A DNA stretch of 64,000 nt from Centroscyllium fabricii. Taxonomy: Eukaryota. Under the pieces are notes generated by a model, which saw only the letters and a list, made by a program, of their open reading frames with translations, searched no databases and was not told the origin of the DNA. The position numbers and the translations under genes were made by a program. Below, in pieces: positions 1-64,000 of the stretch. The stretch covers positions 1,984,001 through 2,048,000 of the forward strand of contig JBNRSN020000129.1 in the NCBI GenBank assembly GCA_051313645.2. The letters run 5' to 3'. Within the stretch, counting starts at the first letter, position 1. Every line of letters starts with the position of its first letter.

Positions 1-3000
1 ACAATGTGTGTAGGTGTGAGCAGTGTGTGTGTATAGGTGTGGACACTGTGTGTAGGTGTGAACACTGTGTAGGTATGAGCAGTGTGTGTATAGGTGTGAA
101 CACTGTGTGTAGGTGTGAGCAGTGTGTGTATAGGTGTGAACACTGTGTGTAGGTGTGAGCAGTGTGTGTGTATAGGTGTGAACACTGTGTGTAGGTGTGA
201 ACACTGTGTAGGTATGAGCAGTATGTGTATAGGTGTGAACACTGTGTGTAGGGGTGAGCAGTGTGTGTATAGGTGTGAACACTGTGTGTAGGTGTGAGCA
301 GTGTGTGTGTATAGGTGTGAACACTGTGTAGGTGTGAGCACTGTGTGTGTATAGGTGTGAACACTGTGTAGGTGTGAGCAGTGTGTGTGTATAGGTGTGA
401 ACACTGTGTAGGTGTGAGCAGTGTGTGTGTATAGGTGTGAACAGTGTGTAGGTGTGAGCAGTGTGTTTGTATAGGTGTGAACACTGTGTGTAGGTGTGAG
501 CAGTGTGTATAGGTGTGAACACTGTGTGTAGGTGTGAGCAGTGTGTGTATATAGGTGTGAACAGTGTGTAGGTGTGAGCAGTGTGTGTATATAGGTGTGA
601 ACACTGTGTAGGTGTGAGCAGTGCGTGTGTATAGGTGTGAACACTGTGTAGGTATGTGCAGTGTGTGTGTATAGGTGTGAACACTCTGTGTAGGTGTGAG
701 CAATGTGTGTGTATATGTGAACACTGTGTATGTGTGAGCAGTGTGTGTATAGCTGTGAACACCGTGTGTAGGTGTGAGCAGTGTGTGTGTGTATGTGAAC
801 ACTGTGTATGTGTGAGCAGTGTGTGTATAGCTGTGAACACCGTGTGTAGGTGTGAGCAGTGTGTGTATAGGTGTGAACACTGTGTGTAGATGTGAGCAGT
901 GTGTGTGTATAGGCATGAACACTGAGCAGGTGTGAGCACTGTGTGTATAAGTGTGAACATTGTGTGTAGGTGTGAGCAGTGTGTGTGTATAGGTGTGAAC
1001 ACTGTAGGTGTGAGCAGTGTGTATAGGTGTGAACACTGCATGTAGGTGTGAGCAGTGTGTGTATATAGGTGTGAACACTGTATAGATGTGAGCAGTGTGT
1101 GTGTATAGGTGTGAACACTGTGTAGGTGTGAGCAGTGTGTGTATAGGTGTGAACACTGTGTGTACGTGTGAGCAGTGTGTGTGTATAGGTGTGAACACTG
1201 TGTGTAGGTGTGAGCAGTGTGTGTGTATAGGTATGAACACTGTGTAGGTGTGAGCACTGTGTGTGTATAGGTGTGAACACTGTAGGTGTGAGCAGTGTGT
1301 GTGTGTATAGGTGTGAACACTGTGTAGGTGTGAGCAGTGTGTGTGTATAGGTGTGAACACTATGTAGGTGTGAGCAGTGTGTGTGTATAGGTTTGAACAC
1401 TGTGTAGGTGTGAGCAGCGTGTGTGCATAGGTGTGAACACTGTGTGTAGGTGTGGGCAGTGTGTGTAGGTGTGAGCAGTGTGTATAGGTGTGAACACTGT
1501 GTGTAGGTGTGAGCAGTGTGTGTGTATAGGTGTGGACACTGTGTAGGTGTGAGCAGTGTGTGTGTATAGGTGTGAACACTGTGTGTAGGTGTGAACACTG
1601 TGTAGGTATGATCAGTGTGTGTATAGGTGTGAACACTGTGTGTAGGTGTGAGCAGTGTGTGTATAGGTGTGAACACTGTGTGCAGGTGTGAGCAGTGTGT
1701 GAATAGGTGTGAACACTGTGTAGGTGTGAGCAGTGTGTATAGGTGTGAACACTGTGTGTAGGTGAGCAGTGTGTGTGTATAGGTGTGAACACTGTGTAGG
1801 TGTGAGTAGTGTGTGTGCATAGGTGTGAACACTGTGTGTAGGTGTGCGCAGTGTGTGTCTGTATAGGTGTGAACACTGTGTGTAGGTGTGAGCAGTGTGT
1901 GTGTATAGTTGTGGACACTGTGTGTAGGTGTGAACACTGTGTAGGTATGAGCAGTGTATGTATAGGTGTGAACACTGTGTGTAGGTGTGAGCAGTGTGTG
2001 TATAGGTGTGAACACTGTGTGTAGGTGTGAGCAGTGTGTGTATAGGTGTGAACACTGTAGGTGTGAGCAGTGTGTGTGTATAGGTGTGAACACTGTGTGT
2101 AGGTGTGAACACTGTGTAGGTATGAGCAGTGTGTGTATAGGTGTGAACACTGTGTGTAGGTGTGAGCAGTGTGTGTATAGGTGTGAACACTGTGTGTAGG
2201 TGTGAGCAGTGTGTGTATAGGTGTGAACACTGTAGGTGTGAGCAGTGTGTGTGTATAGGTGTGAACACTGTGTAGGTGTGAGCAGTGTGTGTGCATAGGT
2301 GTGAACACTGTGTGTAGGTGTGCGCAGTGTGTGTCTGTATAGGTGTGAACAATGTGTGTAGGTGTGAGCAGTGTGTGTGTATAGGTGTGGACACTGTGTG
2401 TAGGTGTGAACACTGTGTAGGTATGAGCAGTGTGTGTATAGGTGTGAACACTGTGTGTAGGTGTGAGCAGTGTGTGTATAGGTGTGAACACTGTGTGTAG
2501 GTGTGAGCAGTGTGTGTGTATAGGTGTGAACACTGTGTGTAGGTGTGAACACTGTGTAGGTATGAGCAGTATGTGTATAGGTGTGAACACTGTGTGTAGG
2601 GGTGAGCAGTGTGTGTATAGGTGTGAACACTGTGTGTAGGTGTGAGCAGTGTGTGTGTATAGGTGTGAACACTGTGTAGGTGTGAGCACTGTGTGTGTAT
2701 AGGTGTGAACACTGTGTAGGTGTGAGCAGTGTGTGTGTATAGGTGTGAACACTGTGTAGGTGTGAGCAGTGTGTGTGTATAGGTGTGAACAGTGTGTAGG
2801 TGTGAGCAGTGTGTTTGTATAGGTGTGAACACTGTGTGTAGGTGTGAGCAGTGTGTGTGTATAGGTGTGAACAGTGTGTAGGTGTGAGCAGTGTGTTTGT
2901 ATAGGTATGGACACTGTGTAGGTGTGAGCAGTGTGTGTGTATAGGTGTGGACACTGTGTAGGTGTGAGCAGTGTGTGTGAATAGGTGTGAGCAGTGTGTG

Positions 3001-6000
3001 TGTATAGGTGTGAACACTGTGTGTAGGTGTGAACACTGTGTGTAGGTGTGAGCAGTGTGTGTATAGGTGTGAACACTGTAGGTGTGAGCAGTGTGTGTGT
3101 ATAGGTGTGAACACTGTGTAGGTGTGAGCAGTGTGTGTGCATAGGTGTGAACACTGTGTGTAGGTGTGCGCAGTGTGTGTCTGTATAGGTGTGAACACTG
3201 TGTGTAGGTGTGAGCAGTGTGTGTGTATAGGTGTGAACACTGTGTAGGTTTGAGCAGTCTGTGTGTATAGGTGTGAACACTGTGTAGGTGTGAGCAGTGT
3301 GTGTGTATAGGTGTGAACACTGTGTAGGTACGAGCAGTGTGTGTGTATAGGTGTGAACGCTGTGTAGGTGTGAGCAGTGTGTATAGGTGTGAACACTGTG
3401 TGTAGGTGTGAGCAGTGTGTATAGGTGTGAACAGTGTGTGTAGGTGAGCAGTGTGTGTGTATAGGTGTGAACACTGTGTCGGTGTGAGCAGTGTCTATAG
3501 GTGTGAACACTGTGTAGGTGTGAGCAGTGTGTGTAGGTGTGAGCAGTGTGTATAGGTGTGAGCAGTGTGTATAGGTGTGAACACTGTGTGTAGGTGTGAG
3601 TAGTGTGTGTATATAGGTGTGAACAGTGTGTAGGTGTGAGCAGTGTGTGTGTATAGGTGTGAACACTGTGTAGGTGTGAGCAGTGTGTGTGTATAGGTGT
3701 GAACACTGTGTGTAGGTGTGAGCAGTGTGTATAGGTGTGAACACTGTGTGTAGGTGTGAGCAGTGTGTGTATATAGGTGTGAACAGTGTGTAGGTGTGAG
3801 CAGTGTGTGTATATAGGTGTGAACACTGTGTAGGTGTGAGCAGTGCGTGTGTATAGGTGTGAACACTGTGTAGGTATGAGCAGTGTGTGTGTATAGGTGT
3901 GAACACTGTGTGTAGGTGTGAGCAATGTGTGTGTATATGTGAACACTGTGTATGTGTGAGCAGTGTGTGTATAGCTGTGAACACCGTGTGTAGGTGTGAG
4001 CAGTGTGTGTGTGTATGTGAACACTGTGTATGTGTGAGCAGTGTGTGTATAGCTGTGAACACCGTGTGTAGGTGTGAGCAGTGTGTGTATAGGTGTGAAC
4101 ACTGTGTGTACATGTGAGCAGTGTGTGTATAGGCATGAACACTGAGCAGGTGTGAGCACTGTGTGTATAAGTGTGAACATTGTGTGTAGGTGTGAGCAGT
4201 GTGTGTGTATAGGTGTGAACACTGTAGGTGTGAGCAGTGTGTATAGGTGTGAACACTGCATGTAGGTGTGAGCAGTGTGTGTATATAGGTGTGAACACTG
4301 TATAGATGTGAGCAGTGTGTGTGTATAGGTGTGAACACTGTGTAGGTGTGAGCAGTGTGTGTATAGGTGTGAACACTGTGTGTACGTGTGAGCAGTGTGT
4401 GTGTATAGGTGTGAACACTGTGTGTAGGTGTGAGCAGTGTGTGTGTATAGGTATGAACACTGTGTAGGTGTGAGCACTGTGTGTGTATAGGTGTGAACAC
4501 TGTAGGTGTGAGCAGTGTGTGTGTATAGGTGTGAACACTGTGTAGGTGTGAGCAGTGTGTGTGTATAGGTGTGAACACTGTGTGTAGGTGTGAGCAGTGT
4601 GTGTATATAGGTGTGAACACTATGTAGGTGTGAGCAGTGTGTGTGTATATGTTTGAACACTGTGTAGGTGTGAGCAGTGTGTGTGCATAGGTGTGAACAC
4701 TGTGTGTAGGTGTGGGCAGTGTGTGTAGGTGTGAGCAGTGTGTATAGGTGTGAACACTGTGTGTAGGTGTGAGCAGTGTGTGTGTATAGGTGTGGACACT
4801 GTGTAGGTGTGAGCAGTGTGTGTGTATAGGAATGAACACTGTGTGTAGGTGTGAACACTGTGTAGGTATGATCAGTGTGTGTATAGGTGTGAACACTGTG
4901 TGTAGGTGTGAGCAGTGTGTGTATAGGTGTGAACACTGTGTGTAGGTGTGAGCAGTGTGTGTATAGGTGTGAATACTGTGTAGGTGTGAGCAGTGTGTAT
5001 AGGTGTGAACACTGTGTGTAGGTGAGCAGTGTGTGTGTATAGGTGTGAACACTGTGTAGGTGTGAGTAGTGTGTGTGCATAGGTGTGAACACTGTGTGTA
5101 GGTGTGCGCAGTGTGTGTCTGTATAGGTGTGAACACTGTGTGTAGGTGTGAGCAGTGTGTGTGTATAGTTGTGGACTCTGTGTGTAGGTGTGAACACTGT
5201 GTAGGTATGAGCAGTGTGTGTATAGGTGTGAACACTGTGTGTAGGTGTGAGCAGTGTGTGTATAGGTGTGAACACTGTGTGTAGGTGTGAGCAGTGTGTG
5301 TATAGGTGTGAACACTGTAGGTGTGAGCAGTGTGTGTGTATAGGTGTGAACACTGTGTGTAGGTGTGAACACTGTGTAGGTATGAGCAGTGTGTGTATAG
5401 GTGTGAACACTGTGTGTAGGTGTGAGCAGTGTGTGTATAGGTGTGAACACTGTGTGTAGGTGTGAGCAGTGTGTGTATAGGTGTGAACACTGTAGGTGTG
5501 AGCAGTGTGTGTGTATAGGTGTGAACACTGTGTAGGTGTGAGCAGTGTGTGTGCATAGGTGTGAACACTGTGTGTAGGTATGCGCAGTGTGTGTCTGTAT
5601 AGGTGTGAACACTGTGTGTAGGTGTGAGCAGTGTGTGTGTATAGGTGTGGACACTGTGTGTAGGTGTGAACACTGTGTAGGTATGAGCAGTGTGTGTATA
5701 GGTGTGAACACTGTGTGTAGGTGTGAGCAGTGTGTGTATAGGTGTGAACACTGTGTGTAGGTGTGAGCAGTGTGTGTGTATAGGTGTGAACACTGTGTGT
5801 AGGTGTGAACACTGTGTAGGTATGAGCAGTATGTGTGTATAGGTGTGAACACTGTGTAGGTGTGAGCAGTGTGTGTGTATAGGTGTGAACACTGTGTAGG
5901 TGTGAGCAGTGTGTGTGTATAGGTGTGAACGCTGTGTAGGTGTGAGCAGTGTGTATAGGTGTGAACACTGTGTGTAGGTGTGAGCAGTGTGTATAGGTGT

Positions 6001-9000
6001 GAACAGTGTGTGTAGGTGAGCAGTGTGTGTGTATAGGTGTGAACACTGTGTAGGTGTGAGCAGTGTCTATAGGTGTGAACACTGTGTAGGTGTGAGCAGT
6101 GTGTGTAGGTGTGAGCAGTGTGTATAGGTGTGAGCAGTGTGTATAGGTGTGAACACTGTGTGTAGGTGTGAGTAGTGTGTGTATATAGGTGTGAACAGTG
6201 TGTAGGTGTGAGCAGTGTGTGTGTATAGGTGTGAACACTGTGTAGGTGTGAGCAGTGTGTGTGTATAGGTGTGAACACTGTGTGTAGGTGTGAGCAGTGT
6301 GTATAGGTGTGAACACTGTGTGTAGGTGTGAGCAGTGTGTGTATATAGGTGTGAACAGTGTGTAGGTGTGAGCAGTGTGTGTATATAGGTGTGAACACTG
6401 TGTAGGTGTGAGCAGTGCGTGTGTATAGGTGTGAACACTGTGTAGGTATGTGCAGTGTGTGTGTATAGGTGTGAACACTCTGTGTAGGTGTGAGCAATGT
6501 GTGTGTATATGTGAACACTGTGTATGTGTGAGCAGTGTGTGTATAGCTGTGAACACCGTGTGTAGGTGTGAGCAGTGTGTGTGTGTATGTGAACACTGTG
6601 TATGTGTGAGCAGTGTGTGTATAGCTGTGAACACCGTGTGTAGGTGTGAGCAGTGTGTGTATAGGTGTGAACACTGTGTGTAGATGTGAGCAGTGTGTGT
6701 GTATAGGCATGAACACTGAGCAGGTGTGAGCACTGTGTGTATAAGTGTGAACATTGTGTGTAGGTGTGAGCAGTGTGTGTGTATAGGTGTGAACACTGTA
6801 GGTGTGAGCAGTGTGTATAGGTGTGAACACTGCATGTAGGTGTGAGCAGTGTGTGTATATAGGTGTGAACACTGTATAGATGTGAGCAGTGTGTGTGTAT
6901 AGGTGTGAACACTGTGTAGGTGTGAGCAGTGTGTGTATAGGTGTGAACACTGTGTGTACGTGTGAGCAGTGTGTGTGTATAGGTGTGAACACTGTGTGTA
7001 GGTGTGAGCAGTGTGTGTGTATAGGTATGAACACTGTGTAGGTGTGAGCACTGTGTGTGTATAGGTGTGAACACTGTAGGTGTGAGCAGTGTGTGTGTGT
7101 ATAGGTGTGAACACTGTGTAGGTGTGAGCAGTGTGTGTGTATAGGTGTGAACACTATGTAGGTGTGAGCAGTGTGTGTGTATAGGTTTGAACACTGTGTA
7201 GGTGTGAGCAGCGTGTGTGCATAGGTGTGAACACTGTGTGTAGGTGTGGGCAGTGTGTGTAGGTGTGAGCAGTGTGTATAGGTGTGAACACTGTGTGTAG
7301 GTGTGAGCAGTGTGTGTGTATAGGTGTGGACACTGTGTAGGTGTGAGCAGTGTGTGTGTATAGGTGTGAACACTGTGTGTAGGTGTGAACACTGTGTAGG
7401 TATGATCAGTGTGTGTATAGGTGTGAACACTGTGTGTAGGTGTGAGCAGTGTGTATATAGGTGTGAACACTGTGTGCAGGTGTGAGCAGTGTGTGAATAG
7501 GTGTGAACACTGTGTAGGTGTGAGCAGTGTGTATAGGTGTGAACACTGTGTGTAGGTGAGCAGTGTGTGTGTATAGGTGTGAACACTGTGTAGGTGTGAG
7601 TAGTGTGTGTGCATAGGTGTGAACACTGTGTGTAGGTGTGCGCAGTGTGTGTCTGTATAGGTGTGAACACTGTGTGTAGGTGTGAGCAGTGTGTGTGTAT
7701 AGTTGTGGACACTGTGTGTAGGTGTGAACACTGTGTAGGTATGAGCAGTGTATGTATAGGTGTGAACACTGTGTGTAGGTGTGAGCAGTGTGTGTATAGG
7801 TGTGAACACTGTGTGTAGGTGTGAGCAGTGTGTGTATAGGTGTGAACACTGTAGGTGTGAGCAGTGTGTGTGTATAGGTGTGAACACTGTGTGTAGGTGT
7901 GAACACTGTGTAGGTATGAGCAGTGTGTGTATAGGTGTGAACACTGTGTGTAGGTGTGAGCAGTGTGTGTATAGGTGTGAACACTGTGTGTAGGTGTGAG
8001 CAGTGTGTGTATAGGTGTGAACACTGTAGGTGTGAGCAGTGTGTGTGTATAGGTGTGAACACTGTGTAGGTGTGAGCAGTGTGTGTGCATAGGTGTGAAC
8101 ACTGTGTGTAGGTGTGCGCAGTGTGTGTCTGTATAGGTGTGAACAATGTGTGTAGGTGTGAGCAGTGTGTGTGTATAGGTGTGGACACTGTGTGTAGGTG
8201 TGAACACTGTGTAGGTATGAGCAGTGTGTGTATAGGTGTGAACACTGTGTGTAGGTGTGAGCAGTGTGTGTATAGGTGTGAACACTGTGTGTAGGTGTGA
8301 GCAGTGTGTGTGTATAGGTGTGAACACTGTGTGTAGGTGTGAACACTGTGTAGGTATGAGCAGTATGTGTATAGGTGTGAACACTGTGTGTAGGGGTGAG
8401 CAGTGTGTGTATAGGTGTGAACACTGTGTGTAGGTGTGAGCAGTGTGTGTGTATAGGTGTGAACACTGTGTAGGTGTGAGCACTGTGTGTGTATAGGTGT
8501 GAACACTGTGTAGGTGTGAGCAGTGTGTGTGTATAGGTGTGAACACTGTGTAGGTGTGAGCAGTGTGTGTGTATAGGTGTGAACAGTGTGTAGGTGTGAG
8601 CAGTGTGTTTGTATAGGTGTGAACACTGTGTGTAGGTGTGAGCAGTGTGTATAGGTGTGAACACTGTGTGTAGGTGTGAGCAGTGTGTGTATATAGGTGT
8701 GAACAGTGTGTAGGTGTGAGCAGTGTGTGTATATAGGTGTGAACACTGTGTAGGTGTGAGCAGTGCGTGTGTATAGGTGTGAACACTGTGTAGGTATGTG
8801 CAGTGTGTGTGTATAGGTGTGAACACTCTGTGTAGGTGTGAGCAATGTGTGTGTATATGTGAACACTGTGTATGTGTGAGCAGTGTGTGTATAGCTGTGA
8901 ACACCGTGTGTAGGTGTGAGCAGTGTGTGTGTGTATGTGAACACTGTGTATGTGTGAGCAGTGTGTGTATAGCTGTGAACACCGTGTGTAGGTGTGAGCA

Positions 9001-12000
9001 GTGTGTGTATAGGTGTGAACACTGTGTGTAGATGTGAGCAGTGTGTGTGTATAGGCATGAACACTGAGCAGGTGTGAGCACTGTGTGTATAAGTGTGAAC
9101 ATTGTGTGTAGGTGTGAGCAGTGTGTGTGTATAGGTGTGAACACTGTAGGTGTGAGCAGTGTGTATAGGTGTGAACACTGCATGTAGGTGTGAGCAGTGT
9201 GTGTATATAGGTGTGAACACTGTATAGATGTGAGCAGTGTGTGTGTATAGGTGTGAACACTGTGTAGGTGTGAGCAGTGTGTGTATAGGTGTGAACACTG
9301 TGTGTACGTGTGAGCAGTGTGTGTGTATAGGTGTGAACACTGTGTGTAGGTGTGAGCAGTGTGTGTGTATAGGTATGAACACTGTGTAGGTGTGAGCACT
9401 GTGTGTGTATAGGTGTGAACACTGTAGGTGTGAGCAGTGTGTGTGTGTATAGGTGTGAACACTGTGTAGGTGTGAGCAGTGTGTGTGTATAGGTGTGAAC
9501 ACTATGTAGGTGTGAGCAGTGTGTGTGTATAGGTTTGAACACTGTGTAGGTGTGAGCAGCGTGTGTGCATAGGTGTGAACACTGTGTGTAGGTGTGGGCA
9601 GTGTGTGTAGGTGTGAGCAGTGTGTATAGGTGTGAACACTGTGTGTAGGTGTGAGCAGTGTGTGTGTATAGGTGTGGACACTGTGTAGGTGTGAGCAGTG
9701 TGTGTGTATAGGTGTGAACACTGTGTGTAGGTGTGAACACTGTGTAGGTATGATCAGTGTGTGTATAGGTGTGAACACTGTGTGTAGGTGTGAGCAGTGT
9801 GTGTATAGGTGTGAACACTGTGTGCAGGTGTGAGCAGTGTGTGAATAGGTGTGAACACTGTGTAGGTGTGAGCAGTGTGTATAGGTGTGAACACTGTGTG
9901 TAGGTGAGCAGTGTGTGTGTATAGGTGTGAACACTGTGTAGGTGTGAGTAGTGTGTGTGCATAGGTGTGAACACTGTGTGTAGGTGTGCGCAGTGTGTGT
10001 CTGTATAGGTGTGAACACTGTGTGTAGGTGTGAGCAGTGTGTGTGTATAGTTGTGGACACTGTGTGTAGGTGTGAACACTGTGTAGGTATGAGCAGTGTA
10101 TGTATAGGTGTGAACACTGTGTGTAGGTGTGAGCAGTGTGTGTATAGGTGTGAACACTGTGTGTAGGTGTGAGCAGTGTGTGTATAGGTGTGAACACTGT
10201 AGGTGTGAGCAGTGTGTGTGTATAGGTGTGAACACTGTGTGTAGGTGTGAACACTGTGTAGGTATGAGCAGTGTGTGTATAGGTGTGAACACTGTGTGTA
10301 GGTGTGAGCAGTGTGTGTATAGGTGTGAACACTGTGTGTAGGTGTGAGCAGTGTGTGTATAGGTGTGAACACTGTAGGTGTGAGCAGTGTGTGTGTATAG
10401 GTGTGAACACTGTGTAGGTGTGAGCAGTGTGTGTGCATAGGTGTGAACACTGTGTGTAGGTGTGCGCAGTGTGTGTCTGTATAGGTGTGAACAATGTGTG
10501 TAGGTGTGAGCAGTGTGTGTGTATAGGTGTGGACACTGTGTGTAGGTGTGAACACTGTGTAGGTATGAGCAGTGTGTGTATAGGTGTGAACACTGTGTGT
10601 AGGTGTGAGCAGTGTGTGTATAGGTGTGAACACTGTGTGTAGGTGTGAGCAGTGTGTGTGTATAGGTGTGAACACTGTGTGTAGGTGTGAACACTGTGTA
10701 GGTATGAGCAGTATGTGTATAGGTGTGAACACTGTGTGTAGGGGTGAGCAGTGTGTGTATAGGTGTGAACACTGTGTGTAGGTGTGAGCAGTGTGTGTGT
10801 ATAGGTGTGAACACTGTGTAGGTGTGAGCACTGTGTGTGTATAGGTGTGAACACTGTGTAGGTGTGAGCAGTGTGTGTGTATAGGTGTGAACACTGTGTA
10901 GGTGTGAGCAGTGTGTGTGTATAGGTGTGAACAGTGTGTAGGTGTGAGCAGTGTGTTTGTATAGGTGTGAACACTGTGTGTAGGTGTGAGCAGTGTGTGT
11001 GTATAGGTGTGAACAGTGTGTAGGTGTGAGCAGTGTGTTTGTATAGGTATGGACACTGTGTAGGTGTGAGCAGTGTGTGTGTATAGGTGTGGACACTGTG
11101 TAGGTGTGAGCAGTGTGTGTGAATAGGTGTGAGCAGTGTGTGTGTATAGGTGTGAACACTGTGTGTAGGTGTGAACACTGTGTGTAGGTGTGAGCAGTGT
11201 GTGTATAGGTGTGAACACTGTAGGTGTGAGCAGTGTGTGTGTATAGGTGTGAACACTGTGTAGGTGTGAGCAGTGTGTGTGCATAGGTGTGAACACTGTG
11301 TGTAGGTGTGCGCAGTGTGTGTCTGTATAGGTGTGAACACTGTGTGTAGGTGTGAGCAGTGTGTGTGTATAGGTGTGAACACTGTGTAGGTTTGAGCAGT
11401 CTGTGTGTATAGGTGTGAACACTGTGTAGGTGTGAGCAGTGTGTGTGTATAGGTGTGAACACTGTGTAGGTACGAGCAGTGTGTGTGTATAGGTGTGAAC
11501 GCTGTGTAGGTGTGAGCAGTGTGTATAGGTGTGAACACTGTGTGTAGGTGTGAGCAGTGTGTATAGGTGTGAACAGTGTGTGTAGGTGAGCAGTGTGTGT
11601 GTATAGGTGTGAACACTGTGTCGGTGTGAGCAGTGTCTATAGGTGTGAACACTGTGTAGGTGTGAGCAGTGTGTGTAGGTGTGAGCAGTGTGTATAGGTG
11701 TGAGCAGTGTGTATAGGTGTGAACACTGTGTGTAGGTGTGAGTAGTGTGTGTATATAGGTGTGAACAGTGTGTAGGTGTGAGCAGTGTGTGTGTATAGGT
11801 GTGAACACTGTGTAGGTGTGAGCAGTGTGTGTGTATAGGTGTGAACACTGTGTGTAGGTGTGAGCAGTGTGTATAGGTGTGAACACTGTGTGTAGGTGTG
11901 AGCAGTGTGTGTATATAGGTGTGAACAGTGTGTAGGTGTGAGCAGTGTGTGTATATAGGTGTGAACACTGTGTAGGTGTGAGCAGTGCGTGTGTATATGT

Positions 12001-13977
12001 GTGAACACTGTGTAGGTATGAGCAGTGTGTGTGTATAGGTGTGAACACTGTGTGTAGGTGTGAGCAATGTGTGTGTATATGTGAACACTGTGTATGTGTG
12101 AGCAGTGTGTGTATAGCTGTGAACACCGTGTGTAGGTGTGAGCAGTGTGTGTGTGTATGTGAACACTGTGTATGTGTGAGCAGTGTGTGTATAGCTGTGA
12201 ACACCGTGTGTAGGTGTGAGCAGTGTGTGTATAGGTGTGAACACTGTGTGTACATGTGAGCAGTGTGTGTATAGGCATGAACACTGAGCAGGTGTGAGCA
12301 CTGTGTGTATAAGTGTGAACATTGTGTGTAGGTGTGAGCAGTGTGTGTGTATAGGTGTGAACACTGTAGGTGTGAGCAGTGTGTATAGGTGTGAACACTG
12401 CATGTAGGTGTGAGCAGTGTGTGTATATAGGTGTGAACACTGTATAGATGTGAGCAGTGTGTGTGTATAGGTGTGAACACTGTGTAGGTGTGAGCAGTGT
12501 GTGTATAGGTGTGAACACTGTGTGTACGTGTGAGCAGTGTGTGTGTATAGGTGTGAACACTGTGTGTAGGTGTGAGCAGTGTGTGTGTATAGGTATGAAC
12601 ACTGTGTAGGTGTGAGCACTGTGTGTGTATAGGTGTGAACACTGTAGGTGTGAGCAGTGTGTGTGTATAGGTGTGAACACTGTGTAGGTGTGAGCAGTGT
12701 GTGTGTATAGGTGTGAACACTGTGTGTAGGTGTGAGCAGTGTGTGTATATAGGTGTGAACACTATGTAGGTGTGAGCAGTGTGTGTGTATATGTTTGAAC
12801 ACTGTGTAGGTGTGAGCAGTGTGTGTGCATAGGTGTGAACACTGTGTGTAGGTGTGGGCAGTGTGTGTAGGTGTGAGCAGTGTGTATAGGTGTGAACACT
12901 GTGTGTAGGTGTGAGCAGTGTGTGTGTATAGGTGTGGACACTGTGTAGGTGTGAGCAGTGTGTGTGTATAGGAATGAACACTGTGTGTAGGTGTGAACAC
13001 TGTGTAGGTATGATCAGTGTGTGTATAGGTGTGAACACTGTGTGTAGGTGTGAGCAGTGTGTGTATAGGTGTGAACACTGTGTGTAGGTGTGAGCAGTGT
13101 GTGTATAGGTGTGAATACTGTGTAGGTGTGAGCAGTGTGTATAGGTGTGAACACTGTGTGTAGGTGAGCAGTGTGTGTGTATAGGTGTGAACACTGTGTA
13201 GGTGTGAGTAGTGTGTGTGCATAGGTGTGAACACTGTGTGTAGGTGTGCGCAGTGTGTGTCTGTATAGGTGTGAACACTGTGTGTAGGTGTGAGCAGTGT
13301 GTGTGTATAGTTGTGGACACTGTGTGTAGGTGTGAACACTGTGTAGGTATGAGCAGTGTGTGTATAGGTGTGAACACTGTGTGTAGGTGTGAGCAGTGTG
13401 TGTATAGGTGTGAACACTGTGTGTAGGTGTGAGCAGTGTGTGTATAGGTGTGAACACTGTAGGTGTGAGCAGTGTGTGTGTATAGGTGTGAACACTGTGT
13501 GTAGGTGTGAACACTGTGTAGGTATGAGCAGTGTGTGTATAGGTGTGAACACTGTGTGTAGGTGTGAGCAGTGTGTGTATAGGTGTGAACACTGTGTGTA
13601 GGTGTGAGCAGTGTGTGTATAGGTGTGAACACTGTAGGTGTGAGCAGTGTGTGTGTATAGGTGTGAACACTGTGTAGGTGTGAGCAGTGTGTGTGCATAG
13701 GTGTGAACACTGTGTGTAGGTATGCGCAGTGTGTGTCTGTATAGGTGTGAACACTGTGTGTAGGTGTGAGCAGTGTGTGTGTATAGGTGTGGACACTGTG
13801 TGTAGGTGTGAACACTGTGTAGGTATGAGCAGTGTGTGTATAGGTGTGAACACTGTGTGTAGGTGTGAGCAGTGTGTGTATAGGTGTGAACACTGTGTGT
13901 AGGTGTGAGCAGTGTGTGTGTATAGGTGTGAACACTGTGTGTAGGTGTGAACACTGTGTAGGTATGAGCAGTATGTG
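1..13977 (+). repeat. Higher-order repeat: 1-~5835 repeated at 8143-~13977 (offset 8142), built from ~2.3-3.6 kb sub-blocks
   Basis: The rare marker AGGCATGAAC occurs at 911, 4131, 6705, 9053, 12273 and 15863 (spacings 3220, 2574, 2348, 3220, 3590). Matching ORF-track entries recur at +8142 (656/8798, 1612/9754, 3495/11637, 4872/13014). Confidence 0.9.
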
Positions 13978-16900
13978 TATAGGTGTGAACACTGTGTGTA
14001 GGGGTGAGCAGTGTGTGTATAGGTGTGAACACTGTGTGTAGGTGTGAGCAGTGTGTGTATAGGTGTGAACACTGTAGGTGTGAGCAGTGTGTGTGTATAG
14101 GTGTGAACACTGTGTAGATGTGAGCAGTGTGTGTGTATAGGTGTGAACACTGTGTGTAGGTATGAGCAGTGTGTGTGTATAGGTGTGAACACTGTGCAGG
14201 TGTGAGCAGTGTGTGTGTATAGGTGTGAACACTGTGTGTAGGTGTGAGCAGTGTGTATAGGTGTGAATTCTGTGTAGGTGTGAGCAGTGTGTGTGTATAG
14301 GTGTGAACACTGTGTAGGTGTGAGCAGTGTGTGTGTATAGGTGTAAACACTGTGTGTAGGTGTGAGCAGTGTGTGTATAGGTGTGAACACTAGGTGTGAG
14401 CAGTGTGTGTATAGGTGTGAACACTGTGTGTAGGTGTTAGCAGTGTGTGTATAGGTGTGAACACTGTAGGTGTGAGCATAGGTGTGAACACTGTGTAGGT
14501 GTGTATAGGTGTGAACACTGTGTGTAGGTGTGAGCAGTGTGTGTATAGGTGTGAACACTGTGTATGTGTGAGCAGTGTGTGTATAGGTGTGAACACTGTG
14601 TAAGTATGAGCAGTGTGTGTATAGGTGTGAACACTGTGTGTAGGTGTGAGCAGTGTGTGTATAGGTGAGAACACTGTGTGTAGGTGTGTGTATAGGTGCG
14701 AACACTGTGTGTAGGTGTGAGCAGTGGGTGTATAGGTGTGAACACTGTGTATAGGTGTGAGCAGTGTGTGTATAGGTGTGAACACTGTGTGTAGGTGTGT
14801 GTATAGGGGTGAACACTGTGTGTAGGTGTGATCAGTGTGTGTATAGGTGTGAACACTGTGTATAGGTGTGAGCAGTGTGTGTATAGGTGTGAACACTGTG
14901 TGTAGGTGTGAGCAGTGTGTATAGTTGTGAACACTGTGTGTAGGTGTGAGCAGTGTGTGTATAGATGTGAACACTGTGTAGGTGTGAGCAGTGTTTATAG
15001 GTGTGAACACTGTGTGTAGGTGAGCAGTGTGTGTGTATAGGTGTGAACACTGTGTAGGTGCGAGCAGTGTGTGTGTATAGGTGTGAACGCTGTGTAGGTG
15101 TGAGCAGTGTGTATAGGTGTGAACACTGTGTGTAAGTGTGAGCAGTGTGTATTGGTGTGAAAAGTGTGTGTAGGTGAGCAGTGTGTGTGTATAGGTGTGA
15201 ACACTGTGTAGGTGTGAGCAGTGTCTATAGGTGTGAACACTGTGTAGGTGTGAGCAGTGTGTGTAGGTGTGAGCAGTGTGTATAGGTGTGAGCAGTGTGT
15301 ATAGGTGTGAACACTGTGTGTAGGTGTGAGTAGTGTGTGTATATAGGTGTGAACAGTGTGTAGGTGTGAGCAGTGTGTGTGTATAGGTGTGAGCACTGTG
15401 TAGGTGTGAGCAGTGTGTGTGTATAGGTGTGAACACTGTGTGTAGGTGTGAGCAGTGTGTATAGGTGTGAACAATGTGTGTAGGTGTGAGCAGTGTGTGT
15501 ATATAGGTGTGAACAGTGTGTAGGTGTGAGCAGTGTGTGTATATAGGTGTGAACACTGTGTAGGTGTGAGCAGTGCGTGTGTATAGGTGTGAACACTGTT
15601 TAGGTATGAGCAGTGTGTGTGTATAGGTGTGAACACTGTGTGTAGGTGTGAGCAATGTGTGTGTATATGTGAACACTGTGTATGTGTGAGCAGTGTGTGT
15701 ATAGCTGTGAACACCGTGTGTAGGTGTGAGCAGTGTGTGTGTGTATGTGAACACTGTGTATGTGTGAGCAGTGTGTGTATAGCTGTGAACACCGTGTGTA
15801 GGTGTGAGCAGTGTGTGTATAGGTGTGAACACTGTGTGTAGATGTGAGCAGTGTGTGTGTATAGGCATGAACAGTGAGCAGGTGTGAGCACTGTGTGTAT
15901 AGGTGTGAACATTGTGTGTAGGTGTGAGCAGTGTGTGTGTATAGGTGTGAACACTGTAGGTGTGAGCAGTGTGTATAGGTGTGAACACTGCATGTAGGTG
16001 TGAGCAGTGTGTGTATATAGGTGTGAACACTGTATAGATGTGAGCAGTGTGTGTGTATAGGTGTGAACACTGTGTAGGTGTGAGCAGTGTGTGTATAGGT
16101 GTGAACACTGTGTGTACGTGTGAGCAGTGTGTGTGTATAGGTGTGAACACTGTGTGTAGGTGTGAGCAGTGTGTGTGTATAGGTATGAACACTGTGTAGG
16201 TGTGAGCACTGTGTGTGTATAGGTGTGAACACTGTAGGTGTGAGCAGTGTGTGTGTATAGGTGTGAACACTGTGTAGGTGTGAGCAGTGTGTGTGTATAG
16301 GTGTGAACACTGTGTGTAGGTGTGAGCAGTGTGTGTATATAGGTGTGAACACTGTGTAGGTGAGAGCAGTGTGTGTGTATAGGTGTGAACACTGTGTAGG
16401 TGTGAGCAGTGTGTGTGCATAGGTGTGAACACTGTGTGTAGGTGTGGGCAGTGTGTGTAGGTGTGAGCAGTGTGTATAGGTATGAACACTGTGTGTAGGT
16501 GTGAGCTGTGTGTGTGTATAGGTGTGGACACTGTGTAGGTGTGAGCAGTGTGTGTGTATAGGTGTGAACACTGTGTGTAGGTGTGAACACTGTGTAGGTA
16601 TGAGCAGTGTGTGTATAGGTGTGAACACTGTGTGTATGTGTGAGCAGTGTGTGTATAGGTGTGAACACTGTGTGTAGGTGTGAGCAGTGTGTGTATAGGT
16701 GTGAACACTGTGTAGGTGTGAGTAGTGTGTGTGCATAGGTGTGAACACTGTGTGTAGGTGTGCGCAGTGTGTGTCTGTATAGGTGTGAACACTGTGTGTA
16801 GGTGTGAGCAGTGTGTGTGTATAGTTGTGGACACTGTGTGTAGGTGTGAAACTGTGTAGGTATGAGCAGTGTGTGTATAGGTGTGAACACTGTGTGTAGG

Positions 16901-19765
16901 TGTGAGCAGTGTGTGTATAGGTGTGAACACTGTGTGTAGGTGTGAGCAGTGTGTGTATAGGTGTGAACACTGTAGGTGTGAGCAGTGTGTGTGTATAGGT
17001 GTGAACACTGTGTGTAGGTGTGAACACTGTGTAGGTATGAGCAGTGTGTGTATAGGTGTGAACACTGTGTGTAGGTGTGAGCAGTGTGTGTATAGGTGTG
17101 AACACTGTGTGTAGGTGTGAGCAGTGTGTGTATAGGTGTGAACACTGTAGGTGTGAGCAGTGTGTGTGTATAGGTGTGAACACTGTGTAGGTGTGAGCAG
17201 TGTGTGTGCATAGGTGTGAACACTGTGTGTAGGTGTGCACAGTGTGTGTCTGTATAGGTGTGAACACTGTGTGTAGGTGTGAGCAGTGTGTGTGTATAGG
17301 TGTGGACACTGTGTGTAGTTGTGAACACTGTGTAGGTATGAGCAGTGTGTGTATAGGTGTGAACACTGTGTGTAGGTGTGAGCAGTGTGTGTATAGGTGT
17401 GAACACTGTGTGTAGGTGTGAGCAGTGTGTGTGTATAGGTGTGAACACTGTGTGTAGGTGTGAACACTGTGTAGGTATGAGCAGTATGTGTATAGGTGTG
17501 AACACTGTGTGTAGGTGTGAGCAGTGTGTGTATAGGTGTGAACACTGTGTGTAGGTGTGAGCAGTGTGTGTATAGGTGTGAACACTGTAGGTGTGAGCAG
17601 TGTGTGTGTATAGGTGTGAACACTGTGTAGGTGTGAGCAGTGTGTGTGTGTATAGGTGTGAACACTGTGTGTAGGTATGAGCAGTGTGTGTGTATAGGTG
17701 TGAACACTGTGCAGGTGTGAGCAGTGTGTGTGTATAGGTGTGAACACTGTGTGTAGGTGTGAGCCATGTGTATAGGTATGAACACTGTGTAGGTGTGAGC
17801 AGTGTGTGTGTATAGGTGTGAACACTGTGTAGGTGTGAGCAGTGTGTGTGTATAGGTGTAAACACTGTGTGTAGGTGTGAGCAGTGTGTGTATAGGTGTG
17901 AACACTAGGTGTGAGCAGTGTGTGTATAGGTGTGAACACTGTGTGTAGGTGTGAGCAGTGTGTGTATAGGTGTGAACACTGTAGGTGTGAGCATAGGTGT
18001 GAACACTGTGTAGGTGTGTATAGGTGTGAACACTGTGTGTAGGTGTGAGCAGTGTGTGTATAGGTGTGAACACTGTGTAAGTCTGAGCAGTGTGTCTATA
18101 GGTGTGAACACTGTGTGTAGGTGTGAGCAGTGTGTGTATAGGTGTGAACACTGTGTGTAGGTGTGAGCAGTGTCTTTATAGGTGTGGACACGGTGTGTAG
18201 GTGTGAGCAGAGTGTGTACAGGTGTGAACACTGTGTGTAGGTGTGAGCACTGTGTGTATAGGTGTGAACACTGTGTGTAGGTGTGAGCAGTGTGTGTATA
18301 GGTGTGAACACTGTGTGAGCAGTGTGTGTATAGGTGTGAACACTGTGTATAGGTGTGAGCAGTGTGTGTATAGGTGTGAGCACTGTGTAGGTGTGAGCAG
18401 TGTGTATAGGTGTGAACACTGTGTGTAGGTGTGAGCAGTGTGTATAGGTGTGAACAGTGTGTGTAGGTGTGAGCAGTGTGTGTGTATAGGTGTGAACACT
18501 GTGTAGGTGTAAGCAGTGTGTATAGGTCTGAACACTGTGTGTAGGTGTGAGCAGTGTGTATAGGTGTGAACACTGTGTGTATGGGGTGAGCAGTGTGTGT
18601 GTAGGTGTGAACACTGTGTAGGTGTGAGCAGTGTGTGTATAGGTGTGAACACTGTGTGTAGGTGTGAGCAGCGTGTGTATATAGGTGTGAACACTGTGTA
18701 GGTGTGAGCAGTCTGTGTGTATAGGTGTGAACACTGTGTAAGTGTGAGCAGTGTGTGTGTATAGGTGTGAACACTGTGTAGGTGCGAGCAGTGTGTGTGT
18801 ATAGGTGTGAATGCTGTGTTGGTGTGAGCAGTGTGTATAGGTCTGAACACTGTGTGTAGGTGTGAACACTGTGTAGGTATGAGCAGTGTGTGAATAGGTG
18901 TGAACACTGTGTGTAGGTGTGAGCAGTGTGTGTATAGGTGTGAACACTGTGTGTAGGTGTGAGCAGTGTGTGTATAGGTGTGAACACTGTAGGTGTGAGC
19001 AGTGTGTGTGTATAGGTGTGAACACTGTGTAGGTGTGAGCAGTGTGTGTGCATAGGTGTGAACACTGTGTGTAGGTGTGCGCAGTGTGTGTCTGTATTGG
19101 TCTGAAGACTGTGTGTAGGTGTGAGCAGTGTGTGTGTATAGGTGTGAACACTGTGTAGGTGTGAGCAGTCTGTGTGTATAGGTGTGAACACACTGTAGGT
19201 GTGAGCAGTGTCTGTGTATAGGTGTGAACACTGTGTAGGTGCGAGCAGTGTGTGTGTATAGGTGTGAACACTGTGTAGGTGTGAGCAGTATGTATAGGTG
19301 TGAACACTGTGTGTAGGTGTGAGCAGTGTGTATAGGTGTGAACAGTGTGTGTAGGTGAGCAGTGTGTGTGTATAGGTGTGAACACTGTGTAGGTGTGAGC
19401 AGTGTCTATAGGTGTGAACACTGTGTAGGTGTGAGCAGTGTGTGTAGGTGTGAGCAGTGTGTATAGGTGTGAGCAGTGTGTATAGGTGTGAACACTGTGT
19501 GTAGGTGTGAGTAGTGTGTGTATATAGGTGTGAACAGTGTGTAGGTGTGAGCAGTGTGTGTATAGGTGTGAACACTGTGTAGTTGTGAGCAGTGTGTGTG
19601 TATAGGTGTGAACACTGTGTGTAGGTGTGAGCAGTGTGTATAGGTGTGAACACTGTGTGTAGGTGTGAGCAGTGTGTGTATATAGGTGTGAACAGTGTGT
19701 AGGTGTGAGCAGTGTGTGTATATAGGTGTGAACACTGTGTAGGTGTGAGCAGTGTGTGTGTATAT
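1..19765 (+). repeat. TG-rich satellite array, left domain (~40 bp A/B heterodimer: TAGGTGTGAGCAG(TG)nTA + TAGGTGTGAACAC(TG)n)
   Basis: Continuous head-to-tail repeats from base 1 to the LINE junction; length variation comes mostly in 2-bp TG steps; characteristic variants include AGGCATGAAC, TGCGCAG and ACCGTG. Confidence 0.98.
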
Positions 19766-19767
19766 AC

Positions 19768-22395
19768 AGCTCTGAAAGATACATAAAAGCAAGTAGCAGT
19801 CAATCGATTCAGTTGCTCCTGGGCACCTTTCTAGAAAACACATACACCCACAATAAAGAAGGCGTAAACCTGGCAGTGAACAACATTAACAATATTTTTG
19901 ATAAATTGGCATCAATGTCAGACCTGAAACCCTCTTCCCAGAATAAGCCCTCCCAGAATAAGCCCAAGACGAGAAAACACGAAAAATGGTTTGATACGGA
20001 CTGTCATAACATGAGGAAAAAACTCAGAAAGATATCAAACCAAAAACATAGACAACCAACGAATGAGGAACTTCGCATTGCCTATTGTCAGGCACTAACA
20101 CAATATAAACACACACTCAGAACGAAGAAAGAACAGTATACTAAGAAAAAACTTAGTGACATTGAAGAATCTATTGATTCCAATAGTTTCTGGGAAAACT
20201 GGAACGCACTACACAAAAAGCAACAAGACGAACTGCCCATTCAAAATGGTGAAATATGGGAAAAACATTTTGTCCAATTGTACCAGAAACACACACTAAG
20301 CCCAGAGCAAGAACAATTATGTAAAAAATTGCACGACCTCGAAATGATCATAAAGGATTACCAAAACCCCCTAGACTCCTTAATCACTGAAAGAGAGCTA
20401 GCCGAAAAACTTAGGGACCTGCGACCAAGAAAAGCAGGTGGCGCAGACGGCATACTAAACGAGATGCTAAAACACACAGATGATAAAATGAAACGGGCTA
20501 TCCTACAACTCTTCAACCTGGTTCTAAGTGCCGGCTACTTCCCTGAAGTCTGGAACAAAGGACTCATAACACCCATATTTAAAAGTGGAGACAAACTTGA
20601 CCCAAACAATTACAGAGGCATCTGTGTGAGCAGCAACCTGGGGAAGGTTTTCTGTAGTATCATTAACAAAAGACTCACAAGCTTTCTCACGGAGCACAAT
20701 GTCCTGAGTAACAGCCAAATTGGATTCCTACCAAACTATAGAACCTCTGACCATATTTTCACCCTCCACACCCTAATAGACAAACACGTCCACCAAAATA
20801 AAAGCAAAATTTTTGCCTGCTTTATAGATTTCCAAAAGGCTTTCGACTCTATTTGGCACGATGGTCTATTCCTAAAACTCATCGAAGGAGGGATAGGGGG
20901 AAAAACGTATGACGTAATTAAATCAATGTACACAGGAAACAAATGTGCAGTTAAAATCGGAGATAAACAAACAAAATACTTCCCACAGAGACGTGGCGTG
21001 GCACAGGGCTCCTCTATCTCACCAACTCTTTTTAACATCTATATAAATGAACTGGCAAAAACACTGGAACAATCTACAGCACCGGGCCTCGACCTACATG
21101 ACTCCGAGGTCAAATTCCTCCTGTATGCAGATGATCTAGTCCTACTGTCACCGACAGAGGAGGGTCTACAACAGAACCTCGATCGGTTAGAGTCATTCTG
21201 CCAGAATTGGGCATTGAAAATAAACCCCAAAAAATCCAAGGTTCTTGTATTCCAGCAAAGAACCAAACATCAGGGAACCAAAACAAACTACACACTAGGA
21301 GCAACACTAATTGAACAAACTACAAACTACACATACTTAGGGTTAAAAATCAGCTCCACGGGAAATTTTCACTTGGCCGTGAACGAACTGAAAGAGAAAG
21401 CGAGAAGGGCATTCTATGCCATTAAGAAGACAATCCAAATAGACATTCCACCGGGCATCTGGATCAAAATCTTTAACTCTGTAATTGAACCAATTGCACT
21501 TTATGGCAGCGAGGTGTGGGGTCTGCTATCACACCAAGATTTTGCAAAATGGGACAAACACCCAATTGAGACCCTGCATGCTGAGTTCTGTAAGAGTATC
21601 CTTCGGACTCAGAGGAAAACCACAAACAATGCATGCAGGGCAGAGTTAGGCCAATATCCACTACTATTTAAAATCCAAAAAAGAGCAATCAAATTCTGGA
21701 AACACCTAAAACTGAGCAACCCTCACAGTTACCACTACAAAGCCCTGAAATGCCAAGAAGCGAACATAAAAAGAAGTCCCATCAACCAACTAGTCCTAGG
21801 ACTTAGCGAAGTTACTAATAACACTACTGTTAACAACCAACTTAGCGGAAAAACCACTAACACTATTGGTAACAACCAGCCCCTGGACAGTGACGCCCTA
21901 GCACTCAGAATCCGACCCAACACAATTATTACTCAACAAAAAGAAAAATACCTGAACTACTGGACAGAAACGACAAAAACCCAAATCAAACTAGATTGCT
22001 ACTTGGCCCTAAACAGACAGTACACCATGGCGGACTACCTGTCCATGGTGAAAGATAGAAAACTGAGAAAAACGCTGACAATGTACAGACTTTGCGAGCA
22101 CAGCCTAGCCATCGAAAAAGGCAGACACAGAAAGACTTGGCTGCCCAGAGAGGAAAGGCTGTGCTCCCACTGCAGTCAGGGAGTGGTGGAGACAGAGCTG
22201 CACTTCCTCACAACCTGCGAAAACTATCAGGGAATAAGGGGAAATTTCTTCCCAAAATTCGCAACAGCATGCCCTGAATTCAAAAATTTGACCGACCACC
22301 AGAAACTCCCATACCTACTAGGGGAACAGAAGGAATGTATAAAACTTGCGGCAAACTACGTCACAGCTTGCCATAAGCCGAGGGACAACCAGTGA
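19768..22395 (+). CDS. LINE ORF2 fragment: linker + reverse transcriptase + C-terminal CCHC zinc knuckle; endonuclease lost by 5' truncation
   Basis: Motifs KAGGADG, PIFKSG..DPNNYRGI, QIGF, FIDFQKAFDSI, GVAQGSSISPTLFNIYI, LLYADD (YADD at 21124-21135), YTYLG and CX2CX9HX4C (22162-22218). The ORF-track start at 19756 is a GTG in satellite DNA, not a real start. Confidence 0.93.
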   Translation, partial: SSERYIKASSSQSIQLLLGTFLENTYTHNKEGVNLAVNNINNIFDKLASMSDLKPSSQNKPSQNKPKTRKHEKWFDTDCHNMRKKLRKISNQKHRQPTNEELRIAYCQALTQYKHTLRTKKEQYTKKKLSDIEESIDSNSFWENWNALHKKQQDELPIQNGEIWEKHFVQLYQKHTLSPEQEQLCKKLHDLEMIIKDYQNPLDSLITERELAEKLRDLRPRKAGGADGILNEMLKHTDDKMKRAILQLFNLVLSAGYFPEVWNKGLITPIFKSGDKLDPNNYRGICVSSNLGKVFCSIINKRLTSFLTEHNVLSNSQIGFLPNYRTSDHIFTLHTLIDKHVHQNKSKIFACFIDFQKAFDSIWHDGLFLKLIEGGIGGKTYDVIKSMYTGNKCAVKIGDKQTKYFPQRRGVAQGSSISPTLFNIYINELAKTLEQSTAPGLDLHDSEVKFLLYADDLVLLSPTEEGLQQNLDRLESFCQNWALKINPKKSKVLVFQQRTKHQGTKTNYTLGATLIEQTTNYTYLGLKISSTGNFHLAVNELKEKARRAFYAIKKTIQIDIPPGIWIKIFNSVIEPIALYGSEVWGLLSHQDFAKWDKHPIETLHAEFCKSILRTQRKTTNNACRAELGQYPLLFKIQKRAIKFWKHLKLSNPHSYHYKALKCQEANIKRSPINQLVLGLSEVTNNTTVNNQLSGKTTNTIGNNQPLDSDALALRIRPNTIITQQKEKYLNYWTETTKTQIKLDCYLALNRQYTMADYLSMVKDRKLRKTLTMYRLCEHSLAIEKGRHRKTWLPREERLCSHCSQGVVETELHFLTTCENYQGIRGNFFPKFATACPEFKNLTDHQKLPYLLGEQKECIKLAANYVTACHKPRDNQ

Positions 22396-22611
22396 ACATT
22401 GACATTGAAGCTAGGATGAGCATACAAGCTCTATATGCGGGTATAAATGTACATGTGTACGTAACTAATGTACGGGTGTCAATAATTCTACTAATGTATT
22501 ATTCTATGTAGTACGTCTACGAATGTATTATTCTTATGTATGTTAACCTAAGTCCAGTTAAATGTTATACTTATTTTGTTTGTATTGTTATTGATGTACC
22601 ATTTTTGTAAT

Positions 22612-22652
22612 GCTTTGGCAACAACGGTTGATACCATTCATGCCAATAAAGC
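22612..22652 (+). promoter_or_regulatory. Putative LINE 3' recognition stem-loop overlapping the AATAAA signal (copy 1)
   Basis: GCTTTGGCA (22612-22620) can pair with TGCCA-ATA-AAGC (22641-22652) with a 3-nt bulge; inner GGT-TGAT-ACC hairpin. It lies just before the tail and is identical in copy 2. Confidence 0.6.
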
Positions 22653-22656
22653 TATT

Positions 22657-22680
22657 TGAAAGTGAAAGTGAAAGTGAAAG
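22657..22680 (+). repeat. (TGAAAG)4 3' terminal tandem-repeat tail of LINE copy 1
   Basis: Read directly: tgaaagtgaaagtgaaagtgaaag, with no poly(A). Confidence 0.95.
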
Positions 22681-25600
22681 TATAGGTGTGAACACTGTGT
22701 GTAGGTGTGAGCAGTGTGTGTGTATAGGTGTGAACACTGTGTGAATAGGTGTGAGCAGTGTGTGTGTATAGGTGTGAACACTGTGTGTAGGTGTGAACGC
22801 TGTGTGTAGGTGTGAGCAGTGTGTGTATAGGTGTGAACACTGTGTGTAGGTGTGAACGCTGTGTGTAGGTGTGAGCAGTGTGTGTATAGGTGTAAACACT
22901 GTGTGTAGGTGTGAGCAGTGTGTGTATAGGTGTGAACACTGTGTAGGTGTGAGCAGTGTGTGTGTATAGGTGTGAACACTGTGTGTAGGTATGAGCAGTG
23001 TGTGTGTGTATAGGTGTGAACACTGTGTAGGTGTGAGCAGTGTGTGTATAGGTGTGAACACTGTGTGTAGGTGTGAGCAGTGTGTGTGTATAGGTGTGAA
23101 CACTGTGTAGGTGTGAGCAGTGTGTGTGTATAGGTGTGAACACTGTGTAGGTGTGAGCAGTGTGTGTGTATAGGTGTGAACACTGTGTAGGTGTGAGCAG
23201 TGTGTGTGTATAGGTGTGAACACTGTGTGTAGGTGTGAGCAGTGTGTTTGTATAGGTGTGAACACTGTGTGTAGGTGTGAGCAGTGTGTGTGTATAGGTG
23301 TGAACAGTGTGTAGGTGTGAGCAGTGTGTTTGTATAGGTGTGGACACTGTGTAGGTGTGAGCAGTGTGTCTGTATAGGTGTGGGCACTGTGTAGGTGTGA
23401 GCAGTGTGTGTATAGGTGTGAACACTGTTTGTAGGTGTGAACACTGTGTGTAGGTGTGAGCAGTGTGTGTATAGGTGTGAACACTGTGTTGGTGTGAGCA
23501 GTGTGTGTATAGGTGTGAACACTGTGTGTAGATGTGAGCAGCGTGTATAGGTGTGAACACTGTGTGTAGGTGTGGGCAGTGTGTATAGGTGTGAACACTG
23601 TGTGTAGGTGTGTGTATCGGTGTGAACACTGTGTGTAGGTGTGAGCAGTGTGTGTATAGGTGTGAACACTGTGTATAGGTGTGAGCAGTGTGTGTATAGG
23701 TGTGAACACTGTGTGTAGGTGTGTGTATAGGTGTGAACACTGTGTGTAGGTGTGATCAGTGTGTGTATAGGTGTGAACACTGTGTATAGGTGTGAGCAGT
23801 GTGTTTATAGGTGTGGACACAGTGTGTAGGTGTGAGCAGTGTGTGTATAGGTGTGAACACTGTGTGTAGGTGTGAACACTGTGTGTAGGTGTGGGCAGCG
23901 TGTATAGGTGTGAACACTGTGTGTAGGTGTGGGCAGCGTGTATAGGTGTGAACACTGTGTGTAGGTGTGTGTATAGGTGTGAACACTGTGTGTAGGTGTG
24001 AGCAGTGGGTGTATAGGTGTGAACACTGTGTATAGGTTTGAGCAGTGTGTGTATAGGTGTGAACACTGTGTGTCGGTGTGTGTATAGGTGTGAACACTGT
24101 GTGTAGGTGTGATCAGTGTGTGTATAGGTGTGAACACTGTGTATAGGTGTGAGCAGTGTGTGTATAGGTGTGAACACTGTGTGTAGGTGTGAGCAGTGTG
24201 TATAGGTGTGAACACTGTGTGTAGGTGTGAGCAGTGTGTGTATAGATGTGAACACTGTGTATGTGTGAGCAGTGTGTATAGGTGTGAACACTGTGTGTAG
24301 TTGAGCAGTGTGTGTGTATAGGTGTGAACACTGTGTAGGTGCGAGCAGTGTGTGTGTATAGGTGTGAACGCTGTGTAGGTGTGAGCAGTGTGTATAGGTG
24401 TGAACACTGTGTGTAGGTGTGAGCAGTGTGTATAGGTGTGAACAGTGTGTGTAGGTGAGCAGTGTGTGTGTATAGGTGTGAACACTGTGTAGGTGTGAGC
24501 AGTGTCTATAGGTGTGAACACTGTGTAGGTGTGAGCAGTGTGTGTAGGTGTGAGCAGTGTGTATAGGTGTGAGCAGTGTGTATAGGTGTGAACACTGTGT
24601 GTAGGTGTGAGTAGTGTGTGTATATAGGTGTGAACAGTGTGTAGGTGTGAGCAGTGTGTGTGTATAGGTGTGAACACTGTGTAGGTGTGAGCAGTGTGTG
24701 TGTATAGGTGTGAACACTGTGTGTAGGTGTGAGCAGTGTTTATAGGTGTGAACACTGTGTGTAGGTGTGAGCAGTGTGTGTATATAGGTGTGAACACTGT
24801 GTGTAGGTGTGAACACTGTGTGTAGGTGTGAGCAGTGTGTGTGTATAGGTGTGAACACTGTGTGTAGGTGTGAACACTGTGTGTAGGTGTGAGCAGTGTG
24901 TGTGTATAGGTGTGAACACTGTGTGTAGGTGTGAGCAGTGTGTGTGTATAGGTGTGAACACTGTGTGAATAGGTGTGAGCAGTGTGTGTGTATAGGTGTG
25001 AACACTGTGTGTAGGTGTGAACACTGTGTGTAGGTGTGAGCAGTGTGTGTATAGGTGTGAACACTGTGTGTAGGTGTGAACAGTGTGTGTATAAGTGTGA
25101 ACACTGTGTAGGTGTGAGCAGTGTGTGTGTATAGGTGTGAACACTGTGTGTAGGTATGAGCAGTGTGTGTGTGTATAGGTGTGAACACTGTGTAGGTGTG
25201 AGCAGTGTGTGTATAGGTGTGAACACTGTGTGTAGGTGTGAGCAGTGTGTGTGTATAGGTGTGAACACTGTGTAGGTGTGAGCACTGTGTGTGTATAGGT
25301 GTGAACACTGTGTAGGTGTGAGCAGTGTGTGTGTATAGGTGTGAACACTGTGTAGGTGTGAGCAGTGTGTGTGTATAGGTGTGAACAGTGTGTAGGTGTG
25401 AGCAGTGTGTTTGTATAGGTGTGAACACTGTGTGTAGGTGTGAGCAGTGTGTGTGTATAGGTGTGAACAGTGTGTAGGTGTGAGCAGTGTGTTTGTATAG
25501 GTGTGGACACTGTGTAGGTGTGAGCAGTGTGTGTGTATAGGTGTGGACACTGTGTAGGTATGAGCAGTGTGTGTGAATAGGTGTGAGCAGTGTGTGTGTA

Positions 25601-28600
25601 TAGGTGTGAACAGTGTGTGTAGGTGTGAACACTGTGTGTAGGTGTGAGTAGTGTGTGTATAGGTGTGAACACTGTGTCGGTGTGAGCAGTGTGTGTATAG
25701 GTGTGAACACTGTGTGTAGATGTGAGCAGCGTGTATAGGTGTGAACCCTGTGTGTAGGTGTGGGCAGCGTGTATAGGTGTGAACAGTGTGTGTAGGTGTG
25801 TGTATAGGTGTGAACACTGTGTGTAGGTGTGAGCAGTGTGTGTATAGGAGTGAACACTGTGTATAGGTGTGAGCAGTGTGTGTATAGGTGTGAACACTGT
25901 GTGTAGGTGTGTGTATAGGTGTGAACACTGTGTGTAGGTGTGATCAGTGTGTGTATAGGTGTGTACACTGTGTATAGGTGTGAGCAGTGTGTGTATAGGT
26001 GTGGACACAGTGTGTAGGTGTGAGCAGTGTGTGTATAGGTGTGAACACTGTGTGTAGGTGTGAACACTGTGTGTAGGTGTGGGCAGCGTGTATATGTGTG
26101 AACACTGTGTGTAGGTTTGGGCAGCGTGTATAGGTGTGAACACTGTGTGTAGGCGTGTGTATAGGTGTGAACACTGTGTGTAGGTGTGAGCAGTGTGTGT
26201 ATAGGTGTGAACACTGTGTATAGGTGTGAGCAGTGTGTGTATAGGTGTGAATACTGTGTGTAGGTGTGTGTATAGGTGTGAACACTGTGTGTAGGTGTGA
26301 TCAGTGTGTGTATAGGTGTGAACACTGTGTGTAGGTGTGAGCAGTGTGTATTGGTGTGAACACTGTGTGTAGGTGTGAGCAGTGTGTGTATAGCTGTGAA
26401 CACTGTGTAGGTGTGAGCAGTGTATAGGTGTGAACACTGTGTGTAGGTGAGCAGTGTGTGTGTATAGGTGTGAACACTGTGTAGGTGTGAACAGTGTCTG
26501 TAGGTGTGAGCAGTGTGTGTGTATAGGTGTGAACACTGTGTGTAGTTGTGAGCAGTGTGTGTGTATAGGTGTGAACACTGTGTATAGGTGTGAACACTGT
26601 GTGTAGGTGTGAGCAGTGTGTGTATAGGTGTGAACACTGTTTAGGTGTGAGCAGTGTGTTTAGGTGTGAACACTGTGTATAGGTGTGAGCAGTGTGTTTA
26701 TAGGTGTGAACACTTTGTAGGTGTGAGCAGTGTGTGTATAAGTGTAAACACTGTGTGTAGGTGTCAGCAGTGTGTGTGTATAGGTGTGAACACTGTGTAT
26801 AGGTGTGAACACTGTGTGTAGGTGTGAGCAGTGTGTGTATAGGTGTGAACACTGCGTAGGTGTGAGCAGTGTGTGTATAGGTGTGAACACTGTGTATAGG
26901 TGTGAACACTGTGTGTAGGTGTGAGCAGTGTGTGTATAGGTGTGAACACTGTGTAGGTGTGAGCAGTGTGTGTATAGGTGTGAACAGTGTGTAGGTGTGA
27001 GCAGTGTGAACACTGTGTATAGGTGTGAGCAGTGTGTTTATAGGTGTGAACACTGTGTAGGTGTGAGCAGTGTGTTTATAGGTGTGAACACTGTGTAGGT
27101 GTGAGCAGTGTGTTTATAGGTGTGAACACTGCGTAGGTGTGAGCAGTGTGTGTATAGGTGTGAACACTGTGTATAGGTGTGAACACTGTGTGTAGGTGTG
27201 AGCAGTGTGTGTATAGGTGTGAACACTGTGTAGGTGTGAGCAGTGTGTGTATAGGTGTGAGCAGTGTGTATAGGTGTGAGCAGTGTGTATAGGTGTGAAC
27301 ACTGTGTGTAGGTGTGAGTAGTGTGTGTATATAGGTGTGAACAGTGTGTAGGTGTGAGCAGTGTGTGTGTATAGGAGTGAACACTGTGTAGGTGTGAGCA
27401 GTGTGTGTGTATAGGTGTGAACACTGTGTGTAGGTGTGAGCAGTGTGTATAGGTGTGAACACTGTGTGTAGGTGTGAGCAGTGTGTGTATATAGGTGTGA
27501 ACAGTGTGTAGGTGTGAGCAGTGTGTGTATATAGGTGTGAACACTGTGTAGGTGTGAGCAGTGTGTGTGTATAGGTGTGAACACTGTGTGTAGGTGTGAG
27601 CAGTGTGTGTGTATAGGTGTGAACACTGTGTGAATAGGTGTGAGCAGTGTGTGTGTATAGGTGTGAACACTGTGTGTAGGTGTGAACGCTGTGTGTAGGT
27701 GTGATCAGTGTGTGTATAGGTGTGAACACTGTGTATAGGTGTGAGCAGTGTGTGTATAGGTGTGAACACTGTGTGTAGGTGTGAGCAGTGTGTATTGGTG
27801 TGAACACTGTGTGTAGGTGTGAGCAGTGTGTGTATAGCTGTGAACACTGTGTAGGTGTGAGCAGTGTATAGGTGTGAACACTGTGTGTAGGTGAGCAGTG
27901 TGTGTGTATAGGTGTGAACACTGTGTAGGTGTGAGCAGTGTGTATAGGTGTGAACACTGTGTGTAGGTGTGAGCAGTGTGTATAGGTGTGAACACTGTGT
28001 GTAGGTGTGAACAGTGTCTGTAGGTGTGAGCAGTGTGTGTGTATAGGTGTGAACACTGTGTGTAGTTGTGAGCAGTGTGTGTGTATAGGTGTGAACACTG
28101 TGTATAGGTGTGAACACTGTGTGTAGGTGTGAGCAGTGTGTGTATAGGTGTGAACACTGTTTAGGTGTGAGCAGTGTGTTTAGGTGTGAACACTGTGTAT
28201 AGGTGTGAGCAGTGTGTTTATAGGTGTGAACACTTTGTAGGTGTGAGCAGTGTGTGTATAAGTGTAAACACTGTGTGTAGGTGTCAGCAGTGTGTGTGTA
28301 TAGGTGTGAACACTGTGTATAGGTGTGAACACTGTGTGTAAGTGTGAGCAGTGTGTGTATAGGTGTGAACACTGCGTAGGTGTGAGCAGTGTGTGTATAG
28401 GTGTGAACACTGTGTATAGGTGTGAACACTGTGTGTAGGTGTGAGCAGTGTGTGTATAGGTGTGAACACTGTGTAGGTGTGAGCAGTGTGTGTATAGGTG
28501 TGAACAGTGTGTAGGTGTGAGCAGTGTGAACACTGTGTATAGGTGTGAGCAGTGTGTTTATAGGTGTGAACACTGTGTAGGTGTGAGCAGTGTGTTTATA

Positions 28601-31600
28601 GGTGTGAACACTGTGTAGGTGTGAGCAGTGTGTTTATAGGTGTGAACACTGCGTAGGTGTGAGCAGTGTTTGTATAGGTGTGAACACTGTGTATAGGTGT
28701 GAACACTGTGTGTAGGTGTGAGCAGTGTGTGTATAGGTGTGAACACTGTGTAGGTGTGAGCAGTGTGTGTATAGGTGTGAGCAGTGTGTATAGGTGTGAG
28801 CAGTGTGTATAGGTGTGAACACTGTGTGTAGGTGTGAGTAGTGTGTGTATATAGGTGTGAACAGTGTGTAGGTGTGAGCAGTGTGTGTGTATAGGTGTGA
28901 ACACTGTGTAGGTGTGAGCAGTGTGTGTGTATAGGTGTGAACACTGTGTGTAGGTGTGAGCAGTGTGTATAGGTGTGAACACTGTGTGTAGGTGTGAGCA
29001 GTGTGTGTATATAGGTGTGAACAGTGTGTAGGTGTGAGCAGTGTGTGTATATAGGTGTGAACACTGTGTAGGTGTGAGCAGTGTGTGTGTATAGGTGTGA
29101 ACACTGTGTGTAGGTGTGAGCAGTGTGTGTGTATAGGTGTGAACACTGTGTGAATAGGTGTGAGCAGTGTGTGTGTATAGGTGTGAACACTGTGTGTAGG
29201 TGTGAACGCTGTGTGTAGGTGTGAGCAGTGTGTGTATAGGTGTGAACACTGTGTGTAGGTGTGAGCAGTGTGTGTATAAGTGTGAACACTGTGTAGGTGT
29301 GAGCAGTGTGTGTGTATAGGTGTGAACACTGTGTGTAGGTATGAGCAGTGTGTGTGTGTATAGGTGTGAACACTGTGTAGGTGTGAGCAGTGTGTGTATA
29401 GGTGTGAACACTGTGTGTAGGTGTGAGCAGTGTGTGTGTATAGGTGTGAACACTGTGTAGGTGTGAGCACTGTGTGTGTATAGGTGTGAACACTGTGTAG
29501 GTGTGAGCAGTGTGTGTGTATAGGTGTGAACACTGTGTAGGTGTGAGCAGTGTGTGTGTATAGGTGTGAAAAGTGTGTAGGTGTGAGCAGTGTGTTTGTA
29601 TAGGTGTGAACACTGTGTGTAGGTGTGAGCAGTGTGTGTGTATAGGTGTGAACAGTGTGTAGGTGTGAGCAGTGTGTTTGTATAGGTGTGGACACTGTGT
29701 AGGTGTGAGCAGTGTGTGTGTATAGGTGTGGACACTGTGTAGGTGTGAGCAGTGTGTGTGAATAGGTGTGAGCAGTGTGTGTGTATAGGTGTGAACACTG
29801 TGTGTAGGTGTGAACACTGTGTGTAGGTGTGAGCAGTGTGTGTATAGGTGTGAACACTGTGTAGGTGTGAGCAGTGTGTGTATAGGTGTGAACACTGTGT
29901 GTAGATGTGAGCAGCGTGTATAGGTGTGAACACTGTGTGTAGGTGTGGGCAGCGTGTATAGGTGTGAACAGTGTGTGTAGGTGTGTGTATAGGTGTGAAC
30001 ACTGTGTGTAGGTGTGAGCAGTGTGTGTGTATAGGTGTGAACACTGTGTGAATAGGTGTGAGCAGTGTGTGTGTATAGGTGTGAACACTGTGTGTAGGTG
30101 TGAACGCTGTGTGTAGGTGTGAGCAGTGTGTGTATAGGTGTGAACACTGTGTGTAGGTGTGAGCAGTGTGTGTATAAGTGTGAACACTGTGTAGGTGTGA
30201 GCAGTGTGTGTGTATAGGTGTGAACACTGTGTGTAGGTATGAGCATTGTGTGTATAGGTGTGAACACTGTGTAGGTGTGAGCAGTGTGTGTATAGGTGTG
30301 AACACTGTGTGTAGGTGTGAGCAGTGTGTGTGTATAGGTGTGAACACTGTGTAGGTGTGAGCACTGTGTGTGTATAGGTGTGAACACTGTGTAGGTGTGA
30401 GCAGTGTGTGTGTATAGGTGTGAACACTGTGTAGGTGTGAGCAGTGTGTGTGTATAGGTGTGAACAGTGTGTAGGTGTGAGCAGTGTGTTTGTATAGGTG
30501 TGAACACTGTGTGTAGGTGTGAGCAGTGTGTGTGTATAGGTGTGAACAGTGTGTAGGTGTGAGCAGTGTGTTTGTATAGGTGTGGACACTGTGTAGGTGT
30601 GAGCAGTGTGTGTGTATAGGTGTGGACACTGTGTAGGTGTGAGCAGTGTGTGTGAATAGGTGTGAGCAGTGTGTGTGTATAGGTGTGAACACTGTGTGTA
30701 GGTGTGAACACTGTGTGTAGGTGTGAGCAGTGTGTGTATAGGTGTGAACACTGTGTAGGTGTGAGCAGTGTGTGTATAGGTGTGAACACTGTGTGTAGAT
30801 GTGAGCAGCGTGTATAGGTGTGAACACTGTGTGTAGGTGTGGGCAGCGTGTATAGGTGTGAACAGTGTGTGTAGGTGTGTGTATAGGTGTGAACACTGTG
30901 TGTAGGTGTGAGCAGTGTGTGTATAGGTGTGAACACTGTGTATAGGTGTGAGCAGTGTGTGTATAGGTGTGAACACTGTGTGTAGGTGTGTGTATAGGTG
31001 TGAACACTGTGTGTAGGTGTGATCAGTGTGTGTATAGGTGTGAACACTGTGTATAGGTGTGAGCAGTGTGTGTATAGGTGTGGACACAGTGTGTAGGTGT
31101 GAGCAGTGTGTGTATAGGTGTGAACACTGTGTGTAGGTGTGAACACTGTGTGTAGGTGTGGGCTGCCTGTATATGTGTGAACACTGTGTGTAGGTGTGGG
31201 CAGCGTGTATAGGTGTGAACACTGTGTGTAGGTGTGTGTATAGGTGTGAACACTGTGTGTAGGTGTGAGCAGTGTGTGTATAGGTGTGAACACTGTGTAT
31301 AGGTGTGAGCAGTGTGTGTATAGGTGTGAACACTGTGTGTAGGTGTGTGTATAGGTGTGAACACTGTGTGTAGGTGTGATCAGTGTGTGTATAGGTGTGA
31401 ACACTGTATATAGGTGTGAGCAGTGTGTGTATAGGTGTGGACACAGTGTGTAGGTGTGAGCAGTGTGTGTATAGGTGTGAACACTGTGTGTAGGTGTGAA
31501 CACTGTGTGTAGGTGTGGGCAGCGTGTATATGTGTGAACACTGTGTGTAGGTGTGGGCAGCGTGTATAGGTGTGAACACTGTGTGTAGGCGTGTGTATAG

Positions 31601-34600
31601 GAGTGAACACTGTGTGTAGGTGTGAGCAGTGTGTGTATAGGTGTGAACACTGTGTATAGGTGTGAGCAGTGTGTGTATACATGTGAACACTGTGTGTAGG
31701 TGTGTGTATAGGTGTGAACACTGTGTGTAGGTGTGATCAGTGTGTGTATAGGTGTGAACACTGTGTATAGGTGTGAGCAGTGTGTGTATAGGTGTGAACA
31801 CTGTGTGTAGGTGTGAGCAGTGTGTATAGGTGTGAACACTGTGTGTAGGTGTGAGCAGTGTGTGTATAGCTGTGAACACTGTGTAGGTGTGAGCAGTGTA
31901 TAGGTGTGAACACTGTGTGTAGGTGAGCAGTGTGTGTGTATAGGTGTGAACACTGTGTAGGTGTGAGCAGTGTGTATAGGTGTGAACACTGTGTGTAGGT
32001 GTGAGCAGTGTGTATAGGTGTGAACACTGTGTGTAGGTGTGAACAGTGTCTGTAGGTGTGAGCAGTGTGTGTATATAGGTGTGAACACTGTGTGTAGTTG
32101 TGAGCAGTGTGTGTGTATAGGTGTGAACACTGTGTATAGGTGTGAACACTGTGTGTAGGTGTGAGCAGTGTGTGTATAGGTGTGAACACTGTTTAGGTGT
32201 GAGCAGTGTGTTTAGGTGTGAACACTGTGTATAGGTGTGAGCAGTGTGTTTATAGGTGTGAACACTGTGTAGGTGTGAGCAGTGTGTGTATAAGTGTAAA
32301 CACTGTGTGTAGGTGTCAGCAGTGTGTGTGTATAGGTGTGAACACTGTGTATAGGTGTGAACACTGTGTGTAGGTGTGAGCAGTGTGTGTATAGGTGTGA
32401 ACACTGCGTAGGTGTGAGCAGTGTGTGTATAGGTGTGAACACTGTGTATAGGTGTGAACACTGTGTGTAGGTGTGAGCAGTGTGTGTATAGGTGTGAACA
32501 CTGTGTAGGTGTGAGCAGTGTGTGTATAGGTGTGAACACTGTGTGTAGGTGTGAGCAGTGTGTATAGGTGTGAACACTGTGTGTAGGTGTGAACAGTGTC
32601 TGTAGGTGTGAGCAGTGTGTGTGTATAGGTGTGAACACTGTGTGTAGTTGTGAGCAGTGTGTGTGTATAGGTGTGAACACTGTGTATAGGTGTGAACACT
32701 GTGTGTAGGTGTGAGCAGTGTGTGTATAGGTGTGAACACTGTTTAGGTGTGAGCAGTGTGTTTAGGTGTGAACACTGTGTATAGGTGTGAGCAGTGTGTT
32801 TATAGGTGTGAACACTTTGTAGGTGTGAGCAGTGTGTGTATAAGTGTAAACACTGTGTGTAGGTGTCAGCAGTGTGTGTGTATAGGTGTGAACACTGTGT
32901 ATAGGTGTGAACACTGTGTGTAGGTGTGAGCAGTGTGTGTATAGGTGTGAACACTGCGTAGGTGTGAGCAGTGTGTGTATAGGTGTGAACACTGTGTATA
33001 GGTGTGAACACTGTGTGTAGGTGTGAGCAGTGTGTGTATAGGTGTGAACACTGTGTAGGTGTGAGCAGTGTGTGTATAGGTGTGAACAGTGTGTAGGTGT
33101 GAGCAGTGTGAACACTGTGTATAGGTGTGAGCAGTGTGTTTATAGGTGTGAACACTGTGTAGGTGTGAGCAGTGTGTTTATAGGTGTGAACACTGTGTAG
33201 GTGTGAGCAGTGTGTTTATAGGTGTGAACACTGCATAGGTGTGAGCAGTGTGTGTATAGGTGTGAACACTGTGTATAGGTGTGAACACTGTGTGTAGGTG
33301 TGAGCAGTGTGTGTATAGGTGTGAACACTGTGTAGGTGTGAGCAGTGTGTGTATAGGTGTGAGCAGTGTGTATAGGTGTGAGCAGTGTGTATAGGTGTGA
33401 ACACTGTGTGTAGGTGTGAGTAGTGTGTGTATATAGGTGTGAACAGTGTGTAGGTGTGAGCAGTGTGTGTGTATAGGAGTGAACACTGTGTAGGTGTGAG
33501 CAGTGTGTGTGTATAGGTGTGAACACTGTGTGTAGGTGTGAGCAGTGTGTATAGGTGTGAACACTGTGTGTAGGTGTGAGCAGTGTCTGTATATAGGTGT
33601 GAACAGTTTGTAGGTGTGAGCAGTGTGTGTATATAGGTGTGAACACTGTGTAGGTGTGAGCAGTGTGTGTGTATAGGTGTGAACACTGTGTGTAGGTGTG
33701 AGCAGTGTGTGTGTATAGGTGTGAACACTGTGTGAATAGGTGTGAGCAGTGTGTGTGTATAGGTGTGAACACTGTGTGTAGGTGTGAACGCTGTGTGTAG
33801 GTGTGATCAGTGTGTGTATAGGTGTGAACACTGTGTATAGGTGTGAGCAGTGTGTGTATAGGTGTGAACACTGTGTGTAGGTGTGAGCAGTGTGTATTGG
33901 TGTGAACACTGTGTGTAGGTGTGAGCAGTGTGTGTATAGCTGTGAACACTGTGTAGGTGTGAGCAGTGTATAGGTGTGAACACTGTGTGTAGGTGAGCAG
34001 TGTGTGTGTATAGGTGTGAACACTGTGTAGGTGTGAGCAGTGTGTATAGGTGTGAACACTGTGTGTAGGTGTGAGCAGTGTGTATAGGTGTGAACACTGT
34101 GTGTAGGTGTGAACAGTGTCTGTAGGTGTGAGCAGTGTGTGTGTATAGGTGTGAACACTGTGTGTAGTTGTGAGCAGTGTGTGTGTATAGGTGTGAATAC
34201 TGTGTATAGGTGTGAACACTGTGTGTAGGTGTGAGCAGTGTGTGTATAGGTGTGAACACTGTTTAGGTGTGAGCAGTGTGTTTAGGTGTGAACACTGTGT
34301 ATAGGTGTGAGCAGTGTGTTTATAAGTGTGAACACTTTGTAGGTGTGAGCAGTGTGTGTATAAGTGTAAACACTGTGTGTAGGTGTCAGCAGTGTGTGTG
34401 TATAGGTGTGAACACTGTGTATAGGTGTGAACACTGTGTGTAAGTGTGAGCAGTGTGTGTATAGGTGTGAACACTGCGTAGGTGTGAGCAGTGTGTGTAT
34501 AGGTGTGAACACTGTGTATAGGTGTGAACGCTGTGTGTAGGTGTGAGCAGTGTGTGTATAGGTGTGAACACTGTGTAGGTGTGAGCAGTGTGTGTATAGG

Positions 34601-37318
34601 TGTGAACAGTGTGTAGGTGTGAGCAGTGTGAACACTGTGTATAGGTGTGAGCAGTGTGTTTATAGGTGTGAACACTGTGTAGGTGTGAGCAGTGTGTTTA
34701 TAGGTGTGAACACTGTGTAGGTGTGAGCAGTGTGTTTATAGGTGTGAACACTGCGTAGGTGTGAGCAGTGTTTGTATAGGTGTGAACACTGTGTATAGGT
34801 GTGAACACTGTGTGTAGGTGTGAGCAGTGTGTGTATAGGTGTGAACACTGTGTAGGTGTGAGCAGTGTGTGTATAGGTGTGAGCAGTGTGTATAGGTGTG
34901 AGCAGTGTGTATAGGTGTGAACACTGTGTGTAGGTGTGAGTAGTGTGTGTATATAGGTGTGAACAGTGTGTAGGTGTGAGCAGTGTGTGTGTATAGGTGT
35001 GAACACTGTGTAGGTGTGAGCAGTGTGTGTGTATAGGTGTGAACACTGTGTGTAGGTGTGAGCAGTGTGTATAGGTGTGAACACTGTGTGTAGGTGTGAG
35101 CAGTGTGTGTATATAGGTGTGAACAGTGTGTAGGTGTGAGCAGTGTGTGTATATAGGTGTGAACACTGTGTAGGTGTGAGCAGTGTGTGTGTATAGGTGT
35201 GAACACTGTGTGTAGGTGTGAGCAGTGTGTGTGTATAGGTGTGAACACTGTGTGAATAGGTGTGAGCAGTGTGTGTGTATAGGTGTGAACACTGTGTGTA
35301 GGTGTGAACGCTGTGTGTAGGTGTGAGCAGTGTGTGTATAGGTGTGAACACTGTGTGTAGGTGTGAGCAGTGTGTGTATAAGTGTGAACACTGTGTAGGT
35401 GTGAGCAGTGTGTGTGTATAGGTGTGAACACTGTGTGTAGGTATGAGCAGTGTGTGTGTGTATAGGTGTGAACACTGTGTAGGTGTGAGCAGTGTGTGTA
35501 TAGGTGTGAACACTGTGTGTAGGTGTGAGCAGTGTGTGTGTATAGGTGTGAACACTGTGTAGGTGTGAGCACTGTGTGTGTATAGGTGTGAACACTCTGT
35601 AGGTGTGAGCAGTGTGTGTGTATAGGTGTGAACACTGTGTAGGTGTGAGCAGTGTGTGTGTATAGGTGTGAACAGTGTGTAGGTGTGAGCAGTGTGTTTG
35701 TATAGGTGTGAACACTGTGTGTAGGTATGAGCAGTGTGTGTGTATAGGTGTGAACAGTGTGTAGGTGTGAGCAGTGTGTTTGTATAGGTGTGGACACTGT
35801 GTAGGTGTGAGCAGTGTGTGTGTATAGGTGTGGACACTGTGTAGGTGTGAGCAGTGTGTGTGAATAGGTGTGAGCAGTGTGTGTGTATAGGTGTGAACAC
35901 TGTGTGTAGGTGTGAACACTGTGTGTAGGTGTGAGCAGTGTGTGTATAGGTGTGAACACTGTGTAGGTGTGAGCAGTGTGTGTATAGGTGTGAACACTGT
36001 GTGTAGATGTGAGCAGCGTGTATAGGTGTGAACACTGTGTGTAGGTGTGGGCAGCGTGTATAGGTGTGAACAGTGTGTGTAGGTGTGTGTATAGGTGTGA
36101 ACACTGTGTGTAGGTGTGAGCAGTGTGTGTATAGGTGTGAACACTGTGTATAGGTGTGAGCAGTGTGTGGATAGGTGTGAACACTGTGTGTAGGTGTGTG
36201 TATAGGTGTGAACACTGTGTGTAGGTGTGATCAGTGTGTGTATAGGTGTGAACACTGTGTATAGGTGTGAGCAGTGTGTGTATAGGTGTGGACACAGTGT
36301 GTAGGTGTGAGCAGTGTGTGTATAGGTGTGAACACTGTGTGTAGGTGTGAACACTGTGTGTAGGTGTGGGCAGCCTGTATATGTGTGAACACTGTGTGTA
36401 GGTGTGGGCAGCGTGTATAGGTGTGAACACTGTGTGTAGGTGTGTGTATAGGTGTGAACACTGTGTGTAGGTGTGAGCAGTGTGTGTATAGGTGTGAACA
36501 CTGTGTATAGGTGTGAGCAGTGTGTGTATAGGTGTGAACACTGTGTGTAGGTGTGTGTATAGGTGTGAACACTGTGTGTAGGTGTGATCAGTGTGTGTAT
36601 AGGTGTGAACACTGTGTATAGGTGTGAGCAGTGTGTGTATAGGTGTGGACACAGTGTGTAGGTGTGAGCAGTGTGTGTATAGGTGTGAACACTGTGTGTA
36701 GGTGTGAACACTGTGTGTAGGTGTGGGCAGCGTGTATATGTGTGAACACTGTGTGTAGGTGTGGGCAGCGTGTATAGGTGTGAACACTGTGTGTAGGCGT
36801 GTGTATAGGAGTGAACACTGTGTGTAGGTGTGAGCAGTGTGTGTATAGGTGTGAACACTGTGTATAGGTGTGAGCAGTGTGTGTATACATGTGAACACTG
36901 TGTGTAGGTGTGTGTATAGGTGTGAACACTGTGTGTAGGTGTGATCAGTGTGTGTATAGGTGTGAACACTGTGTATAGGTGTGAGCAGTGTGTGTATAGG
37001 TGTGAACACTGTGTGTAGGTGTGAGCAGTGTGTATAGGTGTGAACACTGTGTGTAGGTGTGAGCAGTGTGTGTATAGCTGTGAACACTGTGTAGGTGTGA
37101 GCAGTGTATAGGTGTGAACACTGTGTGTAGGTGAGCAGTGTGTGTGTATAGGTGTGAACACTGTGTAGGTGTGAGCAGTGTGTATAGGTGTGAACACTGT
37201 GTGTAGGTGTGAGCAGTGTGTATAGGTGTGAACAATGTGTGTAGGTGTGAACAGTGTCTGTAGGTGTGAGCAGTGTGTGTGTATAGGTGTGAACACTGTG
37301 TGTAGTTGTGAGCAGTGT
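22681..37318 (+). repeat. TG-rich satellite array, middle domain
   Basis: Same dimer consensus; characteristic variants GTGTCAGCAG, GTTTATAGG, GGGCAGCG and AAGTGTAAAC. Confidence 0.98.
26470..37318 (+). repeat. Higher-order repeats: offsets 6102 and 5208, with 1520, 894, 550 and 357 bp sub-repeats
   Basis: ACAGTGTCTG at 26491/32593. ORF-track twins 26660/32762, 27038/33140 and 28558/34660 (+6102); 31023/36231 and 31380/36588 (+5208); 26660/28180 (+1520); 32212/32762 (+550); 31023/31380/31737 (+357). Confidence 0.85.
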
Positions 37319-40155
37319 ACTCTTCACCTCTTGGCACTAGCACCATAGACTATATGATTACGGATCTGGATCCTTCCTCTCTCAGAGCGTTCACAGTCAA
37401 ACCGCTAACACCTCTGTCAGATCACAGCCAAATTACTGCGTATTTCAAAAGAGCGGAAACTACCATCACAGAAACACAGCCCAGCAAGCTGCACAAAACC
37501 AAAAAACCATACAGATGGGCCCAAGACAGCTCTGAAAGATACATAAAAGCAAGTAGCAGTCAATCGATTCAATTGCTCCTGGGCACCTTTCTAGAAAACA
37601 CATACACCCACAATAAAGAAGGCGTAAACCTGGCAGTGAACAACATTAACAATATTTTTGATAAATTGGCATCAATGTCAGACCTGAAACCCTCTTCCCA
37701 GAATAAGCCCTCCCAGAATAAGCCCAAGACGAGAAAACACGAAAAATGGTTTGATACAGACTGTCATAACATGAGGAAAAAACTCAGAAATATATCAAAC
37801 CAAAAACATAGACAACCAACGAATGAGGAACTTCGCATTGCCTATTGTCAGGCACTAACACAATATAAACACACACTCAGAACGAAGAAAGAACAGTATA
37901 CTAAGAAAAAACTTAGTGACATTGAAGAATCTATTGATTCCAATAGTTTCTGGGAAAACTGGAACGCACTACACAAAAAGCAACAAGACGAACTGCCCAT
38001 TCAAAATGGTGAAATATGGGAAAAACATTTTGTCCAACTGTACCAGAAACACACACTAAGCCCAGAGCAAGAACAATTATGTAAAAAATTGCACGACCTC
38101 GAAATGATCATTAAGGATTACCAAAACCCCCTAGACTCCTTAATCACTGAAAGAGAGCTAGCCGAAAAACTTAGGGACCTGCGACCAAGAAAAGCAGGTG
38201 GCGCAGACGGCATACTAAACGAGATGCTAAAACACACAGATGATAAAATGAAACGGGCTATCCTACAACTCTTCAACCTGGTTCTGAGTGCCGGTTACTT
38301 CCCTGAAGTCTGGAACAAAGGACTCATAACACCCATATTTAAAAGTGGAGACAAACTTGACCCAAACAATTACAGAGGCATCTGTGTGAGCAGCAACCTG
38401 GGGAAGGTTTTCTGTAGTATCATTAACAAAAGACTCACAAGCTTTCTCACGGAGCACAATGTCCTGAGTAACAGCCAAATTGGATTCCTACCAAACTATA
38501 GAACCTCTGACCATATTTTCACCCTCCACACCCTAATAGACAAACACGTCCACCAAAATAAAAGCAAAATTTTTGCCTGCTTTATAGATTTCCAAAAGGC
38601 TTTCGACTCTATTTGGCACGATGGTCTATTCCTAAAACTCATCGAAGGAGGGATAGGGGGAAAAACGTATGACGTAATTAAATCAATGTACACAGGAAAC
38701 AAATGTGCAGTTAAAATCGGAGATAAACAAACAAAATACTTCCCACAGGGACGTGGCGTGGCACAGGGCTCCTCTATCTCACCAACTCTTTTTAACATCT
38801 ATATAAATGAACTGGCAAAAACACTGGAACAATCTACAGCACCGGGCCTCGACCTACATGACTCCGAGGTCAAATTCCTCCTGTATGCAGATGATCTAGT
38901 CCTACTGTCACCGACAGAGGAGGGCCTACAACAGAACCTCGATCGGTTAGAGTCATTCTGCCAGAATTGGGCATTGAAAATAAACCCCAAAAAATCCAAG
39001 GTTCTTGTATTCCAGCAAAGAACCAAACATCAGGGAACCAAAACAAACTACACACTAGGAGCAACACTAATTGAACAAACTACAAACTACACATACTTAG
39101 GGTTAAAAATCAGCTCCACGGGAAATTTTCACTTGGCCGTGAACGAACTGAAAGAGAAAGCGAGAAGGGCATTCTATGCCATTAAGAAGACAATCCAAAT
39201 AGACATTCCACCGGGCATTTGGATCAAAATCTTTAACTCTGTAATTGAACCAATTGCACTTTATGGCAGCGAGGTGTGGGGTCTGCTATCACACCAAGAT
39301 TTTGCAAAATGGGACAAACACCCAATTGAGACCCTGCATGCTGAGTTCTGTAAGAGTATCCTTCGGACTCAGAGGAAAACCACAAACAATGCATGCAGGG
39401 CAGAGTTAGGCCAATATCCACTACTATTTAAAATCCAAAAAAGAGCAATCAAATTCTGGAAACACCTAAAACTGAGCAACCCTCACAGTTACCACTACAA
39501 AGCCCTGAAATGCCAAGAAGCTAACATAAAAAGAAGTCCCATCAACCAACTAGTCCTAGGACTTAGCGAAGTTACTAATAACACTACTGTTAACAACCAA
39601 CTTAGCGGAAAAACCACTAACACTATTGGTAACAACCAGCCCCTGGACAGTGACGCCCTAGCACTCAGAATCCGACCCAACACAATTATTACTCAACAAA
39701 AAGAAAAATACCTGAACTACTGGACAGAAACGACAAAAACCCAAATCAAACTAGATTGCTACTTGGCCCTAAACAGACAGTACACCATGGCGGACTACCT
39801 GTCCATGGTGAAAGATAGAAAACTGAGAAAAACGCTGACAATGTACAGACTTTGCGAGCACAGCCTAGCCATCGAAAAAGGCAGACACAGAAAGACTTGG
39901 CTGCCCAGAGAGGAAAGGCTGTGCTCCCACTGCAGTCAGGGAGTGGTGGAGACAGAGCTGCACTTCCTCACAACCTGCGAAAACTATCAGGGAATAAGGG
40001 GAAATTTCTTCCCAAAATTCGCAACAGCATGCCCTGAATTCAAAAATCTGACCGACCACCAGAAACTCCCATACCTACTAGGGGAACAGAAGGAATGTAT
40101 AAAACTTGCGGCAAACTACGTCACAGCTTGCCATAAGCAGAGGGACAACCAGTGA
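37318..40155 (+). CDS. LINE ORF2 fragment: C-terminal end of APE endonuclease + reverse transcriptase + CCHC zinc knuckle
   Basis: APE C-terminal motifs STIDYM (IDY at 37345-37353) and PLSDH (SDH at 37417-37425); YADD at 38884-38895; CX2CX9HX4C near the C-terminus; no stops or frameshifts. The ORF-track start at 37315 is a satellite GTG. Confidence 0.94.
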   Translation, partial: YSSPLGTSTIDYMITDLDPSSLRAFTVKPLTPLSDHSQITAYFKRAETTITETQPSKLHKTKKPYRWAQDSSERYIKASSSQSIQLLLGTFLENTYTHNKEGVNLAVNNINNIFDKLASMSDLKPSSQNKPSQNKPKTRKHEKWFDTDCHNMRKKLRNISNQKHRQPTNEELRIAYCQALTQYKHTLRTKKEQYTKKKLSDIEESIDSNSFWENWNALHKKQQDELPIQNGEIWEKHFVQLYQKHTLSPEQEQLCKKLHDLEMIIKDYQNPLDSLITERELAEKLRDLRPRKAGGADGILNEMLKHTDDKMKRAILQLFNLVLSAGYFPEVWNKGLITPIFKSGDKLDPNNYRGICVSSNLGKVFCSIINKRLTSFLTEHNVLSNSQIGFLPNYRTSDHIFTLHTLIDKHVHQNKSKIFACFIDFQKAFDSIWHDGLFLKLIEGGIGGKTYDVIKSMYTGNKCAVKIGDKQTKYFPQGRGVAQGSSISPTLFNIYINELAKTLEQSTAPGLDLHDSEVKFLLYADDLVLLSPTEEGLQQNLDRLESFCQNWALKINPKKSKVLVFQQRTKHQGTKTNYTLGATLIEQTTNYTYLGLKISSTGNFHLAVNELKEKARRAFYAIKKTIQIDIPPGIWIKIFNSVIEPIALYGSEVWGLLSHQDFAKWDKHPIETLHAEFCKSILRTQRKTTNNACRAELGQYPLLFKIQKRAIKFWKHLKLSNPHSYHYKALKCQEANIKRSPINQLVLGLSEVTNNTTVNNQLSGKTTNTIGNNQPLDSDALALRIRPNTIITQQKEKYLNYWTETTKTQIKLDCYLALNRQYTMADYLSMVKDRKLRKTLTMYRLCEHSLAIEKGRHRKTWLPREERLCSHCSQGVVETELHFLTTCENYQGIRGNFFPKFATACPEFKNLTDHQKLPYLLGEQKECIKLAANYVTACHKQRDNQ

Positions 40156-40432
40156 ACATTGACATTGAAGCTAAGATGAGCATACAAGCTCTATATGCGG
40201 GTATAAACGTACATATGTACGTAACTAATGTACGGGTGTCAATAATTCTACTAATGTATTATTCTATGTAGTACGTCTACGAATGTATTATTCTTATGTA
40301 TGTTAACCTAAGTCCAGTTAAATGTTATACTTATTTTGTTTGTATTGTTATTGATGTACCATTTTTGTAATGCTTTGGCAACAACGGTTGATACCATTCA
40401 TGCCAATAAAGCTATTTGAAAGTGAAAGTGAA
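37319..40432 (+). mobile_element. 5'-truncated non-LTR retrotransposon (LINE), copy 2, same family as copy 1
   Basis: About 207 bp longer at the 5' end than copy 1; 16 substitutions relative to copy 1 over ~2.9 kb; AATAAA at 40405-40410; tail TGAAAG TGAAAG TGAA. No target-site duplication relative to the empty paralogous site at 32110/32111. Confidence 0.95.
40372..40432 (+). promoter_or_regulatory. LINE copy 2 putative 3' stem-loop, AATAAA and short (TGAAAG)n tail
   Basis: Same GCTTTGGCA / TGCCAATAAAGC pairing as copy 1 (40372-40412); tail at 40417-40432. Confidence 0.6.
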
Positions 40433-43400
40433 GTGTGTATAGGTGTGAACACTGTGTATAGGTGTGAACACTGTGTGTAGGTGTGAGCAGTGTGTGTATA
40501 GGTGTGAACACTGTTTAGGTGTGAGCAGTGTGTTTAGGTGTGAACACTGTGTATAGGTGTGAGCAGTGTGTTTATAGGTGTGAACACTGTGTAGGTGTGA
40601 GCAGTGTGTGTATAAGTGTAAACACTGTGTGTAGGTGTCAGCAGTGTGTGTGTATAGGTGTGAACACTGTGTATAGGTGTGAACACTGTGTGTAGGTGTG
40701 AGCAGTGTGTGTATAGGTGTGAACACTGCGTAGGTGTGAGCAGTGTGTGTATAGGTGTGAACACTGTGTATAGGTGTGAACACTGTGTGTAGGTGTGAGC
40801 AGTGTGTGTATAGGTGTGAACACTGTGTAGGTGTGAGCAGTGTGTGTATAGGTGTGAACAGTGTGTAGGTGTGAGCAGTGTGAACACTGTGTATAGGTGT
40901 GAGCAGTGTGTTTATAGGTGTGAACACTGTGTAGGTGTGAGCAGTGTGTTTATAGGTGTGAACACTGTGTAGGTGTGAGCAGTGTGTTTATAGGTGTGAA
41001 CACTGCGTAGGTGTGAGCAGTGTGTGTATAGGTGTGAACACTGTGTATAGGTGTGAACACTGTGTGTAGGTGTGAGCAGTGTGTGTATAGGTGTGAACAC
41101 TGTGTAGGTGTGAGCAGTGTGTGTATAGGTGTGAGCAGTGTGTATAGGTGTGAGCAGTGTGTATAGGTGTGAACACTGTGTGTAGGTGTGAGTAGTGTGT
41201 GTATATAGGTGTGAACAGTGTGTAGGTGTGAGCAGTGTGTGTGTATAGGTGTGAACACTGTGTAGGTGTGAGCAGTGTGTGTGTATAGGTGTGAACACTG
41301 TGTGTAGGTGTGAGCAGTGTGTATAGGTGTGAACACTGTGTGTAGGTGTGAGCAGTGTGTGTATATAGGTGTGAACAGTGTGTAGGTGTGAGCAGTGTGT
41401 GTATATAGGTGTGAACACTGTGTAGGTGTGAGCAGTGTGTGTGTATAGGTGTGAACACTGTGTGTAGGTGTGAGCAGTGTGTGTGTATAGATGTGAACAC
41501 TGTGTGAATAGGTGTGAGCAGTGTGTGTGTATAGGTGTGAACACTGTGTGTAGGTGTGAACGCTGTGTGTAGGTGTGAGCAGTGTGTGTATAGGTGTGAA
41601 CACTGTGTGTAGGTGTGAGCAGTGTGTGTATAGGTGTGAACACTGTGTAGGTGTGAGCAGTGTGTGTGTATAGGTGTGAACACTGTGTGTAGGTATGAGC
41701 AGTGTGTGTGTGTATAGGTGTGAACACTGTGTAGGTGTGAGCAGTGTGTGTATAGGTGTGAACACTGTGTGTAGGTGTGAGCAGTGTGTGTGTATAGGTG
41801 TGAACACTGTGTAGGTGTGAGCACTGTGTGTGTATAGGTGTGAACACTGTGTAGGTGTGAGCAGTGTGTGTGTATAGGTGTGAACACTGTGTAGGTGTGA
41901 GCAGTGTGTGTGTATAGGTGTGAACAGTGTGTAGGTGTGAGCAGTGTGTTTGTATAGGTGTGAACACTGTGTGTAGGTGTGAGCAGTGTGTGTGTATAGG
42001 TGTGAACAGTGTGTAGGTGTGAGCAGTGTGTTTGTATAGGTGTGGACACTGTGTAGGTGTGAGCAGTGTGTGTGTATAGGTGTGGACACTGTGTAGGTGT
42101 GAGCAGTGTGTGTGAATAGGTGTGAGCAGTGTGTGTGTATAGGTGTGAACACTGTGTGTAGGTGTGAACACTGTGTGTAGGTGTGAGCAGTGTGTGTATA
42201 GGTGTGAACACTGTGTAGGTGTGAGCAGTGTGTGTATAGGTGTGAACACTGTGTGTAGATGTGAGCAGCGTGTATAGGTGTGAACACTGTGTGTAGGTGT
42301 GGGCAGCGTGTATAGGTGTGAACAGTGTGTGTAGGTGTGTGTATAGGTGTGAACACTGTGTGTAGGTGTGAGCAGTGTGTGTATAGGTGTGAACACTGTG
42401 TATAGGTGTGAGCAGTGTGTGTATAGGTGTGAACACTGTGTGTAGGTGTGTGTATAGGTGTGAACACTGTGTGTAGGTGTGATCAGTGTGTGTATAGGTG
42501 TGAACACTGTGTATAGGTGTGAGCAGTGTGTGTATAGGTGTGGACACAGTGTGTAGGTGTGAGCAGTGTGTGTATAGGTGTGAACACTGTGTGTAGGTGT
42601 GAACACTGTGTGTAGGTGTGGGCAGCCTGTATATGTGTGAACACTGTGTGTAGGTGTGGGCAGCGTGTATAGGTGTGAACACTGTGTGTAGGTGTGTGTA
42701 TAGGTGTGAACACTGTGTGTAGGTGTGAGCAGTGTGTGTATAGGTGTGAACACTGTGTATAGGTGTGAGCAGTGTGTGTATAGGTGTGAACACTGTGTGT
42801 AGGTGTGTGTATAGGTGTGAACACTGTGTGTAGGTGTGATCAGTGTGTGTATAGGTGTGAACACTGTGTATAGGTGTGAGCAGTGTGTGTATAGGTGTGA
42901 ACACTGTGTGTAGGTGTGAGCAGTGTGTATAGGTGTGAACACTGTGTGTAGGTGTGAGCAGTGTGTGTATAGCTGTGAACACTGTGTAGGTGTGAGCAGT
43001 GTATAGGTGTGAACACTGTGTGTAGGTGAGCAGTGTGTGTTTATAGGTGTGAACACTGTGTAGGTGTGAGCAGTGTGTATATGTGTGAACACTGTGTGTA
43101 GGTGTGAGCAGTGTGTATAGGTGTGAACACTGTGTGTAGGTGTGAACAGTGTCTGTAGGTGTGAGCAGTGTGTGTATAGGTGTGAACACTGTGTGTAGTT
43201 GTGAGCAGTGTGTGTGTATAGGTGTGAACACTGTGTATAGGTGTGAACACTGTGTGTAGGTGTGAGCAGTGTGTGTATAGGTGTGAACACTGTGTAGGTG
43301 TGTGCAGTGTGTTTAGGTGTGAACACTGTGTATAGGTGTGAGCAGTGTGTTTATAGGTGTGAACACTGTGTAGGTGTGAGCAGTGTGTGTATAAGTGTAA

Positions 43401-44204
43401 ACACTGTGTGTAGGTGTCAGCAGTGTGTGTGTATAGGTGTGAACACTGTGTATAGGTGTGAACACTGTGTGTAGGTGTGAGCAGTGTGTGTATAGGTGTG
43501 AACACTGCGTAGGTGTGAGCAGTGTGTGTATAGGTGTGAACACTGTGTATAGGTGTGAACACTGTGTGTAGGTGTGAGCAGTGTGTGTATAGGTGTGAAC
43601 AGTGTGTAGGTGTGAGCAGTGTGAACACTGTGTATAGGTGTGAGCAGTGTGTTTATAGGTGTGAACACTGTGTAGGTGTGAGCAGTGTCTTTATAGGTGT
43701 GAACACTGTGTAGGTGTGAGCAGTGTGTTTATAGGTGTGAACACTGCGTAGATGTGAGCAGTGTGTGTATAGGTGTGAACACTGCGTAGATGTGAGCAGT
43801 GTGTGTATAGGTGTGAACACTGTGTATAGGTGTGAACACTGTGTGTAGGTGTGAGCAGTGTGTGTATAGGTGTGAACACTGTGTAGGTGTGAGCAGTGTG
43901 TGTATAGGTGTGAACAGTGTGTAGGTGTGAGCAGTGTGAACACTGTGTATAGGTGTGAGCAGTGTGTTTATAGGTGTGAACACTGTGTAGGTGTGAGCAG
44001 TGTGTTTATAGGTGTGAACACTGTGTAGGTGTGAGCAGTGTGTGTATAGGTGTAAACACTGTGTGTAGGTGTGATCAGTGTGTGTCTTATGTGTGAACAC
44101 TGTGTGTAGGTGTGAACACTGTGTATAGGTGTGAACACTGTGTAGGTGTGAACACTGTGTATAGGTGTGAACACTGTGTAGGTGTGAACACTGTGTGTGT
44201 GAGC
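40433..44204 (+). repeat. TG-rich satellite array, continuation of the middle domain, decaying at its right edge
   Basis: Resumes the same higher-order phase as 32111 onward; the last ~120 bp are runs of B subunits only, ending ...ctgtgtgtgtgagc. Confidence 0.97.
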
Positions 44205-45013
44205 TGACCTGGAAGGGCCCAATTGTAGCAGTGATCTTAAACTGGTCCATTTTAATGCAAGTCTTCAATTCAAAGATTCAAATATTGATTGAAAATGAGA
44301 CTTTGTATTTTAAATGAATGAATCTTGCTTTAACGTTTGCTCTGTATTTGAAAATAGTTAACTTTGTCTGTGAAGCTCTGCGAGTGCTCTGCGTCCTTGT
44401 TGAGGTTTGTCGGTAGCCTCGAACTGTTAGTCAGTCCTGGGTCAGTCAGTGAAGATACTGACGTTAGACTGGAATGGAAGAGTCACAATTAAAACAGCAA
44501 TTTTATTGGAAACATTACAAACTGCAGAATTACAGCGAGACTGTGTGGGGAAACCTTTCTGCACTGACCATGTTAATCAGGCCGAGGAAGGGATTGTCTT
44601 CCCATCCTGGAATCGCACGTCTACCTTGCACTGCTCCAGGTTATACACATCACGCCAAACACCAAGCGATGTTTCCTCGCCTCCGCTTCAACCCCAGCCA
44701 TCCTCCGAATCTCTGCTTTTCACCTAAAACCCTTTGTGAAGGGGGGAATCATCCCGCGTCTGTCTGTGCTGGTGAACGGTATCAGGGTACATAGAAAACA
44801 CGGGGGAAACCCAGACAGCTCCCTTGGTAAGTCTGGTGCACACAGTGGGCGGGGATGTCAGAAAGTTCACGTATCCAAAAGGAAGGTGGAGCGCATAGCC
44901 TCATTTCTTATCAAAACTTATAAGAACAGCATATTAAAATAAGCACAAATTGCAATGTAACTGTAAAATACCAAAAACTGTGAGTAATCCTAGGTCAGGT
45001 ACGATGAAAATAT
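44205..45013. other. Non-repetitive island of unknown function
   Basis: Complex sequence with no visible similarity to the satellite or the LINE; its short ORFs show no motif I recognise. Confidence 0.85.
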
Positions 45014-46182
45014 TGTTTGTCGTGGGCTGGGCGGCCATGCTTATACTGGGTACAGTGGCCATGTTTGTAGTGGGTAGGATGGCCATGTTTGTTGTGGGTA
45101 GGATGGCCATGTTTGTAGTGGGTAGGATGGCCATGTTTGTAGTGGGTAGGATGGCCATGTTTGTAGTGGGTAGGATGGCCATGTTTGTTGTGGGTAGGAT
45201 GGCCATGTTTGTAGTGGGTAGGATGGCCATGTTTGTAGTGGGTAGGATGGCCATGTTTGTTGTGGGTAGGATGGCCATGTTTGTAGTGGGAAGGATGGCG
45301 ATGTTTGTAGTGGGTAGGATGGCCATGTTTGTAGTGGGTAGGGCGGCCATGTTTGTAGTGGGTAGGATGGCCATGTTTGTAGTGGGTAGGATGGCCATGT
45401 TTGTAGTGGGTAGGATGGCCATGTTTGTAGTGGGTAGGATGGCCATGTTTGTTGTGGGTAGGATGGCCATGTTTGTAGTGGGAAGGATGGCCATGTTTGT
45501 AGTGGGTAGGATGACCATGTTTGTCGTGGGTAGGATGGCCATGTTTGTAGTGGGTAGGATGGCCATGTTTGTAGTGGGTAGGATGGCCATGTTTGTTGTG
45601 GGTAGGATGGCCATGTTTGTAGTGGGTAGGATGGCCATGTTTGTAGTGGGTAGGATGGCCATATTTGTTGTGGGTAGGATGGCCATGTTTGTAGTGGGTT
45701 GGATGGCCATGTTTGTAGTGGGTAGGATGGCCATGTTTGTAGTGGGTAGGATGGCCATGTTTGTCGTGGGTAGGATGGCCATGTTTGTAGTGGGTAGGAT
45801 GGCCATTTTTGTAGTGGGTAGGATGGCCATGTTTGTTGTGGGTAGGATGGCCATGTTTGTAGTGGGTAGGATGGCCATGTTTGTAGTGGGTGGGATGGCC
45901 ATGTTTCTTGTGGGTAGGATGGCCATGTTTGTAGTGGGAAGGATGGCCATGTTTGTAGTGGGTAGGATGGCCATGTTTATACTGGATACAGTGGCCATGT
46001 TTGTAGTGAGTAGGATGGTCATGTTTGTAGTGTGTACGATGGCCATGTTTGTAGTGGGTACGATGGCCATGTTTGTAGTGGGTACAGTGGCCATGTTTGT
46101 TGTGGGTAGGATGGCCATGTTTGTAGTGGGTAGGATGGCCATGTTTGTAGTGGGTAGGATGGCCATGTTTGTAGTGGGTAGG
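45014..46182 (+). repeat. 24-bp minisatellite (ATGGCCATGTTTGTAGTGGGTAGG)n, about 48-49 units
   Basis: Exact 24-bp period with no indels seen; degenerate units at 45014-45060 and ~45970-46090. Confidence 0.97.
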
Positions 46183-49100
46183 TGTGAGCAGTGTGTATAG
46201 GTGTGAACACTGTGTGTAGGTGAGCAGTGTGTGTGTATAGGTGTGAACACTGTGTAGGTGTGAGTAGTGTGTGTGCATAGGTGTGAACACTGTGTGTAGG
46301 TGTGCGCAGTGTGGGTCTGTATAGGTGTGAACACTGTGTGTAGGTGTGAGCAGCGTGTGTGTATAGTTGTGGACACTGTGTGTAGGTGTGAACACTGTGT
46401 AGGTATGAGCAGTGTGTGTATAGGTGTGAACACTGTGTGTAGGTGTGAGCAGTGTGTGTATAGGTGTGAACACTGTGTGTAGGTGTGAGCAGTATGTGTA
46501 TAGGTGTGAACACTGTAGGTGTGAGCAGTGTGTGTATAGGTGTGAACATTGTGTGTAGGTGTGAACACTGTGTAGGTATGAGCAGTGTGTGTATAGGTGT
46601 GAACACTGTGTGTAGGTGTGAGCAGTGTGTGTATAGGTGTGAACACAGTGTGTAGGTGTGAGCAGTGTGTGTATAGGTGTGAACACTGTAGGTGTGAGCA
46701 GTGTGTGTGTATAGGTGTGAACACTGTGTAGGTGTGAGCAGTGTGTGTGCATAGGTGTGAACACTGTGTGTAGGTGTGCGCAGTGTGTGTCTGTATAGGT
46801 GTGAACACTGTGTGTAGGTGTGAGCAGTGTGTGTGTATAGGTGTGAACACTGTGTAGGTGTGAGCAGTCTGTGTGTATAGGTGTGAACACTGTGTAGGTG
46901 TGAGCAGTGTGTGTGTATAGGTGTGAACACTGTGTAGGTGCGAGCAGTGTGTGTGTATAGGTGTGAACGCTGTGTAGGTGTGAGCAGTGTGTATAGGTGT
47001 GAACACTGTGTGTAGGTGTGAGCAGTGTGTATAGGTGTGAACAGTGTGTGTAGGTGAGCAGTGTGTGTGTATAGGTGTGAACACTGTGTAGGTGTGAGCA
47101 GTGTCTATAGGTGTGAACACTGTGTAGGTGTGAGCAGTGTGTGTAGGTGTGAGCAGTGTGTATAGGTGTGAGCAGTGTGTATAGGTGTGAACACTGTGTG
47201 TAGGTGTGAGTAGTGTGTGTATATAGGTGTGAACAGTGCGTAGGTGTGAGCAGTGTGTGTGTATAGGTGTGAACAGTGTGTAGGTGTGAGCAGTGTGTGT
47301 GTATAGGTGTGGACACTGTGTAGGTGTGAGCAGTGTGTGTGAATAGGTGTGAGCAGTGTGTGTGTATAGGTGTGAAAACTGTGTGTAGGTGTGAACACTG
47401 TGCGTAGGTGTGAGCAGTGTGTGTATAGGTGTAAACACTGTGTAGGTGTGAGCAGTGTGTGTATAGGTGTGAACACTGTGTGTAGATGTGAGCAGCGTGT
47501 ATAGGTGTGAACACTGTGTGTAGGTGTGGGCAGCGTGTATAGGTGTGAACACTGTGTGTAGGTGTGTGTATAGGTGTGAACACTGTGTGTAGGTGTGAGC
47601 AGTGTGTGTATAGGTGTGAACACTGTGTACAGGTGTGAGCAGTGTGTGTATAGGTGTGAACACTGTGTGTAGGTGTGTGTATAGGTGAGAACACTGTGTG
47701 TAGGTGTGATCAGTGTGTGTATAGGTGTGAACACTGTGTATAGGTGTGAGCAGTGTGTTTATAGGTGTGGACACAGTGTGTAGGTGTGAGCAGTGTGTGT
47801 ATAGGTGTGAACACTGTGTGTAGGTGTGAACACTGTGTGTAGGTGTGGGCAGCGTGTATAGGTGTGAACACTGTGTGTAGGTGTGGGCAGCATGTATAGG
47901 TGTGAACACTGTGTGTAGGTGTGTGTATAGGTGTGAACACTGTGTGTAGGTGTGAGCAGTGGGTGTATAGGTGTGAACACTGTGTATAGGTGTGAGCAGT
48001 GTGTGTATAGGTGTGAACACTGTGTGTAGGTGTGTGTATAGGTGTGAACACTGTGTGTAGGTGTGATCAGTGTGTGTATAGGTGTGAACACGGTGTATAG
48101 GTGTGAGCAGTGTGTGTATAGGTGTGAACACTGTGTGTAGGTGTGAGCAGTGTGTATAGGTGTGAACACTGTGCGTAGGTGTGAGCAGTGTGTGTATAGC
48201 TGTGAACACTGTGTAGGTGTGAGCAGTGTGTATAGGTGTGAACACTGTGTGTAGGTGAGCAGTGTGTGTGTATAGGTGTGAACACTGTGTAGGTGCGAGC
48301 AGTGTGTGTGTATAGGTGTGAACGCTGTGTAGGTGTGAGCAGTGTGTATAGGTGTGAACACTGTGTGTAGGTGTGAGCAGTGTGTATAGGTGTGAACAGT
48401 GTGTGTAGGTGAGCAGTGTGTGTGTATAGGTGTGAACACTGTGTAGGTGTGAGCAGTGTCTATAGATGTGAACACTGTGTAGGTGTGAGCAGTGTGTGTA
48501 GGTGTGAGCAGTGTGTATAGGTGTGAGCAGTGTGTATTGGTGTGAACACTGTGTGTAGGTGTGAGTAGTGTGTGTATATAGGTGTGAACAGTGTGTAGGT
48601 GTGAGCAGTGTGTGTGTATAGGTGTGAACACTGTGTAGGTGTGAGCAGTGTGTGTGTATAGGTGTGAACACTGTGTGTAGGTGTGAGCAGTGTGTATAGG
48701 TGTGAACACTGTGTGTAGGTGTGAGCAGTGTGTGTATATAGGTGTGAACAGTGTGTAGGTGTGAGCAGTGTGTGTATATAGGTGTGAACACTGTGTAGGT
48801 GTGAGCAGTGTGTGTGTATAGGTGTGAACACTGTGTGTAGGTGTGAGCAGTGTGTGTGTATAGGTGTGAACACTGTGTGAATAGGTGTGAGCAGTGTGTG
48901 TGTATAGGTGTGAACACTATGTGTAGGTGTGAACGCTGTGTGTAGGTGTGAGCAGTGTGTGTATAGGTGTGAACACTGTGTGTAGGTGTGAGCAGTGTGT
49001 GTATAAGTGTGAACACTGTGTAGGTGTGAGCAGTGTGTGTGTATAGGTTTGAACACTGTGTGTAGGTATGAGCAGTGTGTGTGTGTATAGGTGTGAACAC

Positions 49101-52100
49101 TGTGTAGGTATGAGCAGTGTGTGTATAGGTGTGAACACTGTGTGTAGGTGTGAGCAGTGTGTGTGTATAGGTGTGAACACTGTGTAGGTGTGAGCAGTGT
49201 GTGTGTATAGGTGTGAACACTGTGTAGGTGTGAGCAGTGTGTGTGTATAGGTGTGAACACTGTGTAGGTGTGAGCAGTGTGTGTGTATAGGTGTGAACAG
49301 TGTGTAGGTGTGAGCAGTGTGTTTGTATAGGTGTGAACACTGTGTGTAGATGTGAGCAGTGTGTGTGTATAGGTGTGAACAGTGTGTAGGTGTGAGCAGT
49401 GTGTTTGTATAGGTGTGTACACTGTGTAGGTGTGAGCAGTGTGTGTGTATAGGTGTGGACACTGTGTAGGCGTGAGCAGTGTGTGTGAATAGGTGTGAGC
49501 AGTGTGTGTGTATAGGTGTGAACACTGTGTGTAGGTGTGAACACTGTGTAGGTGTGAGCAGTGTGTGTATAGGTGTGAACACTGTGTGTAGATGTGAGCA
49601 GCGTGTATAGGTGTGAACACTGTGTGTAGGTGTGTGCAGCGTGTATAGGTGTGAACACTGTGTGTAGGTGTGTGTATAGGTGTGAACACTGTGTGTAGGT
49701 GTGAGCAGTGTGAGTATAGGTGTGAACACTGTGTATAGGTGTGAGCAGTGTGTGTATAGGTGTGAACACTGTGTGTAGGTGTGTGTATAGGTGTGAACAC
49801 TGTGTGTAGGTGTGATCAGTGTGTGTATAGGTGTGAACACTGTGTATAGGTGTGAGCAGTGTGTGTATAGGTGTGAACACTGTGTGTAGGTGTGAGCAGT
49901 GTGTATAGGTGTGAACACTGTGTGTAGGTGTGCGCAGTGTGTGTCTGTATAGGTGTGAACACTGTGTGTAGGTGTGAGCAGTGTGTGTGTATAGGTGTGA
50001 ACACTGTGTAGGTGTGAGCAGTCTGTGTGTATAGGTGTGAACACTGTGTAGGTGTGAGCAGTGTGTGTGTATAGGTGTGGACACTGTGTAGGTGCGAGCA
50101 GTGTGTGTGTATAGGTGTGAACGCTGTGTAGGTGTGAGCAGTGTGTATAGGTGTGAACACTGTGTGTAGGTGTGAGCAGTGTGTATAGGTGTGAACAGTG
50201 TGTGTAGGTGAGCAGTGTGTGTGTATAGGTGTGAACACTGTGTAGGTGTGAGCAGTGTCTATAGGTGTGAACACTGTGTAGGTGTGAGCAGTGTGTATAG
50301 GTGTGAGCAGTGTGTATAGGTGTGAACACTGTGTGTAGGTGTGAGTAGTGTGTGTATATAGGTGTGAACAGTGTGTAGGTGTGAGCAGTGTGTGTGTATA
50401 GGTGTGAACACTGTGTAGGTGTGAGCAGTGTGTGTGTATAGGTGTGAACACTGTGTGTAGGTGTGAGCAGTGTGTGTATATAGGTGTGAACAGTGTGTAG
50501 GTGTGAGCAGTGTGTGTATATAGGTGTGAACACTGTGTAGGTGTGAGCAGTGTGTGTGTATAGGTGTGAACACTGTGTGTAGGTGTGAGCAGTGTGTGTG
50601 TATAGGTGTGAACACTGTGTGAATAGGTGTGAGCAGTGTGTGTGTATAGGTGTGAACACTGTGTGTAGGTGTGAACGCTGTGTGTAGGTGTGAGCAGTGT
50701 GTGTATAGGTGTGAACACTGTGTGTAGGTGTGAGCAGTGTGTGTATAGGTGTGAACACTGTGTGTAGGTGTGAGCAGTGTGTGTGTATAGGTGTGAACAC
50801 TGTGTAGGTGTGAGCAGTGTGTGTGTATAGGTGTGAACACTGTGTAGGTGTGAGCAGTGTGTGTGTATAAGTGTGAACACTGTGTAGGTGTGAGCAGTGT
50901 GTGTGTATAGGTGTGAACAGTGTGTGTAGGTATGAGCAGTGTGTGTGTGTATAGGTGTGAACACTGTGTAGGTGTGAGCAGTGTGTGTATAGGTGTGAAC
51001 ACTGTGTGTAGGTGTGAGCAGTGTGTGTGTATAGGTGTGAACACTGTGTAGGTGTGAGCAGTGTGTGTGTATAGGTGTGAACACTGTGTAGGTGTGAGCA
51101 GTGTGTGTGTATAGGTGTGAACACTGTGTAGGTGTGAGCAGTGTGTGTGTATAGGTGTGAACAGTGTGTAGGTGTGAGCAGTGTGTTTGTATAGGTGTGA
51201 ACACTGTGTGTACGTGTGAGCAGTGTGTGTGTATAGGTGTGAACAGTGTGTAGGTGTGAGCAGTGTGTGTAGAGGTGTGGACACTGTGTAGGTGTGAGCA
51301 GTGTGTGTGAATAGGTGTGAGCAGTGTGTGTGTATAGGTGTGAAAACTGTGTGTAGGTGTGAACACTGTGTGCAGTTGTGAGCAGTGTGTGTATAGGTGT
51401 GAACACTGTGTAGGTGTGAGCAGTGTGTGTATAGGTGTGAACACTGTGTGTAGATGTGAGCAGCGTGTATAAGTGTGAACACTGTGTAGGTGTGGGCAGC
51501 GTGTATAGGTGTGAACACTGTCTGTAGGTGTGTGTATAGGTGTGAACACTGTGTGTAGGTGTGAGCAGTGTGTGTATAGGTGTGAACACTGTGTATAGGT
51601 GTGAGCAGTGTGTGTATAGGTGTGAACACTGTGTGTAGGTGTGTGTATAGGTGTGAACACTGTGTGTAGGTGTGATAAGTGTGTGTATAGGTGTGAACAC
51701 TGTGTATAGGTGTGAGCAGTGTGTTTATAGGTGTGGACACAGTGTGTAGGTGTGAGCAGTGTGTGTATAGGTGTGAACACTGTGTGTAGGTGTGAACACT
51801 GTGTGTAGGTGTGGGCAGCGTGTTTGGGTGTGAACACTGTGTGTAGGTGTGGGCAGCGTGTATAGGTGTGAACACTGTGTGTAGGTGTGTGTATAGGTGT
51901 GAACACTGTGTGTAAGTGTGAACAGTGGGTGTATAGGTGTGAACACTGTGTATAGGTGTGAGCAGTGTGTGTATAGGTGTGAACACTGTGTGTAGGTGTG
52001 TGTATAGGTGTGAACACTGTGTGTAGGTGTGATCAGTGTGTGTATAGGTGTGAACACTGTGTATAGGTGTGAGCAGTGTGTGTATAGGTGTGAACACTGT

Positions 52101-55100
52101 GTGTAGGTGTGAGCAGTGTGTATAGGTGTGAACACTGTGTGTAGGTGTGAGCAGTGTGTGTATAGCTGTGAACACTGTGTAGGTGTGAGCAGTGTGTATA
52201 GGTGTGAACACTGTGTGTAGGTGAGCAGTGTGTGTGTATAGGTGTGAACACTGTGTAGGTGCGAGCAGTGTGTGTGTATAGGTGTGAACGCTGTGTAGGT
52301 GTGAGCAGTGTGTATAGGTGTGAACACTGTGTGTAGGTGCAAGCAGTGTGTATAGGTGTGAACAGTGTGTGTAGTTGAGCAGTGTGTGTGTATAGGTGTG
52401 AACACTGTGTAGGTGTGAGCAGTGTCTATAGGTGTGAACACTGTGTAGGTGTGAGCAGTGTGTGTAGGTGTGAGCAGTGTGTATAGGTGTGAGCAGTGTG
52501 TATAGGTGTGAACACTGTGTGTAGGTGTGAGTAGTGTGTGTATATAGTTGTGAACAGTGTGTAGGTGTGAGCAGTGTGTGTGTACAGGTGTGAACACTGT
52601 GTAGGTGTGAGCAGTGTGTGTGTAGGCGTGAACACTGTGTGTAGGTGTGAGCAGTGTGTATAGGTGTGAACACTGTGTGTAGGTGTGAGCAGTGTGTGTA
52701 TATAGGTGTGAACAGTGTGTAGGTGTGAGCAGTGTGTGTATATAGGTGTCAACACTGTGTAGGTGTGAGCAGTGTGTGTGTATAGGTGTGAACACTGTGT
52801 GTAGGTGTGAGCAGTGTGTGTGTATAGGTGTGTACACTGTGTGAATAGGTGTGAGCAGTGTGTGTGTATAGGTGTGAACACTATGTGTAGGTGTGAACGC
52901 TGTGTGTAGGTGTGAGCAGTGTGTGTATAGGTGTGAACACTGTGTGTAGGTGTGAGCAGTGTGTGTATAAGTGTGAACACTGTGTAGGTGTGAGCAGTGT
53001 GTGTGTATAGGTGTGAACACTGTGTGTAGGTATGAGCAGTGTGTGTGTGTATAGGTGTGAACACTGTGTAGGTGTGAGCAGTGTGTGTATAGGTGTGAAC
53101 ACTGTGTGTAGGTGTGAGCAGTGTGTGTGTATCGGTGTGAACACTGTGTAGGTGTGAGCAGTGTGTGTGTATAGGTGTGAACACTGTGTAGGTGTGAGCA
53201 GTGTGTGTGTATAGGTGTGAACACTGTGTAGGTGTGAGCAGTGTGTGTGTATAGGTGTGAACAGTGTGTAGGTGTGAGCAGTGTGTTTGTATAGGTGTGA
53301 ACACTGTGTGTAGATGTGAGCAGTGTGTGTGTATAGGTGTGAACAGTGTGTAGGTGTGAGCAGTGTGTTTGTATAGGTGTGGACACTGTGTAGGTGTGAG
53401 CAGTGTGTGTGTATAGGTGTGGACACTGTGTAGGCGTGAGCAGTGTGTGTGAATAGGTGTGAGCAGTGTGTGTGTATAGGTGTGAACACTGTGTGTAGGT
53501 GTGAACACTGTGTGTAGGTGTGAGCAGTGTGTGTATAGGTGTGAACACTGTGTAGGTGTGAGCAGTGTGTGTATAGGTGTGAACACTGTGTGTAGATGTG
53601 AGCAGCGTGTATAGGTGTGAACACTTTGTGTAGGTGTGGGCAGCGTGTATAGGTGTGAACACTGTGTGTAGGTGTGTGTATAGGTGTGAACACTGTGTGT
53701 AGGTGTGAGCAGTGTGTGTATAGGTGTGAACACTGTGTATAGGTGTGAGCAGTGTGTGTATAGGTGTGAACACTGTGTGTAGGTGTGTGTATATGTGTGA
53801 ACACTGTGTGTAGGTGTGATCAGTGTGTGTATAGGTGTGAACACTGTGTATAGGTGTGAGCAGTGTGTGTATAGGTGTGAACACTGTGTGTAGGTGTGAG
53901 CAGTGTGTATAGGTGTGAACACTGTGTGTAGGTGTGAGCAGTGTGTGTATAGCTATGAACACTGTGTAGGTGTGAGCAGTGTATAGGTGTGAACACTGTG
54001 TGTAGGTGAGCAGTGTGTGTATAGGTGTGAACACTGTGTAGGTGTGAGCAGTGTGTATAGGTGTGAACACTGTGTGTAGGTGTGAGCAGTGTGTATAGGT
54101 GTGAACACTGTGTGTAGGTGTGAACAGTGTCTGTAGGTGTGAGCAGTGTGTGTGTATAGGTGTGAACACTGTGTGTAGTTGTGAGCAGTGTGTGTGTATA
54201 GGTGTGAACACTGTGTATAGGTGTGAACACTGTGTGTAGGTGTGAGCAGTGTGTGTATAGGTGTGAACACTGTGTAGGTGTGAGCAGTGTGTTTAGGTGT
54301 GAACACTGTGTATAGGTGTGAGCAGTGTGTTTATAGGTGTGAACACTGTGTAGGTGTGAGCAGTGTGTGTATAAGTGTAAACACTGTGTGTAGGTGTCAG
54401 CAGTGTGTGTGTATAGGTGTGAACACTGTGTATAGGTGTGAACACTGTGTGTAGGTGTGAGCAGTGTGTGTATAGGTGTGAACACTGCGTAGGTGTGAGC
54501 AGTGTGTGTATAGGTGTGAACACTGTGTATAGGTGTGAACACTGTGTGTAGGTGTGAGCAGTGCGTGTATAGGTGTGAACACTGTGTAGGTGTGAGCAGT
54601 GTGTGTATAGGTGTGAACAGTGTGTAGGTGTGAGCAGTTTGAACACTGTGTATAAGTGTGAGCAGTGTGTTTATAGGTGTGAACACTGTGTAGGTGTGAG
54701 CAGTGTGTTTATAGGTGTGAACACTGTGTAGGTGTGAGCAGTGTGTGTATAGGTGTGAACACTGTGTATAGGTGTGAACACTGTGTGTAGGTGTGAGCAG
54801 TGTGTGTATAGGTGTGAATACTGTGTAGGTGTGAGCAGTGTGTGTATAGGTGTGAACAGTGTGTAGGTGTGAGCAGTGTGAACACTGTGTATAGGTGTGA
54901 GCAGTGTGTTTATAGGTGTGAACACTGTGTAGGTGTGAGCAGTGTGTTTATAGGTGTGAACACTGTGTAGGTGTGAGCAGTGTGTTTATAGGTGTGAACA
55001 CTGTGTAGGTGTGAGCAGTGTGTGTATAGGTGTAAACACTGTGTGTAGGTGTGTGTATAGGTGTGAACACTGTGTGTAGGTGTGAGCAGTGTGTGTATAG

Positions 55101-58100
55101 GTGTGAACACTGTGTATAGGTGTGAGCAGTGTGTGTATAGGTGTGAACACTGTGTGTAGGTGTGTGTATAGGTGGGAACACTGTGTGTAGGTGTGATCAG
55201 TGTGTGTATATGTGTGAACACTGTGTATAGGTGTGAGCAGTGTGTTTATAGGTGTGGACACAGTGTGTAGGTGTGAGCAGTGTGTGTATAGGTGTGAACA
55301 CTGTGTGTAGGTGTGAACACTGTGTGTAGGTGTGGGCAGCGTGTTTGGGTGTGAACACTGTGTGTAGGAGTGGGCAGCGTGTATAGGTGTGAACACTGTG
55401 TGTAGGTGTGTGTATAGGTGTGAACACTGTGTAAGTGTGAGCAGTGGGTGTATAGGTGTGAACACTGTGTATAGGTGTGAGCAGTGTGTGTATAGGTGTG
55501 AACACTGTGTGTAGGTGTGTGTATAGGTGTGAACACTGTGTGTAGGTGTGATCAGTGTGTGTATAGGTGTGAACACTGTGTATAGGTGTGAGCAGTGTGT
55601 GTATAGGTGTGAACACTGTGTGTAGGTGTGAGCAGTGTGTATAGGTGTGAACACTGTGTGTAGGTGTGAGCAGTGTGTGTATAGCTGTGAACACTGTGTA
55701 GGTGTGAGCAGTGTGTATAGGTGTGAACACTGTGTGTAGGTGAGCAGTGTGTGTGTATAGGTGTGAACACTGTGTAGGTGCGAGCAGTGTGTGTGTATAG
55801 GTGTGAACGCTGTGTAGGTGTGAGCAGTGTGTATAAGTGTGAACACTGTGTGTAGGTGTGAGCAGTGTGTATAGGTGTGAACAGTGTGTGTAGGTGAGCA
55901 GTGTGTGTGTATAGGTGTGAACACTGTGTAGGTGTGAGCAGTGTCTATAGGTGTGAACACTGTGTAGGTGTGAGCAGTGTGTGTAGGTGTGAGCAGTGTG
56001 TATAGGTGTGAGCAGTGTGTATAGGTGTGAACACTGTGTGTAGGTGTGAGTAGTGTGTGTATATAGGTGTGAACAGTGTGTAGGTGTGAGCAGTGTGTGT
56101 GTATAGGTGTGAACACTGTGTAGGTGTGAGCAGTGTGTGTGTAGGTGTGAACACTGTGTGTAGGTGTGAGCAGTGTGTATAGGTGTGAACACTGTGTGTA
56201 GGTGTGAGCAGTGTGTGTATATAGGTGTGAACAGTGTGTAGGTGTGAGCAGTGTGTGTATATAGGTGTCAACACTGTGTAGGTGTGAGCAGTGTGTGTGT
56301 ATAGGTGTGAACACTGTGTGTAGGTGTGAGCAGTGTGTGTGTATAGGTGTGAACACTGTGTGAATAGGTGTGAGCAGTGTGTGTGTATAGGTGTGAACAC
56401 TATGTGTAGGTGTGAATGCTGTGTGTAGGTGTGAGCAGTGTGTGTATAGGTGTGAACACTGTGTGTAGGTGTGAGCAGTGTGTGTATAAGTGTGAACACT
56501 GTGTAGGTGTGAGCAGTGTGTGTGTATAGGTGTGAACACTGTGTGTAGGTATGAGCAGTGTGTGTGTGTATAGGTGTGAACACTGTGTAGGTGTGAGCAG
56601 TGTGTGTATAGGTGTGAACACTGTGTGTAGGTGTGAGCAGTGTGTGTGTATCGGTGTGAACACTGTGTAGGTGTGAGCAGTGTGTGTGTATAGGTGTGAA
56701 CACTGTGTAGGTGTGAGCAGTGTGTGTGTATAGGTGTGAACACTGTGTAGGTGTGAGCAGTGTGTGTGTATAGGTGTGAACAGTGTGTAGGTGTGAGCAG
56801 TGTGTTTGTATAGGTGTGAATACTGTGTGTAGATGTGAGCAGTGTGTGTGTATAGGTGTGAACAGTGTGTAGGTGTGAGAAGTGTGTTTGTATAGGTGTG
56901 GACACTGTGTAGGTGTGAGCAGTGTGTGTGTATAGGTGTGGACACTGTGTAGGCGTGAGCAGTGTGTGTGAATAGGTGTGAGCAGTGTGTGTGTATAGGT
57001 GTGAACACTGTGTGTAGGTGTGAACACTGTGTGTAGGTGTGAGCAGTGTGTGTATAGGTGTGAACACTGTGTAGGTGTGAGCAGTGTGTGTATAGGTGTG
57101 AACACTGTGTGTAGATGTGAGCAGCGTGTATAGGTGTGAACACTTTGTGTAGGTGTGGGCAGCGTGTATAGGTGTGAACACTGTGTGTAGGTGTGTGTAT
57201 AGGTGTGAACACTGTGTGTAGGTGTGAGCAGTGTGTGTATAGGTGTGAACACTGTGTATAGGTGTGAGCAGTGTGTGTATAGGTGTGAACACTGTGTGTA
57301 GGTGTGTGTATATGTGTGAACACTGTGTGTAGGTGTGATCAGTGTGTGTATAGGTGTGAACACTGTGTATAGGTGTGAGCAGTGTGTGTATAGGTGTGAA
57401 CACTGTGTGTAGGGGTGAGCAGTGTGTATAGGTGTGAACACTGTGTGTAGGTGTGAGCAGTGTGTGTATAGCTATGAACACTGTGTAGGTGTGAGCAGTG
57501 TATAGGTGTGAACACTGTGTGTAGGTGAGCAGTGTGTGTGTATAGGTGTGAACACTGTGTAGGTGTGAGCAGTGTGTATAGGTGTGAACACTGTGTGTAG
57601 GTGTGAGCAGTGTGTATAGGTGTGAACACTGTGTGTAGGTGTGAACACTGTGTGTAGGTGTGAGCAGTGTGTGTATAGGTGTGAACACTGTGTAGGTGTG
57701 AGCAGTGTGTGTATAGGTGTGAACAGTGTGTAGGTGTGAGCAGTGTGAACACTGTGTATAGGTGTGAGCAGTGTGTTTATAGGTGTGAACACTGTGTAGG
57801 TGTGAGCAGTGTGTTTATAGGTGTGAACACTGTGTAGGTGTGAGCAGTGTGTTTATAGGTGTGAACACTGTGTAGGTGTGAGCAGTGTGTGTATAGGTGT
57901 AAACACTGTGTGTAGGTGTGTGTATAGGTGTGAACACTGTGTGTAGGTGTGAGCAGTGTGTGTATAGGTGTGAACACTGTGTATAGGTGTGAGCAGTGTG
58001 TGTATAGGTGTGAACACTGTGTGTAGGTGTGTGTATAGGTGTGAACACTGTGTGTAGGTGTGATCAGTGTGTGTATAGGTGTGAACACTGTGTATAGGTG

Positions 58101-61100
58101 TGAGCAGTGTGTTTATAGGTGTGGACACAGTGTGTAGGTGTGAGCAGTGTGTGTATAGGTGTGAACACTGTGTGTAGGTGTGAACACTGTGTGTAGGTGT
58201 GGGCAGCGTGTTTGGGTGTGAACACTGTGTGTAGGAGTGGGCAGCGTGTATAGGTGTGAACACTGTGTGTAGGTGTGTGTATAGGTGTGAACACTGTGTA
58301 AGTGTGAGCAGTGGGTGTATAGGTGTGAACACTGTGTATAGGTGTGAGCAGTGTGTGTATAGGTGTGAACACTGTGTGTAGGTGTGTGTATAGGTGTGAA
58401 CACTGTGTGTAGGTGTGATCAGTGTGTGTATAGGTGTGAACACTGTGTATAGGTGTGAGCAGTGTGTGTATAGGTGTGAACACTGTGTGTAGGTGTGAGC
58501 AGTGTTTATAGGTGTTAACACTGTGTGTAGGTGTGAGCAGCGTGTGTATAGCTGTGAACACTGTGTAGGTGTGAGCAGTGTGTATAGGTGTGAACACTGT
58601 GTGTAGGTGAGCAGTGTGTGTGTATAGGTGTGAACACTGTGTAGGTGCAAGCAGTGTGTGTGTATAGGTGTGAACGCTGTGTAGGTGTGAGCAGTGTGTA
58701 TAAGTGTGAACACTGTGTGTAGGTGTGAGCAGTGTGTATAGGTGTGAACAGTGTGTGTAGGTGAGCAGTGTGTGTGTATAGGTGTGAACACTGTGTAGGT
58801 GTGAGCAGTGTCGATAGGTGTGAACACTGTGTAGGTGTGAGCAGTGTGTGTGTTGGTGTGAGCAGTGTGTATAGGTGTGAGCAGTGTGTATAGGTGTGAA
58901 CACTGTGTGTAGGTGTGAGTAGTGTGTGTATATAGGTGTGAACAGTGTGTAGGTGTGAGCAGTGTGTGTGTATAGGTGTGAACACTGTGTAGGTGTGAGC
59001 AGTGTGTGTGTAGGTGTGAACACTGTGTGTAGGTGTGAGCAGTGTGTATAGGTGTGAACACTGTGTGTAGGTGTGAGCAGTGTGTGTATATAGGTGTGAA
59101 CAGTGTGTAGGTGTGAGCAGTGTGTGTATATAGGTGTCAACACTGTGTAGGTGTGAGCAGTGTGTGTGTATAGGTGTGAACACTGTGTGTAGGTGTGAGC
59201 AGTGTGTGTGTATAGGTGTGAACACTGTGTGAATAGGTGTGAGCAGTGTGTGTGTATAGGTGTGAACACTATGTGTAGGTGTGAATGCTGTGTGTAGGTG
59301 TGAGCAGTGTGTGTATAGGTGTGAACACTGTGTGTAGGTGTGAGCAGTGTGTGTATAAGTGTGAACACTGTGTAGGTGTGAGCAGTGTGTGTGTATAGGT
59401 GTGAACACTGTGTGTAGGTATGAGCAGTGTGTGTGTGTATAGGTGTGAACACTGTGTAGGTGTGAGCAGTGTGTGTATAGGTGTGAACACTGTGTGTAGG
59501 TGTGAGCAGTGTGTGTGTATCGGTGTGAACACTGTGTAGGTGTGAGCAGTGTGTGTGTATAGGTGTGAACACTGTGTAGGTGTGAGCAGTGTGTGTGTAT
59601 AGGTGTGAACACTGTGTAGGTGTGAGCAGTGTGTGTGTATAGGTGTGAACACTGTGTGTAGGTGTGAGCAGTGTGTATAGGTGTGAACACTGTGTGTAGG
59701 TGTGAGCAGTGTGTGTATAGCTATGAACACTGTGTAGGTGTGAGCAGTGTATAGGTGTGAACACTGTGTGTAGGTGAGCAGTGTGTGTATAGGTGTGAAC
59801 ACTGTGTAGGTGTGAGCAGTGTGTATAGGTGTGAACACTGTGTGTAGGTGTGAGCAGTGTGTATAGGTGTGAACATTGTGTGTAGGTGTGAACAGTGTCT
59901 GTAGGTGTGAGCAGTGTGTGTGTATAGGTGTGAACACTGTGTGTAGTTGTGAGCAGTGTGTGTGTATAGGTGTGAACACTGTGTATAGGTGTGAACACTG
60001 TGTGTAGGTGTGAGCAGTGTGTGTATAGGTGTGAACACTGTGTAGGTGTGAGCAGTGTGTTTAGGTGTGAACACTGTGTATAGGTGTGAGCAGTGTGTTT
60101 ATAGGTGTGAACACTGTGTAGGTGTGAGCAGTGTGTGTATAAGTGTAAACACTGTGTGTAGGTGTCAGCAGTGTGTGTGTATAGGTGTGAACACTGTGTA
60201 TAGGTGTGAACACTGTGTGTAGGTGTGAGCAGTGTGTGTATAGGTGTGAACACTGCGTAGGTGTGAGCAGTGTGTGTATAGGTGTGAACACTGTGTATAG
60301 GTGTGAACACTGTGTGTAGGTGTGAGCAGTGCGTGTATAGGTGTGAACACTGTGTAGGTGTGAGCAGTGTGTGTATAGGTGTGAACACTGTGTAGGTGTG
60401 AGCAGTTTGAACACTGTGTATAAGTGTGAGCAGTGTGTTTATAGGTGTGAACACTGTGTAGGTGTGAGCAGTGTGTTTATAGGTGTGAACACTGTGTAGG
60501 TGTGAGCAGTGTGTGTATAGGTGTGAACACTGTGTATAGGTGTGAACACTGTGTGTAGGTGTGAGCAGTGTGTGTATAGGTGTGAACACTGTGTAGGTGT
60601 GAGCAGTGTGTGTATAGGTGTGAACAGTGTGTAGGTGTGAGCAGTGTGAACACTGTGTATAGGTGTGAGCAGTGTGTTTATAGGTGTGAACACTGTGTAG
60701 GTGTGAGCAGTGTGTTTATAGGTGTGAACACTGTGTAGGTGTGAGCAGTGTGTTTATAGGTGTGAACACTGTGTAGGTGTGAGCAGTGTGTGTATAGGTG
60801 TAAACACTGTGTGTAGGTGTGTGTATAGGTGTGAACACTGTGTGTAGGTGTGAGCAGTGTGTGTATAGGTGTGAACACTGTGTATAGGTGTGAGCAGTGT
60901 GTGTATAGGTGTGAACACTGTGTGTAGGTGTGTGTATAGGTGTGAACACTGTGTGTAGGTGTGATCAGTGTGTGTATAGGTGTGAACACTGTGTATAGGT
61001 GTGAGCAGTGTGTTTATAGGTGTGGACACAGTGTGTAGGTGTGAGCAGTGTGTGTATAGGTGTGAACACTGTGTGTAGGTGTGAACACTGTGTGTAGGTG

Positions 61101-64000
61101 TGGGCAGCGTGTTTGGGTGTGAACACTGTGTGCAGGAGTGGGCAGCGTGTATAGGTGTGAACACTGTGTGTAGGTGTGTGTATAGGTGTGAACACTGTGT
61201 AAGTGTGAGCAGTGGGTGTATAGGTGTGAACACTGTGTATAGGTGTGAGCAGTGTTTGTATAGGTGTGAACACTGTGTGTAGGTGTGTGTATAGGTGTGA
61301 ACACTGTGTGTAGGTGTGATCAGTGTGTGTATAGGTGTGAACACTGTGTATAGGTGTGAGCAGTGTGTGTATAGGTGTGAACACTGTGTGTAGGTGTGAG
61401 CAGTGTGTATAGGTGTGAACACTGTGTGTAGGTGTGAGCAGTGTGTGTATAGCTGTGAACACTGTGTAGGTGTGAGCAGTGTGTATAGGTGTGAACACTG
61501 TGTGTAGGTGAGCAGTGTGTGTGTATAGGTGTGAACACTGTGTAGGTGCGAGCAGTGTGTGTGTATAGGTGTGAACGCTGTGTAGGTGTGAGCAGTGTGT
61601 ATAAGTGTGAACACTGTGTGTAGGTGTGAGCAGTTGTGTATAGGTGTGAACAGTGTGTGTAGGTGAGCAGTGTGTGTGTATAGGTGTGAACACTGTGTAG
61701 GTGTGAGCAGTGTCTATAGGTGTGAACACTGTGTAGGTGTGAGCAGTGTGTGTAGGTGTGAGCAGTGTGTATAGGTGTGAGCAGTGTGTATAGGTGTGAA
61801 CACTGTGTGTAGGTGTGAGTAGTGTGTGTATATAGGTGTGAACAGTGTGTAGGTGTGAGCAGTGTGTGTGTATAGGTGTGAACACTGTGTAAGTGTGAGC
61901 AGTGTGTGTGTAGGTGTGAACACTGTGTGTAGGTGTGAGCAGTGTGTATAGGTGTGAACACTGTGTGTAGGTGTGAGCAGTGTGTGTATATAGGTGTGAA
62001 CAGTGTGTAGGTGTGAGCAGTGTGTGTATATAGGTGTCAACACTGTGTAGGTGTGAGCAGTGTGTGTGTATAGGTGTGAACACTGTGTGTAGGTGTGAGC
62101 AGTGTGTGTGTATAGGTGTGAACACTGTGTGAATAGGTGTGAGCAGTGTGTGTGTATAGGTGTGAACACTATGTGTAGGTGTGAATGCTGTGTGTAGGTG
62201 TGAGCAGTGTGTGTATAAGTGTGAACACTGTGTAGGTGTGAGCAGTGTGTGTGTATAGGTGTGAACACTGTGTGTAGGTATGAGCAGTGTGTGTGTGTAT
62301 AGGTGTGAACACTGTGTAGGTGTGAGCAGTGTGTGTATAGGTGTGAACACTGTGTGTAGGTGTGAGCAGTGTGTGTGTATCGGTGTGAACACTGTGTAGG
62401 TGTGAGCAGTGTGTGTGTATAGGTGTGAACACTGTGTAGGTGTGAGCAGTGTGTGTGTATAGGTGTGAACACTGTGTAGGTGTGAGCAGTGTGTGTGTAT
62501 AGGTGTGAACAGTGTGTAGGTGTGAGCAGTGTGTTTGTATAGGTGTGAACACTGTGTGTAGATGTGAGCAGTGTGTGTGTATAGGTGTGAACAGTGTGTA
62601 GGTGTGAGCAGTGTGTTTGTATAGGTGTGGACACTGTGTAGGTGTGAGCAGTGTGTGTGTATAGGTGTGGACACTGTGTAGGCGTGAGCAGTGTGTGTGA
62701 ATAGGTGTGAGCAGTGTGTGTCTATAGGTGTGAACACTGTGTGTAGGTGTGAACACTGTGTGTAGGTGTGAGCAGTGTGTGTATAGGTGTGAACACTGTG
62801 TAGGTGTGAGCAGTGTGTGTATAGGTGTGAACACTGTGTGTAGATGTGAGCAGCGTGTATAGGTGTGAACACTTTGTGTAGGTGTGGGCAGCGTGTATAG
62901 GTGTGAACACTGTGTGTAGGTGTGTGTATAGGTGTGAACACTGTGTATAGGTGTGAGCAGTGTGTGTATAGGTGTGAACACTGTGTGTAGGTGTGTGTAT
63001 ATGTGTGAACACTGTGTGTAGGTGTGATCAGTGTGTGTATAGGTGTGAACACTGTGTATAGGTGTGAGCAGTGTGTGTATAGGTGTGAACACTGTGTGTA
63101 GGTGTGAGCAGTGTGTATAGGTGTGAACACTGTGTGTAGGTGTGAGCAGTGTGTGTATAGCTATGAACACTGTGTAGGTGTGAGCAGTGTATAGGTGTGA
63201 ACACTGTGTGTAGGTGAGCAGTGTGTGTGTATAGGTGTGAACACTGTGTAGGTGTGAGCAGTGTGTATAGGTGTGAACACTGTGTGTAGGTGTGAGCAGT
63301 GTGTATAGGTGTGAACACTGTGTGTAGGTGTGAACAGTGTCTGTAGGTGTGAGCAGTGTGTGTGTATAGGTGTGAACACTGTGTGTAGTTGTGAGCAGTG
63401 TGTGTGTATAGGTGTGAACACTGTGTATAGGTGTGAACACTGTGTGTAGGTGTGAGCAGTGTGTGTATAGGTGTGAACACTGTGTAGGTGTGAGCAGTGT
63501 GTTTAGGTGTGAACACTGTGTATAGGTGTGAGCAGTGTGTTTATAGGTGTGAACACTGTGTAGGTGTGAGCAGTGTGTGTATAAGTGTAAACACTGTGTG
63601 TAGGTGTCAGCAGTGGGTGTGTATAGGTGTGAACACTGTGTATAGGTGTGAACACTGTGTGTAGCTGTGAGCAGTGTGTGTATAGGTGTGAACACTGCGT
63701 AGGTGTGAGCAGTGTGTGTATAGGTGTGAACACTGTGTATAGGTGTGAACACTGTGTGTAGGTGTGAGCAGTGTGTGTATAGGTGTGAACACTGTGTAGG
63801 TGTGAGCAGTGTGTGTATAGGTGTGAACAGTGTGTAGGTGTGAGCAGTGTGAACACTGTGTATAAGTGTGAGCAGTGTGTTTATAGGTGTGAACACTGTG
63901 TAGGTGTGAGCAGTGGGTTTATAGGTGTGAACACTGTGTAGGTGTGAGCAGTGTGTGTATAGGTGTGAACACTGTGTATAGGTGTGAACACTGTGTGTAG
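46183..64000 (+). repeat. TG-rich satellite array, right domain, with higher-order offsets 3519, 2867/2901 (sum 5768) and 3442
   Basis: Same dimer. ORF-track twins 52033/55552 and 52426/55945 (+3519), 54910/57777/60678, 54293/60061 (+5768), 60061/63503 (+3442). Confidence 0.97.

Follow-up and report, generated by a model that had tools for sequence, protein, structure and literature searches.

The LINE family inserted in the satellite of the window (the whole stretch of DNA that was analysed, 64,000 nt in length) enters GT-rich tandem repeats approximately eight times more often than expected; it is a loosely selective element rather than a specific one of the Waldo/Mino/Kibi type. The family is young and dispersed, with a loose, strand-asymmetric preference for many different G-skewed tandem repeats. 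Probably, this young RTEX-like LINE is enriched in such repeats because its predicted APE endonuclease has a loose bias towards nicking the C-rich strand where this faces G(T/A/G)(G/A)T words.

The satellite array and its LINE copies

The satellite of the window is part of one array of approximately 112 kb (C324, ~1.94-2.05 Mb), and a 22-nt monomer word has every one of its 1,262 forward matches inside it. Long higher-order repeats occur in the array, and its boundary is duplicated (Table 1). The window is not pure satellite, as the stretch at 44202-46180 differs; its 812-bp segment matches the right boundary of the array at 99.75%, and no transposon was identified within this stretch. The original prediction had seen no other transposon in 56 kb of satellite, and this needs amendment, since the array also contains a CR1-type LINE, a Gypsy-type LTR element, and a 1.1-kb LINE piece left of the window.

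Table 1. Positions of the LINE copies and of the surrounding satellite features (window coordinates unless a contig is named)
Feature	Position	Strand	Remarks
LINE copy 1	19766-22679	+	2.9 kb, 5'-truncated
Copy 1 target-site duplication GTATA, 5' copy	19760-19764	+	extra T at 19765
Copy 1 target-site duplication GTATA, 3' copy	22680-22684	+	
LINE copy 2	37319-40432	+	3.1 kb, 5'-truncated
LINE copy 3	G000:C324:1975657-1977782	+	outside the window, 6 kb to its left
Host array	1-64000	+	~40-bp GT-rich monomer, G-skew about +0.65
812-bp unique segment and 24-mer minisatellite	44202-46180	+	right boundary of the array copied

Copy 1 consists of an open ORF2 remnant (RT to a C-terminal Cys/His motif, stop at 22395), the 3' UTR, and a (TGAAAG)n tail, and copy 2 comprises the end of the APE domain, RT, the C-terminal motif (stop at 40155), the 3' UTR, and a tail. 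Insertion junctions were read against empty homologous sites elsewhere in the array. The two copies of the window had been described as lying on the + (GT) strand and interrupting GAGCA(GT)5ATAGG, and this was borne out, with the addition of a third + copy that ends in the same GT run and has lost approximately 13 bp of its target. For copy 1, the target was GAGCA(GT)5ATAGG with GTATA duplicated; the duplication is thus real, although its earlier reading as TATA was too short by the G that is shared with the tail. The GT of the 3' GTATA also represents the next letters of the tail unit. The junction of copy 2 is blunt, with no duplication, and falls after the second of five GT units, in agreement with the earlier reading.

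Flanking sequences across the genome

Genome-wide, the family has 1,534 exact 3' ends, of which only three, those of copies 1, 2, and 3, are followed by the satellite motif. (GT)6 directly follows the tail at 6 loci and (AC)6 at none, so that (GT)6 borders fewer than 1% of family copies. Among the first 100 copies on contig C1, 77 lack a tandem repeat at their 3' flank. The satellite and (GT)6 counts show that the family is specific to neither the satellite nor (GT)n. As a 200-kb background contained no (GT)6, no fold-enrichment figure is given for pure (GT)n.

Tandem repeats flank 23 of 100 copies, compared with 25 of 820 background tiles (3%). The units of these repeats, 2-67 bp in length, are many and unrelated, and 22 of the 23 copies run along the G-rich strand in the element sense. 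The same repeat is present on the 5' side as well in 21 of 23 cases, which indicates that the repeat predates the insertion; of the two exceptions, one is a copy that could not be followed to its 5' end, and the other has a diverged flank. Growth of the repeats from the tail after insertion is thereby ruled out for the LINE family and could still account for the repeats at two TTGAA copies (L179 and L188).

In other GT/GA-rich arrays, related 3' ends are co-oriented with the G-rich strand in 14 of 14 and 16 of 16 cases, including all 15 ends that had not been listed when the arrays were chosen. On C1, a stretch that includes a 17-mer array carries 15 + and 7 - related ends, indicating that orientation is less strictly kept at weaker skew. 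The TTGAA-tailed families have 7,167 exact 3' ends, yet a similarity search found no copy of them in the satellite array, although they fill other GT-rich arrays.

Junctions were also read in 115 dispersed copies, with 15 left out of the 5'-junction counts (5' end not reached, indel-broken alignment, or tandem self-insertion) and 2 left out of the 3' counts. Target duplications are short, mostly 4-7 bp, and occur at G(T/A/G)(G/A)T-like sites. Duplications of at least 5 nt were called in 55 of 100 copies compared with 18.5% of 600 mismatched pairs, 40% of which yield a call of at least 4 nt. In the 10 nt of 5' flank next to the junction, a measure free of tail overlap, G exceeds C in 76 copies and C exceeds G in 13 (of 100), and the 8 nt nearest the junction contain GT in 69 of 100 copies against a background of 34%. 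Non-tandem copies show the same local skew (48:11), and their regional skew at -200 to -20 is 46:20. For the family, the regional skew is 74:37, whereas a CR1 control, reduced from 86 to 54 3' ends by the removal of two loci (a tandem array of CR1 ends), has none (28:26). The CR1 control is nonetheless 34:11 in favor of G over C at +6 to +16. The (AC)-rich strand had been proposed as the nicked one, and the genome-wide data fit this proposal with respect to (GT)6 and (AC)6 (6 versus 0), the 22 of 23 tandem-flanked copies, and the G-rich flanks. All genomic copies have already passed through selection.

Proposed insertion mechanism and competing explanations

We envisage that the first nick would fall on the AC-rich strand, and that the RNA tail would pair with a few bases of the freed end and prime reverse transcription. 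A second nick, usually 4-7 nt downstream, would generate the short duplication, and a second nick at or before the first may sometimes produce a blunt junction (copy 2) or a deletion (copy 3). Since the array presents the preferred words densely on one strand, insertions would take one orientation and mostly enter the GT run, and copies would persist because the array tolerates them.

It is unlikely that nicking is instead nearly unselective and that only freed ends pairing with the RNA tail are extended, such that the tail sets the target. Such a role of the tail would fit the continuation with GT after the last A run in 73 of 115 copies and the commonest start, GTGA (23 of 115), which is the tail's own continuation. 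TTGAA-tailed copies likewise resume at ..TGA, and 17 of 30 lie in tandem repeats, which are GA-rich in most cases. GA-rich repeats are also a frequent location of more distant TTGAA families (~72% identity), and tail pairing explains this no less well than an enzyme change does. Overlap between the 3' tail and the target is on record for CR1, L2, and RTE, and for RTE a site choice that depends on the tail has been proposed (excerpts of PMC6007223). However, starts with GAGT (13) and GGGT (9), together 22 of 115, match the tail by one base only, and TTGAA-tailed sisters of 91-95% identity are also found at GAGT/GTGT sites; both observations point to the enzyme rather than the tail alone. Moreover, the G-richness reaches upstream of the duplication, and the same arrays hold, in the same orientation, families whose tails are TTGAA, TTGTGAA, and TAGTGAA.

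The density of copies in the array bears on a further alternative. If insertion were uniform, 0.019 copies would be expected in the 91 kb of pure satellite, with a probability of at least three copies of 1.2e-6, a raw value that is uncorrected for the picking of the window itself. Matrices built from dispersed copies give a + strand probability of 0.92-0.99, and the two duplication-aligned matrices place 36-58% of their weight in the GT run after GAGCA, which represents 17% of satellite positions. The first matrix leaves out 45 of 100 copies (duplication called at a length other than 4-10 nt, or away from the junction), and the fullest is partly circular because it includes tandem-flanked copies. 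Expected copy numbers for the array are 0.03-0.14 from the matrices and 0.15-0.18 from the tandem-repeat average, compared with three seen, leaving a 17- to 100-fold excess that the preference does not explain. The preference thus accounts for the orientation, partly for the phase, and for only part of the local density. Array-level hot spots exceed the matrix prediction, and density varies greatly between arrays.

These densities, the other elements within the array, and the regional skew kept by non-tandem copies would all be in line with the reading that insertion is sequence-neutral and that copies gather in repeats through relaxed selection or low recombination, or through structure-driven access, in which single-stranded DNA (R-loops, stalled forks) exposes one strand. 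Passive accumulation is also how the presence of Drosophila Waldo-A/B near CA repeats has been interpreted (excerpts of PMC3812793). As a full account we consider it rather improbable, because relaxed selection alone would leave both orientations, whereas 22:1 and 15:0 were seen, and because the local word also occurs in non-tandem copies. In addition, simulation from nothing but the local matrix gives 66%, with which the regional skew (74/99) is consistent (p=0.09). Passive accumulation or structure probably contributes the residual density.

The original prediction of a LINE targeting the satellite or (GT)n, with the array as a safe harbour, survives only as a loose preference. Strict targeting would be favored by the presence of three independent copies that share their orientation and all end in one GT run, and by an array density of ~126 times the genome mean, but it is ruled out as extremely improbable by the genome-wide 3'-end counts and the 77 of 100 copies outside tandem repeats, and the array copies have no branch of their own. 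The search with the 3' end and the accompanying flank test thus returned strand bias and repeat enrichment without satellite or (GT)n specificity, most copies lying in other flanks.

Copies 1 and 2 differ at 16 of 2,898 common bases (0.55%) and have unlike 5' ends and tail lengths. Copy 1 carries three diagnostic alleles common to a dispersed sub-lineage (10 of 27 dispersed copies), copy 3 carries three alleles common to another 3 of 27, and copy 2 carries five private alleles and none of the diagnostic alleles of the others; no derived allele is shared between any two array copies. The three copies therefore group with three different sub-lineages and represent independent insertions, with no array-specific branch; for copies 1 and 2, independence had already been argued from their 5' ends, tails, and flanks. 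A single insertion multiplied by array duplication and altered later, to which the higher-order repeats and duplicated boundary would lend themselves, has practically no probability, being ruled out by the differing sub-lineage alleles and opposed by the unlike 5' ends, tails, junction types, and flanks.

A weak motif suffices to give co-oriented insertions in a skewed satellite, and such insertions are on their own no evidence of targeting. With its intact copies, measurable loose preference, and differently tailed sisters within one genome, this young family is a system in which endonuclease choice can be separated from tail priming, and it bears on the evolution of strict site specificity in APE-type LINEs. 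More tentatively, vertebrate RTEX-like LINEs as a group may follow a so far undescribed loose rule, nicking the C-rich strand of G-skewed DNA, by which a quarter or more of copies enter varied micro- and minisatellites and tail or enzyme changes shift sisters between GT-rich and GA-rich repeats. If so, they would be intermediate between random and site-specific APE elements.

Relation to known elements

ORF1 (648 aa) has a coiled-coil-like stretch at ~207-281 (assigned by eye) and an SGNH-like esterase at ~392-545, with DSN/GTND/DQVH motifs at 397/445/524 and matches to Lipase_GDSL_2 (Pfam, E 0.0049) and PAF-AH (PDB, E 0.0034) that are below the curated cut-off. ORF2 matches Exo_endo_phos (E 6e-11) and RVT_1 (E 1e-40) and is uninterrupted over 1,215-1,217 codons, stop to stop, in 10 of 14 long copies. 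ORF1 matches ZfL2-1 chain 4c1b only weakly, at E 0.077, RT matches in PDB comprise L1, R2, and group II only, and none of the 120 homologues listed of 311 bears a clade label. The coiled coil and late esterase of ORF1 are weak but consistent support for an RTEX-like family, and ORF2 has the APE and RT domains of that clade. The family resembles RTEX-1/2/3_NV in its two ORFs, long ORF1 with late esterase, ORF2 with APE and RT, and short tandem tail. In the excerpts of PMC3905857, the RTEX-3_NV ORF1 has a coiled coil at 148-261 and an esterase at 371-538, whereas the esterase of the CR1/ZfL2-1 type starts at 68-252, earlier than in our ORF1; membership in L2/CR1 with a short, early-esterase ORF1 was rejected on this position, the length of ORF1, and the weak ZfL2-1 match. 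No description of an RTEX target preference was found in the literature searched, which lay outside subscription papers and Repbase Reports, and the portions of PMC5753468, PMC11203168, PMC12477816, and PMC2790886 that were available contain nothing on targets.

Short duplications, blunt joins, target deletions, and tail/target overlap are known for vertebrate L2/CR1/RTE elements (Ichiyanagi and Okada 2008, as cited in excerpts of PMC4245944 and PMC6007223). According to the same excerpts, L2/CR1 duplications measure 3-5 bp, which our 4-7-bp peak resembles, and those of RTE proper peak at 10-12 bp. The RTE-related signature described is a duplication of 7-15 bp starting at a T ~10 nt downstream of a T stretch (PMC6007223, in part). 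The site described here differs from it, being G-initial and C-poor with a strong strand bias, and together with the shorter peak this excludes the insertion signature of the RTE clade.

The Waldo, Mino, Kibi, and Koshi elements belong to the R1 and Tx1 clades. WaldoAg1/2 and WaldoFs1 (ACAY), MinoAg1 (AC), Kibi (TC), and Koshi (TTC) are microsatellite-specific APE elements, and cleavage by the endonuclease is believed to be the basis of their specificity (PMC3812793, in part). Our family likewise consists of APE-type LINEs found in AC/GT-type repeats, and its orientation to tandem repeats is fixed (22 of 23 tandem-flanked copies; 6 (GT)6 versus 0 (AC)6 loci), but it is spread over unrelated units, whereas those elements are sequence-specific; membership among them, with most copies in one repeat unit, was rejected on the counts given above (3 of 1,534; 6 loci; 77 of 100 outside tandem repeats). 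Drosophila Waldo-A/B, ascribed to passive accumulation in the same source, shares the loose association with CA/GT repeats, and in comparison with it, the junction word and the 22:1 strand bias of the present family argue for an active component.

Three independent insertions in one satellite array

The window is an array of ~40-bp GT-rich monomers with a G-skew near +0.65, and a genome search confines this satellite to one ~112-kb array, where all 1,262 forward matches of the monomer word fall. Copies 1 and 2 of a young RTEX-like LINE differ by 16 changes in 2,898 shared bases, both retain an open RT-containing frame, and both terminate in a (TGAAAG)n tail. Target sites in the satellite motif GAGCA(GT)5ATAGG were reconstructed from empty homologous monomers elsewhere in the array. 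Copy 1 sits where the GT run ends, with GTATA (5 bp) duplicated and one extra base, copy 2 is joined bluntly after GT 2 of 5, and copy 3 has its 3' end in the same GT run with ~13 bp of target lost. The original prediction had placed both window inserts in this motif on the + (GT) strand, which is confirmed. Exactly three places in the genome join the family 3' end to the satellite word, all on contig C324 and on the same strand.

When the final 2,050 bases of the three array copies are aligned with those of 27 dispersed copies, copy 1 has three alleles in common with 10 of the 27, copy 3 has three others in common with 3 of the 27, and copy 2 carries neither set; no derived allele is common to two array copies. 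The inserts thus represent three insertion events from three sub-lineages, which upholds the proposed independence of the first two and adds a third.

Features of contig JBNRSN020000129.1 (C324) in the window and elsewhere; L-numbers denote sequence stretches taken from the genome
Feature	Position	Strand	Description
LINE copy 1	window 19766-22679	+	interrupts satellite array
LINE copy 2	window 37319-40432	+	interrupts satellite array
LINE copy 3	C324:1975657-1977782, 6 kb left of window	+	length 2.1 kb
Unique segment with minisatellite	window 44202-46180		812-bp unique segment and 24-mer minisatellite, inside array
Right boundary of array	C324:2051952 onward (L044)		812-bp segment is a 99.75% copy
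Gypsy-type LTR element	C324:1968041-1973658 (L035/L034)	minus (coding)	5.6 kb, same array; two identical 544-bp LTRs
CR1-type LINE	C324:1953810-1956052		2.2 kb, in array; open 716-codon frame
LINE-like piece	C324:1941248-1942356		1.1 kb, in array
38-bp tandem	C324:2097161-2099566 (L048/L049)		~63 copies; unit is CR1 3' end plus tail

The match between the 812-bp segment and the right boundary suggests a ~24-kb unequal exchange or duplication, and the 38-bp tandem is a minisatellite that grew out of the end of a LINE.

Family architecture and dispersal

Full-length copies are ~6.4 kb. The 648-aa product of ORF1 shows a weak match to SGNH esterases in its later part, the placement listed for RTEX elements and unlike that of the ZfL2-1/CR1 type in Table S1 of PMC3905857. 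ORF2 carries APE and RT domains and has no interruption in 10 of the 14 long copies. Among the matches listed, the named homologues belong to fishes, a shark and frogs, share about 50-64% identity and have no clade labels; therefore, the RTEX-like assignment is one of architecture, not phylogeny. Full-length copies begin (L060:460-900) with a GC-rich tandem array in which the number of ~50-bp units varies, possibly a monomer-type promoter.

The inserts had been read as evidence for a satellite- or (GT)n-targeting LINE. Across 7.21 Gb, 1,534 sites match the 26-nt 3' end exactly, and the satellite array houses three of these copies. A genome-wide search with a shorter anchor, itself present at least 1,534 times, gave 13 overlapping matches to (GT)6 within 22 nt after the tail, which resolve into six distinct loci, and no locus with (AC)6. 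No tandem repeat adjoins the 3' flank in 77 of the first 100 copies on contig C1, taken in coordinate order. A satellite- or (GT)n-specific LINE is thereby ruled out: the family is dispersed, and a real feature was over-read as specific targeting.

A loose preference and its recurrence

Insertion by the family is not random. Of the 115 dispersed copies fetched, 100 have a 5' junction that could be defined; this side has no tail overlap. In the last 10 bases of the 5' flank G exceeds C in 76 and C exceeds G in 13, and GT lies within the last eight bases in 69 of 100 (34% of a 200-kb C1 background). Target-site duplications are short, mostly 4-7 bp, with calls of at least 5 nt in 55 of 100 copies versus 18.5% of mismatched pairs; the junction word is G(T/A/G)(G/A)T. 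Tandem repeats, with units of 2 to 67 bp, flank 23 of 100 copies against 25 of 820 background tiles; insertion sense is the G-rich strand in 22 of these 23, and the upstream side bears the same repeat in 21. Both the tandem-repeat and G-strand tallies contain clustered members, so nominal p-values are too optimistic. Control CR1 3' ends in the same fetched DNA have no regional skew (28:26 of 54), and a short-range excess of 34:11 at +6 to +16 is unexplained.

Several dispersed copies (L054, L017, L078, L096, L097, L105 and L106) appear by eye to lie within CR1 coding sequence on its G/A-rich sense strand. At L003, L070/L071, C1:287323089 and C1:80256369, the tail of one copy joins an internal position of a second; these head-to-tail doublets suggest that templates were switched or that sister copies were themselves insertion targets.

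The genome also contains 7,167 instances of a sister 3' end whose tail is TTGAA, arranged in same-strand clusters; among the first 30, 17 lie in tandem repeats, 15 of them G-skewed. Clusters picked from this list proved to be degenerate GT/GA arrays in which related ends of families with several tails follow the G-rich strand in 14 of 14 and 16 of 16 cases. Fifteen ends that were absent from the picking list share this orientation without exception (p=6e-5), although two of them resemble a single event that was duplicated. Around a 17-mer array of weaker skew, 100 kb of sequence contains 15 + and 7 - related ends, with four copies of the window's LINE family, of differing lengths, at the same GTGTTAT phase. 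Since the pattern recurs in other arrays, what is seen in the window is a fairly mild case of behaviour found across the genome. A stronger example than the window is provided by C1 80.25-80.29 Mb and 83.27-83.32 Mb (L211-L218), where the GT/GA arrays are degenerate and dense in several RTEX-like families that differ in their tails but are all co-oriented.

Three matrices were built from dispersed copies only (55, 33 and 73 sites), the latter two excluding tandem-flanked copies and the last using 5' flanks alone. They place 99%, 98% and 92% of array weight on the + strand, at 15-, 6.6- and 2.9-fold background, and the two duplication-aligned matrices assign 58% and 36% of weight to the GT run, which holds 17% of positions. 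Therefore, orientation is expected and phase is favoured. The loose preference does not account for density, as three copies are seen where 0.03-0.14 (matrices) or 0.15-0.18 (tandem-repeat average) are expected; part of the excess comes from selection of the window and part probably from array-level heterogeneity.

Mechanism and comparison with known systems

The data establish the family's dispersal, the independence of the array insertions, the junction word, the strand bias and the enrichment in repeats. As for how these arise, the endonuclease probably nicks the C-rich strand, after which the tail would pair briefly with the freed DNA end, and repeats may tolerate inserted copies. Brief pairing of this kind is proposed for CR1, L2 and RTE (PMC6007223; PMC4245944). 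It is less likely that the tail, rather than the enzyme, sets the target: GAGT or GGGT starts 22 of 115 sites yet agrees with the tail in a single base, and the same arrays contain families whose tails differ. On these sequence grounds, we favour the enzyme, but distant TTGAA families are often found in GA-rich repeats, which enzyme and tail would explain equally.

Our literature search, in which Repbase Reports and subscription papers were outside scope, did not turn up any account of target preference in RTEX, and is therefore weak evidence that a loose RTEX-like preference is new. RTE, as described in PMC6007223, differs from the family in duplication length and site word. The likeness suggested to Waldo and Mino, which insert on AC repeats, holds in part: the family lacks the specificity that defines those elements (PMC3812793), but resembles them loosely in its association with AC/GT-type repeats.
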